Part shown: piece by piece, positions 1-64,000 of the stretch | How positions within the stretch are numbered: position 1 is the stretch's first letter | How the letters are laid out: each line of letters opens with the position of its first letter | Assembly (NCBI GenBank): GCA_965248755.1 | Contig: OZ252149.1 | Location: 1,280,001 to 1,344,000 of the forward strand | Length of the DNA: 64,000 nucleotides | Direction: 5' to 3' | From: Candidatus Latescibacterota bacterium | Lineage (GTDB): Bacteria; Latescibacterota; CBDEFO01 | Translations under genes and position numbers: made by a program | Notes under the pieces: generated by a model | Databases searched by the model: none | Told to the model about the DNA's origin: nothing | Seen by the model: the letters and a program-made list of their open reading frames with translations, nothing else

Positions 1-462
1 ATTAAACCTGGTTCAGGACTTACTGAAAAGCAGATTAGAGATAAGAGAACAGAGAAAGAGGCAAAATATAATGGACAAGGAATTAAGACCTTCATTTCAC
101 CAGATTGGACTTTGGAATACGATATTGCTTTAAGCGGACTTAAGAAAGAGTTTTATTCTGCCTTGCTTCGGGCAGAGAAAATTAAAAATAGTGATACTAA
201 CGGTTTGACATGTGACAAAATCACTGAAGTAAAAGAAAAGGTCGAGACTGCCTTTGCCTCCTGGACTATAGAGAAAAAAGCAGATAGAGAAATTGCAAAA
301 GCAATTTACGAAGGTTACATACTTCGTAAAGAGATTTCTAAGCCAATCGTTGCTCAGTGCTTTGCCTCATTACTAAAAGAATGTGTAGGAATGAAAGAAC
401 AGATTGAGGTTGACGAAAAATTGAAATATCTCGTGGATGCTATTAAATATGTTACGGAATGA
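1..462 (+). CDS. gajA: 3' end of OLD-family ATP-dependent nuclease (Gabija GajA-like), partial at window edge
   Basis: Frame open from base 1; TFISPDWTLEYDIA...SKPIVAQ...YLVDAIKYV resembles the OLD/TOPRIM C-terminus; a UvrD helicase starts 3 nt after the stop. Confidence 0.7.
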   Translation: MKPGSGLTEKQIRDKRTEKEAKYNGQGIKTFISPDWTLEYDIALSGLKKEFYSALLRAEKIKNSDTNGLTCDKITEVKEKVETAFASWTIEKKADREIAKAIYEGYILRKEISKPIVAQCFASLLKECVGMKEQIEVDEKLKYLVDAIKYVTE

Positions 463-541
463 CAAATGCGAATAATCATTACCAATGACGATATCATACC
501 GCTCCCCTTGACAGAGCGACAAATATTTCGCAAATTGGGGT

Positions 542-871
542 TTGAGAAGGGAGGTCAAGGTGTCGAGCCCCGAAGTGAAAGATGGTAAGCGCTGGACGGC
601 GACCCGTAAGGGAGAGATTGTGTTGGCTCTTTTGAGAGGAGCAGATCTATCTGAGGTGTGTCGTAAGAATGGAATTAGCCAGTCGCAGGCGTATGCTTGG
701 CGTGATAGTTTCTTAGAAGGGGGCCAGGAGAGTCTGAAGTCTCGGCGTGGTCGCAAGGATCCGAAGGAGCGAGAGGTTAGCCGGTTGGAGCGCAAGGTAG
801 GGCAGTTGACGCTCCAGTTGGAGATACTCGAAGAGGTAGCCCGTCTAAAAAAAACGAAGCGGTTGCCTTGA
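542..871 (+). CDS. IS3-family transposase OrfA (HTH)
   Basis: HTH (LSEVCRKNGISQSQAYAWR) plus leucine-zipper-like tail; true start may be GTG 560. Confidence 0.9.
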   Translation: MRREVKVSSPEVKDGKRWTATRKGEIVLALLRGADLSEVCRKNGISQSQAYAWRDSFLEGGQESLKSRRGRKDPKEREVSRLERKVGQLTLQLEILEEVARLKKTKRLP

Positions 872-1731
872 GTGGGCGGTTTTTGGGTCGAGGCTATTCC
901 CGCAAGGTGGTAGCTTTGGCTTTGGGTTTGCATCGTTCGACTCTGTATAGGTTTAGGGATAGAGGTGTCAGTTCTTCTGTTAAAGAGCCTGTGATAGATG
1001 AGGAGCTTGCTTTTCGTATTCGAGGGATACTGGACCAAGAAGAGGCATTTGGTCACAGGCGGGTTTGGGCGCATCTTCGTTTCAAGGAAGGGGAATGTGT
1101 CAACGTTAAGAAGGTTCATAGGATAATGAAGCTTAAGGGGTGGCAGTGTAAGCTGTGGAATCGTCCCGGGAGAAAGGGGCCACAGGTTGCCCAGAAGCGT
1201 TCTGTGGTGGATAGTCCCGACAGTTTGTGGTCGAGTGACTTGACAAAGATTTACTGTGGAAAAGATGGTTGGTGTCCTCTTATTGCGGTGGTGGACAACG
1301 GAAGCCGGGAGGTTCCTGGGTATCGTTTTAGTCGAAAAGGGAGGGCACTGGAGGCCACAGATGCCCTGGATCGGGCCGTGATCTCTCGATACACTTCCAA
1401 GGAGGCTGTCCCCCAGGGTCTCACTTTGCGCTCTGACAATGGTTCCATCTTTTTGGCTCGGGCCTATTTGGCCAGTACCGAATATTGGGGAATTCGTCAG
1501 GAATACATACCAAGTGGTAAACCCGATTGGAACGGTGTTGTAGAGCGTTTTTTCAGGACCCTCAAGCAAGAGTGTGTTTGGCTTCACAAGTTTGAATCCT
1601 TTGAACAGGCTGAGAAGATCATATCTCAGTGGATCGATAATTACAACAAGAACAGGCTTCATTCATCCCTGGGATATAAGACCCCAAAAGAGTGGAGAAA
1701 ACAATTTTATCTACTACCCCAGGTTGCTTAA
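868..1731 (+). CDS. IS3-family transposase OrfB (DDE)
   Basis: WSSDLT, LRSDNGSIF, NGVVERFFRTLKQE, YNKNRLHSSLGYKTP. Confidence 0.95.
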   Translation: MSGRFLGRGYSRKVVALALGLHRSTLYRFRDRGVSSSVKEPVIDEELAFRIRGILDQEEAFGHRRVWAHLRFKEGECVNVKKVHRIMKLKGWQCKLWNRPGRKGPQVAQKRSVVDSPDSLWSSDLTKIYCGKDGWCPLIAVVDNGSREVPGYRFSRKGRALEATDALDRAVISRYTSKEAVPQGLTLRSDNGSIFLARAYLASTEYWGIRQEYIPSGKPDWNGVVERFFRTLKQECVWLHKFESFEQAEKIISQWIDNYNKNRLHSSLGYKTPKEWRKQFYLLPQVA

Positions 1732-3055
1732 TTGGTGTCGCTTTCCTGGGAAGCAGTACAATATTTCTTGGGCAGAAAGAATTCTTTTACCGCCCGGTGA
1801 GCACTTCGATAAAGAACAAAAGGTAGTAATAAAATGTTTTGAAACCAAAGATATTCTTGCCTGCCCGGGTAGTGGTAAAACAAAGGCTTTGATTGCCAAG
1901 TTGTTGATTTTGTCCCGGCAAATGCCTCTTGAAAATAATAGGGGTATTTGCGTATTAACTCACACAAATGTGGCTATAAATGAAATAAAAAGCCACGCTT
2001 ACTTTGCTTCTAAAAAGCTCTCTAATTACCCAAATCATTTTGGGACAATTCAAAGTTTCGTGGATAAATATCTTGCGATACCGACGTATATCAATCAGTT
2101 CAACCGAAGACCATTATTCATAAACAACGAAATTTATCTTGATAGGATGGAAAGAACGAGAAAATATTTAGGTAGAAAAACAAATGCATTTTGCTATCAG
2201 AGCGGTCATAAAGATTTGCCTTATTCACTTAGATTTGAAGATTTTTCCCTGGATGATAATGGTATATGTAAAAGACTTAAATTAGATTCAAATGATACAA
2301 CTCAAAGAGCACACTATGATAGATTGCTAAGACTAAAAGAACGGATACTTTTGGATGGAATACTAAGCTATGATGATGCATATTATATAGCAGAAAGACA
2401 CATTGAAAAGCACCCTAATTTGAAAAACGTATTTGCAAAAAGATTTGCCTATGTTTTCATAGATGAAATGCAGGATTCAAGTACAATACAGTCCGAACTG
2501 ATGAATAAAATATTCAATGATAATGTTGTTATTCAAAAAATAGGTGATTTAAATCAATCAATATTTGACTATGACCCTAACTTGGAATGCGGTTGGGCAG
2601 TAATTGACGACAGAACTATGTGTATTACAGGTAGTAAAAGATTTTCTAACGCTATAGCAAGCAAGGTTGAAAAACTTTGTGTTTTCCGGCAGACAATAAC
2701 GGGAAATGGCAGGCAAAATGAAATTACTCCTGTTATCATTGTTTATGATGATTATACTATTCAGCAGGTATTAGATAAATTCGGTGAAATAATTATCAGA
2801 AATAATCTACATCAGAATGAGAAAAGGGTATTTAAAGCAGTTGGATGGCGTGGAAAACCGCATGACACAAAAAGAACTATACCAAGTTATTGGGACGGCT
2901 ACTCCAAAGAAATAAAAGTTAAAAAAACTGAATTTAGTAATCTAAAAAGTTATTTAGCTCCACAATCTGATAGTTTTATTTCATCTAATGGAGTTAATTT
3001 TTACAAGAAGAGGTTAGGGGAAGCTTTCTTAAAGTGCTTAAGAATTGCAGGAGTA

Positions 3056-4343
3056 CATACCGCTCCCCTTGACAGGGCGACAAATATTTTGCAAATTGGG
3101 GTTTGAGAAAGGAGGTCAAGGTGTCAAGCCCCGAAGTGAAAGATGGTAAGCGCTGGACGGCGACCCGTAAGGTAGAGGTGGTGTTGGCTGTTTTGAAAGG
3201 AGCGAATGTATCAGAGGTGTGTTGGAAGAATGGAATTAGCCAGTCACAGGCGTATGCTTGGCGTGATAGTTTCTTGGAAGGAGGCCAGGAGAGTCTGAAG
3301 TCTCGGCGTGGTCGCAAGGATGCGAAGGAGCGGGAGGTCAGCCGGTTGGAGCGTAAGGTAGGGCACTTAACCCTCCAGTTGGAGATACTCGAGGAGGTAG
3401 CCCGTCTAAAAAAAACGAAGCGGTTGCCTTGAGTGAGCGGTTTTTGGGTCGAGGCTATTCCCGGAAGGTGGTAGCTTTGGCTTTGGGTTTGCATCGTTCG
3501 ACTCTGTGTAGGCTTAGGTATAGAGGTGTCAGTTCTTCTGTCGAAGAGTCTGTGATAGATGAACAGCTTGCTTTTCGTATTCGAGGGATACTCGACCAAG
3601 AAGAGGCATTTGGTCACAGGCGGGTTTGGGCGCATCTTCGTTTCAAGGAAGGGGCATATGTCAACATCAAGAAGGTTCATAGGATAATGAAGCTTAAGGG
3701 GTGGCAGTGTAAGCTGTGGAATCCCCGATAGAATCAATCGGGGACCCCGGGAGAAAGGGGCCACAGGTTGCCCAGAAGCGTTCTGTGATGGATCGTCCTG
3801 ACAGTCTCTGGTCGGCTGACTTGACCAAGATCTATTGTGGGGAAGATGGTTGGTGTCCTCTTATTGCGGTGGTGGACAACGGGAGTCGGGAGGTTCCCCG
3901 GGTATCGTTTTAGTCGAAAAGGGAGGGCACTGGAGGCCACAGATGCCCTGGATCGGGCCGTGATCTCTCGATACACTTCCTAAGGAGGCTGTCCCCCAGG
4001 GTCTCACTTTGCGCTCTGACAACGGCTCCATCTTTTTGTCTCGGACCTATTTGGCAAGTACCGAATATTGGGACATTCGTCAAGAATATATTCCGAGCGG
4101 AAAGGCCGATTGGAACGGGGTCATAGAACGTTTTTTCAGGACCCTCAAGCAGGAGTGTGTGTGGCTTCACAATTTCAAGTCCTTTGAACAAGCTGAGAAG
4201 ATCATATCTCAGTGGATCGATAATTACAACAAGAACTGGCTTCATTCATCTCTGGGATACAAGACCCCGGAAGAGTGGAGAAAACAATTTTATCTGCTAC
4301 CCCAAGTTGCTTAATTGATGTCGCTTTTCTGGGGGGCAGTACA
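3056..4343 (+). mobile_element. Second IS3-family copy, orfB inactivated
   Basis: Colinear with 495-1760 with the same IRs; orfA 3103-3432 intact; orfB broken by a palindrome at 3722-3744 and further 1-nt insertions near 3899 and 3981; flanks AGTA / ATCT are not duplicated. Confidence 0.95.
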
Positions 4344-5079
4344 ATCTATAAATTACGTTTCTATTAGTAGTTCCATTTCAGCAAATCGTATTACCGATGA
4401 CTGGAAAATCCGATCGTGGACAAACGTACGGTATAGTAAACAAACCTTTGCGATAAACGACGAAAAGATATCCAGCATAGATAGGAATTATTATTTTTCG
4501 AGCACCATCGTAAAAAGTCTAACCAACCATTGGTCAGCCGGATTTTCCGGAACGGCTTCTTCTTCGACTTTCAGTAATACGGGTTTAGAAGTAGTAGTGG
4601 CGCCAGCATTCGAGTATAATCTTTTCCCATACTCCGAATCCACGCGAAGAGAGCTGCGTTTTCTATACCGCATTAATTACAATGCATTTCGCTATGTGGA
4701 GGAAACCATTTTTCAAAAAAGATCAGAGAAACTGTTTAGCGAGGAGTTGTCTGTGACCCTCAAAACCACACAGCTCTGGGGCTCAGCTACATTCAATTTA
4801 AAAGGCTCCCACTTCCTTCACGATTTCAGGAAGAATCGCTTGGTGCTATTTGGTGGATTGCAATTTCGCATGTTCAAGGGGTTTTCCTTGAATCTATATG
4901 GAAATATTTCAAGAATTCGAGATCAATTGTCCCTACGCAAGGGCGAGGCCAGCGCTGAAGAAGTTTTATTGCGACGTCGTGAACTTGCTACTTCTTACAG
5001 TTATTACACGTCAATCGGTCTAAGGTACACCTTCGGCTCAATTTATAGAAATATTGTTAACCCCCGTTTTGGAGGATAG
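4344..5079 (+). pseudogene. 5'-truncated outer-membrane beta-barrel protein
   Basis: Alternating aromatic beta-strand pattern ending IGLRYTFGSIYRNIVNPRFGG; frame begins at the IS right end. Confidence 0.65.
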
Positions 5080-5121
5080 CGATTGTTTAATTGAGCAATC
5101 ACTGAGTAGAAGTAACAAACT

Positions 5122-5436
5122 ATGAAACCTTTTAAGCTAGGACTAATCGGCTGTAGCATCGCGGCCAAGGATCTTCATTGGCCAGCTCTGAATAAATTGC
5201 AAGACAAATTCGAGATTACGGTTGTGTGCAACCGGAGCGAACCGAAGGCCGCAGAGTTTGCTCACATGGTGGGCGACCTTCCGCACGTGCTCGACTACAG
5301 AGAGCTCTTAGACCGTCAGGTAGGACTCTATAGATTCCGTAGCCCTTTTCCCAAAGCTCACAAAGTATTGAATAGATATTCCGATAAACAAGGATTTGGA
5401 GCACTGATTACACAGTATATTTTTAGTTCACGCTAA
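5122..5436 (+). pseudogene. N-terminal fragment of Gfo/Idh/MocA oxidoreductase
   Basis: KLGLIGCS...VVCNRS...DYRELLD, then similarity is lost after about 66 aa. Confidence 0.75.
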
Positions 5437-5487
5437 AGATAACCCAATATGTAGGCCCTACCACTTATTTTTCGGATCATCTAATAC

Positions 5488-5520
5488 ACAGCCCGTCTTT
5501 CTGACGGGCTGTCTTTTCTT
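5488..5520 (+). terminator. Probable intrinsic terminator
   Basis: ACAGCCCGTC-loop-GACGGGCTGT followed by CTTTTCTT. Confidence 0.6.
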
Positions 5521-5562
5521 GGGTCATTTTCGAACTGAGTTTTCTTAGCCCTGCAAAGTATA

Positions 5563-6672
5563 TCACAAAATACTTGTGTCGGGTAAAGGCACATGGTATC
5601 CACCTTTGATAAAGATAGAGAGAAGAGAGTCGAGAATCAAGACAGGGAAGTCAAAAAGTTGAGGATTGAGGTTTTCTGTGGGTTGGTGTTGGGTGGTTAT
5701 TTGTAAAGGGGTTTTGAAGTCTTTATAGCTATTATGTCTTTGGGTATTGAACAACCATTGATAGGTTTGGAGTTTCCGGCAGAGGTTGGCACGGTTGGTA
5801 ATCTTGACGGTGTCGTAGAATTCGTATTCGATTAGGCCGTGGGCGCGTTCTACATCGGATTGGTATGTAGTAGCCCCTGGTGGGATGCGTTTATGTTCTA
5901 TGCCTCTTTGTTGGATGAGGTCGGTAAAGAGGGTCTTTTTGAGGGCATCCTTTGTATTGACGAATTCTGTTCCGTTGTCGGTCTGGATCTTTCGTGGATA
6001 GACCTTGTGGTCTTCCAGGTGTTGGAGTAATGCTTCGGCCAAGATGCAGGAGTTGATCAGGCTCTGTTCGTCTGCCAGGCTTACGAAGAGGCCGCCTGTC
6101 TTGATATCTCTGGCAGTATACTCAAACATAGGGAGTTGGGCACCTGTTTTGTAGTGTTGTTTCAGGTAGTTGGGGATATCGCACAGATGTTTGACATCGA
6201 TCTGGATATATTCAAAAGGGCGTAGTTTCTTTTTCCACTGGCACACAAGTTTCTTTCTCCTCCATTTTCGCCTGCGTTTCTTTATGAGATTGTGTTTTTT
6301 CCAGATAGCATAGGCAGTCTGTTTGGAGGGGATTTGATCAGTTGGAACATTTTGTTTTTGGAGAAAGCCCAATAGATAGGGATATCCCAAAGAAGGATGG
6401 GTCTGTCGGAACTTTACGATGAGCTTTCTGATCTCCTCCGGTAACAAACAGTGAGGGTTTATGGGTGCTTTCGTATGATTTTCTAGACTCTTCAAGGATC
6501 GGTCTTCAAGATAACGTTTCAGCCATTTTCTTATACTCTTGCGTGTTGTATTAAAAGCCCTTGCAGCATACGAGACACCGTATTGTTGAGCAGTCTGAAC
6601 CATCTTGATACGAAGATCAACAGGATTACGATTAAGAACAAGAACATCACTATAAGTGATAGCATTCTCCAT
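5563..6672 (-). CDS. DDE transposase (HTH plus integrase core)
   Basis: IQIDVKHL, IQTDNGTEF, QSDVERAHG; GGAGG before ATG 6672; stop codon lies in the target repeat. Confidence 0.9.
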   Translation of the reverse strand: MENAITYSDVLVLNRNPVDLRIKMVQTAQQYGVSYAARAFNTTRKSIRKWLKRYLEDRSLKSLENHTKAPINPHCLLPEEIRKLIVKFRQTHPSLGYPYLLGFLQKQNVPTDQIPSKQTAYAIWKKHNLIKKRRRKWRRKKLVCQWKKKLRPFEYIQIDVKHLCDIPNYLKQHYKTGAQLPMFEYTARDIKTGGLFVSLADEQSLINSCILAEALLQHLEDHKVYPRKIQTDNGTEFVNTKDALKKTLFTDLIQQRGIEHKRIPPGATTYQSDVERAHGLIEYEFYDTVKITNRANLCRKLQTYQWLFNTQRHNSYKDFKTPLQITTQHQPTENLNPQLFDFPVLILDSLLSIFIKGGYHVPLPDTSIL

Positions 6673-6757
6673 GGTATCTACCCTCCTTTTTTCAGTCCTC
6701 ACCTAAATATAGACAAAATTATCCCATAAGGGTGGATACCATGTGTCTTTACTCTTC
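5577..6757 (-). mobile_element. IS481/IS1202-like insertion sequence with long target duplication
   Basis: IR cores TAAAGGCACATGGTATCCACC / GGTGGATACCATGTGTCTTTA; direct repeat TATCACAAAATACTTG at 5561-5576 and 6758-6773; one end starts TGT. Confidence 0.8.
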
Positions 6758-6884
6758 TATCACAAAATACTTGACTGTTGCTTGTGATAGTGGTATTTTT
6801 ATCTGGAACAAATCAGCATTAGAACTACCGAATACCAGAAAGCTCATTCTACCAGGTACGATAACTCAGATGAAACCGGCAAAT

Positions 6885-7103
6885 TCATCGCCCTTTTCCC
6901 TTAAACCTTCTTGCCTTGTGTCTGAACAACCTTTTCAACTCCAATAATTCCTGTTCATTGAATATTCTGAAATTACTTTGGGGCTCTCTTCTAGGCTTTG
7001 GAAACCAGCCCTGTTTCTCCCAATCTTTATACGTGGTTCTTGAAATATGCAGAACTTCGCACACATCTTTAGTCCTGTATTTGTCCTTCTTGCTAATCTG
7101 CAA
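6885..7103 (-). CDS. MerR-type HTH protein (possible excisionase or regulator)
   Basis: YRTKDVCEVLHISRTTYKDWEKQGWFPKPRREPQSNFRIF; start uncertain. Confidence 0.6.
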   Translation of the reverse strand: MQISKKDKYRTKDVCEVLHISRTTYKDWEKQGWFPKPRREPQSNFRIFNEQELLELKRLFRHKARRFKGKGR

Positions 7104-7361
7104 GTCGTCAACAAACAGCCTGTCTTGCAGTCTGAACTCCCTAAAATTATCATAGGTAGTAATGTCCTCGTAGTATCGAGACGATAGTTAGAAGGCGGAA
7201 CTTTTGGGATACTATTGGGATACAACTTTTCCTTTTCAAGCTGTTTCGTGACTTTTCGTACAACTTCGCCTACTTTCATCTATTGGTGTAAGGTTTTGGA
7301 GGACAAAATCTTAGCCTGCACAAGTACTTGATATATAGTGACTTAAAACTAGAGCTTTCAA

Positions 7362-7406
7362 CTCCGGAACCAAAGGTCGCGCGTTCGAATCGCGCATAGC
7401 CCTCCA
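7362..7406 (+). other. 3' half of tRNA-Arg(CCG); att site of an integrative element
   Basis: CTCCGGA anticodon loop, GCGCG-TTCGAAT-CGCGC T arm, ends CCA; no D arm or 5' acceptor strand upstream. Confidence 0.8.
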
Positions 7407-7489
7407 ACTGTTAATCCCTGTAATTAAAACAGTTACAGGGATTAATCATTTCTTAATTCGGCTTATTTTTCACCGTATTTCTACTATTT

Positions 7490-8343
7490 TTCTACTAAAC
7501 GATCCGAAAACCCTTGTGTCAAGCCGTTCCGCTGCCTCTTTGTGTGCTTCCGGCATGAGATGCCCACATCGGTCAAATGTGATCTGGATGGAAGAGTGCC
7601 CTAACTGACTCTGAATGTACTTGGGACTTTCCCTTTGGGTGATCAATAGGCTGGCGTAAGTATGACGCAGATCGTGGAACCGGATTGCCGGATGCCCGCA
7701 TCCTTCAAATACCTGTGGAACTCCCGCTTTCTTACTGTATCCGGATCAAGAGGTGTTCCATCCTCATGGCAGAACACCAGGTCTAGATCCTGGTAGGCCG
7801 GGCCCCAATATCAGCTTCTCCTCGTTCTGACGTGCCCGGTGCGCCCTAAGCGAGTCCATTAGGGTAGGAGACAGGTTGATCGCCCTTCTGGAGGTAGCTG
7901 ACTTCGGTTCGACTAAACTCTTCCTGTATAGTGCCTCTCTGACGAAGTACTGCTCTCTGTTCCAGTCGATGTTACTCCACTTCATAGCTAATAATTCTCC
8001 TCGACGCATGCAGGTCATAACAGCAGTGAGGAACAGCGCATACCAGTTCTGTGGCACGTGATTCAGGAAGATATGGATTTCCTCCACCGTCATAAAATCC
8101 ATCTCGTAGTGGGAAACTTTGGGTACCTCGATGTACAGTGCCGGACTCTCCCGAAGATAACCCCATCTTACGGCGTGCTTTAACATTTCCTTGAGTGGAA
8201 CCAGCGTGTTCTTGATCGGCTGCGGCGCTAACTTCCCTCTCTTTTTCTGGGAAACATATTGTTGGACGTCCTCCGGTGTAATCGCTGTTAGCTCGTACCT
8301 TCCGAAGAACGGTTTAAGGTGCCGCTTGATGTTGCTCTTGTAG
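7490..8343 (-). pseudogene. Phage/ICE-type tyrosine integrase, degenerate
   Basis: TCMRRGELLAMKW, RFHDLRHTYASLL, QLGHSSIQITFDRCGH (catalytic Tyr position is Cys); frameshifts; N-terminus missing; ends approximate. Confidence 0.85.
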
Positions 8344-8478
8344 GAACGGTGTGCCGATTCCGACCGCGTTGCATGCTGTGCTGACGAAGTTGCCATCTTT
8401 CAAGATGTCACATAGAACCTGTTGCAGATCAGGCGTTAGCTTCGTCTTTCGACCAACCTTCTTTGAATTCTTATTCAT
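8340..8478 (-). pseudogene. Fragment of phage HTH / terminase small subunit-like gene
   Basis: MNKNSKKVGRKTKLTPDLQQVLCDILKDGNFVSTACNAVGIG with GGAGG RBS, fused into the integrase relic. Confidence 0.45.
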
Positions 8479-9020
8479 AGTTTTGCCTCCTTTACGTCTG
8501 CCAATAAAAAAGCCGACGACTCGATGGGGTACCCAGTCATCGGCTTTTACTCTCAGCGCTGTCCTGCGGAGGAGCTGTCTCAATAGGCTTGTTGGCAATG
8601 TAAACTATAGCAGCGTTCTTATGAAACTAAATATACAAGATAATCTTTCCTTATGCAAGTTTTATTGAGCTTGCAATGCGACTGCTGACCGACGGTGACC
8701 AAATAGTATCCATAGCCTGTCAAAAGTAGTTCAGAGAAGCCAGCTCCTACGCTCCAAATTGTTCCGTTTATCCGCGCACTAATTATACAAAAGAATCGGA
8801 ACAGAAGCAAGGCAATTTCAGGGTTATTAAGTGCTTCCTGAGGAAGGTGTCAAGTCCTCAAAATCTACTATGGTGTGCGGTTAGAGGACCTGCCGAAGGT
8901 TTTGGCTTAAGTGGTGGTTGAGGAGGTGCGATCAAAGCGGAGCTGATTAGAAAGAAGGCCCCTCTCTGGGTCCAGTTGCTCGTAGCGTTGCATATCCAAC
9001 AAGATCCACGTCGCGATTAT

Positions 9021-10592
9021 CTATTTGTAGGTTATTGACAATCTTACACCGTTAAGGACTACCGGCTGTGTACGCTCCAAGGCGGGCTTGACCAGGCGGA
9101 CCTCAAGCTCGTTCAGCCCTTGTTTAAGCGGCGGACTGGCTATTTCAAACTCGATGCTGTCACCTTCCAGAGCGACCTCTTTGAGCGTAGCCGGATATTG
9201 ATTCCGCTCATACACTTGGCGACTCCAGCCATCCGAGGGAACCGTACCCGATTTCCAGGGAATCGATACCTGGTTGAGGCCTACCTCTATCTCGTCTCCA
9301 TCCATAATGTCCTCGAATCCCAGCACGAGAATGCATTTCAACAATGTTCCATCCGCGGTGGCTGTCTCCATATCGTCGGCGATATCCATGCGGAGGATCG
9401 CACCGCGCTCGGCAAGGGTTTCGTCCAAGGTAACGGGCAGTTGAACGAAAGGAATTGCGTTCCGGAACGAGTACCAGAGTTGGGACGTCGGCCTGTTTCT
9501 ATCAGAATAGTCCAGTTCATAGAGCTTGTCAGTACGGGCCAGCACATCCGGGTCTGCCATCTGGGCCAGGACGCTGCGTCTCCACTCGTTTGACATGCTG
9601 AAGTAGTTAAAGAGATAGATTCCATCGACACCTGCTCGCCAGTAGCGAGCGGCTGCAGCCCTGAGCAATTCCTCATCCACAAACGGCCTGAGCGCCTCGA
9701 AGCAGCCACAGACCTGGCAATCGGTTCCCTTTGCTGCCTCCACAAACTCTGCGATGGGCATCTGGAACGGGATGAACCCGCCACCAGCGATGAGTATGTC
9801 TATGAGCCCTTCTTTGATCCATACTTCGGCATCGAGTCCTATCCTCTTAGAGTCGGCCAGTGTCGGTGGGACCCTCACCGCCAGTTCGAGTTTCTTTCCC
9901 CTCTCGGCACCGACCTTGTTAATCCTCTGGCGTATGTGATCTATCATGTCCGTCATCAGGTAACGGTTGGCGTATGCCTCTTCCATCCTGAAGAAGGCCG
10001 GATGGCGCATGAAGTCCAGCTCTATGCCGTCCACGTCAAAGCGCTCGAACAGCTCGAAGATGATCTTGGTCATGTGCGCTCGCACCTCGGGGAACGCGTA
10101 GTTAAGACCCGTCCTGATGCCCCATTCGAGGCTCCCGTCCGGTATCTCCTCTCCGGGACGGCCGATGAGTAATTCCGGGTGTTCTCTTCTGAGCCGGCCG
10201 TAGTTAGGAGCTGACTCGTCCATGTCGTAGTGTTCGTTCATCCTCACTGATGGAAAGAAGCTCAGTCCCGCCTCGCGGCACAAGTCGGCAATGACCGTTA
10301 CTGGCCCCCCGTTCTCCTTTATCATGTGCCGAAGGTTTTCATACTTCTTCTTTTGTCCAGCGCCGAGGTCTTCATAACCCTCGCCGAACAGTTCTCCAAC
10401 TTCGGTCTCGTAGTCGTAGACCTCGTGGCCTCCTATCGACCAGAGAAAGGTGTCCACCGGTGTCCCTTCGTAAGGTACGATCATATTGTCCCTCATTTGG
10501 TCTACGGTCAGGGGAGGTCCATATGCGCCCATTATCCATCCGTCATCATTGAATAATACGCGCCGATCCTTTTTGCGTGCAGTCATGTTCAC
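9021..10592 (-). CDS. GHL10-like (beta/alpha)8 putative glycoside hydrolase
   Basis: LFNDDG, SVRMNEHY, LNYAFPEVR, DVDGIELDFMRH, GVDGIYLFNYF. Confidence 0.7.
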   Translation of the reverse strand: MNMTARKKDRRVLFNDDGWIMGAYGPPLTVDQMRDNMIVPYEGTPVDTFLWSIGGHEVYDYETEVGELFGEGYEDLGAGQKKKYENLRHMIKENGGPVTVIADLCREAGLSFFPSVRMNEHYDMDESAPNYGRLRREHPELLIGRPGEEIPDGSLEWGIRTGLNYAFPEVRAHMTKIIFELFERFDVDGIELDFMRHPAFFRMEEAYANRYLMTDMIDHIRQRINKVGAERGKKLELAVRVPPTLADSKRIGLDAEVWIKEGLIDILIAGGGFIPFQMPIAEFVEAAKGTDCQVCGCFEALRPFVDEELLRAAAARYWRAGVDGIYLFNYFSMSNEWRRSVLAQMADPDVLARTDKLYELDYSDRNRPTSQLWYSFRNAIPFVQLPVTLDETLAERGAILRMDIADDMETATADGTLLKCILVLGFEDIMDGDEIEVGLNQVSIPWKSGTVPSDGWSRQVYERNQYPATLKEVALEGDSIEFEIASPPLKQGLNELEVRLVKPALERTQPVVLNGVRLSITYK

Positions 10593-10899
10593 ATCTCCTC
10601 GTATAGTATGTTTTGTTGGGTTATGTATTTTGTTATTTACTTTTAAGAGAGATCCCTGTGTTTTACTTTATTTAAGTAGCTGTGGCTAATGAGACCAGCG
10701 ATAATGTATCAGTGTTGTTACAGGATCGGCAAAGTCAGATATTGACACGCTTCTGGCCGCAGGGCTTATGGAGTTTTCGCTGGCGATGAGATTTATCGTC
10801 TTTCTCCCGCGCCATTCGTCCTGATCCTTTACTATATTTTCTGTGCGCTGATGTCAACAGGTATCTTTGTCTCTCTTTAGAATTTAACTTGAAATAAGC

Positions 10900-11207
10900 C
10901 TATTTCATCAAGACCAGCTTCCTCGTCCACACAAATCCATCCACCTCCATACGATACACATAGACTCCGCTGGCAAGGCTCTTTCCATTATTACCTTTGC
11001 CATCCCGGACTATAGAAGAACGTAACTCTCAGGAACGTCTGATGATAGTTCTGCCTACTCATTTATGGTAGCGGGGGTAGCGGACAGATTCAGCAACACT
11101 GATACATTATTGCTGCCCGATTAGCCACGGCCAAGTAATTGTCTCCATCACCGTCTAAATCTGCTATGAATACTGATGTGGGAAATTCCCCAGCGGGATA
11201 GTTGGTT
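10900..11207 (-). pseudogene. Relic of secreted FG-GAP repeat protein with FlgD/T9SS-like C-terminal tail
   Basis: YPAGEFPTSVFIADLDGDGDNYLAVAN and DGKGNNGKSLASGVYVYRMEVDGFVWTRKLVLMK*; internal deletions. Confidence 0.65.
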
Positions 11208-11930
11208 GAAATTCAGAAAAGGTCCTGTGTATAGGAAGGCTAATTCAAAGCGGCCAACAGTGTCAGAGAAGCGCAGAAGATATTCCATCTCATTTTAGGT
11301 TCTCCCTTTCTATACAAGCCAGAGTTGTTGTGGGGACTCCTTCGTCACGAGCAGAGTAAGAATAAGACCCGATTGCGACATCTTTCTGTCGTAGTCTCTA
11401 CAATCTTGGCGTTGATATTCGTACTTGTTATTGTCTATCAATCAGGACAAAAGATACAAAGAGGTAGATCAATTAGGAGGGAAGATACAAAATTGGACAG
11501 TGGATGTCAATGAAGAATTGCGAAGGACAGGAGCATTATGTTTTCAGGCTGGAAGTGAGAAAGCCTCGATTAGTCTGGATACGTTACTTAGCTCATACTC
11601 TTACGACGTATCTGTGAAAACTAAATACCCATAGAAAGCTTTTCAATAACTCTTCTACTAAATTTCTACCGGAACAAGCCAAAACACATTGAAAAACAAA
11701 GAAACACCGTAAAAGGTGAGAGGATGTTAGCCTAAATAAAATAAAGAGTTAGGGAACAACACGAAACACGAGTGAAAACCCTTAGCTGATAGGAAGTAAT
11801 AATCTCGTATATCATTCAATTGTACCTTTTCCTATATCGATACTGGTGCATGTTCGTCGCCCGATCCGGATTTTGGTGATTCGCGATCCGTCTGAGCCGG
11901 CTCCCAGGTTCCTTTCAAGACCTCGATGAG

Positions 11931-12704
11931 TCAATATTCTGCAAAGAGTACGCCTCTGCCATCGAATTGAGTACTGATATCCGCGAGTCTCAAAGCATGC
12001 CACATGACAACAGCAGGAGCAGAGATGAGTGGTTTGGCTTGTTCGGCTTCAAACCTCTCGATGATATCGCTGGTGCGGATGCCACTGCATGCGAGCACGA
12101 CTGCTTCTGCTTCCCGACTGTCGGCCTGCTTGGCAAGGTCGAACCAGACCGAAGATGGTGAGTTGCCAATCTTCCACTCGCTGATGAATGCCTTCGAGCG
12201 GCTTTGGGTAACTTGAAAGTCGGATTGCTCCAGGTATTCAACGAGCTTGGCGGTCACCTCCGCTCTGTAGGGCGCTGCAACAGCGACACGCTTTACATCC
12301 AACGTTCGAAGAGCTTCGACCTGGGCGTTCGTAACGCTAGTGGCACCTCCGCCTGTAGCTTCAGCGATGGTGTTTCGGATGTTCTGGTCACCCGTCGGGC
12401 CGTGGACAAAACTGCACGAGTTGCAGCAGTAGATAGACACATGTGGGCGCGTGATGCGCATCATCCGCGCTGAATGCGCTATTGCATTCAGGTCGCCGTA
12501 TGATGCGACCATACCCACGCTAATTGGTTTGTCGTGGGCCAGGGTTTCGTAGCGCGTCCAGAGCAGTGTGACATCCCCGCCCTCTGGAAGGTAGTTGTTG
12601 TATTCGTCGTCATTGATGCCATCACTCGGCGCAATTACGGCGATACGTGTGGTCAGGCCTTGTTTCGCCTGTTCATCTGGCATAGGTTCATCCTCAGGAT
12701 CCAA
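11931..12704 (-). CDS. Maleate isomerase / Asp-Glu racemase family protein (EutA-like)
   Basis: YCCNSCSFVHG, VAVAAPY, VLACSGIRT with the two family cysteines. Confidence 0.8.
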   Translation of the reverse strand: MDPEDEPMPDEQAKQGLTTRIAVIAPSDGINDDEYNNYLPEGGDVTLLWTRYETLAHDKPISVGMVASYGDLNAIAHSARMMRITRPHVSIYCCNSCSFVHGPTGDQNIRNTIAEATGGGATSVTNAQVEALRTLDVKRVAVAAPYRAEVTAKLVEYLEQSDFQVTQSRSKAFISEWKIGNSPSSVWFDLAKQADSREAEAVVLACSGIRTSDIIERFEAEQAKPLISAPAVVMWHALRLADISTQFDGRGVLFAEY

Positions 12705-13863
12705 TTGTGTTCGGTTGTCCGGTCAGCACTTGTGCGCCCTTTTCGGTAATCTCAATCGTTCGGCTCGTTCCCGCTCCATACTTGCCGAGGACGCGAATAG
12801 TCAACGGAAGGTGGAACACCATGCCTGCTTGTAACCGCTCCTCATTAGTCGCACGAATGTGAAAATACGACTCTTCTAACCAGTGGGGCGGAAAACTGAT
12901 GCCTACGGAGTAGCCGAAGTTGTAGTGAAACTGGATGCGGTCTTCGATCGAGCGCATCGTGGCGAGCGCTTTGTCAGCTACGTCACATGCCCGGACGCCC
13001 GGCTTCGCGTGTTCAATGATCGCTTCGGCGGTTCTATGGGCAACGTCAAGGAACTCGTTCCGCTCGTCATACACTGGATCGATGGTGGTCGTGTACATAA
13101 CCGGGGCGGAATAGTGACGGTAGTTTCCGCTCAGTTCGATGAAAATTGAATCTCCGGTTTGTGCCTGGAGGCTGTCATGCTGGCTGTGCGACAGACCGCT
13201 GCGATAACCGACCGCCACCGTCGGCTGCATGACAAACTGGTGACTACCGGCGCGGAACATGGCATCGGTTGCGGCAGCGACAATCTCGTAATCGAACACA
13301 CCCGGATGAATTTCCTCACGCGCCGCATAGAGTCCAATATTGGTCAATTCTGCTGCGCGGCGGACGCACGCCAATTCCGCCTCGGACTTGACCATGCGGA
13401 TGCGATCAACCAAGCGGTCGGCACCAATCAGATTAGCCATATTTAACTGTTCTTCGATGCGTCGGTAGGTCGCAATGCTCAGGTTCGGCGCATTCAGTTC
13501 GATTCCCAGCCGCGCCGCTGCGAGGTTCAAGTCCTCTATTATTCCGGCAAGCTGCGAAACCGGGTCGTCCGTGGGTCCGTAGAAGACGGCATCGGCGAGC
13601 CATGAACTGGCGACGAACCGCCCACGCTCGAAGCTACATAAAAGCATTACGGGATCGCCGTCGTGCATGATGACCAATCCTCGGAACTCCCACGAGTCGA
13701 TGCTGTGGTGGCCGGTCAAGTAGTACACGTTGGCCGGCGAGAAGATTAGCAGGGCATCCAGCTCCCGTAGTGTCATCTCAACCCGTACCCTTTTGAGTCT
13801 GCGTTGGTATTCAGCCGAGCTATGCCAGTTTTCTTTCAATAAACAAGAGCTCCTTCTTCGCAT
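12694..13863 (-). CDS. M24 creatinase / ectoine hydrolase (DoeA/EutD)-like protein
   Basis: EYQRRL..., NVYYLTG, RMVKSEAEL, GYSVGISFPPHWLE, GMVFHL; start must lie downstream of the attC at 13897-14030. Confidence 0.75.
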   Translation of the reverse strand: MRRRSSCLLKENWHSSAEYQRRLKRVRVEMTLRELDALLIFSPANVYYLTGHHSIDSWEFRGLVIMHDGDPVMLLCSFERGRFVASSWLADAVFYGPTDDPVSQLAGIIEDLNLAAARLGIELNAPNLSIATYRRIEEQLNMANLIGADRLVDRIRMVKSEAELACVRRAAELTNIGLYAAREEIHPGVFDYEIVAAATDAMFRAGSHQFVMQPTVAVGYRSGLSHSQHDSLQAQTGDSIFIELSGNYRHYSAPVMYTTTIDPVYDERNEFLDVAHRTAEAIIEHAKPGVRACDVADKALATMRSIEDRIQFHYNFGYSVGISFPPHWLEESYFHIRATNEERLQAGMVFHLPLTIRVLGKYGAGTSRTIEITEKGAQVLTGQPNTIGS

Positions 13864-13896
13864 TAAGGATTTCTTACTCGTTATCTGTCCATGTCT

Positions 13897-14030
13897 TTCT
13901 AACGATAAGTTACCTGCCTGAACCCGCCATTTAGACAAGCAACTCACGTTGCTTTAGCGCTAAGTGTTCTCAAAGGCAACCAAGCTGAAAGGAGCATACA
14001 GGTTCAGGTCAGGTGCAACGAGTGTTAGAC
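13897..14030 (-). other. Integron attC site
   Basis: Minus strand GTCTAAC (contains the VOC stop) ... CCTGACCTGAACC / GGTTCAGGCAGG stem ... GTTAGAA. Confidence 0.75.
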
Positions 14031-14390
14031 GACCTTCTCTTCGCTGATCTCCTTCGGTCGCTCGTGCCGTGGCTGATAGACTCCGAGATTTCCACAGCCC
14101 GGCAGCATGAGCTTCGTCAGCAAACCCCAACCTTCGTCCTGGACCGGGCCACAGACGATTCCGTACTTTTTCATCTCCGAGATGAGCACGTTGACATCGT
14201 CGCACATCAGATAGAACTCGTGAACATCGTTCTTCTCCGACGGATGTACAGCGACCTCTGCCGGGGGCAACCCAAAGATCAACCAACCGCCACCCACATC
14301 GACGTTCGTCAGCTTGAGCACGTCGCGCATGAAAGCACGGTCGGCATCAGGTCTCGTGCTATAGATGATAGAATGCGTACCGATGATCAT
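14025..14390 (-). CDS. VOC/glyoxalase family protein (gene cassette)
   Basis: HSIIYS...DADRAFMRDVL, GGGWLIF, DEGWG; stop inside attC R'' box. Confidence 0.85.
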   Translation of the reverse strand: MIIGTHSIIYSTRPDADRAFMRDVLKLTNVDVGGGWLIFGLPPAEVAVHPSEKNDVHEFYLMCDDVNVLISEMKKYGIVCGPVQDEGWGLLTKLMLPGCGNLGVYQPRHERPKEISEEKVV

Positions 14391-14501
14391 GTTAGACCTT
14401 CACTTCCGTTCTATGACATCGACACATTCGGCATTGTACCGCACTTGCTGACGGGACGAACTCTCGCAATTGAATCTATTCCCTTGGTCGTTTACACGTC
14501 T

Positions 14502-14631
14502 GTCTAAGGACCCAAGTTCAGTTGCGGTGGGGTTTGCCGAAAAGAGGCTCGACAAACTGAAACCCGCCACAACCCCAAAAACATTCATAAAACCACAGTT
14601 CCCCGCCTTCAACTGCAACGGCTGGTTAGGC
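14502..14631 (-). other. Integron attC site (R' degenerate)
   Basis: Minus strand GCCTAAC CAGCCGTTGCAGTTGAAGGCGGGG ... CCACCGCAACTGAACTTGGGTC CTTAGAC. Confidence 0.75.
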
Positions 14632-15159
14632 GTTGGCGTGTGTACCATTCTTTAAGGAGATTTCTTTTTTGCTAGGCTTCCAGATGACACCAGAAACATA
14701 GAGTGCCCAAAGGATGATGACTGGCTGCAAAAGGGGACGCAACCAGTAGTACCACGCACCGAACTCTATACCTGCAACTGAACTTCCCTTGATAGCGACG
14801 TTAATGTTGGCAATCACAAGGAATACAAGCATTACGGCCAGTCCAATACCGGCCCATTTCCTTAAATTTGGCAGTCCCAGTCGCTTGTACAGTGCTAAAG
14901 GAAGAATCAAACCTAGAGCACCGAGTAGTTCTGCAACACCCGTGAAATAGACCAACTCAAGAGTATAACTCGCTAAAAAATCCGGGAGCATAGGAACATA
15001 ACGGGTTTCGGCACTCAGGAGATGATCAATACCTGTGAAAGTAAACCCACCCGCCATACCGTGCCGAAGAGCCATTCGATAATCTTTTCTATCCCCAAAG
15101 AAATATTGGGGGACATAAGCTATGGAACTAAACACCAGCATTAGAAATATAAAGATCAT
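14626..15159 (-). CDS. DoxX-like membrane protein (gene cassette)
   Basis: FTGIDH...YVPMLP, LVYFTGVAELLGALGL, ANINVA, LRPLLQ; stop inside attC. Confidence 0.8.
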   Translation of the reverse strand: MIFIFLMLVFSSIAYVPQYFFGDRKDYRMALRHGMAGGFTFTGIDHLLSAETRYVPMLPDFLASYTLELVYFTGVAELLGALGLILPLALYKRLGLPNLRKWAGIGLAVMLVFLVIANINVAIKGSSVAGIEFGAWYYWLRPLLQPVIILWALYVSGVIWKPSKKEISLKNGTHANA

Positions 15160-15764
15160 TTTCTCCGCCCGCTACTGCTATTTATTTACACCTACCCACT
15201 AAAATCAAACGGCATCTACTTCGCAGGTCTCTTAATGAGTCCAATACCCACCAGAATTACTCCGACAGCTAAAATGACCGCCCCCACATAAGCCAAATAG
15301 ATGGTTCCATTTGGCTCCGTTGCGTCCGAAGAAAGGACGGAAAGAAAAATGCCGCTGGGATAAAGATAGCGGCCGTAGGATCTTCTTTCTCACATATCGC
15401 TTCTGGTCCCTGGCGATTCAGAAGTTTCGGCACCGCCCTCTGCAGAATTGCCACCTCAATCGTTGTCCAATAAACCTGGGGGAAAAGGTAGCCCTGTTCA
15501 TCAAACTGTGCAATCTGGGTGTCGTTGAGTTTTATGATAATTGTGCTCTCGTTCCTGGAGTGCGCTACGTATTCGCCTTCTACGTCTAGGACACCGGCAG
15601 AACGATTGGACCTTGACGCTGATCGCCTGAATATTATGGCTTCGCGAGTGGGCGGAAAGCTGATCGTTTTGGCATCTCAAGAGTTGGTCGATCATTTGTC
15701 ATCGGACATTAAGGTCTTGAGGGAACCAGTGCTCTTGAAAAACACGTCCAACTGTTGCCGGCGT

Positions 15765-17558
15765 CTATGTGCTGCGTACCGGGATCGTGACGTTCAGGAC
15801 CACGCCCGGTTTGAGGTCGAAGAACAGGACCAGGTGGTGTTCGCCGTCGGTATTCCTGGTCAAGATCTGTTCGGCGGCGCTGGTCTTGATCAGACCGTCC
15901 GGGTCGAACGCGTCGGGCAGGTCCCACAGGGCGATGGCGTAATTCGCGAACTGAGCGTCGGTTTCCATTTCCAGTGTGATGGTCTTTTCATTTGCATTTC
16001 CGGACCACGGCAACAGGTGGATCTCGACGTCCGGCGTTTCGGTCCACGTAATGGCGCTACCTTCTTGGCTGCGCTGCTGACCGGTGTAATCGAACCACCA
16101 GATGGGATTGGGGCATTCTCGCTCAAACCGGATTGATCGTTTCTGATCTTCGATCAGAATGAATTCGTAGGAAAGCGGGTCCTTGAATGGCGGCTGCTCG
16201 TCCAGGCGCTTGCCTTCGATTTTGGGATATGAGTTTCGATGGCGCATGATGCTGGAGATACGCGTGCTCCAGGGCATGCGCTCGCGCGTCTCGAACATCC
16301 GCTGATCGTACCAGGAGGTTTGCCACCAGGTGTCGTACATCACGTGATCGGTCTTGCTGACAAAGATCGTCCGCGGCGTGATCTCAAAATGACGGCTGTA
16401 GTAATCGGCCACGTCGATTGAGCGGGCGTAGACGACCTTGAACTCTTTAGGGAACTCAAATGCCATCATCCGTTGATAGCTCTGGCCGAATTCGAAGCTG
16501 GTTTTTTCTTCGCTCTGGACCGGCGGGATTCGAAGTTTCGGGTGAGGGACAAAACCGTCGTACAGTGGATAGAGAAAGGCTGGATGTCCGCTGAGCTCGG
16601 CCAGGATCTGGGCTTCCTGCATGCCCTGGCGCAGGCATTTGGCGGCCTCCTCGATGCGGCCTCTCGAGGCGCGGTAATGCCAGGAGTTGGGTCCGAGGAA
16701 ATGCCAGCCGCCGCAGAAGTCCCATGCGTTGGAAACGACGGCGCCGCCCTGGCCCTGATTAGGCTTGCGGCAGTCGATCGGCGAGCAGAAATAGGGAAAC
16801 TCGGGCATCCCCAGCCACGGCCTGGCGTTCGCCTGCCACAGTCCGGCGTGATTGTTGACGCCAAGTTGTTCGAGCGCATTGGTGTAGCCCGGGTCAAATT
16901 CGTGCATCATCTCGATGCGCACGGAGCGGGCGCTATCGGGATCCGGCAGCAGCTCGCGCACCCTGGCCAGACCGTCGCCGTACAGGGTCATGCGTTCGGT
17001 CTCACTTAGATCTGGGGTGTCGGGCAGGACTGGCACAATCAAATCGCCGTAGTGCCGATGATAGCTGAGTAACTTCTGGTACAGCGGATCGTTGGGGTCG
17101 AACTGTTCAATCGGCAAGCGATAATCCAGAGGGATGCCGGTGGCGTGCAAGCTGGGCTCGGGCTCCGGGCCATAGCCGCCTGAGAATCGCAGCACGATCC
17201 AGTCGTCCTCAACGACCGAAAAGTAGCGATAAAACGTTTGGCCACTGGCCCACCACCGGGCCATGTAGCTACCCGGCTCCTTCGGTGTGTAAGTGACCGA
17301 GGCGCGCCCTTCGGTAAAAGTCAGTCCAATCCGCTGTTTCTCCAGTTCGTCGAGCCAGTCAGGATCCCCACCAGCCACGAACGCATCGCCTGGATCGGCC
17401 GTCTCTAGATAACGCGGAAAGATCTCGAAATGATCAGGGTAGGCAGTGTCGGGACAAGAAAAATGGAACGTGATATCTTCGCCCAGCTTGAGCAGACGGT
17501 AGCTTGTATCCCATTGAGGCAGTGCTGACGGGTCTTGGTGCTGTGATTGGTTGGGCAT
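15765..17558 (-). CDS. Hypothetical protein (possible carbohydrate-active enzyme)
   Basis: Long ORF with coding-like composition; likely start MPNQSQ at 17558. Confidence 0.65.
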   Translation of the reverse strand: MPNQSQHQDPSALPQWDTSYRLLKLGEDITFHFSCPDTAYPDHFEIFPRYLETADPGDAFVAGGDPDWLDELEKQRIGLTFTEGRASVTYTPKEPGSYMARWWASGQTFYRYFSVVEDDWIVLRFSGGYGPEPEPSLHATGIPLDYRLPIEQFDPNDPLYQKLLSYHRHYGDLIVPVLPDTPDLSETERMTLYGDGLARVRELLPDPDSARSVRIEMMHEFDPGYTNALEQLGVNNHAGLWQANARPWLGMPEFPYFCSPIDCRKPNQGQGGAVVSNAWDFCGGWHFLGPNSWHYRASRGRIEEAAKCLRQGMQEAQILAELSGHPAFLYPLYDGFVPHPKLRIPPVQSEEKTSFEFGQSYQRMMAFEFPKEFKVVYARSIDVADYYSRHFEITPRTIFVSKTDHVMYDTWWQTSWYDQRMFETRERMPWSTRISSIMRHRNSYPKIEGKRLDEQPPFKDPLSYEFILIEDQKRSIRFERECPNPIWWFDYTGQQRSQEGSAITWTETPDVEIHLLPWSGNANEKTITLEMETDAQFANYAIALWDLPDAFDPDGLIKTSAAEQILTRNTDGEHHLVLFFDLKPGVVLNVTIPVRST

Positions 17559-17586
17559 CAGGCTTCCATCCTGAATTCCATCCCGG

Positions 17587-17766
17587 TTACTGAATATGCC
17601 GGAAACTGCTGGCGCAGCGTCGGCCTGACGTTTCATTAACGTCAATGATGGCGATATCAGCCCCGGCACCTGCCAGGGCCAACGCATAGCCTCTTCCGAT
17701 TCCGACTCCTGCACCCGTAATCAGCACCTTCTTGCCGCTTAAATCAAAAAGAGACAGAGTGTTCAT
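17587..17766 (-). pseudogene. Truncated SDR oxidoreductase
   Basis: MNTLSLFDLSGKKVLITGAGVGIGRGYALALAGAGADIAIID then early stop. Confidence 0.8.
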
Positions 17767-17802
17767 CGTTGCTTCCTTTTCTAAAGGACCATTGATCTTA
17801 TG

Positions 17803-18855
17803 CTACGTAGCCGCACCGCAATCGTCAACAATTCCCTTGCTGGCGGCGACGGAAGTGATCTTCTGCCAGGTCGAATCCTCGATGTGAATTCCTTCAGCAC
17901 TGCGGGCTTGCTCGGCGATTGCTTCTGGCTCACCGGGAACCATGATTCGGTCGAACCCCTCCATCAGTTCGCTTGACTTGACCCAACGAACAAGCTCTTC
18001 AACCTGCTCGAAATAGTAATCGCGGCCGCAGAATCGCTCCGGGTCAATAAAAACTGCAAAAAGCGTGTTGGCTATGCGGGCAATACCTTCCCTGCTACAT
18101 TCGCCCCCGCTAACAGCCCCGGCGAAAATGTCGCACATCAGTGCCAGGGCAAAACCTTTATGCCCCGCCATCGGCAGCAACGCCCCCGGCGGATCACTGT
18201 AATAATCCTCCGGATCCGTCGACGGATTCCCGTCACTGTTGACAAGATAGCCTTCGGGTATCTGCTTGCCGGCCGCGCGGGCAACCTTCACCTTCCCCTC
18301 GGCCGTGGAGCACGTCGCCATATCCATAACGATCGAGTCGCCATCGGCTCGCGGCGCAACGCCAAGAATGGGGTTGGCCGATAACCGCCGTTCTCTTCCG
18401 CCGTACGGCGCAGCCAGCACGCCGCCGCCGTGCGTGTTCGTGAAACCAAACGCCAGCAGCCCGGCGTCACCCGCCATTTCCATAAATTCGCCGACCCGGC
18501 CGAGGTGTCCCGATCTGCGGATCGTCATCACGCACACCCCTTCCTGGCGCGCCTTGTCAATTGCCAGTCGCGTCGCCTGCCGCCCGATCACCTGTCCAAA
18601 TCCGAAATCGCCATCGAACATCAGGATCACACCGTCGTCAAGGACCACCTTCATTTCGGCGTCGGCGTTAAGCCAGCCTTTGGCCAGCCAGTCAACATAT
18701 TCGATGACCCGGATTACGCCGTGCGAGTCGTGCCCTTTGAGGTTACCCAGTACGAGTGAATCCGCCACGATGTCGGCGACATTGTGGCACAGCCCATAAG
18801 CTCGAAAGATTCGGGCCGTAAAATCCTTCAACACATCAGCCTTGATTCGTGGCAT
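17803..18855 (-). CDS. Ldh_2 family (malate/L-lactate/ureidoglycolate) dehydrogenase
   Basis: GHDSHGV, DGDFGFGQ, SGHLGRVG, ANPI, DMAT, GHKGFAL, VPGEPE. Confidence 0.9.
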   Translation of the reverse strand: MPRIKADVLKDFTARIFRAYGLCHNVADIVADSLVLGNLKGHDSHGVIRVIEYVDWLAKGWLNADAEMKVVLDDGVILMFDGDFGFGQVIGRQATRLAIDKARQEGVCVMTIRRSGHLGRVGEFMEMAGDAGLLAFGFTNTHGGGVLAAPYGGRERRLSANPILGVAPRADGDSIVMDMATCSTAEGKVKVARAAGKQIPEGYLVNSDGNPSTDPEDYYSDPPGALLPMAGHKGFALALMCDIFAGAVSGGECSREGIARIANTLFAVFIDPERFCGRDYYFEQVEELVRWVKSSELMEGFDRIMVPGEPEAIAEQARSAEGIHIEDSTWQKITSVAASKGIVDDCGAAT

Positions 18856-19250
18856 ACTCGCTCCTATAGAATCAGTGAGTGTCAGGTGCAGGGGAACACA
18901 AGCCCGATTGAGAGAGATCCATATGACGATCTCCCAGGATCATGATCCCGCGACAGATGTTTCGATGTATATATGGATTCATTTAGCTACGGCATACCGC
19001 AAACTGTAGTGCCCCCGTTGTGGTTGTAAAGCTCACGCGGCGATTTCCCGGAGTTTTTCTTCGTACGTGCTCTGGCTCAGGGTTAGCCTTGAGCAAACGG
19101 GCCTCTTGCGAGAACGTCGAAACTTTTCTATAACTTGCTACAGCAGGGTTGTTTATGAGAACACATTCAGTTTTTGTGAATAGTCCAGGCTAATTTTCGC
19201 CACAATACTCTTCCCCAAATAGCAAGTCATTATGAGCAGGTCCCAAAGGG

Positions 19251-19640
19251 TTATTCGTCGTCGGGCAGAAGGCCGGGACTCAACTTTGGATCGCGTCCTA
19301 CGCTGTCCAGCGCCTTATGGAGACTACGTAACAGCAAGCCGCTGTCCGATCCGAGGCGGAGCATTCGAAACCCCTGCTGGTAACGCTCGTGAAGATTCTC
19401 GTTGCTTGTGGCCAGCAAACCACGGTGTTTTCCCATAGCTAGAGCAGCTTCCTTCGCCTGCAGGATGTGCTGTGCAACGCGTGGCCCCTCCTCTTGCCCC
19501 TCATACCCGGCTGTAGATGAATAGTCGGAGGGCGCAAAGAAGAACACGTCGACACCGTCCACCTCAAGAATCTGGTTGATGCTACGACGAGCGGTCACGC
19601 TTTCAACGATGGGCACCACCATTACGTGCTCGTCGGCGGT
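19251..19640 (-). pseudogene. C-terminal fragment of HpcH/HpaI aldolase
   Basis: VVPIVES...ILEVDGVDVFFFAPSDYS...GFRMLRLGSD; N-terminal half absent. Confidence 0.75.
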
Positions 19641-20470
19641 AGGACGTGAGAAGGTCCGCGGCATGGTGACCAGAAAAAGCCAACTGGCGACGAAGCTGCT
19701 CCCAAAGCACGCGGTATAATACAGTACTTTGCAGTGCTCGTTACATATTCCATTGGACGGACTCGGTTTTTGCATTCAATTCCAGTATCGTGTCTGTGCT
19801 TCTGCGACCACCAATGGGTCAGGACTATGCGACTGGTAATACCGAAGGAGGAACTACCACGTCAAGGCTGCGAATCAGCCGCCTCGCACAGTTTCACCTT
19901 ATCAGTCTCCTTAAGCACCCTAACCATCGGCGTGATCTCCTCCCGTCCAATAGGGTCAATAAAAGTGTCCCATAAGAACTCGGTTATTGGGTCGAAACGT
20001 AGCAACATTTCAGCCCTAAAGTTCAGGTTCCCATACTCTGTATTATCCCCTATTTTAGCCCTTGAATTTTAGTTCCTATAAATCGGGATTCACGTCCTGA
20101 AGTATCTTGCATTACGCGTGAACACCTCGACCCCACGCTTGTAAAAGTTATCCTCGTATGACTTACCTGCCCCAGTCCTCGAGAAGTTGGGAACACTTAG
20201 CCTTCACCGGCAGCTCCACCTTGAAGCCCTTGATCTTCATGAACCAGGAGAACCAGACGTTGCAGTAGCAGCTGCCCTTGCTGCGCCGCCGGCGTTCCAG
20301 TCAACGACAATGCTGTCCAAGATGCCATCGCATGGATAATCCTGGATCTCTTCCGGTGTTGCCGTCGTTTTCATAGCGCTCCCTTTAGTTCGGGAACTAT
20401 TCAGTGTTCCCGAACGGAGCGAGCAGTCCCCCCATGGCGGGATTTGTTTTTCACGCCGCTTGCTGTTCCA

Positions 20471-22072
20471 TCAGACACTTACATTGCGTTCCATCACCAG
20501 CAGCCAGTCGTGGCACTCCGGTGGTATCGGCGCCGTCCATACACCCTCGTCCGAAGCTTCCACCCTGCCGATGTTGACATGCTCCCCGGTGCACGGGTCG
20601 AAGTAATAAGCTTCATATGCGACGTCGGCCTCGATGCCGATGACCGGGCACGGATCCCAACACATAGGCATGTATACAATTCTCAGTTTCCCCGGAATGC
20701 CCACGGCCACGGCGCCATACGGGTCGTCTTCCGGTGCCTCATCCGACACCCAGTCACGCCGATACTGTAGCTCCCACCACGGAAATCTTCGCATGAACTG
20801 TCCACCCAGTCCGACCTGGCGGGAACCAGGCAGTTGCGCCGCTTCGCGCCAGGTCGTGTTTCCCCAGCAGCGACCATGGGGTGACGGGCCATACGGTGTT
20901 TCAAGCGTGTTCATCTGCCAGATGCCGTTGGCGCCGTATGTATGGCCGGCAGCCCCACGCAGGACGGAATGATAGAAGCAGAGGCGCTGGATGTTCTGCC
21001 AGCACCGGCCTAAGATGCCCTCGTAGTTCACTTCAGCATCTATGACCGGCATAACCGGTTCGGCATCGACCGATTCGGTAACGTTGTCGATCGTCCGCGA
21101 GACGCTCACGTAATCATTGTGCCCACTCTGAAGCATTTCGAAATCCATGAGGCTCGGATCTTCTACCTGTGCGCGCCCTGACTGGTTTGGGTGAATGGTG
21201 ATGAGATTTCGGTAGGGATCAATGTCGCGCACATAGGCCATGACCTCTGTCCAACCGCGCTTCTGCAGGGCGGCATCCGCTTCGGGCGTTTCGGAAAGGT
21301 AGTAAGGCATGATGCCTTCGCCACACATGCACCACACTGCAGGGTAGGCTCCATAACGGGCGACCAGGTAGCGCCAGAAGCGCTTGACCCGTTCCACACC
21401 GATTCTGGGCAGATAATAGCCCCACATGCCGATGATACATGACACCAGGCCCGTTTCCACAAGATGTGCAATCTTCAAATCCGCGTGGTCGTAATAGGAT
21501 GGATTTACGCTTTCAAAATCATCCGCAAATGGAAAACCCGCTTCGTTTCGCCCTCTCGGATCCCAGGCATCCATATCGGGATACGGCCCGGCAATAATCT
21601 GGATAACGTTAAAGCCTTTCCCCAGGCGATCTGCTGTGAGCTCTTTGAAACCCTGGGGCCAGTCGAGGCGAGTCGTCAGCCCCATCCACCAGGTATCACC
21701 CGTCCAGAAGAACGGCGTTCCGTCGTCGTGCTCGAAGTGCCGCCGATCACCCGCTACGCGCAATCTGCCGTGGCGCAACAAAGCGTTGTCGCCTTCATAC
21801 CGATGAACTCTGAAGGTTCCTGTCTGTCCATGGAGACCGTTATCAGTGGCGACTTTTACCTCCGTCTCGAAGGTGTAGTCACCTGGGCGGTTTCCGGCGA
21901 ACCGGGCCTTCCAGACATTGTCGCCTGCCCAGAAAGCCGGTATGCGAAGCTGCCCGCCGTCAGACGTCGTGACGAGCACATCGAGTTCCACATCGTTGTA
22001 CGGATCGTCATACCTGGAAGTCGAGGCAAAGGCAATCTCGATCACATGGTTTTGAGGCACGTCAGTTAACAT
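20471..22072 (-). CDS. DUF5060/DUF4038 apiosidase-like glycoside hydrolase
   Basis: AFWAGDNVWKARF, DGTPFFWTGDTWW, RYLVARYGAY, ITIHP, MLQSGH, GHTYGANGIW; GGAGG before ATG 22072. Confidence 0.85.
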   Translation of the reverse strand: MLTDVPQNHVIEIAFASTSRYDDPYNDVELDVLVTTSDGGQLRIPAFWAGDNVWKARFAGNRPGDYTFETEVKVATDNGLHGQTGTFRVHRYEGDNALLRHGRLRVAGDRRHFEHDDGTPFFWTGDTWWMGLTTRLDWPQGFKELTADRLGKGFNVIQIIAGPYPDMDAWDPRGRNEAGFPFADDFESVNPSYYDHADLKIAHLVETGLVSCIIGMWGYYLPRIGVERVKRFWRYLVARYGAYPAVWCMCGEGIMPYYLSETPEADAALQKRGWTEVMAYVRDIDPYRNLITIHPNQSGRAQVEDPSLMDFEMLQSGHNDYVSVSRTIDNVTESVDAEPVMPVIDAEVNYEGILGRCWQNIQRLCFYHSVLRGAAGHTYGANGIWQMNTLETPYGPSPHGRCWGNTTWREAAQLPGSRQVGLGGQFMRRFPWWELQYRRDWVSDEAPEDDPYGAVAVGIPGKLRIVYMPMCWDPCPVIGIEADVAYEAYYFDPCTGEHVNIGRVEASDEGVWTAPIPPECHDWLLVMERNVSV

Positions 22073-22096
22073 GCTTCCGATCCTCCAAACTGACAT

Positions 22097-22312
22097 TGTA
22101 GTGCTCCCCCCGGAAAGCGACATCGATTAAGCAACCTGGGGTAGCAGATAAAATTGTTTTCTCCACCCTTCTGAGGTCTTATATCCCAGGGATGAGTGGC
22201 GGCGCTTCTTGTTATAGTGATTGATCCATTGGGACACAATCCTTTTAGTACATAATCCTTTTGAGACATAATACTTTCAGCCTGTTCAAAGGACTCGAAA
22301 TTATGAAGCCAA
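22097..22312 (-). mobile_element. 3' remnant of the same IS3-family element
   Basis: Right IR TGTAGTGCTCCCC and WLHNFESFEQAE...QFYLLPQVA; stops exactly at palindrome 22313-22335. Confidence 0.85.
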
Positions 22313-22422
22313 TCCCCGATTGATTCTATCAGGGATTGGTTGTTTGTAAAGAGACTCGTCATTCAACTTCGGTGCGCTATCCGATCTATCCTAACCTTCC
22401 CCCGCCATCTGGATAATCGACG

Positions 22423-22866
22423 TTAGGGAATCTCAACGAACACACGTTGCTGCTTGACGGATACGGGATAGGTCTCAGCTGTGTACGGTCCCTTTTCCAA
22501 ACCAGGCATCGCTGCTTCTGCATCTTCGTTGGGAGCAATTTCTACGCTCACCTTGTAGCTTCGGGCGCGTATCCGTGCGGGATTCCACCACGACTGGCCC
22601 GTCTTGACATCAAACTCCCAGCCGTGCCAGGGACAGCGAAGAATTTCACCTTTACGGGTGTACCTGTACTCGCCAGGAACTCTGGATTTGAGCAAGCCTG
22701 AAAGGCGGCCTTGGCAGAGCGGACCTCCCTGGTGAGGACACTGGTTCCGAAGGGAAAAAAACTCCCCGGCGATGTTGAAAACACCGACGGATCGCCCCTC
22801 AACTTCGACAATTTTGCGCTCACCAGGCGGAATCTCGTCGAGGGTTGAAACTATATACTTTGCCAT
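22423..22866 (-). CDS. Rieske [2Fe-2S] ferredoxin
   Basis: CPHQGGPL and CPWHGWEFD. Confidence 0.92.
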   Translation of the reverse strand: MAKYIVSTLDEIPPGERKIVEVEGRSVGVFNIAGEFFSLRNQCPHQGGPLCQGRLSGLLKSRVPGEYRYTRKGEILRCPWHGWEFDVKTGQSWWNPARIRARSYKVSVEIAPNEDAEAAMPGLEKGPYTAETYPVSVKQQRVFVEIP

Positions 22867-22941
22867 AGGAGTCCTTTTCGCCAGCAGGAGCTGGATTCTA
22901 CCTATCCATCCTGACCGGTAGGCATGGCAGAAGATTCAGTT

Positions 22942-24039
22942 TTACAACCGATAGAGCGCGCGGGCATTCTCAGCCATGATCTTTCGCTTCAGTTTCGGTG
23001 CCAGTTCCACTGGAATGGCCCGGTTGGGTGAGTCAAAGTCCCAATGTGGATAGTCGGTTGCGAACATAAGCTTGTCATCTGCGTTGAGTTGTTCAAGGAG
23101 CTGTTCGAAGTACAGTCGTTTGGGTGGCTCCTCCATCGGCTGGGTGCTGTTCCAGAAGTGTTCGCGTATGTACTCGGACGGCAGCCGTCGCAAGTCCGGA
23201 ACCTCCTCCCTGAGCCGCTGCCAGCTGTGGTCGAGACGCCACATCAGCGGTGGCATCCAGGCAAAGCCCCCTTCGATCAAGGCAAATTTGAGGGTGGGAA
23301 AGCGCTCAAAGATTCCTTCGCAAACAAGGCTGATTACCTGGGCCTGAAAGGATTGCGGCATTCCTCCATGGTCCTCGATGTAGTGGGAGGGCCAACCTGC
23401 TCCAGTAATCGGACCGCCACCAGCGCCTCCGAAATGAATACCAATCGGCAGGTCGTGGCGCACGGCCGCTTCGTATAGCTTCCAATACTTACGACGTCCC
23501 AAGGGTTCACTTGTGCGTACAACCAGCAAGACTTGCACAAAGCCGGGATAATCTCCAACCCGATCAATCTCAGCAGCTGCCAACTCTCCATCTTCGTATG
23601 GAACAGTGATCGAGGCCCGCAGCCGCGGTTCCTTTTCGAGCCACTCATCGATCTGCCAGTCGTTAATCGCCTGTGATAGAGCCGCACCGTACTCCAGGTT
23701 AAGCTGCCCACCCACACCAGACAGACAGTTCAGAATACCGTATTCAATGTCCCAGGAATCTAGCAACTGTTCCTGCATAAAGCTGAGGTCCGAACCCGGT
23801 GGGAGACCAGACGGAGGCCAGGCGTCGCGCCTTGCAGCGTTAGGGACGATCCGCGGATAGTACGAACCATAATAGCCGCGCATCCCCACCATCTGGTTAT
23901 ACTTGCGCCAGCGGTCGGGCAGGTATTTGTGCAGCACCTCCTCCGAGGGCAGGGCATTATGAATATCACAGTCGATGAGGGCCACTTTTTTTGGCCTCGG
24001 TTTCTTTTTCTTTGCCCGGGCAACTAATGTACTCTCCAT
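22942..24039 (-). CDS. Amidohydrolase_2-fold protein (AibH/PtmU3-like oxygenase subunit candidate)
   Basis: IDCDIH, NDWQIDEW, GIHFGG, YIEDH, IEGGFAW, QPMEEP, FATDYPHWDFD. Confidence 0.85.
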   Translation of the reverse strand: MESTLVARAKKKKPRPKKVALIDCDIHNALPSEEVLHKYLPDRWRKYNQMVGMRGYYGSYYPRIVPNAARRDAWPPSGLPPGSDLSFMQEQLLDSWDIEYGILNCLSGVGGQLNLEYGAALSQAINDWQIDEWLEKEPRLRASITVPYEDGELAAAEIDRVGDYPGFVQVLLVVRTSEPLGRRKYWKLYEAAVRHDLPIGIHFGGAGGGPITGAGWPSHYIEDHGGMPQSFQAQVISLVCEGIFERFPTLKFALIEGGFAWMPPLMWRLDHSWQRLREEVPDLRRLPSEYIREHFWNSTQPMEEPPKRLYFEQLLEQLNADDKLMFATDYPHWDFDSPNRAIPVELAPKLKRKIMAENARALYRL

Positions 24040-24095
24040 CTTTCTTTCCTCGTTGCTTTTATCAGCTCTTGTCTACACGGTCAACTATATCAGGC

Positions 24096-25184
24096 TCAAA
24101 GCCGGTAAAATGCACGGGCATTTTCGGATAGAATCTTAGGTGCAAGCCTCTCCGGCAGCGCTACCGGAAAAGCCTCCTCGGGGATATCAAAGTGCCAGTG
24201 TGGGTAGTCCGTTGAAAACATCAGAAGTTCCTCGGAATCGAGCTGGTCAATAATCTGAAGCAGATGCTTGGGATCCGGAGGCTCATCAACTGGCTGAATC
24301 GTCAAACGGATATGCTCACGAATATACTCTGATGGGGGCCGCTTGACCCACGGTATATCACTTCGGAGCCCTTTCCACTCCTTATCAAGTCGCCACATTA
24401 GCGACGGCATCCAGGTAAAGCCCCCTTCGATAAGCGCCACCCTCAGGGTCGGAAACCGGTCAAAAACGCCTTCCACGACCAGGCTTATGACCTGCGACTG
24501 GAAAACTTGTGCCATACCGGCGTATTCCTCCAGATAAGTCGAAGGCCAACCAGCCGGCGTAGGGGGATGACCGGGAGCTCCACCAAAATGGATTCCAATC
24601 ACAAGGTCGTGGTGCACGGCGACTTCGTAGATCGGGTCATAGCGCCGATTCCCATAAGGAGCCTGAGAGCGTACCGGCAGCATCACCTGGACAAATCCCG
24701 GATGGTCTCCAAGACGCTCGATTTCGTGAGCTGCCAGCTTTGGATTCTGACTCGGGACAACGAGTGAAGCTCGCAGCCGTGGCTCCGGCTCCAGCCACTC
24801 CTCGATCTGCCAGGTGTTCAACGCAGAGGCCAGTGCCGCCGCAAGGTCTTCATTGTGTACACTCTGCACCCGATAAGCGCAGGTAAGGATGCCGTAATCT
24901 ACTTCCCAGGCTTCCAGCGCCTGCTCACGCAGCATTGCAAGGTTCGACCCCGGAGGATCACCCGAAGGCGGTGCAGTATCGGGTCGAGCTGAGGTCGGCA
25001 CTCCCCTCGGATAGTCGTTTGAATCAGGACCCATAAAGGCAGAGGTGTTGATGTAGTCGCACCAGTGGTCCGGCAGGTACGGAACGAGCGTTTTCAGGGA
25101 GGGCAGCTCATTGTGGATGTCGCAGTCGATCAATGGCCGATCTGAGCGGATAATGCCCGGTTTCGTGCCCCGTATTTCTCCCAT
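24096..25184 (-). CDS. Amidohydrolase_2-fold protein (second paralogous subunit)
   Basis: IDCDIH, GIHFGG, YLEEY, IEGGFTW, QPVDEP, FSTDYPHWHFD. Confidence 0.85.
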   Translation of the reverse strand: MGEIRGTKPGIIRSDRPLIDCDIHNELPSLKTLVPYLPDHWCDYINTSAFMGPDSNDYPRGVPTSARPDTAPPSGDPPGSNLAMLREQALEAWEVDYGILTCAYRVQSVHNEDLAAALASALNTWQIEEWLEPEPRLRASLVVPSQNPKLAAHEIERLGDHPGFVQVMLPVRSQAPYGNRRYDPIYEVAVHHDLVIGIHFGGAPGHPPTPAGWPSTYLEEYAGMAQVFQSQVISLVVEGVFDRFPTLRVALIEGGFTWMPSLMWRLDKEWKGLRSDIPWVKRPPSEYIREHIRLTIQPVDEPPDPKHLLQIIDQLDSEELLMFSTDYPHWHFDIPEEAFPVALPERLAPKILSENARAFYRL

Positions 25185-25215
25185 GGATCTATCCTCAATA
25201 TATTGCTATTTCGCA

Positions 25216-25295
25216 TATCAACCCCGCGATTTCCAAATCCGCGTAGGGGGTTCGGCGAAGGCTAGAGGCCGAAGCCGGAAATCGTCGTGTTGGGC
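25216..25295 (-). other. attC-like site
   Basis: Minus strand GCCCAAC ACGACGATTTCC ... GGAAATCGCGGG GTTGATA, about 30 nt before the amidohydrolase ATG. Confidence 0.5.
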
Positions 25296-25574
25296 GATAG
25301 CATTCCTACGATGCCATTTGAGAATATAATCTTCTCCTCTCTGTTTGTCAATACCTTCAGGGTCTGATAGTCTGCAGCTTCTCATCTAGAATTTCAGGTT
25401 CTTTGTTTATGCTCCGGGACTTCCATCAAGGATTACAACTAAAGCAGGGCTTGAAATTGCAACGAGAGAAAAGATCCGAAATGGGCAGTAGTTTCGGATA
25501 GGGAAATCACTGCACAGTTGAACTGAGATTATGTGCACAGTTCCTATTGACATCCACCATTTCATTTTGTATCT

Positions 25575-25690
25575 TCCAAGGGAGCCTTGCCAGTGAAGTC
25601 TGTCTATATCGGATGGAGACAGATGGATCCCCGATAGACTCAATCGGGGATGGATTTGTGCAGACGAGTAAGCTGGACTTGATGAGATAG
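25575..25690 (+). pseudogene. Second FlgD/T9SS-like C-terminal tail relic, carrying a palindrome insertion
   Basis: SLASEVCLYRMETDG[insert]FVQTSKLDLMR* aligns with the relic at 10900-11000. Confidence 0.6.
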
Positions 25691-25884
25691 GCCCCTTTCC
25701 ATAGGAGAAATAACCGAAGGAAATAAGACATGTCTGAATCTTTTAAGCTTTGGCTTTCCTTCACCTTGTTTATCTTTATGATTATTTCTCTGAACTTCTT
25801 GTTTTGGAAAGGTCAAGCATTCATACTGCTCCCCCAATGTGTTATTTTAAATTCATTCATTAGGTAAAGGTACTTCTTGAATTT

Positions 25885-26192
25885 TACCTTACTCTCTTGA
25901 CAGAGCGACAAATATGTTGCAAATTGGGGTTTGAGGCTTGTCCCCGAGTGATGCTATCGGGGAAAGGAGATCAACTTGTCAAGCCCCGAAGTGAAAGATG
26001 GTAAGCGCTGGACTGGGACCTGTAAGGAAGAGGTGGTGTTGGCTCTTTTCAAAGGAGCAGATGTATCAGAGGTGTGTTGGAAGAATGGAATTAGGCAGTC
26101 GCAGGCGTATGCTTGGCGTGATAGTTTCTTTAGAAGGAGGCCAGGAGAGTCTGAAGTCTCGGCGTGGTCGCAAGGATCCGAGGGAGCGGGAG
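25885..26192 (+). mobile_element. 5' remnant of the same IS3-family element
   Basis: TTGACAGAGCGACAAATAT left end and frameshifted orfA; palindrome inserted at 25941-25963. Confidence 0.85.
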
Positions 26193-26698
26193 ATCCCAGT
26201 CAGATTGTATCGGAAGGAATCACAAGGTTTGAGGACGGCAGGGTCAGTGTAGGAATCACTCACGGACAGACTCTATTTGTAGCTATGGAGTTATCTTCTG
26301 CTGTGGGTCCTTCGATAGGAGTAAATATCGCTCTTGACCCGCGCAAGAGTTGGACGTTCGATGAAATTGGAGGAGTGACACGCTGGAGACGGGGATCTGA
26401 TTTTGTGGGATTAACAGGTGATGGAGGATTTATGATACGGACTGTGACGGGGATTATGGGGGATGTGTCCAAGTTTCCTCCCGGCAGGGGAGTAACAGAC
26501 GGCGAGATTGGCACGGAGGATTTGGACTTTGTAGTGGATGTGGTTCTTAGCAGGATTTCTGAGTCTGGCGTGTCGGATGTGATATCAGGAGTGGATAAAG
26601 TAGCAAGGTTCCTTATGGATGCAGTAGACGGAAGAGGAGGAGGATCTGATGGAATAGTTAATCTTTTTGATATCCTGTTTGTTGTGGATAGACTCTAG
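26193..26698 (+). pseudogene. 3' remnant of secreted protein with dockerin-like EF-hand pair
   Basis: GDVS...DGEIGTEDLDFVVDVVL and D...SDGIVNLFDILFVVDRL. Confidence 0.45.
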
Positions 26699-26774
26699 GG
26701 ATTTAGGGAGATGGCATGTCTGAAATAGGAGTCCAGTTTTCAATGTTTTCAAATATGATAAGGAGGAGATACTC

Positions 26775-27701
26775 ATGACGCGAGAGGAAATGAAATTCCA
26801 CCTACAGGGCCCCATGGCAACCGTTCCGACCCCCTTCGACGATCAGTACGAGATCGACTACGGTCTGATGTACGAGATGACCCAGTGGTGGGTTGAGCAG
26901 GGCCTTGTAGCAGGCAAGGTGCCTATCAAAGTGGTGGCTGCGATGGGCGAGGGTCCGTCGCTTCGTGACGATGAGTGGCCTTACCTGCTGAGAACCGTCG
27001 TCAACGCGGCCAACGGCAAGGCATCTGTCCTCTGCGGCATCCAGCACAAGGACACAGTGCGGTCAATAGAAGATGCCAAGCGGGCGCAGGATATGGGAGC
27101 AGTAGGATTGCAGATTCCGCTCCCGGTATTTAATCATCCGACGCAGGACGATTTGTACCGCTACTTCGCGGCTATCTCCGATGCTGTGGACATCGGCATT
27201 ATGCTCTACAATACCTGGTGGTACGGCTGTGAGAGCATCACGACCGAGACGGTTTTGCGCATGAAGGACATTGAGAACTTGGTCGCAGTGAAGTGGACGG
27301 TTCCGGAGCCGATGGTATATGAGGACATGGCGAAGTTCTCCGACCACTATAACGTAATCTGTAACAGCAGCCGGCCGGTGGACAACCATAAGCTGGGAGG
27401 CCGCGGCTACATCAATTGGACGTCTGAGATCTATCCTCCGCACGATCTGAAGATCTGGGAACTATTGGAGGCGAAGCAGTACGATGAGGCGGGTGCGATG
27501 TATCAGAGGGTGAAATCTGCCTTGGAAGACTTCGCTAACACCTGCACCAGTTCAGGCGGACAGTCCCGGATGAAGAAGGCGCTGACGAAGGTAATGGGGC
27601 GTCCGATGGGTGATCCGCGACCGCCCTCGATGCCGCTGAGCGACGACGAGGTGGCAAGACTCCGCCAAATTTTGATAGGGTTCGGCTGGCCTGTTCCCTG
27701 A
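26775..27701 (+). CDS. DapA/NanA-family class I aldolase, copy 1
   Basis: TVPTPFD, AAMGEG, IMLYN, VAVKW, MGDPRPP. Confidence 0.88.
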   Translation: MTREEMKFHLQGPMATVPTPFDDQYEIDYGLMYEMTQWWVEQGLVAGKVPIKVVAAMGEGPSLRDDEWPYLLRTVVNAANGKASVLCGIQHKDTVRSIEDAKRAQDMGAVGLQIPLPVFNHPTQDDLYRYFAAISDAVDIGIMLYNTWWYGCESITTETVLRMKDIENLVAVKWTVPEPMVYEDMAKFSDHYNVICNSSRPVDNHKLGGRGYINWTSEIYPPHDLKIWELLEAKQYDEAGAMYQRVKSALEDFANTCTSSGGQSRMKKALTKVMGRPMGDPRPPSMPLSDDEVARLRQILIGFGWPVP

Positions 27702-27930
27702 AGCAAAGGACATTGTCCAGAGAAAAATAAAACCGCAGAGCACTCACAAAAGCGATCCCGGCTGTGAGATTTGCCAGTGCCAAGCCGGTAGAGAGGAGGT
27801 GCTGGTGGCATAGTCAATCTTTTTGATATCCTGTTTGTTGTGGATAGGCTCTAGGATTTGACGAAGATGGCATGTCTGAAAGAGTAGTCCAGGTTTTAAC
27901 GTTTTCAAATATGATAAGGAGAAGGTACTC

Positions 27931-28857
27931 ATGACGCGGGAGGAAATGAAATTCCACCTGCAGGGCCCCATGGCAACCGTTCCGACCCCCTTCGACGATC
28001 AGTACGAGATCGACTACGGTCTGATGTACGAGATGACCCAGTGGTGGGTTGAGCAGGGCCTTGTAGCAGGCAAGGTGCCTATCAAAGTGGTGGCTGCGAT
28101 GGGCGAGGGTCCGTCGCTTCGTGACGATGAGTGGCCTTACCTGCTGAGAACCGTCGTCAACGCGGCCAACGGCAAGGCATCTGTCCTCTGCGGCATCCAG
28201 CACAAGGACACAGTGCGGTCAATAGAAGATGCCAAGCGGGCGCAGGATATGGGAGCAGTAGGATTGCAGATTCCGCTCCCGGTATTTAATCATCCGACGC
28301 AGGACGATTTGTACCGCTACTTCGCGGCTATCTCCGATGCTGTGGACATCGGCGTTATGCTCTACAACACCTTCTGGTACGGCTGTGAGAGCATCACGAC
28401 CGAGACGGTTTTGCGCATGAAGGACATTGAGAACTTGGTCGCAGTGAAGTGGGAGGTGCCGGAGACAATGAAATACGAGGACATGGCGAAGTTCTCTGAC
28501 CACTATAACGTAATCTGCAACAGCAGTCGGCCGGTGGACAACCATAAGATGGGAGGCCGCGGCTATATCAATCGGACGGCTGAGGTCTACCCTCCCCACG
28601 ATCAGAAGATATGGGAACTCTTGGAGTCGAAGCAGTACGATGAGGCGGGCGCCCTGTTTGACAAGGTGAACACCGCCTTAATAGCTTTCTCTGCGTCGTG
28701 TACCAGTTCTGGTGGGCAGTCCCGGATGAAGAAGGCGCTGATGAAGGTTATGGGGCATCCTATGGGCGACCCCCGTCCGCCCTCCATGCCGATGAGCGAT
28801 GACGAGGTGGCAAGACTCCGCCAAATTCTGATAGGGTTCGAGTGGCCTGTTCCCTAA
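27931..28857 (+). CDS. DapA/NanA-family class I aldolase, copy 2 (tandem duplicate)
   Basis: Same length; first about 140 aa identical to copy 1. Confidence 0.88.
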   Translation: MTREEMKFHLQGPMATVPTPFDDQYEIDYGLMYEMTQWWVEQGLVAGKVPIKVVAAMGEGPSLRDDEWPYLLRTVVNAANGKASVLCGIQHKDTVRSIEDAKRAQDMGAVGLQIPLPVFNHPTQDDLYRYFAAISDAVDIGVMLYNTFWYGCESITTETVLRMKDIENLVAVKWEVPETMKYEDMAKFSDHYNVICNSSRPVDNHKMGGRGYINRTAEVYPPHDQKIWELLESKQYDEAGALFDKVNTALIAFSASCTSSGGQSRMKKALMKVMGHPMGDPRPPSMPMSDDEVARLRQILIGFEWPVP

Positions 28858-28977
28858 AGCTAAGGGCATTGTCCAAACGAAAACCAAAACCGCAGAAGAT
28901 GCATGAACGTTCAAACGTTAAACGCGATCTGTGCGGACAGATTTGACAGTACTAACCAGTAGAGAGGAGAGCTCCGT

Positions 28978-29640
28978 ATGAGACTGATCATAATCGGATG
29001 TGAGTATGCGGGAAAAAGCACTTTGGCGGCGCGAATCAGGGTGTGGGGTCAGGAGACGCTTGGAGGAACCATCCCCTTTCACGACCACTTCGTCTTTCCC
29101 GATGAGGATGCCAACCAAGAGGAGCAAGAACAGCTTCTGGCTCTGGTGCCATCCCTTAAAGAGAAGTATCAGCGCTACATGATCGACTACCATTTCGGTA
29201 CAGGTTTCTACAGCGACAACGATCATTGCTTGATCGGGTTTTATTACTCTGAAGCGGTCTACGCTCCGCTTTACTACGGGTACGGCGGGCCCGGCGAGTA
29301 CGCCGATCGGGTCACGATGGCTAAAGCCTTGGACCACAACGTCATGCAGATCGCTCCCGACACGGTGCTCGTGCTTTTGAGGGCGTCTCCGGAGGTGATC
29401 AGGGAACGTATGGCCGCAGATCCGGACCACAGATCAGTCCTTCAAGAGAAGGACATCGAGTTAGTCCTTAAGCGCTTTGAGGATCTCTTCGCGGCCTCAT
29501 TGATCCGAAAACAGTTTGCGCTGGAAACCACCACAGCATCCCTCGAGGAGACGTTTGCTGAGTTTCTCAGTAATATAGAGCGGTACCTCACTCAGGCCGA
29601 CCGCCTGAGGATATTGACCCACCAAAACTTGGGAGCCTAG
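28978..29640 (+). CDS. P-loop NMP-kinase-like protein
   Basis: LIIIGCEYAGKST; LVLLRASPEVIRERM. Confidence 0.7.
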   Translation: MRLIIIGCEYAGKSTLAARIRVWGQETLGGTIPFHDHFVFPDEDANQEEQEQLLALVPSLKEKYQRYMIDYHFGTGFYSDNDHCLIGFYYSEAVYAPLYYGYGGPGEYADRVTMAKALDHNVMQIAPDTVLVLLRASPEVIRERMAADPDHRSVLQEKDIELVLKRFEDLFAASLIRKQFALETTTASLEETFAEFLSNIERYLTQADRLRILTHQNLGA

Positions 29641-29741
29641 GGGGGAACCTGGGGTACGTGATGACCCCAGGGAGTTTTTCAGCTATCAGCATAGTGGGGC
29701 GGTGCGCACAAAGCACCTACGACAACAGACAAGGAGAAAAC

Positions 29742-30674
29742 ATGCTTACAGTAGAAGAGATGAAAGAGCGTTGGCAGGGAGTGTTGGTACCTCTCGTCAC
29801 GGTGTTCAAGGAGGACCTTTCTCTGGATCTTCCCGCCATGGAGAGCAACGTCCAGTGGCTGATAGACAAGGGAGCCCGCATGGGCAACACGATCTTCCTT
29901 GCCGGCGGCAGCGGCGGCGATTTCACTGGCATGAGTACAGCGGAGCGCAAAGAGGTTATCAGGACGGTCGCTGAGGTGGCAGATGGCAGGGTTCCGATGG
30001 TCGCCGGATCACAAAGCACCGATATCAGGGTGTGCATCGAGCTCTGCAATTCCTGCGAGGAACATGGGTACGACTGCGTCCAGCTCGCCGGCCCGTACTA
30101 CTATGACGGGCGTCCCGGCGACTCTATGGCCTGGATGCAGGAAGTGGCCAAGAACACGGATATAGGCTTCGCGGTCTACAACAACTGGTACACCGGCTAC
30201 GACATGCCGATGGACCTGATCGACGAGATATTGGACATAGAAAACAGCATCGCCGTCAAGTGGAGTTCGCCTGATTACTCCACGTATATGGAGGGGGTAC
30301 GCCGCTTCCTGCCGAGGGCTGCAGTGGTGGATAACTGCGGGTTGCCAGTGATGTCCTGTATCCTTGGCGTTCGGACCTACATAAGCCACACTCCTAACTT
30401 CTGTCCCGAACCTTACTGGCGCGTGATAGACTATCTAAAGGAAAGAAAGTACGAAGAAGCACAGGCAGAACTCGATCGTTTCGAGATCCCATGGAAAAAG
30501 CTTAGAGGCGAGTTCGCATCCCAAACCGGCGGCGAAGGGGTCTTTGTACGTCCGGCGATGGAAGCCGCAGGGCTTAAAGCCGGCCATTCACGCCTTCCGT
30601 CTCGAGACGCTGTGATTACGCCCCAACTGCGCGAAGAATTCAAGAAACTCGTAGCTGACATGCAAAACGGCTGA
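29742..30674 (+). CDS. DapA/NanA-family aldolase, divergent third paralog
   Basis: VPLVTVF, GGSGGDF, AVYNN, IAVKWS, SRLP; AAGGAG RBS before ATG 29742. Confidence 0.85.
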   Translation: MLTVEEMKERWQGVLVPLVTVFKEDLSLDLPAMESNVQWLIDKGARMGNTIFLAGGSGGDFTGMSTAERKEVIRTVAEVADGRVPMVAGSQSTDIRVCIELCNSCEEHGYDCVQLAGPYYYDGRPGDSMAWMQEVAKNTDIGFAVYNNWYTGYDMPMDLIDEILDIENSIAVKWSSPDYSTYMEGVRRFLPRAAVVDNCGLPVMSCILGVRTYISHTPNFCPEPYWRVIDYLKERKYEEAQAELDRFEIPWKKLRGEFASQTGGEGVFVRPAMEAAGLKAGHSRLPSRDAVITPQLREEFKKLVADMQNG

Positions 30675-30711
30675 CGGTCCTTTTAGAATTGGGAAACGTA
30701 CAGACAGATCT

Positions 30712-30781
30712 GTAGGGGCAGACTCGTGTGTCTGCCCGAAAAAAGTTAGGTAAATTGGCGAACACATGGGTTCACCCCTAT
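30712..30781. repeat. GTAG-type REP-like inverted pair
   Basis: GTAGGGGCAGAC...GTCTGCCC and GGCGAAC...GTTCACCCCTA; related copies near 55016, 56473, 58213, 60653. Confidence 0.6.
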
Positions 30782-30854
30782 ATGAGCGTCTCTGCAACAA
30801 AACGAGATAGTCTTACGAGGGCTTTAAGTGCTCTCATAGATCACAGGGAGAAAA

Positions 30855-31892
30855 ATGAATCAGAACACTATCAAGATAGGAGTTATCGGAGCTGGAGGCA
30901 TATTCAAGAGAAGACACTTTCCCGCCTTAAAGCAAATTGAGGGCGTGGAGGTCATCGCCGTCTGCAACAGGACAAAGGAAAAAGTTGAGACGACGGCCCG
31001 GGAGCTGAACATCCCAAGGGCGGTGACAGATTGGAGAGACATTATCGCGATGGACGATCTGGACGCCGTGATAATTGCAACTCCGCCCTATCTGCACTGC
31101 GAGGCTACAATAGCAGCATTAGACGCGAACAAGCACGTCTTCTGTCAGGCCAGAATGGCCATGAACGTCGAAGAAGCGTTGAGGATGTACAAAAGATCGT
31201 TAGAATCAGACCGCGTGACGATGCTCTGTCCAGCGGACCCAGGGGACAATGCGGGAGACGCTAAGATGAAGGAGTTAGTCGATGCGGGATTCGTCGGAAA
31301 ACCCTACAATATAGTGGTTACGTCGATGAATTCGGCGTACGCCGATCCGGACAAGCCGCTCCACTGGAGACAGATGGATGAGATATCAGGCTTAAACACG
31401 CTCGATGTGGGCATGTACGCAGAGAAGATACACAGTTGGTTCGGTCATTGTAAGAGCGTAGCCGCCGTGGCAAAGCATTTCATAACCCACAGAAGGGTTG
31501 AAGGTTCAAACCAGATGAGAAAGGTCGATAGACCCGACAGCGTGGCCGTTGTAGGCGAGATGGAAAACGGAGCCTTGATCGAATACCACTTCAGCGGGAT
31601 GTCGAGGCCTGACGAGAAGGTAGAGGTCTACGGCTCTGACGGGACTTTGATCTATGATCTTTCCAACTGTCAGATATTCGGAGCAAAATCCGATCAAGAG
31701 GAAGTTTCGACGATACCCATCCCCGAAGAAGGGCTAAGAAAGGTCGAGGCCGATTTCATCGCCGCGATCAGAGATGGAAAGCCTGTGTGGCCCTCATTTT
31801 ACGATGGATTGAAGTACATGGAGTTCACAGAGGCTGTGTTCCGCGCAGCCGATGAGAAGAAAACCATATCCTTACCCCTTGAAGGGTACTAA
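30855..31892 (+). CDS. Gfo/Idh/MocA oxidoreductase
   Basis: IGVIGAGG, IATPPYLH, KHVFCQARMA, EVYGSDG. Confidence 0.9.
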   Translation: MNQNTIKIGVIGAGGIFKRRHFPALKQIEGVEVIAVCNRTKEKVETTARELNIPRAVTDWRDIIAMDDLDAVIIATPPYLHCEATIAALDANKHVFCQARMAMNVEEALRMYKRSLESDRVTMLCPADPGDNAGDAKMKELVDAGFVGKPYNIVVTSMNSAYADPDKPLHWRQMDEISGLNTLDVGMYAEKIHSWFGHCKSVAAVAKHFITHRRVEGSNQMRKVDRPDSVAVVGEMENGALIEYHFSGMSRPDEKVEVYGSDGTLIYDLSNCQIFGAKSDQEEVSTIPIPEEGLRKVEADFIAAIRDGKPVWPSFYDGLKYMEFTEAVFRAADEKKTISLPLEGY

Positions 31893-31918
31893 TCCGATTA
31901 ATTCATAAACTTGCTGGA

Positions 31919-32040
31919 GTCATTGCGAGGAGCAAAGCGACGAAGCAATCTCAAGGTTTTATAGTGGTCTCCTTATGAGAGCCGGAGAGTATTACATCTA
32001 CCACAGAATCGAGATTGCTTCGCCTTCGGCTCGCAATGAC
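31919..32040. repeat. Inverted pair of GTCATTGCGAG...GAAGCAATCTC palindromic repeats
   Basis: 31919-31952 and reverse copy 32011-32040; further copies near 57165 and 58266-58396. Confidence 0.7.
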
Positions 32041-32202
32041 ACCGAAGGCGGTTAAACGACATAACTATAATATAATACAATCCCTTAATTAATGCACGGC
32101 GTTTTTTGTGAATTATTCAGGCTAATAAGGAGAAAAAAAGGGCAGACAGTGTACAGGACTTCCTACCTACCCTGGCTGGCGTAAATCTTGGGCGATAAAA
32201 GG

Positions 32203-34323
32203 ATGGTCAATTCAAGGGATTCTGACAGGGTAAAGATAAAAGAAGCCATAGAGAAACTGGATGGTCTTCCCACACTGCCTTCGGTGGTGGTGGAGATAAT
32301 GAACAGGGTGCTCGATGAGAGGTCCAGCATCCAGGATGTCGCAGAACTTGTGGAACAGGATCCATCTCTGACAGCTAAAGTTCTCATGGTTGCCAACTCC
32401 GCTCACTACGGAAGGCCCAAAGCCGTATCCACAGTTAAAGATGCCATAGTTACCCTGGGATTTAATAAGCTCAAGAGCATCGTGTTGAGCATCTCTTTGA
32501 TAGACACTTTGGAATCGCTGGAAAACTCCAAGTTAGACATCAAGGAGTTCTGGCGACACTCCTTGTCCTGCGCTGTTTTATCCCAGGACATAGCAGAAAG
32601 GCTCTGTTTCGACTTTTCCGATGAAGTGTTCGTAGCCGGTTTGCTTCACGATATAGGGAAACTAATTCTGGATGTGCAGGTCCCTGACAGATTTGGGTGT
32701 GCGCTCGAACTATCTATCAAGGAGAGAATCGACTCTCCTGAGGCGGAAAGGCGCACAATCGGAGTTGACCACGGTCTGGTGGGGAAGTGGATTATGGAAA
32801 AGTGGAGACTGCCCGATCATCTGATCGGAGTTGCCTGGCTGCATCACACCCCGCCAGATTTAGATACAAAGAAGAACGGACGGGAACAGCTTATGACCTC
32901 TTTGGTCGCTTTGGCTGATAACGTATCCAATGCCTGTTCCGGAAAGATCTGGACAGTTGGATCCTTCGATAAGATAGAAAAGCTAAAAGATAGATTCAAG
33001 ATGTCCGAAGACGACCTAAAGGAGATAACTTCAAAGGCCACAGAAAAAGTTGAGGAGATAGCTCAGATTTTAGGTCGAGACATAGGCTCCAGGCAGGACA
33101 TTTTTACTCTTGTGCAGAGAGCCAATCAGGAACTGAGCCGGATGAGCCTGGATTTAGATCACTCCTATCGAAAATTGCAGGAGGCGCAAGAGCAGATAGT
33201 CCGGATGGAAAGGCTCAATGTTTTAGGACACGTAGCAGCGGGAATTGCACACGACTTTAATAATGTTCTAGCTACGATTTTGGTCAATGTCTCCCTTGCA
33301 AAGTATGCAAAATCGGAAGATGAAATCTCTGAGGTATTGACTACGATAGAGAAAGTGTCCATAAAGGCAAAGGACTTGACCCAGCAATTGCTCACCTTTT
33401 CCAGCGGCGGAGCGCCGATTAAGGAGACGATCTCTATCTCAGAATTAATAAAAGATTCAGTCGGCTTTGCCTTGAGAGGCTCCAATGTTAAGTGCGAATT
33501 CTCCTTCCCTGACGGTCTTTTGGCGGTTGAAGTTGATGAAGGACAGATAAGTCAGGTCATCAACAATTTGATTATCAACGCTGACCAGGCAATGCCCCAC
33601 GGCGGGACAATTAAGATGCGTGCTGAAAATGTTACCGTAGGAGCAAAAGGCGCTCTCCCTTTGCAGGAGGGAAAATACATAAAAACATGCGTTGCAGATC
33701 AGGGGATCGGTATAGCCCAGGAGCATCTTGATAAGATATTCGATCCCTTTTTCACGACTAAACAGGAGGGCAGCGGCCTTGGTCTTACGACTTCCTATTC
33801 CATAGTTACGAACCACGATGGGTACATAAGTGTAGAATCCGAGTTGGGAGTTAGAACCACCTTCCATATCTATCTCCCCGCTACCTCAAAAGAAATCCAG
33901 ATAAAGGAAGATGTAGAGGAAAAACCCCTTGCCGGCAAGGGCAAGATTTTGATCATGGACGATGAGGAAGACATCAGAGAGTCCCTCAGCCAGATACTGA
34001 CTCATTTTGGATATGAGGCACAGTTTGCCGAAGATGGCGCCGCAGCTATCAAGCTTTACAAGCAGGCCCAGAAATCAGGACAGCCCTTTGATGCAGTTAT
34101 TATGGATTTAACTGTGCCTGGCGGTATCGGGGGAAAAGAAGCCATCAGGAAGCTGCTTGAAATAGACCCTGAGGTTAAGGCCATTGTATCGAGCGGTTAT
34201 TCTAACGATCCGGTATTAGCCAATTTCAGGCAATATGGTTTCAGCAGTTTTGTTGCCAAACCATATAAGGTCGAAGAACTGAGCAAGACATTACGCGAGG
34301 TGATAATGGGAACGAGTGAATGA
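32203..34323 (+). CDS. Hybrid histidine kinase with N-terminal HDOD domain (HDOD-HisKA-HATPase-REC)
   Basis: LPTLP, DPSLTAKVL..ANS, FWRHS, GLLHDIGKL; IAHDFNN, NLIINA, DQGIGI, FFTTK, GSGLGL; ILIMDDE, IMDL, KPY. Confidence 0.92.
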   Translation: MVNSRDSDRVKIKEAIEKLDGLPTLPSVVVEIMNRVLDERSSIQDVAELVEQDPSLTAKVLMVANSAHYGRPKAVSTVKDAIVTLGFNKLKSIVLSISLIDTLESLENSKLDIKEFWRHSLSCAVLSQDIAERLCFDFSDEVFVAGLLHDIGKLILDVQVPDRFGCALELSIKERIDSPEAERRTIGVDHGLVGKWIMEKWRLPDHLIGVAWLHHTPPDLDTKKNGREQLMTSLVALADNVSNACSGKIWTVGSFDKIEKLKDRFKMSEDDLKEITSKATEKVEEIAQILGRDIGSRQDIFTLVQRANQELSRMSLDLDHSYRKLQEAQEQIVRMERLNVLGHVAAGIAHDFNNVLATILVNVSLAKYAKSEDEISEVLTTIEKVSIKAKDLTQQLLTFSSGGAPIKETISISELIKDSVGFALRGSNVKCEFSFPDGLLAVEVDEGQISQVINNLIINADQAMPHGGTIKMRAENVTVGAKGALPLQEGKYIKTCVADQGIGIAQEHLDKIFDPFFTTKQEGSGLGLTTSYSIVTNHDGYISVESELGVRTTFHIYLPATSKEIQIKEDVEEKPLAGKGKILIMDDEEDIRESLSQILTHFGYEAQFAEDGAAAIKLYKQAQKSGQPFDAVIMDLTVPGGIGGKEAIRKLLEIDPEVKAIVSSGYSNDPVLANFRQYGFSSFVAKPYKVEELSKTLREVIMGTSE

Positions 34324-34377
34324 TCCTGTAGGTAAAGAGTCTCTAAATGTAAAAGAGTCGGCGATACTCAAACACAC

Positions 34378-34408
34378 AGTCCGTCAGAAATGGCGGGCTT
34401 TCTTTTTA
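34378..34408 (+). terminator. Probable intrinsic terminator
   Basis: AGTCCGTCA-GAAA-TGGCGGGCT then TTCTTTTT. Confidence 0.55.
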
Positions 34409-34478
34409 TATAGTATTTATAGAATAGTTTATTCATACTAAATAATTGTAGAATATATATGTTATGATTTGAAAAAGG

Positions 34479-34507
34479 TTGACAAAGAGTCGGCATCGTC
34501 GTATATT
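34479..34507 (+). promoter_or_regulatory. sigma70-like promoter
   Basis: TTGACA-N17-TATATT. Confidence 0.55.
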
Positions 34508-34715
34508 AAGACCCTGTCCAGTTTGGGGTTCACGTCATATCATAAAACAATAGTTGAAACTTTTTATCGACAAGTGCTTGATCCTAATTGCTTTTTACTA
34601 AGAGGACAGCGGCAAGGGGAATAGGCTTTTACGCGATACTGTACAAAACCTTTAAACTGTCAGAACTTGAAGATGTGCTGACAAAAACTTCAGCATGAAT
34701 TGAACTAAAGCTAAG

Positions 34716-35321
34716 ATGAAGATTAAAACACTGATAATTGACGACGACAAAGAATTTAGCGATTCGCTTAGTCATTACCTTACTCAAGAGGGTTTTGATG
34801 TTGAAAGTGTCACTGATCCCAAAAGGGCGATGGACAAACTTAAAAGTGGGATGCATCACGTGGTACTTCTGGATCTAAAAATGCCCGCAATAACAGGTGA
34901 TGATCTCCTTGTAGACATAAGGAAGTTCGACTCGGATGTGTCTGTAATCGTAGTGACGGGTTACCCGAGTACGGAATCGGCTGTCACCACGATGAAGCTG
35001 GGCGTTACTGATTACATTACGAAACCATTCAGGATGCCAGAACTTTTAGATGTTATTCAAAAGGCTCTGGCTGAGAGGGGCCTGGAAATTGATCCTGACG
35101 AAAAGTTAGCATCAGAGATAGGACAAAGGATTCGAGCTTTAAGGCAGGAAAAAGGGTTAACGATCAAGCAGTTGGCAAACAGGACAGGGCTATCGCTAAG
35201 CCTAATATCCAAGATCGAATTGGGAGACAGTTCAGCTTCAATTTCTACTTTACGTAAGATCGCCTCCGCCTTAAAAGTCCACATAAGTTACTTTTTTTTA
35301 GTGAGACAGGATAGAAATTAA
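34716..35321 (+). CDS. Response regulator, REC plus XRE-type HTH
   Basis: IIDDD, LLDLKMP, TGY, KPF; IRALRQEKGLTIKQLANRTGLSLSLISKIELG. Confidence 0.9.
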   Translation: MKIKTLIIDDDKEFSDSLSHYLTQEGFDVESVTDPKRAMDKLKSGMHHVVLLDLKMPAITGDDLLVDIRKFDSDVSVIVVTGYPSTESAVTTMKLGVTDYITKPFRMPELLDVIQKALAERGLEIDPDEKLASEIGQRIRALRQEKGLTIKQLANRTGLSLSLISKIELGDSSASISTLRKIASALKVHISYFFLVRQDRN

Positions 35322-35874
35322 ACTTATGATCGTGCAGGACATTTTAGACAAAAAGTTTGGCGATAGGAATGGAAGAGCGGGAATGAACTGAACCCGTTTT
35401 TCTGAGCACGTAATTGGACAAGTAAAGCAAGTTTTTCGCGTTGGTTGCACAGACTACCCGACTTGACAGTCTTACCTTTCTGTTGGTGGGCATACCTATT
35501 CTACCAAATCGAGTGGTGCAAGACAACTTATTTCTAATGTACATCTGTAAAGATAGAAGGTTTATTTGACATAACAGCCCCCGTGGAGACTCATTTTGAG
35601 CTCTTGCATGATTCTAAAAACTTGCTAAGCCATCTGTCCAGTTTTGATGTTTTGGGGTTCACGTTACTGTTTTGGGAGAAGAGCCTTCCGTTACGTGAAG
35701 GAGGATAAGACATGGCAACCGACTTCAAAGTGCTGAACATGATAAGAAGGATCCCCATGTTCGGGGAACTCTCAGTGGATGAGGCAAAGCTGGTGCTGAG
35801 CGTATGCCAGCAGAAGGAGTATCAGCCCAATGAGGTGATATTCAAGTACGGGGGAGGCAGCAGTGAGATGTTGA

Positions 35875-37500
35875 CCGACATTCCCCATATCACATTCATG
35901 AGGGATTATATTTCGATACATTCTTGTTTCTGAATTAATATTACCACTTTTACATTTTTCAACAAGTACTTTTTTCAATTAAAATAGTATTTTCCTCTGA
36001 ATTATCACTTTCTTTGTGTTTAAATCCTCCAATTAGAGACACCTCTCCATCGACTCACAAAAAAATGTGGCAGTTTAAACAGAATAACATCGCAATCGTT
36101 CAATCCGGGATAATATTTCGGCAAATAACCTCTTGTCTATCCCAACCTCAGCCATTTGAAACGTAATATATCCGCTGTGTCTGACAATCTTCGCTCCGAT
36201 TTTGATAAATTTCACGAGGAGGCTGCGTAGTGACCAGTGTTTGATTTTCTTCGGAAGAACAAAACGTCGCAGGAAGTTGCCCAAGTTGTAAGCCAGAACA
36301 AACAGCCAGAGCCTCACCTGATTGGAGACGAAACGCTTGCATGAGAGTCGGGTCCAGTTCAGAGCATACTTGCCCTCCTTAATCCACTGCTCAGCTCTGC
36401 CACGGCCATTGTAGAAGTGTACCACGCCTTCTGGCTTGGCGCTCATGTTGGTCACGATAAATCCCACTCTTGGGAATAACTCCCCTTGGTGCCATTCAAC
36501 CTTGGCGACCACTCGCCTCGATTGATCCCAACTGGCCGCTTTATATTGAAATTCATATAACGATACAATCGGTTTCCTCGGCGGTCGTCCAACTGGCCGA
36601 GTCAGCAGGTATCGTATCTTTTCATAGAGTATCTCATTTGCGGGAAGCCGAATGGCATACAAATAGCCGTTTCCCTCCAGATAATCATAAATCTCAGGCT
36701 TTGCGAATGCAGCATCGCCTCGAAAGTATTTCCTATTCTTCTTGCTCTCGTATCTCTTGACGATCGGTTCCAGAACTTCCTTCCAACGATCAGCACTGTG
36801 AACATTACCAGAGCGAAGTAGGACTCCTTCACAATCCCCGAACTGATTGAAGCAGAACACTGGATGAAAACAGGTACATCCGAAATGACCGTTGTAAGCT
36901 GATCCTTCCTGCTGGCCATGTACCGGACTCTCCGAACTGTCCATGTCCAGAATGATTCGTTGATGCTGTGTTTTACTCATCGCTTTTTGAACCCACTTGC
37001 CATTGATATCTGACAAGTTTCTGAGATTGTCATGCTGAGTCAGTATATCAGTTTCAAAACGTCCTATCGTGTTGGAGCTGGCAGCTTGCCTGCCTTTGTC
37101 CTTCTTTCCGGTAATCGCTCGCATGACGGGATCAACGGATAATCGCTCGGCGTCATTTACATCTTCATATCCTGCAAGACGGCTGTATATCGATTGACGC
37201 AGGAGAGTAGATATATCATGTTGGATATTACGGCCTGTGCGTTTATCGGTAAAAACCGCTGATACCGAATCAAATAATCCCAGTGCGTAATCAAGGTCAC
37301 GATACGCAAGAAGTCCACCGTTTGATGTCACCTTTGCACCATGAAATTCAAGCTTTATTCCTCCATCAAAACCTACTTTGATTCTTTCACCCTCTGGATG
37401 ATCAATATTTATCCGCCATTTATGAGTCTTATTTATTGTAATATAACATGTTCTGGCGACTTTGACAACCATTTTTCGGGTCTAATATGGCGAATGGGGG
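35875..37500 (-). mobile_element. IS1380-family insertion sequence
   Basis: IRs CCGACATTCCCCATAT / ATATGGCGAATGGGGG; 5-bp target duplication GTTGA at 35870-35874 and 37501-37505. Confidence 0.92.
36075..37472 (-). CDS. IS1380-family transposase
   Basis: VTSNGGLL, AGYEDVNDA, LDMDSS, GQQEGSAYNGHF, RGDAAF, YNGRGRAEQWIKEGK; start codon uncertain. Confidence 0.92.
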   Translation of the reverse strand: MVVKVARTCYITINKTHKWRINIDHPEGERIKVGFDGGIKLEFHGAKVTSNGGLLAYRDLDYALGLFDSVSAVFTDKRTGRNIQHDISTLLRQSIYSRLAGYEDVNDAERLSVDPVMRAITGKKDKGRQAASSNTIGRFETDILTQHDNLRNLSDINGKWVQKAMSKTQHQRIILDMDSSESPVHGQQEGSAYNGHFGCTCFHPVFCFNQFGDCEGVLLRSGNVHSADRWKEVLEPIVKRYESKKNRKYFRGDAAFAKPEIYDYLEGNGYLYAIRLPANEILYEKIRYLLTRPVGRPPRKPIVSLYEFQYKAASWDQSRRVVAKVEWHQGELFPRVGFIVTNMSAKPEGVVHFYNGRGRAEQWIKEGKYALNWTRLSCKRFVSNQVRLWLFVLAYNLGNFLRRFVLPKKIKHWSLRSLLVKFIKIGAKIVRHSGYITFQMAEVGIDKRLFAEILSRIERLRCYSV

Positions 37501-38228
37501 GTTGATCCTCATGTCTGGTGAACTGGACGTAAGGTCCCTCGGCGGTGTCAGCGTAGCTCAGATCAACCCTGGACAAATGGTAGGGGAAATGGGCGTCATC
37601 ACGGGAAAGATCAGGTCAGCGACGGTAGTTTCTTCAGAAAAGTCAATAGCGCTGAGCTTGAACACCGCGGAGTTCGACAGACTGCTCAGAAAATACCACT
37701 ATATAGGTCTCAAGATGTTAAGAAATGTTATAAACGATCTCTCTGTAAAGACCAGAATAAGCAATTCCCGATTTTTTACGTAACCCTAGGGGTTTAGCTG
37801 ATGGATAGGAGCACCGCAGATCAATCCTAAGGCACTCTAAACACTCCAACGGGAAGGAGCATTACCTTTGGGAGTGGTATGGACGTGAATAAGATGAAAG
37901 CGGCGTATGAGAAAATGCAAAAGAATAGATAGGAAGCATCGCACTTAGCAGGTGGACTGGAGAACGTTTCGTAGTACAGAGACCTTTGACGCAAAGGAGT
38001 TCAACGATGGAGCTTTTGTGGCCAGGCAACCGATCTTTGAAAAAGAGCAAGATCTCTAGCCTTAGGATCTATTGTTTCGCGCCGGGCTCGATAGCTTCTA
38101 TTAGAGCTCGAACAGAGACCAAGCCTCATTGAGGTTATCACCGAGAGTTTAGTGATAGTAACTGGAGTGGGCGAGCTGCAATTTTAAGTAGGACGAGGTC
38201 AAGCGACAGTCAAACTTGACCGCGATAC

Positions 38229-38520
38229 TTATATATAGTCATCAGGATGCTTCAAGTGTTCGCACCGGCAATCAGGAGATTCATGTAATCTTTGCCAGGG
38301 AAGATAGCCCTCCAGATTCTTATCCGCCCCCACGTATGCCTGTGCCCTGTGGGTATTGTCTTTGGGATCGGTCACAGAGACATCCACACGGTCGTAGTAT
38401 TTTGGGTATCCTCCTTTTTTTGTCAAGGTCGGGAAATTCGTCGCCAGGAATCTCAAATGCTATGGCCTATACCCTATCCCCTGGGCTCGAAGAAGTAGCC
38501 AGGGACTCTCCCTTTGCATC
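38229..38520 (-). pseudogene. Gamma-glutamylcyclotransferase-like relic
   Basis: GIAFEI...LDKKGGYPKYYDRVDVSVTD...AQAYV read across frameshifts. Confidence 0.5.
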
Positions 38521-38685
38521 CCCGAAAATCAGAGAAAAATATTCCTTGCATGTTTGAAATTATGTCGTATATTTTGTACTCAGATGAATCACATCATGAT
38601 GATTTCTGAATCTTTAAGGGAGGATGAGCGTCTAAATGATGGGGAATATCTTTGTCAACCCTTATTCCTGAAGGGAGTGATCAGT

Positions 38686-39486
38686 ATGAATAGACGTATA
38701 ACAGCGTTGTTGGCTATCGGAATCTTCGCTTCATTCTTCGCATTCGGGTGCGGCTACACCAAGCTCAGAGCCCCCAGAATGCCCTCCGACAGTCCTAAAG
38801 GCGAAGAGATCGAAGACAAGTGGCTAAGAGGCGAGATCTCCGACGAAGATTTTCCCGACGTCGAAATTATCAATGAGGGGCCAGAGACAGGTGAGATCAG
38901 TCCGCTTGACAAATACGACCCTTATGCACCGGGTGTTAGGAACCGCAGATCGTATCCCGGTGATTACGGATCTTACAACGGGTTGGGCTACTACGACGGC
39001 TACGGTTCTCCTCTTAATTCCGGATATTACGGAGATACTGGGGGCTACTATGGAAATTCCGGAGGGTACTATGTGCCTCCTGGATATGAACTGGTCCCGA
39101 TAAACGATCCTGCTCAGACAGACCCCAATACGGTCAAAGAGGGGGATATCATAGAGAAGATCAATGTACCTGCTGGACACGAACTTGTGAAGGTCGGCAA
39201 TTCGTACGAGCTCAGGCCTATTCCGGGCTACCAGCCTGAGCCTATACCAGCCCCTCAGAGGACGAGGACACTGTCGATAAGGCGGAGCGCCGAGAGGTCG
39301 CCTTATAGCAGTTCGTACACTGCCGAGCAGTCGAGAACGGAGAGCATCCGGACTGTCAAGCGCTCTGTGTCGTCAAGCAGGGCTGGTTCTGCCTCCAAGG
39401 CATCAGCTGGAAGCAGTAAGAAAGCGGCTAAATCCAGTTCGAAAAAATCTCCGCCTAAAAGGAGAACAGGACAAGGAAGATTCTAA
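38686..39486 (+). CDS. Hypothetical lipoprotein, Gly/Tyr-rich middle and basic Ser/Lys tail
   Basis: Signal peptide with lipobox FAFGC. Confidence 0.7.
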   Translation: MNRRITALLAIGIFASFFAFGCGYTKLRAPRMPSDSPKGEEIEDKWLRGEISDEDFPDVEIINEGPETGEISPLDKYDPYAPGVRNRRSYPGDYGSYNGLGYYDGYGSPLNSGYYGDTGGYYGNSGGYYVPPGYELVPINDPAQTDPNTVKEGDIIEKINVPAGHELVKVGNSYELRPIPGYQPEPIPAPQRTRTLSIRRSAERSPYSSSYTAEQSRTESIRTVKRSVSSSRAGSASKASAGSSKKAAKSSSKKSPPKRRTGQGRF

Positions 39487-39533
39487 CGTAGAACTTTAAG
39501 GAATTGCACCTTCATCAGACTGAGGAATATAGT

Positions 39534-39570
39534 GCAAAAGGGAGAGCCTAATATAGACTCTCCCTTTTGC
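39534..39570. terminator. Hairpin, probable terminator
   Basis: GCAAAAGGGAGAG ... CTCTCCCTTTTGC. Confidence 0.6.
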
Positions 39571-39629
39571 CATTTTCGGCACACCAAGAAAGTTCTTCGA
39601 AACTCTTTTGGGAAAAGGGGAAATAAGCG

Positions 39630-41471
39630 GTGAAGAGACACGCCCTCTTGTTCATATCCCTGCAGATCAGCAGGGCTGCCCTGTCTCCCCCCATTAAATC
39701 TATCGGGCGTTACTGTCTTCTGTCTGCTTTAATCGTGCTTGCAGGTTGCGCCAGTCCTGCCAAAAAACACTACCGAGCCGGAAGTGAATACCATTCCAGA
39801 GGTCTTTTGGACGAAGCCATATCCGAATACCGGCAGGCTCTCGACATACAGCCCGAATACGCCAGAGCGCAGTTCCATCTGGCAAATGCCTACTCAGATA
39901 AGGGTCTCCTGAACGAGGCTGTATCGGAGTATAAGAAGGTACTTAAGAGGTATCCCGGATATGCAGAAGCCCACTATAACCTCGGGCTGGTATATGCCTT
40001 AAAGGGCCTACTGGACGAAGCTATCAAAGAGTACGAAAGGGCGCTGTGGATATATCCGGATTTCGTGGAAGCTCACTACGGCCTTGGAGAGGTTTACAGA
40101 CAGAAGGGACAACTAGACCGAGCCGAAGCAGGATACAGAAGGGCACTGAGGCTCTACCCAGGTTTTGCTGAAGCTCACCACGGCCTTGGAGAGGTTTTTA
40201 GAAAGAAAGGATGGTCTGACCGTGCTATTTCAGAATACCAGACCGCCATCGGCATACGTCCCAGCTACGAAGAAGCGCACTATGGCCTTGCGTTAGTGTT
40301 CGCAGACAAGGGACTTCTGAAAGAATCCATCGCGAGATATCAAAGGGTGCTAGAGCTGGATCCCAATTTCGTCCAGGCTTACCTCCAACTTGGAAACGCC
40401 TACAAGAAAGAGGGACTCCTGGATCGGGCTACAGATAGCTATAGAAAAGCAATAGACCTTTATCCTGATTACGCTGAAGCCCACAGGGAATTAGCTGATG
40501 CCTACAGACGAAATGGGATGGCCAACGAGGCACTTGAAGAATATAGGATCTACCGGGAGAAAGAGCTCCTTTACAGAGCCAGACCGCACAACAGCTTGGC
40601 TCTTTCCTACGCCAACAACGGCCTTATGGATGAAGCTATAAAGGAATGGAAAGAAGCATTAGAAATATATCCCGGCTACGCCGAAGTCCATAACAACCTT
40701 GGAAACGCTTATCTGCAGAGGGGTACAATCGAGGAAGCTATAAGAGAATACAAAAACGCCATAAGGATCGAGCCGAGCCTCGCCTTAACGCACAGCAATC
40801 TCGGAAGCGCATACTCCCAGAAGGGGTTGTTGGACGAGGCAATAGTAGCATGGAAGGAAGCAGTAGAGATTGAACCTAACTACGCCGGAGCCCACTATAA
40901 CCTTGGAAACGCCTACTCCCAAAAGGGGATGATCAACGATGCTATAGAGGAATACAGAAAAACTGTGGAGATAGATCCAAAACAGGTGCTGGCACACAAC
41001 AACTTAGGGGTAAAATACTATTACAAGGCCCGATACGATGAGGCTATATCGGAATTCCAGAAAGCCCTATCTATTGACTCCAGCTATGTAAACGCCCAGT
41101 CTAACATAGGGGACATATATAAACACAGAGGAATGTACAACGTTGCCGTAGCTGAGTTTCAAAAAGCCCTGAAGATGAATCCCCACTACGGCTACGCTTA
41201 TGGCAGATTGGCCTCCATCTACTACATCCAGGGTCTATACGAACAGGCCCAGTCAGCCCTAGAGGAGGCAGAAAAGTTCCAGGACGATCCCTGGGCATCC
41301 TACAGCATCGGGTGCTACTACTCCCTCAAACGCGACCTACAGACGTCCCTTATGTGGATCAAACGGGCAATTGATCTTGGGCTTAAAGACTTCGAATGGA
41401 TGAAGCACGATAAGGACTTAGACTTCATAAGAGAGGAACCTGAATTTAAGGAGATGATCGCATCAGAGTAA
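39630..41471 (+). CDS. TPR-repeat lipoprotein
   Basis: Lipobox VLAGC; about 15 34-aa TPR units; C-terminal YSIGCYYSL...DKDLDFIR cap. Confidence 0.92.
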   Translation: MKRHALLFISLQISRAALSPPIKSIGRYCLLSALIVLAGCASPAKKHYRAGSEYHSRGLLDEAISEYRQALDIQPEYARAQFHLANAYSDKGLLNEAVSEYKKVLKRYPGYAEAHYNLGLVYALKGLLDEAIKEYERALWIYPDFVEAHYGLGEVYRQKGQLDRAEAGYRRALRLYPGFAEAHHGLGEVFRKKGWSDRAISEYQTAIGIRPSYEEAHYGLALVFADKGLLKESIARYQRVLELDPNFVQAYLQLGNAYKKEGLLDRATDSYRKAIDLYPDYAEAHRELADAYRRNGMANEALEEYRIYREKELLYRARPHNSLALSYANNGLMDEAIKEWKEALEIYPGYAEVHNNLGNAYLQRGTIEEAIREYKNAIRIEPSLALTHSNLGSAYSQKGLLDEAIVAWKEAVEIEPNYAGAHYNLGNAYSQKGMINDAIEEYRKTVEIDPKQVLAHNNLGVKYYYKARYDEAISEFQKALSIDSSYVNAQSNIGDIYKHRGMYNVAVAEFQKALKMNPHYGYAYGRLASIYYIQGLYEQAQSALEEAEKFQDDPWASYSIGCYYSLKRDLQTSLMWIKRAIDLGLKDFEWMKHDKDLDFIREEPEFKEMIASE

Positions 41472-41693
41472 GCGATCTCTGTCTGTGAGGAGATAAAGCT
41501 TCTATCTGTTGTGTGGCTGGTCGCTCTCGCCCACTCCTGTAAGATATACGGAGAATACCCCGACACTACGTCATATACCTACCCCATCGGCTAAACGGGC
41601 AGGAAAGCCTGTCAAATCAGCAACAAATGATTACATATTGTACAACTTGCACCGACCACGATGATTTTGAGTGTTTACTCCTTCAGCTTTTGT

Positions 41694-41765
41694 GCCTAAC
41701 AACCAAGCTCTCCAGCCGTTATGCAACGTAGCGGAAAAGCGGTGGGGCGCGTGGTCATGTTATGT
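41694..41765 (-). other. Integron attC site
   Basis: Minus strand ACATAAC ... GTTAGGC; similar to the attC at 42685-42756. Confidence 0.65.
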
Positions 41766-41989
41766 TTTTCTGTTAATTGTAGCGGAAGTAACCCATCAGA
41801 AGGGGTAAAGTGTCTGCATGTGCTCTATCTGTCCAAGAGAGTGCATCGTGTTCTTCAAATAGTTCCTATTTCTTTGGTGACGAGAACTTTGATCAAAATA
41901 TGTTGCCTAATCTATAGCAAAACTATACAATATGATCCCATTTAACCCATAATTGGCGTTTTCGGACGACTTCTACTGTAGCAACTATT

Positions 41990-42598
41990 TCACAAGGCTT
42001 TTAATGATATTTCAATTTTTGGAGCGATATCAAGATCCTTATTGGGTTCTCGTATAGGTTTGATGCTTCTGAGTTCGACTATCATTTCAATAACGACATT
42101 TCTGAATGTATTAATTTCAAACATGATTTCTTCAGGTTTTTTTCCACCATATCTATCGTTGCGCACAAACAGCGTAATTTTATCAGTCTGCCAATCTCCT
42201 CTATATCCATAATCAGCCCTCCAATGAGCTGGTTGAGAAAAGTACCGAAAAGAATTTAAAAAATATTGTCGTACATGTGTCGGATCTTCAAAAGCATCAT
42301 TACTTGAACCGAATGGAAGCTTAAAAGTTGCCTTAGCATCTTTTATCGAAATTCTGTGGAGTTCTTGCATAAATGAGAGAGGGTTATGCAAGTGTTCAAT
42401 TACATGGCTCGCAAAAAATTCTTCGATGTAATTTTCTTCAAAAGGTAAAGGGGTGTGTTTGCAATCATCCAAATCAGCCACGATATCTACGCCTTCAAGT
42501 TCAGCGGAGTCCAAATTAATCCATCCATCTAGTATATTTCTTCCACATCCTAAATGTAGTTTCCTCATTTTATCTTTAACATATTTATGTTGATTCAT
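41990..42598 (-). CDS. SAM-dependent methyltransferase (cassette)
   Basis: LHLGCG, WINLD, ASHVIEH, DPTH; low GC. Confidence 0.85.
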   Translation of the reverse strand: MNQHKYVKDKMRKLHLGCGRNILDGWINLDSAELEGVDIVADLDDCKHTPLPFEENYIEEFFASHVIEHLHNPLSFMQELHRISIKDAKATFKLPFGSSNDAFEDPTHVRQYFLNSFRYFSQPAHWRADYGYRGDWQTDKITLFVRNDRYGGKKPEEIMFEINTFRNVVIEMIVELRSIKPIREPNKDLDIAPKIEISLKAL

Positions 42599-42684
42599 TT
42601 TTCCCCTCTCGCAATTTGCAGCCATGTTAATGACAGCATGAACACTGCTAGCTTGATAATTCTATTTCTAACACATCTTACGAA

Positions 42685-42756
42685 AGCTAACAACCAAGCT
42701 CACCAGCCGTTATACAACGTACCGGAATAGCGGTCAGGTGTAGCGCCTTGTTATAT
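42685..42756 (-). other. Integron attC site
   Basis: Minus strand ATATAAC AAGGCGCTACACCTGACCGC ... CGGCTGGTGAGCTTGGTT GTTAGCT, 5 nt after a stop codon. Confidence 0.8.
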
Positions 42757-42760
42757 TTCA

Positions 42761-43558
42761 TTATTCTCGAATCGAAATAATTTCCATTCCAATTCTATAT
42801 CTTTCGCTTATGCTATAAGTTAAGGGGTTAAATCCATGCTCAGTTAATAATGAATAAAGGAGCTTCCGTCCAAAATTATGGTAATGCTCTATTTCTATCC
42901 AATATGGATTCTTGTTTTCTTTGGTTAAGGCCTTCCAAAGAAACGAATCCATATTAGGACACGATATGAACAATACTCCCCCTGGTATTAACAATTTATG
43001 AGCATGAGAAAGTGCTTCCCTTGGGTACGGCATATGTTCCAAAATGTCGGCCATCGAAATTACTGTAAAGCTGTTAAATTGTTTAAAATCTTTTAATTCC
43101 ATGCAGTGAGCTTCAAATTCTAGTTGCTTCATTTTGTCTACAGCTATTTGGCGAAGATCAATACCAACTGGCTCAAAACCATATTCTTCACATGTTGTCA
43201 TTAATGAACCGTTACCAAAACCAACATCCAACCATTTACCTTTCTTGCCATTTAAGATAGAAGATACTTTATCAATCATTCTTGCATAAAAATATCGAAA
43301 CTTCTCAACATCCTTAACATTAAATAACTGATAGTCATGGGTTTTGCTAAAAAGAATATCTGTCGCCTCTTTAGTAAAGTATCCATCTGCAAAACTGTGA
43401 CCACAGGTATTACATTGCTGCCAGTTTATAAATCCAGGAAGTTCCGAATTGTATAGAGGGTAAGACCGACAGTCAGCAGAAATCGACAAATTAAAACTTG
43501 TAGACTCACACAAAGGGCAACATCTATACAGTTGCCTGGACTTTTCGATTAATGGCAT
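42761..43558 (-). CDS. Class I SAM-dependent methyltransferase with N-terminal Zn ribbon (cassette)
   Basis: CPLC, CNTC, LDVGFGNG, MADILEH, LIPGG, EHYHNF. Confidence 0.88.
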   Translation of the reverse strand: MPLIEKSRQLYRCCPLCESTSFNLSISADCRSYPLYNSELPGFINWQQCNTCGHSFADGYFTKEATDILFSKTHDYQLFNVKDVEKFRYFYARMIDKVSSILNGKKGKWLDVGFGNGSLMTTCEEYGFEPVGIDLRQIAVDKMKQLEFEAHCMELKDFKQFNSFTVISMADILEHMPYPREALSHAHKLLIPGGVLFISCPNMDSFLWKALTKENKNPYWIEIEHYHNFGRKLLYSLLTEHGFNPLTYSISERYRIGMEIISIRE

Positions 43559-43699
43559 TATTCAATCTCTTGTAGGTATAGAGGTAGAAGATATTGAAAA
43601 TGTCCACCTGAACTATACATGTTATGTCTCTGTCGACTTCAGATTCCTTCTATGCACAATATGACGATAATATTGGATACTGAAATCACACTAATAGTA

Positions 43700-43779
43700 T
43701 AGAAACGCGCATCACTTGCTCCGAGGAGTCCACGCGAACGACGGCTATCTCGGAGTCGATATGCATGCGCTGCTTATGT
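43700..43779 (-). other. Degenerate attC site
   Basis: GCGCAT..CTCCGAG / CTCGGAG..ATGCGC stem with decayed R boxes, just after the oxidoreductase stop. Confidence 0.5.
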
Positions 43780-43796
43780 CTTTCTTATCTTGGCGT

Positions 43797-44828
43797 TCAT
43801 CCGCCAAATTCAGTTGTTCCATCCGGTTTCGATACAATTGCCTCAACGACAGCCATCGTCTTCAGCGCGTCTTCAGCAGAGGGGTAAGGCTCACGGTTCT
43901 CCAGGATTGCGTCCACGAACTCTCGGATTTCGCCGGCAAAGCCCTGGAAGAAGTGTCGCGTCTGCCCCATGTTCGGGATTCCATAGTCTGGACGCCAGAC
44001 GCGTATGTCGTCCAGATCGAACTCAGGAGCCACTTCTGGCAGACTCGGAGCCAGGACATCAATGCCGTCGCGTCCCTGCCTGTGAACCTCCATATGGTGT
44101 ACATTGTCTACCACGATCAGGGCGTTCTTCCCGTCGAGTATCCCAGAGATTTCCACGCGCTCCTGAATCCGGGGCTGCGACGAGTCGAGCATGAGTTGAG
44201 CGACCTTTCCTGACCGGAAACGAAGCGTCACGGCCAGAGATAGAGTCCGACTTAATTCGACAAGGTGGGAAGTTACACTTGACACCTCCCCGAAAAAGCT
44301 GATTGCAAGATCAATGGCATGACAACACATGTCCAGAACCATTCTCCGGAGATCGGTGTTTGGCCAGTGTCCGTACTTGAGAAACCCCATCGCTGGTTCG
44401 AATTGCCCCGTCTCGATTAGGTGTCTCACCTTGACGTAGGTCATGCCGTGGCGCTTCACGAAACCAGCCATGATGAATACGTTATTCTTCCGCGCCAGAT
44501 CAACAAGCTCCTGAGTCCGTCTCAAGTCAGGAGCAGGGGGTTTCTCGACAAAAAGATTCAAGCGGCAGGCAAGCACCTTTTTGCCGATCTCGTAGTGCAT
44601 TTCGGATGGCCCAACGACGAGAACCCCATCTAAATCGCTCTCGGATAGCATCTTCTCAACGTCGACGTAGTACGAGGATGCACCGAATAGCCGAGCGTTT
44701 CGTGCCGCAAGCTCTTCATCCAGATCGCATACAGCCTCCAAGCTACACCTCGCATATCGGAGCATCGGGTACAAGTTGTTTGTGGCATGGGTTCCGCAGC
44801 CAACAAAGCCTATCTTTGCATGAGTCAT
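43797..44828 (-). CDS. Gfo/Idh/MocA oxidoreductase
   Basis: IGFVGCG, FVEKPPA, AGFVKRH, HAIDL. Confidence 0.9.
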   Translation of the reverse strand: MTHAKIGFVGCGTHATNNLYPMLRYARCSLEAVCDLDEELAARNARLFGASSYYVDVEKMLSESDLDGVLVVGPSEMHYEIGKKVLACRLNLFVEKPPAPDLRRTQELVDLARKNNVFIMAGFVKRHGMTYVKVRHLIETGQFEPAMGFLKYGHWPNTDLRRMVLDMCCHAIDLAISFFGEVSSVTSHLVELSRTLSLAVTLRFRSGKVAQLMLDSSQPRIQERVEISGILDGKNALIVVDNVHHMEVHRQGRDGIDVLAPSLPEVAPEFDLDDIRVWRPDYGIPNMGQTRHFFQGFAGEIREFVDAILENREPYPSAEDALKTMAVVEAIVSKPDGTTEFGG

Positions 44829-44900
44829 AGCTTCTCCTTAAATCTGCGCGCCAGACCTTGGCGAGCTAAGTCATATAACCGTAGGGGTTCCGCGCTCAGG

Positions 44901-46028
44901 TCAAGCGAGTGACCACCGAGTCGCCACGAGGGTGGGCTTCTCATCTGACGGCACGAGTTGGTAATAGACGGTCAGCATCTCCCCCGGTTCGAGTTCCACG
45001 GTCGAGGGATAGCCCAGATCTACGCTCGTGGCATCGTCGCGGAGCACAATCTCGTTGTCCACGTCCCACGTGGCGCAGCCGTCATGGCTCATAGAGGCGC
45101 GCTGTCCCATCGGTTCGCGGCGGTACCCGTAGCTGGCCAGCACGTCGCCGCAATGAAGGCGGAGCAGATGGGCCGGATAGCCCCAGATGGGCGTCGGCCT
45201 GATCACGCTCCATGTCTTGCCGTCGTCGTTGCTTTCGCACTGATGCAGAAAATGCTGGGAGGCATCTTTGTCGCTCGGGGTGTGCCTCCACATACAGACG
45301 ATCCGCCCGTCGTCTACTTCGACGGCGTGTGGCTCGCTAAAGGTGTGAGTTTCGCCGAACCTCTTATCTACGGGCATGGTCCCGATCAGGCTCCATGACT
45401 GTGCCTCATCGGTCGAAGCGGCACAAGCCAGAGTCCTTGCGCCTTCGCCACCCTCGTCTGTGATGATTCCGACCAAACGGAGACTCCCATCGCTAAGCTG
45501 GATCGGACCGTGCGGCGTCATCACGATTGATCGCACCGGTTCTTCCCAGGTTCGTCCCCCATCAGTCGATCGTCGGGTATAGGGTTCGTGGATCTTGGTT
45601 CCAACCCACTGCTTTCGGACGTCGTCGGGAATCTTGTCACAATGCCTCCGCCAGGCCTCCCACTCCTTTGGCGTGGGCCAGAGACCCCACTCCTTGTTTG
45701 GTACGGGGCCGCGGTAATTCTCCAGGACCTCGCGGGTGTCAGTGACGAACCAGCTCATGACCAACGTTCCTGATGTTAGTGCGACAATGCCGGTGTCGCG
45801 GTCGTCCAACGGCGTGTTGTTTACAGTCTCGGCCGCCGACCACGTCTCGCCTCCATCGCTGCTACGGATGAGCTGGCTCTTGCCGTAGGGGCAATGATGA
45901 GTCTCACGGTCGCCGGAGAAGATGGCCAGGCTCTCGCCGTCTGCCGTCTGCGTCACTGTTGGGAAGCCGATGAAGTCGCCGGGTTGCCGGCATATCACCT
46001 TGTGCCAATGGATGGCGGTCCGTATCAT
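44901..46028 (-). CDS. BNR/Asp-box sialidase-family protein
   Basis: Asp boxes SSDGGETW, STDGGRTW, STDEAQSW, SNDDGKTW, SHDGCATW; DLGYP. Confidence 0.88.
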   Translation of the reverse strand: MIRTAIHWHKVICRQPGDFIGFPTVTQTADGESLAIFSGDRETHHCPYGKSQLIRSSDGGETWSAAETVNNTPLDDRDTGIVALTSGTLVMSWFVTDTREVLENYRGPVPNKEWGLWPTPKEWEAWRRHCDKIPDDVRKQWVGTKIHEPYTRRSTDGGRTWEEPVRSIVMTPHGPIQLSDGSLRLVGIITDEGGEGARTLACAASTDEAQSWSLIGTMPVDKRFGETHTFSEPHAVEVDDGRIVCMWRHTPSDKDASQHFLHQCESNDDGKTWSVIRPTPIWGYPAHLLRLHCGDVLASYGYRREPMGQRASMSHDGCATWDVDNEIVLRDDATSVDLGYPSTVELEPGEMLTVYYQLVPSDEKPTLVATRWSLA

Positions 46029-46212
46029 AAGTCCTCACTCCTCATTGCCAATAGATCAAATAAACAGACATTTTCGCCATTTGACATCCCCCGGCTCCGT
46101 CGCCGGGTCTCTGAGCCCCCAGTTTAACTCCCCTTCTCCATGGAACGAGTTCTCTTCCGGCCTGGTATCAAGAGTGTAGTTCTTTGCACTGTCATCTATG
46201 GACTTCCCTCCA

Positions 46213-46275
46213 GCCCAACGTCTTGCTTTACGGTGGGCGAGTCCAGCACCGTACCGTGCACGCATCTTGTTAGCT
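46213..46275 (-). other. Integron attC site
   Basis: Minus strand AGCTAAC AAGATGCGTGCACGGTACGGTG ... CACCGTAAAGCAAGAC GTTGGGC. Confidence 0.7.
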
Positions 46276-46755
46276 TTCCGTCTACTTTTTAACCGATCGC
46301 GGTAGACTCCGGGAGATAAGCCTTTGATCTCAACTGCACCTACCGCTTTTGCGTAGAAATCAGCAGGACCAACCCCGCCTATGATTGCGTAACCGTATCC
46401 GTTTGCCGCCATAGCGTGTAGACAGCACAGTAACAATGCTTTGCCAATTCCGCAAGAGAGCTTCTCTTCGACAACACCTGTGGGTCCGAAGAAATTCTTG
46501 CAGGTGCAGTCATAACAGGCAATACCTATGATCTCGCCTTCCTCTGTGGCTAGAAAACAGGAAATGGGATGGTTACTGAAAGCAACGTCGCTTTCACTTG
46601 TCCACTCACCGACAAATTTGCCGTCGACCCATTTGATCACCTCGGATTTTTCGTAGGACATCGCACGACGGACACCTACCCCCTGTTCCCTTAGACCCTT
46701 GAATAGAAGGCTCTACTGCGGGGAGATCATACAACTTCACCAGCATATCAAACAT
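46270..46755 (-). pseudogene. GNAT acetyltransferase cassette with in-frame TAG
   Basis: MFDMLVKLYDLPQ*SLL...; FFGPTGV, GIGKALL, GYGYAIIGGVGPADFY. Confidence 0.8.
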
Positions 46756-46784
46756 ATGGCTCAGGCCTCCCATTAATTTTCAAA

Positions 46785-46882
46785 GGCGAACTATTAGTTA
46801 ACCAAAATAACTTTCAGTTATCATAACTTAGATAATGATTGAAACCAATTTCCAATTTATTGTTATACCCTTTGAAAGTCAA
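46785..46882 (-). promoter_or_regulatory. attI-like site with Pc-like promoter, copy A
   Basis: TTGACT-N17-TAAATT (46882-46854) upstream of GGTTAAC-TAATA-GTTCGCC (L box, 5 bp, R box). Confidence 0.6.
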
Positions 46883-47283
46883 CCATATTAATTCATGTCT
46901 AATTTTGAAACAAATAGTGCAAACTCCGATATTTTGGTACTGCTTTCCTTGACAGAGCGACAAGAATTTTGCAGTAGGGATACCCCTCCCATGTCTGCTC
47001 AAAATAGCATTCCTTCAAATGTTTATTGACAACTTTCTGTTTTATGCTTAAGCTGTTGGCACAGCAATGGAAGGAAACATCTATTACAAGAAGACCAATA
47101 TGGAGGTTGAAATATGACTTATGACTTGCTTGTCAAAGGCGGGATGCTCGTCGACCCTGCACTGAAGCTCCACGCGAAAAAGGACGTGGCTTTTACAAAT
47201 TCCGTCGTTTCCACTGTCGGTGATGATCTGCCTAAGACGGAGGCGCGCGAGGTGCTGGACGCAAGTGGTCGAATCTCACGCCA
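46792..47283. repeat. About 490-bp direct repeat, copy A (copy B at 50312-50805)
   Basis: attI-like region, IS3 left-end remnant (46936-46973), TTGACA-N17-TAAGCT promoter and first about 55 codons of the amidohydrolase. Confidence 0.9.
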
Positions 47284-47482
47284 TGCTGGTTTGGGGAAGT
47301 CCTTCTCCTTGCGGTAGAAATACGTTGGCTGCGAAAGCCCTTCGAACGAACGATCCCGGATCATCTCTGCCCACAAGCCAGGGATCAGGTCATTTATAAA
47401 CTCCACAGAATTGACCATAATTGAAGGGACTGATGGTCCCGTCAAAGACAGGATTCCGTGTAATCTTGATCTGCGAATTCAT
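47284..47482 (-). pseudogene. 5' fragment of GH51 alpha-L-arabinofuranosidase-like cassette
   Basis: ISPFNYGQF / EFINDLIPGLWAEMIRDRSFEG across a frameshift, truncated at the repeat. Confidence 0.6.
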
Positions 47483-47530
47483 TAAGAGACCTATTCTCTG
47501 GAGAGGAATGCCAGTTCTACTCTTACTGCT

Positions 47531-47587
47531 GCCGAACGTGTGCTTCAGGCGCGGTTTCCAGCCGTCGGCTGGAAACAGTAGTTATGC
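47531..47587 (-). other. Integron attC site
   Basis: Minus strand GCATAAC (contains stop) ... GTTCGGC, 57 bp. Confidence 0.7.
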
Positions 47588-48469
47588 ATTACCCTGATCG
47601 ACCCAGTCGAGCTCTGCAATCCGGAAGCCCGTCAGATCAGGCAGTAATGCCGCAATGTAGTACCGTCCCCTGTGTTCTATGATCTCCGGTGCGGCAACGG
47701 GCAGTGTCCCCACATAGAAACGATCGTCGTCGATTCCGAAACTCAGCGGGTCAGGCGAGCAGTATTGTGTATTAAGGTTGTCCACCCCATATCTCTTATT
47801 GCGGAACAGACAGAACAATCCCTCGACTTCAACGACGAATGGACATTCACAATTTCCTAACCAACCAGTTTGTCTGGCGGCGGCCCCTCCCGCACACACA
47901 ACAACGGGATCGCTCCAATCGAGGAGATCGGGAGAAGTACGGCAGAAGACGGCTGCCGCCGGCTTTGCGTCTTCCTTGTGCCCCATGTAGTAGCAGTGAA
48001 AAACACCGTCGACCGTCAGAACCATGGGGTCGCGGCTGTTCTCGTACGGCCCGGAAAAGAGGTCGGGTTGGCCGTTTTTACCCAACACGCGCTCGAACGA
48101 TTTTCCGTCCCTGCTCCTGGCAAGGCAAATGCGATTCCAGTCTCCATAGAACATGTAGTACGTGTCGTTCTCTTTGATGACATGTGGGGCCTGAAGGCCG
48201 CCTTCCGTCTCGCCGAGGTCAACCCTTGCCTCCATGGCGACGCCCTTCGGCTCCCAATGCTCCTGCTTTAGGTCTGTTCCCTCCCATCTGTAGAACAGCC
48301 GCGTCTGTCCGCCGCAGGCGGTGTGTCTGATGCAGGACCACAGCTGCCAAGTGCTGTCTTCTGCTTGCCATACTGCGAAATCAACAGGCTGCTGGTGAGG
48401 TGTTCCGTAATGTCTCAGATTAGGATTGCCCGCCACTTGCCACCACTGACTGCTTATCTGAGGCCGCAT
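47582..48469 (-). CDS. Five-bladed beta-propeller glycoside hydrolase (GH43/GH32-like) cassette
   Basis: LQAPHV, RDPMV, ECPFV, AAPEI; GGAGG RBS. Confidence 0.75.
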   Translation of the reverse strand: MRPQISSQWWQVAGNPNLRHYGTPHQQPVDFAVWQAEDSTWQLWSCIRHTACGGQTRLFYRWEGTDLKQEHWEPKGVAMEARVDLGETEGGLQAPHVIKENDTYYMFYGDWNRICLARSRDGKSFERVLGKNGQPDLFSGPYENSRDPMVLTVDGVFHCYYMGHKEDAKPAAAVFCRTSPDLLDWSDPVVVCAGGAAARQTGWLGNCECPFVVEVEGLFCLFRNKRYGVDNLNTQYCSPDPLSFGIDDDRFYVGTLPVAAPEIIEHRGRYYIAALLPDLTGFRIAELDWVDQGNA

Positions 48470-48491
48470 GCTAATTCCTCCTATTCAGAAT

Positions 48492-48553
48492 GCATAACGT
48501 CATGCGGCTAACACGCGCGGTCCTCCGCGTCGGTGTGCAGCCGCTTGTTCGGT
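48492..48553 (-). other. Integron attC site
   Basis: Minus strand ACCGAAC AAGCGGCTGCACAC ... GTGTTAGCCGCATGAC GTTATGC, 62 bp. Confidence 0.8.
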
Positions 48554-48682
48554 AAATATCGTCTGAATATGTTTGAGAAATCGTCCTACATCGGGAACTC
48601 AAGCGGGTACCCGCCGTTTGCCTTGTTATGTCTGACCCAGGAAATTTGACCGCTTTGGTATTGTAGCCGACGCCGAACCGGA

Positions 48683-49591
48683 CTACGCATCGGGTCCATA
48701 AGACGGAATTGTCCAGTTGTGACCCAACGAACGCTGGAAGTCCTGATACTCACTCAGGATGTCATCGCGGCCCAGAAATGTCTTATAAACCAGTCGGCCG
48801 TTCCATTGTCCTTCTGGCTGCTCTGCAGGATCCCTCGCATAGAGGAAGAAATCCCACGCCGGGTTACGGTCCGAACGATCTTCGACAAAGCCACCTCCGC
48901 CCATGCCGTGCGAGATCACGACGCCACGAGGACTTTCAAACATCAACACGAACACCATGTCACCACGGCGGCCCAACATCATCGGAACAGTGTACCGAAT
49001 GGGTGCACGCGATGTATACAATCCGCGGTCATGTGCCCCGAAATGCAAATCGTACGAATCGGCTTCCCAGGTTACCGCACTGTCTCGACCCTGAAACGTC
49101 GTACAGAACTGAATCCACATCAGCGCGTCATAGGCATCCCGACTCAACAGGTAAATAGCCTTGTTCTCCGGTTGATGGATGTAATTGGCAAAGAAGAAAC
49201 CGGCAAATTCCGTGGGAAACGCCCCTGAATCATGCAGGCGATAGCGGAAAGTCCAATCCACGTGGGAAGGGCCTGCCGTCCGATAGGTCATCCAACTCTC
49301 GACATGGTGCGTGGGGGTGGGCGTCTGGTACAGAGTGACCTGACGCAGTTTGTCATCAACGAGCAATTCCGTCGGGTGATCTTTGGGCTCCGTCGCGTGC
49401 GGAGCAGACAAGGGAGCAATGAACTCAAAGTTCATACCGCAAAACCTGGGCACGAACAAGGGTCGACAATCGTGAACTGATGTGATCTGCCAGATGCCGT
49501 TGTATCCTGCTTGGTGGTCCTGATGCGCGGAGTTGTCCCCAATCAGAAGTGACAATTCCTCGGTCTGCAACTGATGAAAATGTTGCGACAT
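48683..49591 (-). CDS. Hypothetical protein, possible beta-sandwich carbohydrate-related fold
   Basis: Long ORF in the array; GYNGIW, FFANYI, GGGG, NPAWDF. Confidence 0.65.
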   Translation of the reverse strand: MSQHFHQLQTEELSLLIGDNSAHQDHQAGYNGIWQITSVHDCRPLFVPRFCGMNFEFIAPLSAPHATEPKDHPTELLVDDKLRQVTLYQTPTPTHHVESWMTYRTAGPSHVDWTFRYRLHDSGAFPTEFAGFFFANYIHQPENKAIYLLSRDAYDALMWIQFCTTFQGRDSAVTWEADSYDLHFGAHDRGLYTSRAPIRYTVPMMLGRRGDMVFVLMFESPRGVVISHGMGGGGFVEDRSDRNPAWDFFLYARDPAEQPEGQWNGRLVYKTFLGRDDILSEYQDFQRSLGHNWTIPSYGPDA

Positions 49592-49706
49592 AACCCCATT
49601 CCTTTCCGTCCGACGAAATAAAGGTCTCTGGAAGAGGGCGGGAGAACCGTGTCTGCTCAAGAGCGATTTCCCCCGCTCTTTTGTTCTCTAGCACCTTGCC
49701 GTTTGA

Positions 49707-49779
49707 GCCTAACGCTTGAACTCATGTGCTATGAATGAGCGCCAGCGAATACATAGTCAGGTGGAGTGATTCGTTAGGC
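49707..49779 (-). other. Integron attC site
   Basis: GCCTAAC ... GTTAGGC, 73 bp, 8 nt after the DinB stop. Confidence 0.8.
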
Positions 49780-49787
49780 AAAACATT

Positions 49788-50288
49788 TCAGCAAGGTCTT
49801 TCTTCAGTTTGTTCTATCATGGCACGAAGCATCTGAATACGTCCAATATGTACCCCAGTATGTCCTACGGTCTGGTAAAGTACCCTGGCAACCGAATTCC
49901 CTTCAAACGAAGACTCAGGAATATTGTGATAGTCGTCATCTGCTAAATTAGAAATAAAATTATGAGTCAGACTACGAACTTGTCGGAACCATTCGTTAAC
50001 CGCATCAACATTGTCTATACGTTTTCGAACAACTTCCGGAGCAGGCCAATCTACACCAAAAATGTCGTATTTTCTGGGAATAATCTCTTCCTCCTTTTGG
50101 GCTTGAAGCAAAACGCCGACATGAAATCGCTCTCTATGTGCAATATGTCCAATATGCACATAGACTTTTCTGATGTGGCACCCCAAAAAAGTTGCTCCTC
50201 GGATAATCCTTCTGTTTCTTTCACTGGATCAGCATACCAGTAAGCCATGCCCAAAAGCCCAATGTGCTGCATCATTCCATTCATTCAT
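49788..50288 (-). pseudogene. DinB-family protein cassette, frameshifted
   Basis: GLSEEQLFW, HIGHIAHRE, HTGVHIGRIQMLR split across frames. Confidence 0.7.
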
Positions 50289-50304
50289 ATTATTGCTCCT
50301 TCTT

Positions 50305-50403
50305 GCCCAACCAAAAATTAACCAAGTTGGTTTCCAGTTACCGTAACTTAGAGAATGATTCATAACTAATCTGCAATTTACTGTTAAAACCCTTGAAAGT
50401 CAA
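50305..50403 (-). promoter_or_regulatory. attI-like site with Pc-like promoter, copy B
   Basis: TTGACT-N17-TAAATT (50403-50375) upstream of GGTTAAT-TTTTG-GTTGGGC. Confidence 0.6.
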
Positions 50404-50634
50404 CCATATTATTTCATGTCTAATTCTGAAACAAATAGTGTAAGCTCCGATATTTTGGTACTGCCCTCCTTGACAGAGCGACAAGAATTTTGCAGTAGGG
50501 ATACCCCTCCCATGTCTGCTCAAAATAGCATTCCCTCAAATTTTTATTGACAACTTTCTGTTTTATGCTTAAGCTGTTGGCACAGCAATGGAAGGAAACA
50601 TCCGTTACAAGAAGACGAATATGGAGGTTGAAAT

Positions 50635-51774
50635 ATGACTTATGACTTGCTTGTCAAAGGCGGGACGCTCGTAGACCCTGCACTGAAGCTCCACGCGAAA
50701 AAGGACGTGGCTTTTACAAGTGGCGTCGTTTCCGCTGTCGGTGATGATCTGCCTAAGACGGAGGCGCGTGAGGTGCTGGACGCAAGTGGCCGCATCGTCA
50801 CGCCAGGGATGATCGATTTGCACGTCCATGTGTTCTACGGCGTCAGCCACTTCGGCATCGAGCCTGACCCTACCTGTCTGGCTAAGGGAGCAACCACAGT
50901 GGTCGACGCAGGTTCTGCGGGAGCGGACACCTTTCCGGGCTTTCGCAAGTATGTGATTGACGTGAGCGGGACGCGCATCCTGGCGCAGCTCAACATTGCG
51001 TCACAGGGGATGCTGACCCTCGAAATCGGAGAGTTCGAAATCCCTGAGTACGCAAATGTGGACAAAGCGTGCCAGATGATAGAAAAGCACCGCGATGTGA
51101 TTCTGGGTGTGAAGGTTCGACTCACAAAGAACCTCATCGTCAGCGAGAGGTCAGGGATGTCGCCCCTGCACCGAGCGCGCGAGGCCGCAGACGCGGCCGG
51201 ATTGCCCATCATGGTTCATCCGCAGGATGCCTGGTGCGGTTCGATTGACGATATTCTAGCCGTTATGCGCAAGCGAGACATCCTGACTCACTGCTTCCAC
51301 GGTATGGCGTGCGGCATCCTGGACGATCATGGTCAAGTGCGAAAATCGGTGCGTGAGGCGATGGAGCGCGGCGTCGTTTTCGATGTTGGGCACGGGGCAG
51401 GATCGTTCAACTGGAAGGTTGCTGAACGAGCGATGGAGCAGGGAGTCGAGCCTCAAACTATCTCATCGGACCTGCACATTTACAACATAGACGGTCCCGT
51501 CTACGACCTGGCGACGGTGGTTACCAAGTTTCTTCGTCTGGGCTTAACGCTCGACAACGCGATCGCGAAGGTTACGGCTGTTCCTGCTCAGACAATTTTG
51601 ATGCCAGATAAAATCGGTACACTCTCGGTCGGAGCATGGGGCGATGCGGTCGTCTTCGAATTACGTTCAGGAGAATTCCAGTTGCAGGACACGGACGGCG
51701 ACATGCGCATCGGCAAGCAGAAGCTCGTTCCCGTGGCGGTCGTCAAGGGCGGGCGGGTCTATCGGCAGAGCTGA
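50635..51774 (+). CDS. Dihydroorotase-like amidohydrolase/deacetylase family metallohydrolase
   Basis: PGMIDLHVH, GATTVVDAGSAG, GVKVR, MVH, LTHCFHG, FDVGHGAGSF, ISSDLH. Confidence 0.9.
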   Translation: MTYDLLVKGGTLVDPALKLHAKKDVAFTSGVVSAVGDDLPKTEAREVLDASGRIVTPGMIDLHVHVFYGVSHFGIEPDPTCLAKGATTVVDAGSAGADTFPGFRKYVIDVSGTRILAQLNIASQGMLTLEIGEFEIPEYANVDKACQMIEKHRDVILGVKVRLTKNLIVSERSGMSPLHRAREAADAAGLPIMVHPQDAWCGSIDDILAVMRKRDILTHCFHGMACGILDDHGQVRKSVREAMERGVVFDVGHGAGSFNWKVAERAMEQGVEPQTISSDLHIYNIDGPVYDLATVVTKFLRLGLTLDNAIAKVTAVPAQTILMPDKIGTLSVGAWGDAVVFELRSGEFQLQDTDGDMRIGKQKLVPVAVVKGGRVYRQS

Positions 51775-51782
51775 GTCATATT

Positions 51783-52073
51783 TTATCTACACAGCAGGCG
51801 ATCCTTCGGTTTTGTTCGACAAGTTGACTGCGAAGCCATCAATTCTGTTACCTTGCAAGCGCCGCGATATTTAAAATAATAACCGTCCTGTGCTCTCACT
51901 TCAATGGATTCTCCTCCGTTGAGCTCCTCCTCAGGTCTCATTCCATATTGTTTCACTTCTGCATCTGAACTAAACACCTTAAACTCCCGGTAAAGGAAAC
52001 TGCACAAGTCAGTTTCCACTTGCCAGAATATTTCGTATAAATGTCGGTTTCGAGTGGTCACATCAAGCTCCAT
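51783..52073 (-). CDS. Small hypothetical protein
   Basis: ORF with AAAGGTGG RBS; 3' end may be decayed. Confidence 0.35.
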   Translation of the reverse strand: MELDVTTRNRHLYEIFWQVETDLCSFLYREFKVFSSDAEVKQYGMRPEEELNGGESIEVRAQDGYYFKYRGACKVTELMASQSTCRTKPKDRLLCR

Positions 52074-52229
52074 TGTCCACCTTTCCTCAATCTATCAAAC
52101 TGCAGTTACATCATCATATTTTAACCATATGTTTTGCCCAATATCCTTATAAAAATACCCAATCTCACTCCCAGAGTCAAGTAAGAATCAACTGTTATTC
52201 AATTGTTGTAAGTGCCTCAATTCTTTTGC

Positions 52230-52258
52230 TTGACAAGACATAGGTAATCACTTACATT
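52230..52258 (+). promoter_or_regulatory. sigma70-like promoter
   Basis: TTGACA-N17-TACATT upstream of the aminotransferase-eno operon. Confidence 0.55.
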
Positions 52259-52312
52259 TGCCTCCACAGAGATACAGTGCTACAACGGTTATGAGTATTA
52301 TAGGGGGACTAA

Positions 52313-53692
52313 ATGGAACCTCTTTCAAATGAAAATGCATCGTTGGAAGACTATCTAAAGCTCGATCGGGAACACGTCTGGCATCCGCTATTTCAGCACA
52401 AACTGCTGGAAAAGCAGAACCTGATGCTGATTAAAGAGGGTCGTGGGACAAAATTAATCGACTACGAAGGGAACGAGTATCTGGATGCCTATGCCGGTCT
52501 ATGGAACGTGAATGTCGGCTACGGCCGCCAGGAGATCGCAGATGCGGTCTACCAGCAAATGAAGACGCTATCTTACTATCCCCATTCGCAGCTTAATATC
52601 CCGGCAACGCGTCTGGCGGACAGATTAAGCTCCATGCTGCCCGAGGATCTGAACCATGTTTTCTTCTCAAACAGCGGATCTGAGGCCAACGAGACAGCAC
52701 TGAAGATAGCAAGACAGTACGGTCGGCAGAAATTCCCTGGTCAGAACCGCTACAAGGTCATCGCCCGCTATCGAGGATACCACGGGTTCACCTTCGGAGC
52801 GATGTCGGCGACCGGGCAGACGCCCAGACGCGCTAAGTTTGAGCCTTTGGTTCCGGGATTTCATCACGCCCATCCTCCCTACTGCTATCGCTGTCCATTG
52901 GGTCTTTCGTATCCAGAGTGCAACGTAGCGTGCGCCGACGATATTGAAAGGATCATAGAGAACGAGGGGCCAGAGACTGTGATAGCCGTTATCGCAGAGC
53001 CGATCATAGGTGGCGGCGGAGTCATTGTTCCCCCCGACGATTATCTTCCAAAGCTCCGGGAGATCTGCGACCGCTACGATCTCCTTTTGATTCTAGATGA
53101 AGTAATCACAGGCTTCGGCAGGACTGGAACGCTATTCGCCTGCCAGAGATGGAAAGTTGAGCCCGACATCATCACTTTAGCCAAAGGCATAAGCAGCGGT
53201 TACCTTCCTTTAGGAGCGTGTGTAACCACATCCCCTGTCTTTGAGGCGTTCCTCGGAGAACCTGAAGATCACAGAGAATTCTCCCAGGTCAGCACCTACG
53301 GCGGACACCCCGTCTGCTGTGTCGCCGCTTTAGCCAATCTGGACATACTCCTTGCCGAAAGGCTGTGGGAAAACTCCGAAAAGATCGGAACTTACCTTCT
53401 CGGCAGACTGAAGCAGCTCTTAGAACTTCCGATTGTGGGCGACGTCAGGGGAAAGGGATTGATGATCGCCCTGGAACTGGTCAAAGACAAGGACAGTAAG
53501 ACTCCGCTGGATACCGAATCTGTCCTTAAAATCCAAAGGCACATCAAAGAAGAAGGCGTCCTGGTTGGAAGAGTTGCCTATGCTTCGTTCGATCCGGAAA
53601 ATATCCTTTTCGTCTCTCCGCCCTTAATTCTGACGAAGTCTGAAGCGGATACTATAGCAGATGTCTTCAAAACCGTATTGGAAAGGGCTTGA
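52313..53692 (+). CDS. Class III (omega-amino acid) PLP aminotransferase
   Basis: NSGSEANE, YHG, AEPI, DEVITGFGRTG, PDIITLAKG, TYGGHP. Confidence 0.92.
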   Translation: MEPLSNENASLEDYLKLDREHVWHPLFQHKLLEKQNLMLIKEGRGTKLIDYEGNEYLDAYAGLWNVNVGYGRQEIADAVYQQMKTLSYYPHSQLNIPATRLADRLSSMLPEDLNHVFFSNSGSEANETALKIARQYGRQKFPGQNRYKVIARYRGYHGFTFGAMSATGQTPRRAKFEPLVPGFHHAHPPYCYRCPLGLSYPECNVACADDIERIIENEGPETVIAVIAEPIIGGGGVIVPPDDYLPKLREICDRYDLLLILDEVITGFGRTGTLFACQRWKVEPDIITLAKGISSGYLPLGACVTTSPVFEAFLGEPEDHREFSQVSTYGGHPVCCVAALANLDILLAERLWENSEKIGTYLLGRLKQLLELPIVGDVRGKGLMIALELVKDKDSKTPLDTESVLKIQRHIKEEGVLVGRVAYASFDPENILFVSPPLILTKSEADTIADVFKTVLERA

Positions 53693-53711
53693 GAAATCTG
53701 TAATGAAGTGA

Positions 53712-55019
<1,308 letters not shown>

Positions 55020-55185
55020 GTTGAACCCGTGCGTGGTGTGTCAGACTGTCTGAGACGCAAGCGGGTACACAACAATTGCTGCCCTACGGACTTCATTATC
55101 GGCATTCTATTGTCGTGGGTCAGTCCCCGATTGAATCTATCGGGACCTGTCTGACACGCAGATTTGGGGAAACGGAAGGAGACGC

Positions 55186-55397
55186 ATGGTCTACCTTCTG
55201 GGAATCGACGTTGGAACTACGGGCGTAAAGAGTATGCTGAGGAGTTGGTAAAGGTCGTGGATTCGACAGAGCCGATAGAGGAAAATGTCAGCACGTACAG
55301 GGATTTCTACTCGGTCTTCAGATCCCTCTATCCGGCCCTGAAAGACACATTCTCAGAAGTTTCAAAAGTTGTAAGCAAATATCGGAGGGAAGATTAA
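55186..55397 (+). pseudogene. FGGY-family (xylulokinase-like) kinase with large internal deletion
   Basis: MVYLLGIDVGTTGVK joined directly to the C-terminal ...EPIEENVSTYRDFYSVFRSLYPALKDTF. Confidence 0.75.
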
Positions 55398-55403
55398 GTT
55401 CGG

Positions 55404-56477
55404 ATGGAAAAGAGAACGCTCGGAAGGACAGGGCTAGAGATAACCTCAGTAGCCTTCGGCGCAGCGCGTCTGTCGGAGCATCTCGATGCGGCTGTGGACA
55501 CCGTAAAGAGCGCCCTGGATTTGGGGATCAACTTCATAGACACCGCCAGAAGCTATGGTGACAGCGAGGAGAAGGTCGGACACGGGATAAAGGGCAAAAA
55601 GAGAGAGGATTTCTACATAGCCACAAAGACTCAGCCTGTCGATTCTGATATGGCTCAGCGGGACATAGAAACGAGCCTTTCGATCTTAGGTCTAGACAAC
55701 GTAGATCTCTTCTACGTCCACGGGTGCAACGATCCCGAAAGATTTCACAATACGATGAGCCCGGGCGGAGTTTTAGAAGGGTGCCAGAAGGCAAGGGATA
55801 GAGGCTTAACCAGATATATAGGGGTAAGCTTCGATCATTTTCAGCCCATGCCACTGGATCGAATGAGAACCCTTATCGAGACGGATGAGTTCGATGTGAT
55901 ACAGGTTCCTTTCAACCTTGTGCGCACCGAGAGAGTCGATGAGGAGATCATACCGCTCGCCAAAAAGAAGAACATAGGGGTCTTTGTCAACTATCCGACC
56001 TACGAGGGACACCTTGCACAGGAATGGGGAGTCTTCAAAAAGATTTTGGGACCTTACGCAGACACGCCCGGACAGGCCGCTCTCCTCTACATACTTTCTC
56101 ACGACGGTGTCAGCGCGGTTCTTTCCGGGATGAGCACGCCCCAGATGGCAGAGGAGAATGTCGCCGTCGGACATATTATCGAAAAGCTGTCTTCTGCGGA
56201 GCGTCGGAACATCGTGGAGAAAGTCGAAGCCCTGGGACTGGGGCCGTGCAGGAGCTGTGCCCTTTGCCACCCCTATTCGAATGGCATTCCCGTTCAAAAG
56301 ATAATGTTCGGCTACGACTGCTACACGAGATTCGGGTATGAATGGGCTAAAGAAGAATATGAATCTTACAGAGAGCAGGTTGAATCGTGCGAAGACCTCA
56401 AAGCATGCGATGAGGTCTGCCCTTACAGTTTCGATGTCCTTAAAATGCTCAAAGATGTCTATGCAAACAGACAGTAG
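55404..56477 (+). CDS. Aldo/keto reductase with C-terminal Cys cluster
   Basis: LGRTGL, GINFIDTARSYG, IATKT, IGVS; CRSCALC ... CDEVCP. Confidence 0.9.
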   Translation: MEKRTLGRTGLEITSVAFGAARLSEHLDAAVDTVKSALDLGINFIDTARSYGDSEEKVGHGIKGKKREDFYIATKTQPVDSDMAQRDIETSLSILGLDNVDLFYVHGCNDPERFHNTMSPGGVLEGCQKARDRGLTRYIGVSFDHFQPMPLDRMRTLIETDEFDVIQVPFNLVRTERVDEEIIPLAKKKNIGVFVNYPTYEGHLAQEWGVFKKILGPYADTPGQAALLYILSHDGVSAVLSGMSTPQMAEENVAVGHIIEKLSSAERRNIVEKVEALGLGPCRSCALCHPYSNGIPVQKIMFGYDCYTRFGYEWAKEEYESYREQVESCEDLKACDEVCPYSFDVLKMLKDVYANRQ

Positions 56478-56599
56478 GTAGACCCGCGGGTCTGCTCTGC
56501 AATCTGGGCGAACCACTTTGTGGCTTGTAGCGACATCGCTCTGCACGCTGCTACTTGGATTCGCTCCTACACAGACTACAGGAAAGGAGAAGAACAACT

Positions 56600-57082
56600 A
56601 TGAAGATCACCGTCTTGTTCACGATTTTTGCCTTTGTTTTCACTGCGATGTTTTCTCTTGCCCACGCCCAGACGAAAGATGCCATAGCCATCCGCAAGGT
56701 ATTAGAAGACGAGATGATAGGATGGAAAAGAGGCGACATCGAGAAGATAACGGAGCACTATCAGCCTCACTTCACAGGATACGACGGGCTCGAAAAGGCT
56801 GATCCCAGGGAGTGGCGAATCCTGTTTAGCGACCTGGATGAATTCAAGGACTACCTCGAAGAGAGGTTCTCCAAGGTGGAATACGATCTCAAAAGGACCG
56901 CCACCAAAACTGAGGCCAGAAACAACAGAGCCTATGTAGTAACTCAGGAACAGGGCAAGACCACACACAAAGAGACAGAGATGACAAGGGAGTTCGATCA
57001 CTTTAACTTCTGGATGCTGGAAAAGGTGGAAAATGAATGGAAGATAACCGGATTTGTCTTCAAGTTCGCCGTGCCTGAATAG
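56600..57082 (+). CDS. Secreted NTF2/SnoaL-like protein
   Basis: Signal peptide ending AHA; WKRGDIE, LEKVENEWKITG. Confidence 0.7.
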   Translation: MKITVLFTIFAFVFTAMFSLAHAQTKDAIAIRKVLEDEMIGWKRGDIEKITEHYQPHFTGYDGLEKADPREWRILFSDLDEFKDYLEERFSKVEYDLKRTATKTEARNNRAYVVTQEQGKTTHKETEMTREFDHFNFWMLEKVENEWKITGFVFKFAVPE

Positions 57083-57329
57083 TTAGCTAGGTAAACAGTA
57101 GTCAGTAGCCCCCCGATTGAAGCTAACTGGGATAAACGTGGCCCCAATATCTCCTTTCTAAGTCATCATTGCGAGCCAAGCGAAAGGTTTGCGAAGCAAC
57201 TTCATATAGACTGCCTTGTCTACTGTTTGCTACTTACTATTCTGGATCTCTATTGTCACCTCCAGACCATTTTGACCTGAAACTTAAGAAAGGACACAGA
57301 GGCTTGCTCTCCCTGGAGGCCGGTAAGGT

Positions 57330-58202
57330 ATGATTTCCTACAGATGGGGTACCTTGCTTTTAGCTACCTTTGTATCCGCCACGATTCTGATTATTTCGCT
57401 ATTAGTATCTGGATGCAAAGACGACGAAAAGAGTAAATCCCAGGATCCCTTCACCCACGAACCGCTCGACAGAACCTTAATGCGGTTTACAGATAGTAAA
57501 GGAATGGTGGACTACGCCACTTTAAAAGTGGATTCGGAAGACCTCGAAACCTATATAGATCTGCTGCAAGGCTACAGCCCTGAAAAAGATCCGGATGCGT
57601 TCCCCACAAGAGATGACAGATTGGCTTACTGGATCAACGCATACAACGCCTTCGTCATCAAAGGAGTTGTGGACAACTATCCCACAGACAGCGTTCTTAG
57701 CATCAAGATGTTTAAAGGCTTCTTCTGGATGATCAAATTCAACGCAGGTGGCAACAAATACTCACTCAAGCAAATAGAGGACGACATAATAAGGGAAAAG
57801 TTCAAAGAGCCGAGGATACACTTTGCCTTAAACTGCGCCTCTCTGGGATGTCCGCGCCTTGAAACGAAAGCCTATCTTGCCCATAACCTGGAGGGTAGGC
57901 TCGAAGAATCGGCCCGGTACTTCATAAACGAGGAACACAATGTCAAGATAGATGCGGAGAACAAAATCGTGTACCTCTCCTCCATCTTCGACTGGTACGC
58001 AGATGACTTCAGGGACTGGTATAAAGAGAATTTCAACGTGGCGGATGCTCATATACTGGACTACATCAAGCTCTACATAGCAGACGACAAAAAAGAGAAG
58101 ATAGAATTTGCTAAAGACAACTACAAGATTAAATACTACAAATACGACTGGGGACTGAGTGACCTTAACAGAGGAGAGTCGTCACTCTCCTCTGTTAAGT
58201 AG
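57330..58202 (+). CDS. DUF547 lipoprotein
   Basis: VSGC lipobox; GMVDY, LAYWINAYNA, EPRIHFALNCASLGCP, LSSIFDWY, YDWGL. Confidence 0.88.
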   Translation: MISYRWGTLLLATFVSATILIISLLVSGCKDDEKSKSQDPFTHEPLDRTLMRFTDSKGMVDYATLKVDSEDLETYIDLLQGYSPEKDPDAFPTRDDRLAYWINAYNAFVIKGVVDNYPTDSVLSIKMFKGFFWMIKFNAGGNKYSLKQIEDDIIREKFKEPRIHFALNCASLGCPRLETKAYLAHNLEGRLEESARYFINEEHNVKIDAENKIVYLSSIFDWYADDFRDWYKENFNVADAHILDYIKLYIADDKKEKIEFAKDNYKIKYYKYDWGLSDLNRGESSLSSVK

Positions 58203-58418
58203 ACAGCAAGAAGGTAGGGGAGGATGCCCTGCAAGAACGTAGGGAGGATGCCCTGTATTGACTACGAGATTAGCTTCCCCCCGACCCCCGATAGAGTCAA
58301 TCGGGGGTGCTCGCAACGACGGTTTAGAGGATTCGTAATGACGTTGCCGGGCTTCGGCTTCAGTCATTGCAAGGGGTGGAACCCCGAAGCAATCTCACCT
58401 TTCTACTGTCTACTATGT

Positions 58419-59140
58419 TCAGTCGTCTGAGCCGCCTCTGAGTATGAGCAGGCGGATAAGGTGGATGACAGCCACAGCTGCTGACGCCAGATAGGTCAGC
58501 GCCGCGGCATTTAGGACTTTCCTGGCGGACTTTATTTCGTCCTGAGCCAGATATCCCTCCCCTGTGAGGATCTTTATGGCTCTGCTGCTGGCGTTAAATT
58601 CGACGGGCAAAGTCACAAAGTGAAACGCGACAGCCAGGGTAAACAAGGCTATGCCAAGGTCTATCAGGGGTTCATATCCGAAGAAGAAGCCTCCTATGAA
58701 CAAGGGCCCCATGCTAATTTAGATCCGAAGCCTACTACGGGCACTAAGCTGGTTCCTCAAAGACAGTGGGGCGTAGCCTGCAGCCGTAGCCTGCAGCGTG
58801 CTGGAGCGCGTGTCCTGTCTCGTGTGCGGCGATACCTATGGGCGGACACAGACCTTGAGGAATAGACGCCCTCCGAAAGCCGCATAACTCTGTCGCGCGG
58901 ATCGTAATGATCCGTCAACTGGCCATCTATCACCTCCACTGCCACATTGTGAAGGCCGTTGTGATCCAAAAGCCTTCTGGCCACCTGTGCGCCGGTCAGT
59001 CCACTCCTTGCGTAAACCTCACTGTACCTGGAGTATGAACTCTTTATCTTAGCCTGAGCGTAGAGGGTGAGGATTATGGCAGGGATCAAAAGGATGAAGG
59101 TGGGGTCCCAAAATAAGGGGAAGAAGAATAGAGGATATAT
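58419..59140 (-). pseudogene. YugP-like neutral zinc metallopeptidase, multiply frameshifted
   Basis: GLTGAQVAR, GQLTDHYDP, AAHETGHALQH, TLPVEFNAS, AAALTY spread over several frames. Confidence 0.88.
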
Positions 59141-59168
59141 GGATTTAACCCCCTGATTTTGAACTTCA

Positions 59169-60119
59169 CTATTCGAATTGTTCTTTTTGAGACAACCTGT
59201 AGCCGCGGACAAATTCAGAGGCGGTCATCTTCTTTTTACCGGCAGGTTGAACCTCCAAAAGCCGGAGAAAACCCTCTCCAGTGGCTACTACTATCCCATC
59301 CTTGGGATCAGATACTATAATCTCCCCCGGCTTACTTTTACATTCTCGCTCCTCACGAGCAGCCCTATGTATTTTAAGTTCCTTCTCCCTCCAGATCGTG
59401 AACGCTCCAGGGTACGGATTTGTTCCCCTTATAAGGTTCCTTATCGTCTCTGGGCCTTTATTCCAATCAATCCTGCCGTTTTCCTTCTTAATCTTAGGGG
59501 CTTTCGTCGCTCCCACTTTGTCCCCAATTGAGTCTATCGGGGATTGAGGGATACGTATAGCCATTCCTGACTCCAAGAGTTCTATAGTCTCCACGAGCAT
59601 ATCTGCGCCTTCGGCTTTCAGTCTGTCGTAAAGCTCTCCTGCTGTCTCGTCATTTCCTATTTCGACTTTCTCCTGTAGGATTATGTCCCCGGTGTCAACC
59701 TTTTCGTCTATTACGAATGTCGTAAGACCCGTCTCCTTTTCACCATTTATGATGGCCCAGTTTATGGGTGCCGCTCCTCTGTACTTGGGCAATAGAGACG
59801 CATGTAGGTTAAGCGAACACAATCGGGGTATCATCAGAACCGAAAGAGGCAGGATTCTAAAGGCTACGACTACAAAAAGATCGGGTCGAGCGTCGGAAAG
59901 GGCAGAGTGGAAATGGGAATCTTTGAGGCTTACAGGCTGCATTGTGGGGATATTGAGTCTCTGCGCTTCCACCTTAACCGGGGAAGGTGAAAGCTTCTGT
60001 CCTCTTCCTTTCGGAGTGTCTGGACGAGTCACAACACACACACAATCGTGCCTGCTCCCTGCAATCCTCCCAAGAGACGGAACGGCAAAATCGGGCGTCC
60101 CCATGAAGATCAATCTCAT
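59169..60119 (-). CDS. fmt: Methionyl-tRNA formyltransferase
   Basis: FMGTPDFA, VVTRPD..KGRG, NLHASLLPKYRGAAPI, DTGDII, NPYPGA. Confidence 0.97.
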   Translation of the reverse strand: MRLIFMGTPDFAVPSLGRIAGSRHDCVCVVTRPDTPKGRGQKLSPSPVKVEAQRLNIPTMQPVSLKDSHFHSALSDARPDLFVVVAFRILPLSVLMIPRLCSLNLHASLLPKYRGAAPINWAIINGEKETGLTTFVIDEKVDTGDIILQEKVEIGNDETAGELYDRLKAEGADMLVETIELLESGMAIRIPQSPIDSIGDKVGATKAPKIKKENGRIDWNKGPETIRNLIRGTNPYPGAFTIWREKELKIHRAAREERECKSKPGEIIVSDPKDGIVVATGEGFLRLLEVQPAGKKKMTASEFVRGYRLSQKEQFE

Positions 60120-60130
60120 ATTAAGACTGT

Positions 60131-60442
60131 CTATTCTTTAAGTTTTGATACCGCCGATCGAGAGACCTCTACTTTCACATTGTCGGCTATCCTCAGAACT
60201 AAGATATCATCTTTCTCATTGATTCCGACTATGGAACCGTGTATGCCTCCTGTAGTTACGACCTTGTCCCCTTTTCTCAAGTTCCTAATAAGCTCCTGAT
60301 GTTCTTTTTGTTTTCTGTGCTGAGGACGTATGATAAGGAAGTAGAAGATCAGAAAAATAACTATCAAAGGAAGAAAGCTGAGTATTCCCGCTCCACCGGA
60401 GTCTCCTCCCGGTAGCGTCATTGCGTAGACTTGGTCAATCAA
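60131..60442 (-). CDS. yajC: Preprotein translocase subunit YajC
   Basis: FYFLIIRPQ, GDKVVTTGGIHG; follows tgt. Confidence 0.95.
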   Translation of the reverse strand: MIDQVYAMTLPGGDSGGAGILSFLPLIVIFLIFYFLIIRPQHRKQKEHQELIRNLRKGDKVVTTGGIHGSIVGINEKDDILVLRIADNVKVEVSRSAVSKLKE

Positions 60443-60726
60443 GCGAACCTCCTGACTTTAATTATGGTTGGCACTGTCAACTGGATTTCGAAATCCGTCC
60501 CGCATCTGTCGGGCCAGTCCCCGATTGCTTCTATCGGGGACGCGTGTCTGCTCAGAAACTAAACTACGGACCGGGCTGCTCGGTCCCTGGGCTCTTTCTT
60601 AGGGTGCATGAGGTGGTGACATCAAAGCACGAAGTGCCCTTGCCCCTGCACTCGTAGAGGCGATCTTGCACCCTTTACCTTGTATGTCGTTAACTGCCTA
60701 CTAATTGGGGTGCTCCATCCAGAACT

Positions 60727-61869
60727 CTATGCCTCATATTCCGAGTAAAATTCAGCTCTCCACTCAGAAAAGGTTCCTTCTATTATGGACTGGCGCATCT
60801 GGCGCATCGTCTCCAGGAAAAAATAGAGGCTGTGAAATGTGGCAAGCCTCAGCGCGAGTATCTCCCCTGTCTGGAACAGATGACGGATATAAGCGCGACA
60901 GTAGCGGCGGCAGGTGGCACAGGGACATTGTGGGTCTATTGGAGAAAAGTCGTGGGCGTACTGGGCATTTTTGAGCACCATCTTGCCCTTCCGAGTGAAT
61001 ATCGTGCCGTTGCGCGCATTCCTGGTCGGAATCACACAGTCGAACATGTCCACTCCCCTTGCGACGCCCTCTACCAGATCGGCAGGGTGGCCGATACCCA
61101 TAAGGTACCTGGGTCTGTCCGCGGGTAATAACTCGGCTGTGCAATCTACTATCTCCCACAATTTGGCTTTCGGCTCGCCGACCGCAAGTCCTCCTATTGC
61201 ATACCCGGGCAGGTCCAATTCCATCAGGCGCTCTGCGCTCTTTACTCTCAGATCTGGATAGACACTGCCCTGAACTATCCCGAAGAGAGCCTGCCTCTTC
61301 CCAGATTCCTCCACAAGAGACCTATGCCTTTGAATAGATCGCTGGGCCCATCTTAAGGTCATTTCCGACGATCCCTTGGCCTGCTCGTAAGAGCAGGGAT
61401 AGGACGTGCACTCGTCGAACACCATGATTATATCCGCACCTAAAGCGTGCTGTATCTCCACTGCACGTTCAGGCGTCAAAAGATGGTATGAGCCGTCGAA
61501 GTGCGACTGAAATGACACTCCTTCTTCGGTTACTTTGTTCAGATCGGCGAGGCTAAAGACCTGATAGCCCCCACTGTCGGTCAGCATAGGACGCTCCCAG
61601 CTTATGAACTTGTGGAGCCCTCCTGCTTTTTCGATAAGCTCGTGGCCAGGTCTGAGATATAGGTGATACGTGTTGCACAGGATTATTTGTGCGCCCATAT
61701 CCTCAAGTTCACCTTGAGACATAGTCTTGACCGTCGCCTGAGTGCCCACAGGCATAAAGACGGGTGTGGGCACCTCGCCATTAGGCGTCCTTAATATCCC
61801 GGCTCGGGCTTTTGTGTCCTTATCCACTGCTATAATTTCGTATTGAAAGTCTTCCCTGTGGTCTATCAT
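60727..61869 (-). CDS. tgt: Queuine tRNA-ribosyltransferase
   Basis: [45 protein letters not shown]. Confidence 0.98.
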
Positions 61870-61906
61870 CACCTCGCTAAGTTGTAGGCTCAAACTCTAT
61901 TACTAC

Positions 61907-63427
61907 TTACTTGTCTTTACTGTTACTGTAAAATTCCTTTATCAGATTATCCATATACGCTTTAGGGTCCGTTACGACCTCTGGTGTAACTGTAAATTTG
62001 TCCACATTCATAAGCTTGAGTCCGTGACCGTAATCGGCGAGCATATCCGAACATAACGTCCTGGCATCTGTGCCGATCTCCCTGGCCTTCTGAAGTATAG
62101 CCCCTATCGCCGCCTTTGAGAAATCTATCTCTATGTTGTTCTCTCTGGAAAAGTCGTCTTTGTATTTTCTTATAGATTCAAAGTTGAGGAACTTTTCAAT
62201 CTCGACGTCTGGGTCTTTCACTATCTCCTTTGTTACCCTAAGATACTTTACGTCAGTTGAGGGAAATCTCTTTTCAAATTTCAGCAGTGCCCTTTCGCAG
62301 ACGCTGACCAGTCCCCTGGCTCCGGTCTTTTCCTTTATGGCCTTCTTAGCTATGCTCCTAAGGGCTTCATCGTCGAACTCTATCTCTATACCGTAGGCTT
62401 TGAAGTCCATCTTTTTGCCCATTATCACTGGACTATTGGGATTTTTCAGAATCTGGTAGAGGTCGTCCTCTCCTAAATGCTCCAGAACTGCCACCATAGG
62501 CAGTCTTCCGACGAATTCGGATTCAAACCCGTAGTTTATGAGATCCTCTGATTTTACCTGCTTGAGGTCCTCTGTGTTATCATCCTTCTTTTTTCTATGG
62601 GCGTCCGCGGTGAATCCCACAGGCTTTTTGTTGATCCTCTTCCCAATTATGTCCTCCAAACCTGTAAAAGCTCCGCTTACAATGAACAGGATGTTTCGGG
62701 TGTTTATTTTCTTTCTTTCCACTTTTCCTGTCCTTTGGAACTGCATCATCGATTCCATCTGCGCCGTCATATCGTGTGGCGCTTTAAGATCCACCTCGGT
62801 CTCCTCCATAAGTTTCAAGAGGTTGCGCTGAACGCCTGTCCTGGAGACGTCGGGTCCCACGATAGTGCCGGCGGTGGCTATTTTGTCTATCTCATCTATG
62901 TAGATTATCCCATATTGGGCAAGCTCTATATCTCCCTTGGCTTCGCTCACAAGATCTCGTACCAGATCCTCAACGTCTCCACCCACGTATCCCGTCTCAC
63001 TGAACTTAGTGGCATCTCCCTTGACGAAAGGAACACCAATTTTCTGAGCTATAAGCTTTATGACATAGGTCTTCCCGACGCCTGTGGGGCCTATCATTAT
63101 GATATTGTTCTTTATATCTCCGACGGAAGTCCCCTGCTCCTTGTTTTCTAGCTTCATCCTGTGGAAGTGCGTGCAGATCTTGGTCGCAAGTATCTCCTTT
63201 GCATCCTGCTGTTTGATAAGGAAGCGGTTCAGATATTCTTCTAACTCCTCAGGTTTCAGATCAAAGTCGATTTGAGCAGCTCTTTCCTCCGTCGTCTGCT
63301 GTCCCTCCTGAGAACCTGCGGTCTGTCCTTCAGGGATTACGACATTTACCTCCTGACCGTATTTTTGAGAGAGGAACTCTTTGAGTTCCTTTTGAAGCTC
63401 TGCGGGGTTGGGTATTTTGTTTTGCAT
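61907..63427 (-). CDS. ClpX-like AAA+ ATPase lacking the N-terminal zinc domain
   Basis: GPTGVGKT, DATKFSETGYVGGDVE, IDEIDKI, DVSRTGVQ, EFVGRLP, TGARGL. Confidence 0.88.
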   Translation of the reverse strand: MQNKIPNPAELQKELKEFLSQKYGQEVNVVIPEGQTAGSQEGQQTTEERAAQIDFDLKPEELEEYLNRFLIKQQDAKEILATKICTHFHRMKLENKEQGTSVGDIKNNIIMIGPTGVGKTYVIKLIAQKIGVPFVKGDATKFSETGYVGGDVEDLVRDLVSEAKGDIELAQYGIIYIDEIDKIATAGTIVGPDVSRTGVQRNLLKLMEETEVDLKAPHDMTAQMESMMQFQRTGKVERKKINTRNILFIVSGAFTGLEDIIGKRINKKPVGFTADAHRKKKDDNTEDLKQVKSEDLINYGFESEFVGRLPMVAVLEHLGEDDLYQILKNPNSPVIMGKKMDFKAYGIEIEFDDEALRSIAKKAIKEKTGARGLVSVCERALLKFEKRFPSTDVKYLRVTKEIVKDPDVEIEKFLNFESIRKYKDDFSRENNIEIDFSKAAIGAILQKAREIGTDARTLCSDMLADYGHGLKLMNVDKFTVTPEVVTDPKAYMDNLIKEFYSNSKDK

Positions 63428-63473
63428 AGTCAAAATCCTTTTGATTATATAGGCGTCAAACTTCCCAATACTA

Positions 63474-63502
63474 ATAATAAGGTCATATTCTCATTTTGTC
63501 AA
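63474..63502 (-). promoter_or_regulatory. sigma70-like promoter
   Basis: TTGACA-N17-TATTAT upstream of the ClpX-like gene. Confidence 0.55.
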
Positions 63503-63648
63503 GGTTTTACCTTCAAAGCTAAGTCCTTCTAAGAGTCTGTTATCTAAGCTTTTCAGAGTGAGTATAAGGTCTAAGAGTCCCTTTTCCCCTTGCTTATATT
63601 CGTAACGTCTGTTATCTTTTGTTATGCAAACACACAGGGGTTAGCTTA

Positions 63649-64000
63649 ATGGCAAGATTCGTCATACAAAAGCACAGCGCCAGGAATCTTCACTACGATT
63701 TCAGACTCGAAATGGACGGCGTTCTCAAATCCTTGGCTGTACCTAAGGAACCCACCGACAAGAAAGGCGTCAAGAGATTGGCGATAGAAGTGGAGGACCA
63801 CGATCTGGACTACATCGACTTTGAGGGAACCATCGAAGAGGGAGAGTACGGCGCAGGAAAAGTGGAGATATGGGACAAAGGGAGCTATGTGTTGAAGGAA
63901 AGGAGCCTGGAGTCCGTTTTGTTTGAGCTAAACGGCGGAAAGTTGAAAGGCTTGTTCAGGCTTATAAAGACGGACTGGTCACCGGGGAATAATTGGCTGC
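63649..64000 (+). CDS. LigD 3'-phosphoesterase domain protein, partial at window edge
   Basis: RFVIQKHSARNLHYDFRLE.DGVLKS.AVPK, RLAIEVEDH, FEGTI..GEYGAG.V.IWD.G. Confidence 0.9.
   Translation, partial: MARFVIQKHSARNLHYDFRLEMDGVLKSLAVPKEPTDKKGVKRLAIEVEDHDLDYIDFEGTIEEGEYGAGKVEIWDKGSYVLKERSLESVLFELNGGKLKGLFRLIKTDWSPGNNWL

Follow-up and report, generated by a model that had tools for sequence, protein, structure and literature searches.

Does the short asymmetric hairpin that recurs along this 64,000-nucleotide stretch of a Candidatus Latescibacterota chromosome (hereafter the window) move, and if so, by what means? An earlier note, made from the letters of the window alone, had read it as a minimal non-autonomous element mobilised in trans by an enzyme encoded elsewhere. 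The consensus is (T/C)CCCCGATAGANTCAATCGGGG(A/G), a unit of 23 bases that on some copies is extended to 27 by a 4-base CAAG/CAGG tail, and it occupies 554 sites in the source genome (G000; 98% complete). Eight close copies (two or fewer mismatches to the pattern first described) were found in the window and none in 100 shuffles, together with two decayed copies at ~39687 and ~57110 (Table 1). Of the 554 sites, 526 have the A/A or T/T asymmetry and just 4 are symmetric; the repeated asymmetric hairpin that had been claimed is real. Because a strand folds as an 8–9-bp stem with a 5–7-nt loop, the asymmetry is a feature of the loop and not a bulge in a long stem. Both partners of one stem pair are changed in 37 of 530 contexts (35 paired, 5.9 expected); the position is a CpG and the changes may belong to one subfamily, while the remaining pairs show no excess. 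No Rfam model matched the window at its gathering score.

The 348 closest copies are evenly distributed along the source chromosome, and the copies fall into 493 independent flank contexts. Counts of the two orientations were 151 and 152 on one replichore and 78 and 112 on the other. Flank information stops within 4–5 bases of the hairpin, so it does not form the end of a longer IS or MITE; neither a longer conserved body nor one fixed duplication length was seen, and duplication is confined to a minority of contexts (20 of 493). Just 60 of the 554 sites lie inside open reading frame (ORF) cores while cores cover 68% of the genome, and ~89% of copies sit outside them. This strong depletion from genes undoes the contrast with mostly extragenic REPs that the earlier note had drawn; its statement that the hairpin lands in IS elements and other repeats was correct, genes being a minority of the sites. 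Housekeeping proteins such as Fmt gain loops from the hairpin, which in Fmt is read in frame in the linker, with ~7 extra residues relative to two PDB homologues; it also disables IS transposase genes. Several unrelated mini-hairpin families were also observed in the source genome and in related genomes.

Table 1. Hairpin copies and IS target sites in the window (G000, source genome; G001, same-genus relative)
Feature	Position	Strand	Observation
Hot-spot target TTAG^CCGG TTGG, IS copy 1	777..788	+	Junction of at least three independent events elsewhere in G000
Empty target TCGT, intact IS3 copy 1	1161..1164	+	IS copy comparison
Hot-spot target CCGA^TTGG, IS copy 1	1523..1530	+	Right junction of 746/747- and 975-base bridged deletions
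Hairpin in IS3-family orfB	3722..3744	+	Net +20; ORF truncated, 100 aa vs 287 aa in copy 1
Hairpin at IS3 relic breakpoint	22313..22335	-	IS homology stops at 22312, the exact foot of the hairpin; common to G001
Hairpin (25628-25650) between two TGGA copies	25624..25654	+	4-base target duplication, net +27
Hairpin (25941-25963) with CAAG tail, IS3 left end	25937..25963	-	Net +27 without duplication; 76 empty paralogues
Decayed copy	39687..39709	-	G001 version nearer consensus
Intergenic copy	55124..55146	-	Common to G001
Decayed intergenic copy	57110..57132	-	Common to G001
C..G variant nested in older copy	58279..58307	+	CCCCGA remnant at left; 12 more bases of older copy kept on right in G001
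In-frame copy, fmt linker	59521..59543	-	Methionyl-tRNA formyltransferase gene fmt, 59169-60119 minus
Copy in loop of REP-like hairpin	60518..60540	-	Net ~+20/21; absent in G001 and in contigs of runs X5, X7

Orthologous sites were compared with the same-genus relative, a comparison that took in 2.8 of its 4.6 Mb. Among 209 source-genome sites with orthologous flanks, 165 were shared, 23 empty, 17 differed by nesting and 4 were other cases; the reverse comparison (n = 208) gave 152 shared, 30 empty, 24 nesting and 2 other, so that nesting differences total 41 over both directions. The motif is therefore not always present at orthologous loci, and the polymorphic events between the two genomes are single hairpin copies, some without assignable polarity, as two genomes were compared. 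Insertions were found in IS elements, in REP-like repeats and inside the hairpin itself. Reading the hairpin as an old static repeat, its presence or absence due to hairpin loss, IS hitchhiking or assembly error, would suit the predominance of shared sites, which in the window amount to nine of ten (the copy at 60518 being the exception), the single event behind 15 IS-borne copies described below, and the +12 differences at nested copies, which may reflect slippage. It is highly improbable and already largely refuted, given 493 independent flank contexts and empty alleles that include intact ORFs, such as IS orfB, and do not match loss scars (five of seven CG-centred empty sites are unlike the scar expected from hairpin loss). 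Nor is assembly at fault, since the element is present in an independent assembly and in read contigs. Contigs of run X1, which may be the source sample, show zero differences to 54144-58307 and 58279-61500, and those of X5 and X7 lack the copy at 60518; further read-contig comparison revealed no additional empty allele at 22313 or 25628. The hairpin is thus a minimal non-coding element gained at new sites.

Several events proposed from the window alone can be read more precisely. All 15 IS copies that carry the hairpin group in a single clade and have it in identical form, and the copy at 3722 is one old insertion afterwards spread by the IS; the net +20 taken from IS copies 1 and 2 holds, as a single ancestral event. 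The tail-bearing insertion at the IS left end was borne out as described. At 25628 the net +27 was confirmed, and the ATGGAT duplication claimed there fits equally well as a 23-base hairpin with TGGA duplicated. The comparison of 55124 with 55040 is a weak control, because it depends on ~19 similar bases and the orthologue in the relative is filled. Distinct junction sites within one 1.26-kb IS abut NCG in four of seven cases, several of them recurring, and hairpin copies replace 609, 746/747 and 975 bases of IS between recurring CG sites.

Junction lengths vary, as had been noted, and the reported +20 and +27 were recovered; the variation is not random. Of 53 empty orthologous sites, 38 fall at +18 to +27 (+19 ten times, +20 eight times, +27 eleven times) with +22, +23 and +25 absent, the remaining 15, at net +10 or +29 to +58, lying outside the junction parsing. 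The junctions are bimodal, with modes 7–8 bases apart at +19/+20 and +27. Parsing kept 30 of the 38 sites, 8 having been removed as flank mismatches or duplicates. In the +19/+20 mode, 3–4 target bases are replaced: a CG-centred 4-mer is lost in 7 of 10 filtered +19 events (CG frequency 5.3%, p = 1e-7), and 7 of 9 paralogous +19/+20 events are located at NCG. In the +27 mode, either four target bases are duplicated or a CAAG/CAGG tail is present, the CARG tail appearing without duplication in 5 of 10 filtered orthologous events. Exact 4-base duplications occur in 20 of the 493 independent contexts, against 2.6 in shuffles (maximum 7), and an exact 5-base duplication in just one; a stricter set gave 15 of 205 against 1.5. 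An apparent duplication at position 1129551 of the source genome is actually a +19 event between two similar feet. Hairpin feet match YNRR in 74 and 63 of 205 contexts on the two sides (background 12.6%), independently of each other (Fisher p = 0.88), and the target preference is strand-symmetric, loosely YYNR^NCG on each strand. Two further ideas were rejected: empty targets are not enriched for hairpin structure (p = 0.32, 30 vs 110), and the feet show no anticorrelation of the kind expected from one-end-only priming.

Outside the phylum, the hairpin recurs with identical letters, being present in 26 of 652 sampled genomes from two other phyla (13 of 401 and 13 of 251; no control matches). 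That core and loop asymmetry are kept across phyla despite so patchy a distribution suggests recognition by a protein. Viral contigs held no exact match and no Ssn relative; loose matches within two mismatches (6 of 118) were not distinguished from chance. No RNA run among those listed carried the hairpin.

To explain these patterns, we tentatively favor, at a little short of even probability, a mobile element like the small dispersed repeats (SDR) of Nostoc, inserted by a putative trans-acting enzyme that would nick both target strands, each freed 3' end then acquiring the same hairpin sequence by extension or by joining. Since the element nearly equals its reverse complement, one template added at both nicks would give strands that anneal to each other. 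A CG-centred 4-mer lying between facing nicks would be replaced (+19, or +20 if one tail base were included), the opposite stagger would duplicate 4 bases or leave a slot filled by the donor tail (both +27), and nicks at distant sites would delete the intervening DNA; copies inside IS elements and other repeats would later spread passively. Several observations weigh against this scheme. No enzyme was found for the putative nicking step among the families searched. Independent ends predict a +23 class, of which the 53 orthologous cases contain none and the 21 paralogous cases one, and a two-copy heteroduplex should sometimes yield symmetric loops, which are nearly absent. The duplicated 4-mers (TTGA, CAAG, TCAA) differ from those lost (NCGN), so separate pathways may underlie the two modes; recombination between two copies that had inserted independently could also produce bridged deletions; and the target consensus is loose, most feet having no YNRR match. 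A narrower version, analogous to twin prime editing, in which a new enzyme would nick both strands at YYNR^NCG-like sites and copy one palindromic template onto both 3' ends, we regard as unlikely. If true, one such reaction would yield insertions, 4-base duplications and kilobase deletions, hairpin writing would account for the palindromic form of the smallest bacterial mobile elements and for their crossing of phyla, and a hairpin-writing nickase would interest genome-editing chemistry.

No mobilising gene was found within the window, as the earlier note had anticipated, and its suggestion of a RAYT, GIY-YIG or reverse transcriptase gene flanked by the motif found no counterpart in the source genome. 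Searches there of selected families gave no match to PF01797 (Y1_Tnp), NF047646 (REP_Tyr_transpos), DUF559 or Ku, and no small GIY-YIG protein, the sole GIY-YIG protein being 608 aa. For two reverse transcriptases, one of them interrupted by an IS, the closest copies are 0.6 kb and 2.4 kb away and in neither case bracket the gene, and a four-helix-bundle gene with a stop was set aside since the hairpin is absent from the stretch examined. Clustering of 823 source-genome ORFs and the ORFs of 80 metagenome loci, judged by eye, revealed no recurrent nuclease family near copies.

It is improbable that a trans-acting HUH Y1 transposase of RAYT or IS200/IS605 type moves the hairpin and its CARG tail by cut and paste as one 27-base single-stranded unit, with the other junctions products of secondary repair. 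The preserved loop asymmetry, the +27 events with a tail and no duplication, two head-to-tail 27-base doublets in the same-genus relative, and a tail found on one side in 20 versus 5 of 341 copies in the 26 other-phylum genomes (13 of the 20 coming from two genomes) all accord with such a unit. The relative also encodes one Y1-like gene, but the REPs on either side of it are its own, of GTAG type, and the hairpin does no more than interrupt one of them, and the 98%-complete source genome encodes none. Moreover, tail insertions have no common target tetranucleotide (CCAT, GCAT, CAGA, CCTT), copies are singlets (59 of 554 have a neighbor within 150 bases), and target duplications and 4-base losses, both real here, are unlike HUH strand transfer (IS608); the hint of the earlier note toward Y1/RAYT enzymes is not supported.

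We consider it no more probable that a dedicated enzyme is dispensable, the hairpin arising by replication template switching or by capture of a short single strand at ordinary breaks through 1–4-base microhomology with its ends and tail. The lack of a candidate gene in the source genome or beside copies would then be expected, the unrelated mini-hairpin families would fit, and the preferred targets (TCGA-like 4-mers, TCAA/TTGA, CAAG) do resemble the ends, arm and tail of the element. Against this, the insertion overwrites the outer target base in five of seven CG-centred events instead of using it as microhomology, Ku is absent, empty targets lack hairpin enrichment, and core and loop are conserved across phyla. 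More doubtful still is a small Ssn-type GIY-YIG single-strand nuclease that would recognize the hairpin and release it or open targets, host repair finishing the insertion. In the available text of PMC11893778, Ssn genes are flanked by 20–50-nt hairpins and ssDNA is cut a few bases upstream of them. The same-genus relative has a 107-aa GIY-YIG ORF, yet the hairpins on its two sides are another pair, of GTCATTCCC type. Small GIY-YIG ORFs occur in 18 of the 26 element-bearing genomes of other phyla, a count made in carriers only, with no negative-control genomes; the other eight carriers (incomplete MAGs) have none, some with 15–18 hairpin copies. None of these ORFs adjoins the hairpin among the matches listed, and 0 of 120 metagenome loci held an Ssn or RAYT relative.

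The literature searched, to which the original SDR paper, possibly relevant to the novelty of the junction rules, did not belong, contained no description of this sequence family. For testing candidate enzymes, the family provides dozens of sites in filled and empty form, a consensus for the target and sharply separated junction classes (+19/+20, +27 and long bridged deletions). Like the NTS/SRM hairpins of Ssn, as far as the available text goes (PMC11893778), it is an oriented hairpin of hundreds of copies with conserved stem-adjacent bases, but the source genome has no ssn gene, none was found flanked by the hairpin, and for Ssn it is cleavage, not insertion, that this text demonstrates. GTAG/CGTC REPs (PMC3733652) and REPIN/RAYT systems (PMC3116915), in the parts of these sources available, likewise consist of short palindromes comparable in size and copy number, found mainly between genes and occasionally in frame within them, and CGTC REPs are described there as apparently without a dedicated transposase (PMC3733652). 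The hairpin differs in having no GTAG or CGTC tag, its feet being variable (CTAC at 14 and 16 of 493), in a polymorphic unit of single copies rather than inverted doublets, and in the absence of RAYT from the source genome; it inserts into REP-like repeats and is not one itself. In-frame insertion in a housekeeping protein, here Fmt, recalls the Rickettsia RPE as described in the available part of PMC3733652. Unlike RPE, most hairpin copies lie outside ORF cores. RPE-1 is also a longer palindrome. Within HIP1 octamers SDR5 inserts precisely, according to the available part of PMC4390886, whereas the hairpin targets CG-centred sites only loosely, has a class of insertions with a 4-base duplication or a tail, and is found bridging long deletions. 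To our knowledge, how 20–30-base bacterial repeats move has been an open question since SDRs were described. The closest likeness is to these Nostoc elements, which are reportedly 21–27 bases, dispersed, non-coding, found within other repeats and themselves, variable between relatives and of unknown mobiliser. Dispersed, non-coding, self-nested and polymorphic at orthologous sites, the hairpin works like them, with a different sequence and in non-cyanobacterial hosts of at least three phyla.

The hairpin pattern described in the earlier note was recovered at eight places in the window at ≤2 mismatches, against none in 100 shuffles, and two decayed copies raise the total to 10. Genome-wide (G000, the window's own genome; 4.54 Mb, single contig), the 23-mer occurs at 348 sites at ≤2 mismatches, whereas a shuffled genome holds none at ≤3, and the 21-base core occurs at 554 sites at ≤3 mismatches. 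The fold has a stem of 8–9 bp and a loop of 5–7 nt, and the A/A (T/T) asymmetry seen in the window is kept at 526 of the 554 sites. Just outside the core, the two facing bases can pair in 370 of 493 independent contexts versus 217 by shuffle, nearly always as T..A or C..G, and pairs further out show no enrichment; the mobile unit is therefore 23 bases long. It does not qualify as a MITE end. The host is probably Latescibacterota-like, since among 80 loci its TGT is closest, at 62–63%, to MAGs of that kind; the assignment is tentative, one of these MAGs falling outside the 168 genomes of the window's phylum.

The family is real and mobile, with recent gains at individual sites. Sites in G000 were compared with G001, the sole same-genus genome (~95% identical; 374 hairpin matches at ≤1 mismatch), of whose 4.6 Mb the comparison covered 2.8 Mb. 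Orthologous flanks were available for 209 G000 sites: 165 were shared, 23 empty, 17 differed in nesting, and 4 were of other kinds; the reverse comparison (208 sites) gave 152, 30, 24, and 2. One of the 10 window sites, 60518, is empty in G001 and also lacks the hairpin in contigs of two further runs. The pair of IS3-family copies offered as an empty-site control is real but represents a single event: the hairpin is identical in all 15 filled copies, which group on a single branch (support 100/99) of the IS tree, against 54 empty copies. Two observations point to insertion and not to loss: the IS orfB is intact in the empty allele, and five of seven CG-centred empty sites differ from the expected excision scar.

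Net gain (filled minus empty length) at the 53 empty orthologous sites was +18 (2 sites), +19 (10), +20 (8), +21 (3), +24 (1), +26 (3), and +27 (11). No site gained +22, +23, or +25, and 15 complex cases had a net gain of +10 or of more than +28. A flank filter retained 30 of the 38 simple cases. Two junction modes are present. In +19 events, four bases are replaced by the 23-mer, CG-centred in 7 of 10 (p=1e-7 vs 5.3% CG), and both flanks are intact or off by one base in 9 of 10; where events are nested, what is replaced is for the most part TAGA of the host copy or a decayed equivalent of it. The four extra bases of +27 events are an exact target duplicate (two), a near duplicate (one), a CAAG/CAGG tail (five), CAGC (one), or complex (one). 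In +20 events, a T at the first right-flank position of the empty allele is often C in the filled one, which looks as though a single base of the tail had been carried along. The same modes recur at 21 paralogous sites (+19, 2; +20, 7; +21, 3; +23, 1; +26, 1; +27, 7). Exact 4-base direct repeats surround the 23-mer in 20 of 493 G000 contexts versus 2.6 by shuffle (maximum 7), one of the 20 being actually a +19 event between similar feet, and in 3 of 33 cases from metagenome loci versus 0.3 expected (shuffle maximum 3); a 5-base repeat occurs in 1 of the 493. Target bias is strand-symmetric: YNRR, read outward, is favoured at both feet (36% and 31% vs 12.6%), and the two feet are statistically independent.

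Within one 1.26-kb IS, hairpin junctions lie at seven distinct sites, four of them adjoining NCG, and those at window positions 780, 1527, and 1578 are recurrent. Hairpins also bridge deletions, copies in the IS replacing stretches of 609, 746/747, and 975 bases. Landing in genes, another early claim, holds for some copies, but genes are on the whole avoided (60 of 554 sites in ORF cores, which make up 68% of the genome); frame is kept in seven of eight polymorphic events within ORF cores.

Features in the window, in G000 and G001, and in other genomes and metagenome contigs (L numbers are fetched loci, C numbers contigs)
Location	Feature	Remarks
Window 500-6750, 7764-8396, 36075-37472, 46843-47142, 50364-50663	Mobile-element set including IS3-family copies (~70 in G000)	Also a second integrase-core transposase inside 25-base inverted repeats, a tyrosine integrase fragment, an IS1380-type (DDE_Tnp_1_4) transposase, two 300-base repeats with the IS left-end motif
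Window 22313	Hairpin copy	At an IS deletion breakpoint
Window 26775-28857	308-aa DHDPS-family gene	Tandemly duplicated, ~93% DNA identity
Window 29658-30674	Third DHDPS-family gene	
Window ~39687, ~57110	Decayed hairpin copies	
Window 59521	Hairpin copy in Fmt (methionyl-tRNA formyltransferase)	~7 extra linker residues vs two PDB homologues
Window 60518	Hairpin copy	Empty in G001
G000:C1:58721, 142825, 1047506	Shorter sister hairpin CCCCCGATTTAATCGGGGG	Examples of ~16 G000 sites; also in G001; at times nested in the main element
G000:C1:2125003-2132134; G001:C8:740024-752633	Clustered copies of the CATT variant, each bearing a tail (ACAGG)	Copies sit at the 5' ends of genes that are paralogues; G001 has two 27-base doublets, head to tail
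G000:C1:3731484-3732284	Reverse transcriptase, 266 aa	Truncated by an IS3 copy; retron-like in our reading
G000:C1:3677787-3679310	Second reverse transcriptase, 507 aa	
L360:1415-1765 (G001:C4)	Ssn-like GIY-YIG ORF, 107 aa	Between its own inverted hairpins
G000 ~976055-976062	Site orthologous to the Ssn-like ORF	Without the gene; at least four remnants of 152 bases in G000
L369:1370-2085 (G001:C8)	RAYT-like gene between GTAG-type REPs, another within the ORF	Right REP split by the hairpin; no counterpart gene found in G000
L345-L359 (G011, same phylum)	A mini-hairpin family of its own (CCCGATTAAAGATTCGGG plus variants)	174 pattern matches vs 16 control; within GTCATTCCC-type repeats
L226, L232, L233 (metagenome contigs)	Identical hairpin within long mosaic intergenic repeats	42% GC Deltaproteobacteria host

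No hairpin matches were detected at ≤1 mismatch in 29 other relatives, and across 168 genomes of the phylum a loose pattern singled out G000, G001, and G011, the last through a different hairpin family. Exact copies are present in 120 metagenome loci (36–68% GC) and absent from viral contigs. Protein records were looked up for five loci and found for three: Deltaproteobacteria bacterium is the name on the proteins of two and on a cluster member for the third. With up to one mismatch allowed, 13 of 401 genomes sampled from the phylum of a Desulfuromonadaceae record carry the core, as do 13 of 251 from that of a Nitrospiria record, and the controls gave no matches in either set. The loop differs between hosts, but a pattern with the CCCGA/TCGGG stem and GA..CA kept constant matches all 28 carrier genomes searched.

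We give somewhat short of an even chance to a mechanism in which the hairpin is written onto 3' ends at paired nicks. Each target strand would be nicked where the sequence loosely fits YYNR^NCG, and each 3' end would gain hairpin sequence; because the element is nearly its own complement, the two additions could then anneal. Nick spacing would decide whether a CG-centred 4-mer is replaced, four bases are duplicated, a donor tail fills in, or a long deletion results. Such writing would resemble twin prime editing. Against it, the +23 class is missing, the 4-mers of the two junction modes differ, symmetric loops are rare, and the bridged deletions could be recombination between two copies.

HUH transfer of a 27-base unit is unlikely, and template switching or capture without an enzyme equally so. 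No mobilising enzyme was found: Y1/RAYT, small GIY-YIG, DUF559, and Ku had no matches in G000, and genes adjoining copies showed no recurrent protein family. The earlier expectation of a RAYT/IS200-like, GIY-YIG, or reverse transcriptase gene flanked by the motif was not borne out there, neither G000 reverse transcriptase being bracketed by copies, and the single Ssn-like (small GIY-YIG single-strand nuclease) and RAYT-like genes of G001 are both flanked by other repeats. Ssn-assisted spread appears more doubtful still: a small GIY-YIG ORF is present in 18 of 26 carrier genomes of other phyla and absent in 8, a count without a control set, and none of these ORFs adjoins a copy among those listed. 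Hairpin-forming sequence was no commoner at empty targets than in control intergenic DNA. That the repeat is static or an artefact is scarcely credible.

The small dispersed repeats of Nostoc are reportedly small, nested, and mobile, and the hairpin is akin to them in all three respects. One of them, SDR5, is reported to go exactly into the HIP1 octamer (PMC4390886). The hairpin falls outside GTAG/CGTC REPs (PMC3733652), REPINs (PMC3116915), and Ssn-flanking motifs (PMC11893778), and no description of this family was found in the literature searched. It is a kind of element already known; its novelty lies in the spectrum of its junctions and in its target rule, both of which open the insertion mechanism to testing.

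Follow-up and report, generated by a model that had tools for sequence, protein, structure and literature searches.

The hairpin insert in fmt

The window (the whole 64,000-nt stretch of DNA that was analysed) comes from the genome of a Candidatus Latescibacterota bacterium, referred to here as G000, and carries the gene fmt, in which a short palindrome lies in frame. The following features were distinguished at this locus.

59169..60119, minus strand: fmt, encoding methionyl-tRNA formyltransferase, 316 aa; sole copy above the TIGR00460 cut-off
59521..59543, minus strand: 23-nt hairpin copy seen in the sequence (21-nt core at 59522-59542 plus a T-A foot pair); repeat family D6
59523..59543, minus strand: codons 193-199, SPIDSIG, which lengthen the interdomain linker by a net 7 residues; gap in 28/28 Fmts of other genera
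59526, minus strand: derived synonymous stem change, Ile198 ATC to ATT; the G001, X5 and X15 contigs have ATC
59517..59520, minus strand: 4 nt that may be the tail of the element's 27-nt form; they resemble CAAG/CAGG tails, and D200-K201 would then be element-derived

The protein reads IRIPQ-SPIDSIG-DKVGATKAPKI, with S193-G199 encoded by 59543-59523 on the minus strand directly after the invariant Gln192. It was aligned with the best 30 loci from the phylum, where an Fmt match was obtained in 40/41 genomes searched. The net gain was exactly 7 residues against 28/28 Fmts of other genera, which lack these residues rather than having a linker of equal length. The preliminary description had reported an in-frame palindrome that adds SPIDSIG to Fmt, and its coordinates and reading were right. 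It had also equated the extra 21 nt with the hairpin; the net gain is indeed 21 nt, whereas the hairpin itself spans 23 nt. When mapped onto Escherichia coli Fmt, the insert aligns between Q196 and D197, within the interdomain linker, which the accessible text of PMC8843374 places at residues 190-208.

The same 7 residues are present at this site in Fmt of G001, a sister species of the same genus, and the insert was also found in fmt contigs of two other runs, X5 and X15. The fmt hairpin is composed of the T-A foot pair, 7-bp arms and a 7-nt loop; folded as RNA, it forms an 8-bp stem with a 7-nt loop (-10.7 kcal/mol, z -3.1). The ATT-for-ATC mismatch in its stem, earlier described as synonymous, proved to be derived as well. 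At position 59526 G001 keeps ATC, together with a synonymous change of its own in the loop, and the contig of run X15 (depth 2) carries an unchanged hairpin in fmt, with ATC as in the X5 contig. Both differences between the G000 and G001 inserts are synonymous, a pattern that weak selection could produce as well, and in RNA the change at 59526 produces a G-U pair, still paired.

No empty fmt allele was detected in the best 30 loci of the 41 genomes, in 80 metagenome loci (at most 56% identity) or 32 protein hits, or in four runs (X9 and X12 had no coverage of the site). Because no such allele was found, we infer the insertion junction. A CAAG/CAGG tail is present on 77/582 oriented hairpin copies, and the four bases past the fmt hairpin are similar. 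The element-derived stretch may thus reach 59517, with SPIDSIGDK standing in place of two linker residues.

The gene that follows fmt (58419-59212, minus strand) encodes a PF04298 zinc metallopeptidase and is split into two frames. Several small indels distinguish it from G001, as does a 13-nt duplication at about 58771-58797; indels apparently occur in the G001 copy too.

The encoded Fmt enzyme

In a profile search, residues 1-313 of Fmt were matched by TIGR00460 with a score of 276.9 bits (cut-off 201.5). This was the only match over the cut-off in the whole G000 genome, and no second fmt was found. The preliminary description had proposed that a stop-free insertion of 3n nucleotides is tolerated in a housekeeping enzyme and adds peptide to it, and this reading is supported: other genera lack the 7 residues and fmt is the sole copy above the cut-off, the insert being presumably translated. 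N104, H106 and D142, which we take to be the catalytic residues and the counterparts of E. coli N108, H110 and D146, are invariant in 32/32 aligned sequences. In comparison with the known family (TIGR00460; PDB 1FMT, 2FMT), the protein is alike in being full-length with two domains, and differs in its 7 extra linker residues.

An AlphaFold model of Fmt has a mean pLDDT of 92.5 and a TM score of 0.91 to 2FMT. Its sole stretch with pLDDT <50 comprises residues 196-200, which form neither helix nor strand. In this model the insert is located in a predicted surface loop and the predicted fold is intact. Between G000 and G001, fmt differs by 22 synonymous and 20 nonsynonymous changes (dN/dS 0.26), and its frame is open in both. 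Since the catalytic residues are kept, dN/dS is 0.26 and the model resembles 2FMT, the fmt of G000 looks intact and under purifying selection, and its product is a predicted full-length two-domain enzyme, expected to formylate Met-tRNAfMet.

Alternatively, this lineage might be able to do partly without fmt, or selection on the gene might be relaxed, with the insert mildly harmful but unpurged. The fmt gene is non-essential in several bacteria, for a housekeeping gene a dN/dS of 0.26 is not especially low, and the gene downstream is broken by indels, all of which count in favour of relaxed selection. It is nevertheless difficult to reconcile with a frame that is open in both species and with intact catalytic residues, or with the similar inserts in pheS, smc, lpxD and the Fmt linkers of other lineages (see below), and we consider it quite improbable.

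A dispersed hairpin family

The view of the hairpin as a dispersed element was confirmed. Its 21-nt core occurs in 592 copies in G000 (at most 4 mismatches), on both strands and over the whole chromosome, and the 23-mer gave 538 genome matches (at most 4 mismatches) compared with 0 in one mononucleotide shuffle. The window holds 10 copies, and the fmt copy is the only one inside a called gene. The other nine are as follows.

60519..60539, minus strand: same hairpin, upstream of yajC; not present at the orthologous position in G001
58286..58306, plus strand: same hairpin, intergenic, inside another REP-like repeat
57111..57131, minus strand: same hairpin, intergenic, 3 mismatches
55125..55145, minus strand: same hairpin, intergenic
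39688..39708, minus strand: same hairpin, 3 mismatches
25942..25962, minus strand: same hairpin
25629..25649, plus strand: same hairpin
22314..22334, minus strand: same hairpin
3723..3743, plus strand: same hairpin; flanks common to several insertion-sequence-like repeats

An IS-like repeat is present at 495-1750 and 3056-4335 of the window. Words from it occur ~80-88 times in the genome, and the hairpin occupies one and the same internal position in at least 5 of its copies.

The structure of the hairpin was examined in 522 de-duplicated copies. The foot pair, which is T-A or C-G, is complementary in 74% of them versus 44% expected, and stem pair 5/17 covaries between G-C and A-T (32 A-T copies, odds ratio 81). 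Complementarity of the second pair is not above chance, and the loop has 7 nt. Given the foot-pair complementarity and the covariation at 5/17, the hairpin itself is the putative unit that propagates. The same asymmetric loop is found in hundreds of copies, which argues against the palindrome having arisen locally by template switching or as an assembly artefact, and so does the finding of the insert in another, independent genome (G001) and in the X5 and X15 contigs. Template switching could improve stem-foot pairing beyond the core, but the chance of such an origin seems to us negligible.

Neighbouring copies are separated by gaps of <120 nt in 38/591 cases, and 77/550 hairpins are nested in another copy. 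The vicinity of a copy contains another REP-like repeat or a heptamer array 3-6 times more often than that of a random intergenic point, and heptamer arrays are frequent neighbours of the hairpin in G000.

Of 168 genomes of the phylum searched at up to 1 mismatch, only two have many copies, G000 (360) and G001 (374), and one other genome has a single match. A collection scan identified at least 94 loci; among the matches listed, 82 came from one Candidatus Latescibacterota assembly and 12 from records titled Deltaproteobacteria, Thermodesulfobacteriota or, once, archaeon. No description of the motif or of its peptides was found in the literature, of which subscription papers and the supplements of Chenal 2025 could contain one.

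Presence and absence between sister species

G000 was compared with 2.43 Mb of the 4.6 Mb of G001; long blocks are ~94% identical. Where the flanks of a copy were unique and could be aligned, 31/199 copies in G000 and 39/216 in G001 had no match at the orthologous site; this presence/absence comparison is unrooted (no outgroup), so that some cases may be losses. For 45 of the 70 cases the net difference was 18-28 nt, including 27 nt (13 cases), 19 nt (11) and 20 nt (7, of which four are non-independent, being situated in copies of a single host repeat). The other 25 were set aside as nested changes, large deletions or misalignments.

As judged by eye, several 19-nt gains split a CG, with the insert lying between its two bases, the 20-nt gains have the 23-mer in place of ~three bases, and the 27-nt gains usually end in a 4-nt tail. 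A constant target duplication was not found: 452/550 copies have no direct repeat of at least 2 nt around the 23-mer, and a few insertion sites show direct repeats of 3-5 nt. In rmlD (G000:C1:4004483) a 27-nt in-frame copy is present in G000 and absent from G001. Two 19-nt copies of G001 (C4:151897 and C8:77243) lie in ORFs that are open in G000, and would shift the frame.

Copies inside genes

Genes were called as hexamer-model ORFs made in this analysis. By these calls, 94 of the 592 copies are inside ORFs and 79 (74 genes) inside confident ORFs. The hairpin density is 0.023/kb in confident genes versus 0.567/kb in intergenic DNA, making it 24-fold rarer in genes. All 79 coding copies, which occur in both orientations, are in four stop-free frames that encode SPIDSIG, SPIESIG, PDRFNRG or PRLNLSG; the count of 0/79 stop-bearing frames is partly built into the ORF calling. 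Most are internal (52), while 16 are at most 40 aa away from an uncertain start and 11 are near C-termini. The hosts identified include pheS, smc, the secA tail, lpxD, leuD, a phosphoglucosamine mutase gene, meaB, the mtnA tail and rmlD. Besides fmt, 47 of the 74 host genes were compared with family libraries, 27 of these 47 via their G001 orthologues; the orthologue comparison covers fmt and the 10 in-frame species differences (rmlD included), and the other hosts were identified by family match.

Species differences located in genes are multiples of 3 in 10/12 cases, compared with 12/33 elsewhere (Fisher p=0.006). This bias and the depletion of copies in genes are as expected if the insertions are translated, and together with the occurrence of both orientations in genes they speak against removal of the hairpin from RNA, or its skipping by the ribosome, either of which would leave an Fmt of normal length. 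The stable 8-bp RNA stem is what such a mechanism has in its favour. To our knowledge, 21 nt is far below the size of any self-splicing RNA, and we regard removal or skipping as very unlikely.

The deviations of coding copies from the consensus are synonymous in 25/103 cases, against ~29 expected from the intergenic spectrum. As there is no synonymous excess, the hairpin-encoded peptides look neutral. For the same reason the synonymous mismatch in the fmt copy is no evidence of peptide selection. Coding copies differ between the species by 5 nonsynonymous and 4 synonymous changed codons.

Co-option would mean that the SPIDSIG loop or the mRNA hairpin is selected and tunes Fmt activity, folding or transcript stability. 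It would fit with the three sampled alleles, which have the same peptide and differ at synonymous sites, and with the derived stem change, which keeps a G-U pair in RNA. However, only two changes were seen, neither the deviations from the consensus nor the changed codons of coding copies show a preference for synonymous change, and the linker varies freely in other Fmts. We therefore see only a slim chance of co-option.

The coding copies and the 45 before/after site pairs constitute a natural insertion-scanning experiment. If targeting is unbiased, the survival of in-frame, stop-free insertions would be ~1 in 6.

The Fmt linker as a permissive site

The segment around the insert was compared in 141 Fmts, in which it measures 31-55 residues: 32 residues in 71 proteins, 33 in 32, and 39 in this genus. 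Twelve long Fmt linkers from other lineages were then inspected. The linker at locus L270 contains an unrelated 21-nt hairpin (PRLPDGQ) in frame at the same position, within heptamer repeats; those at L253, L256, L278 and L281 contain heptamer arrays, and that at L279 a 21-nt tandem. Judging from these sequences, the insert site is a permissive linker, and some long Fmt linkers of other lineages are repeat-derived. With a linker that is naturally permissive, the tolerance of the insert is unsurprising.

Our overall reading, to which we assign a probability of about 0.8, is that a mobile hairpin was inserted in fmt before the split of G000 and G001 and has remained as a neutral passenger in the linker. 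On this reading a genus-wide mobile hairpin, with a 21-nt core and 23-27 nt when its ends are included, entered the gene so as to be read in a stop-free frame, of which it has four, and lengthened the gene by a net 21 nt. The ribosome would read straight through it, the 7 residues would form a neutral surface loop, and formylation would be unaffected. More generally, the repeat would land with ragged ends; gene insertions that shift the frame, carry stops or disrupt protein cores would be purged, and in-frame copies in loops, linkers and termini would persist. Taken alone, the fmt insert shows cleanly, but in no unusual way, how a palindrome adds peptide to a conserved enzyme.

Comparison with known palindromic repeats

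The fmt insert and its hairpin are another case of the peptide-coding palindromes known from other bacteria. As far as can be judged from gene sequences, a dispersed palindrome is here apparently inserted in frame in unrelated conserved genes.

The intragenic REPs of the GTAG/CGTC superfamilies (PMC3733652) are, in the accessible text, likewise short dispersed palindromes, mostly intergenic, with a minority of copies in frame in genes. Their hosts are ordinary genes, including those for tRNA synthetases, and the authors suggested neutrality in linkers and loops (PMC3733652). The hairpin of this genus differs in having no GTAG/CGTC tag, a 7-nt rather than 4-5-nt loop and mostly single copies. 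It also adds only ~7-9 residues, whereas over half of the intragenic REPs are dimers or groups and add 20-30 residues (PMC3733652). Neither fmt nor the present motif was matched in the four text supplements of that paper. CGTC-tagged REPs have a tag-hairpin-dimer architecture with an 8-9 bp stem starting from AT and a loop of 4-5 nt (Di Nocera et al. 2013, PMC3733652). Identity with them was rejected on the grounds of the missing tag (0 strict matches), the T-A/C-G foot, the 7-nt loop and the few close pairs (38/591). A GTAG REP/REPIN with a RAYT was rejected as well: GTAG stands beside 16 and 15 of 550 copies, and PF01797 was found in neither G000 nor G001.

Rickettsia palindromic elements (RPEs; Ogata et al. 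2000, 2002, as cited in the accessible parts of PMC10969869 and PMC3733652) are similar in being lineage-restricted palindromes that provide new peptide segments in frame. RPEs are ~150 bp long, encode one conserved peptide and lie in genes in nearly half of the cases, whereas the hairpin described here is 21-27 nt long, is read in four frames and has 79-94 of 592 copies in genes. Identity with RPE-1 to RPE-3 was excluded by the same differences in length and in the number of peptides (four versus one). A MITE (70-300 bp, constant duplication, IS termini) was also rejected in view of the lack of duplication at 452/550 copies and the variable net length.

The SDRs of Nostoc described by Elhai and colleagues in 2008 are reportedly mobile repeats of 21-27 nt that insert into other repeats. 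We know of no dedicated enzyme for these SDRs. They resemble the hairpin in their tiny size but apparently differ from it in phylum and in sequence, the likeness being one of description. SDR5 targets HIP1 and, according to the accessible text of PMC5861425, is not found outside Nostocaceae.

Tagged relatives and the possible mode of spread

The same stem-loop, equipped with a TGTC-AT tag, is present in genomes G168, G169 and G171 (titled Deltaproteobacteria), often as head-to-head dimers, and dimers were seen for the tagged form only; CGTC-tagged REPs are built in the same manner. It was found in 11/13 genomes of the order of G168. Tag-less copies occur inside the spacers of tagged dimers at loci L347, L351 and L357. 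Strict searches for the tagged form gave 0 matches in G000 and G001, and a relaxed search of G000 gave 1. The tag-less 21-mer had 0 exact matches in the viral collection.

Ssn proteins, the enzymes that partner CGTC-tagged REPs, are small GIY-YIG single-strand nucleases that cut ssDNA beside GTC-tagged hairpins (Chenal et al. 2025, PMC11893778). As reported in the accessible text, the tag is needed for cutting, and it is cutting, not mobilisation, that was shown (PMC11893778). The hairpin of this genus differs from the Ssn targets (NTS/SRM) of that study in lacking the required tag. Identity with SRM was also rejected, since the published degenerate pattern fits 0/592 copies; it likewise fits 0/11 and 0/58 of the tagged form, but since it also misses the flanks of 5/8 small GIY-YIG loci, the pattern is not exhaustive.

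An intact Ssn-like GIY-YIG gene of 107 aa was found at L359:610-960 (G001:C4), between inverted TGTC-tagged hairpins of another sequence. G000 is without this gene, and six stubs of its 5' end remain there. A small GIY-YIG match in G169 has no hairpin flanks. None of 7 Ssn-like loci or 54 viral loci, a small sample from incomplete genomes, had an Ssn gene flanked by the present hairpin, and no Ssn homologue was found in the 54 viral loci that carry the tagged hairpin.

In G000 no Y1 transposase (PF01797) and no DUF559 protein (PF04480) were found, and G001 is also without PF01797. The one GIY-YIG match of G000 lies in a 608-aa frame of UvrC size. Other candidates in G000 are two reverse-transcriptase matches and one gene for a four-helix-bundle protein (PF05635) with an internal TGA (G000:C1:3731598-3732140, 3678513-3678905 and 2579539-2579850), which are not directly flanked by copies. 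Inspection by eye of the first 90 residues encoded by the 58 genes that have a copy on either side revealed no evident transposase or nuclease.

These candidates bear on the suggestion that an IS transposase moves the hairpin as a minimal MITE, or that a resident reverse transcriptase copies it through RNA. The IS-like repeat with its ~85 genomic copies, the two reverse-transcriptase matches and the few sites with direct repeats of 3-5 nt would be in keeping with it. It is at odds with the large majority of copies that lack a direct repeat, with net gains of 18-28 nt in which target bases are often replaced, and with the absence of an evident enzyme among the copy-flanked genes. We think it rather unlikely; it would in any case touch the mechanism of spreading only, and not the fmt observation.

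In our estimation it is about as likely as not that the hairpin derives from a TGTC-tagged REP, as its stem-loop without the tag, and that it spreads in the form of short ssDNA entering nicks near hairpins. According to this proposal, the ssDNA hairpin would be inserted by recombination where nicks occur in other hairpins or close to them, with the help of a hairpin-recognising nuclease acting in trans, for which an Ssn-type enzyme of the GIY-YIG family would be the best candidate. A broader and more doubtful generalisation is that tag-less stem-loops shed from nuclease-target REPs might form a distinct kind of minimal mobile DNA. Such elements, with a net length of 19-27 nt and no enzyme of their own, would cross phyla letter for letter, home on hairpins and be a source of 7-9-residue insertions (Fmt, PheS, SMC, LpxD), with the Fmt linker as a recurrent landing site. 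If true, this would link the dispersal of CGTC REPs and of SDR-like repeats with a route that can be tested, single-strand recombination driven by Ssn. The tagged and tag-less hairpins with their nested insertions provide a concrete substrate for testing Ssn-driven spread.

Some of the viral contigs with tagged hairpins (L361-L414) carry many of them in the same orientation, e.g. 10 in 39 kb or 8 in 30 kb, with no Ssn homologue within 800 nt. At L416:497-523 the arm of a tagged repeat, right beside an Ssn-like gene, contains a nested tag-less hairpin of another kind, and similar nested remnants were observed at L419 and L420.
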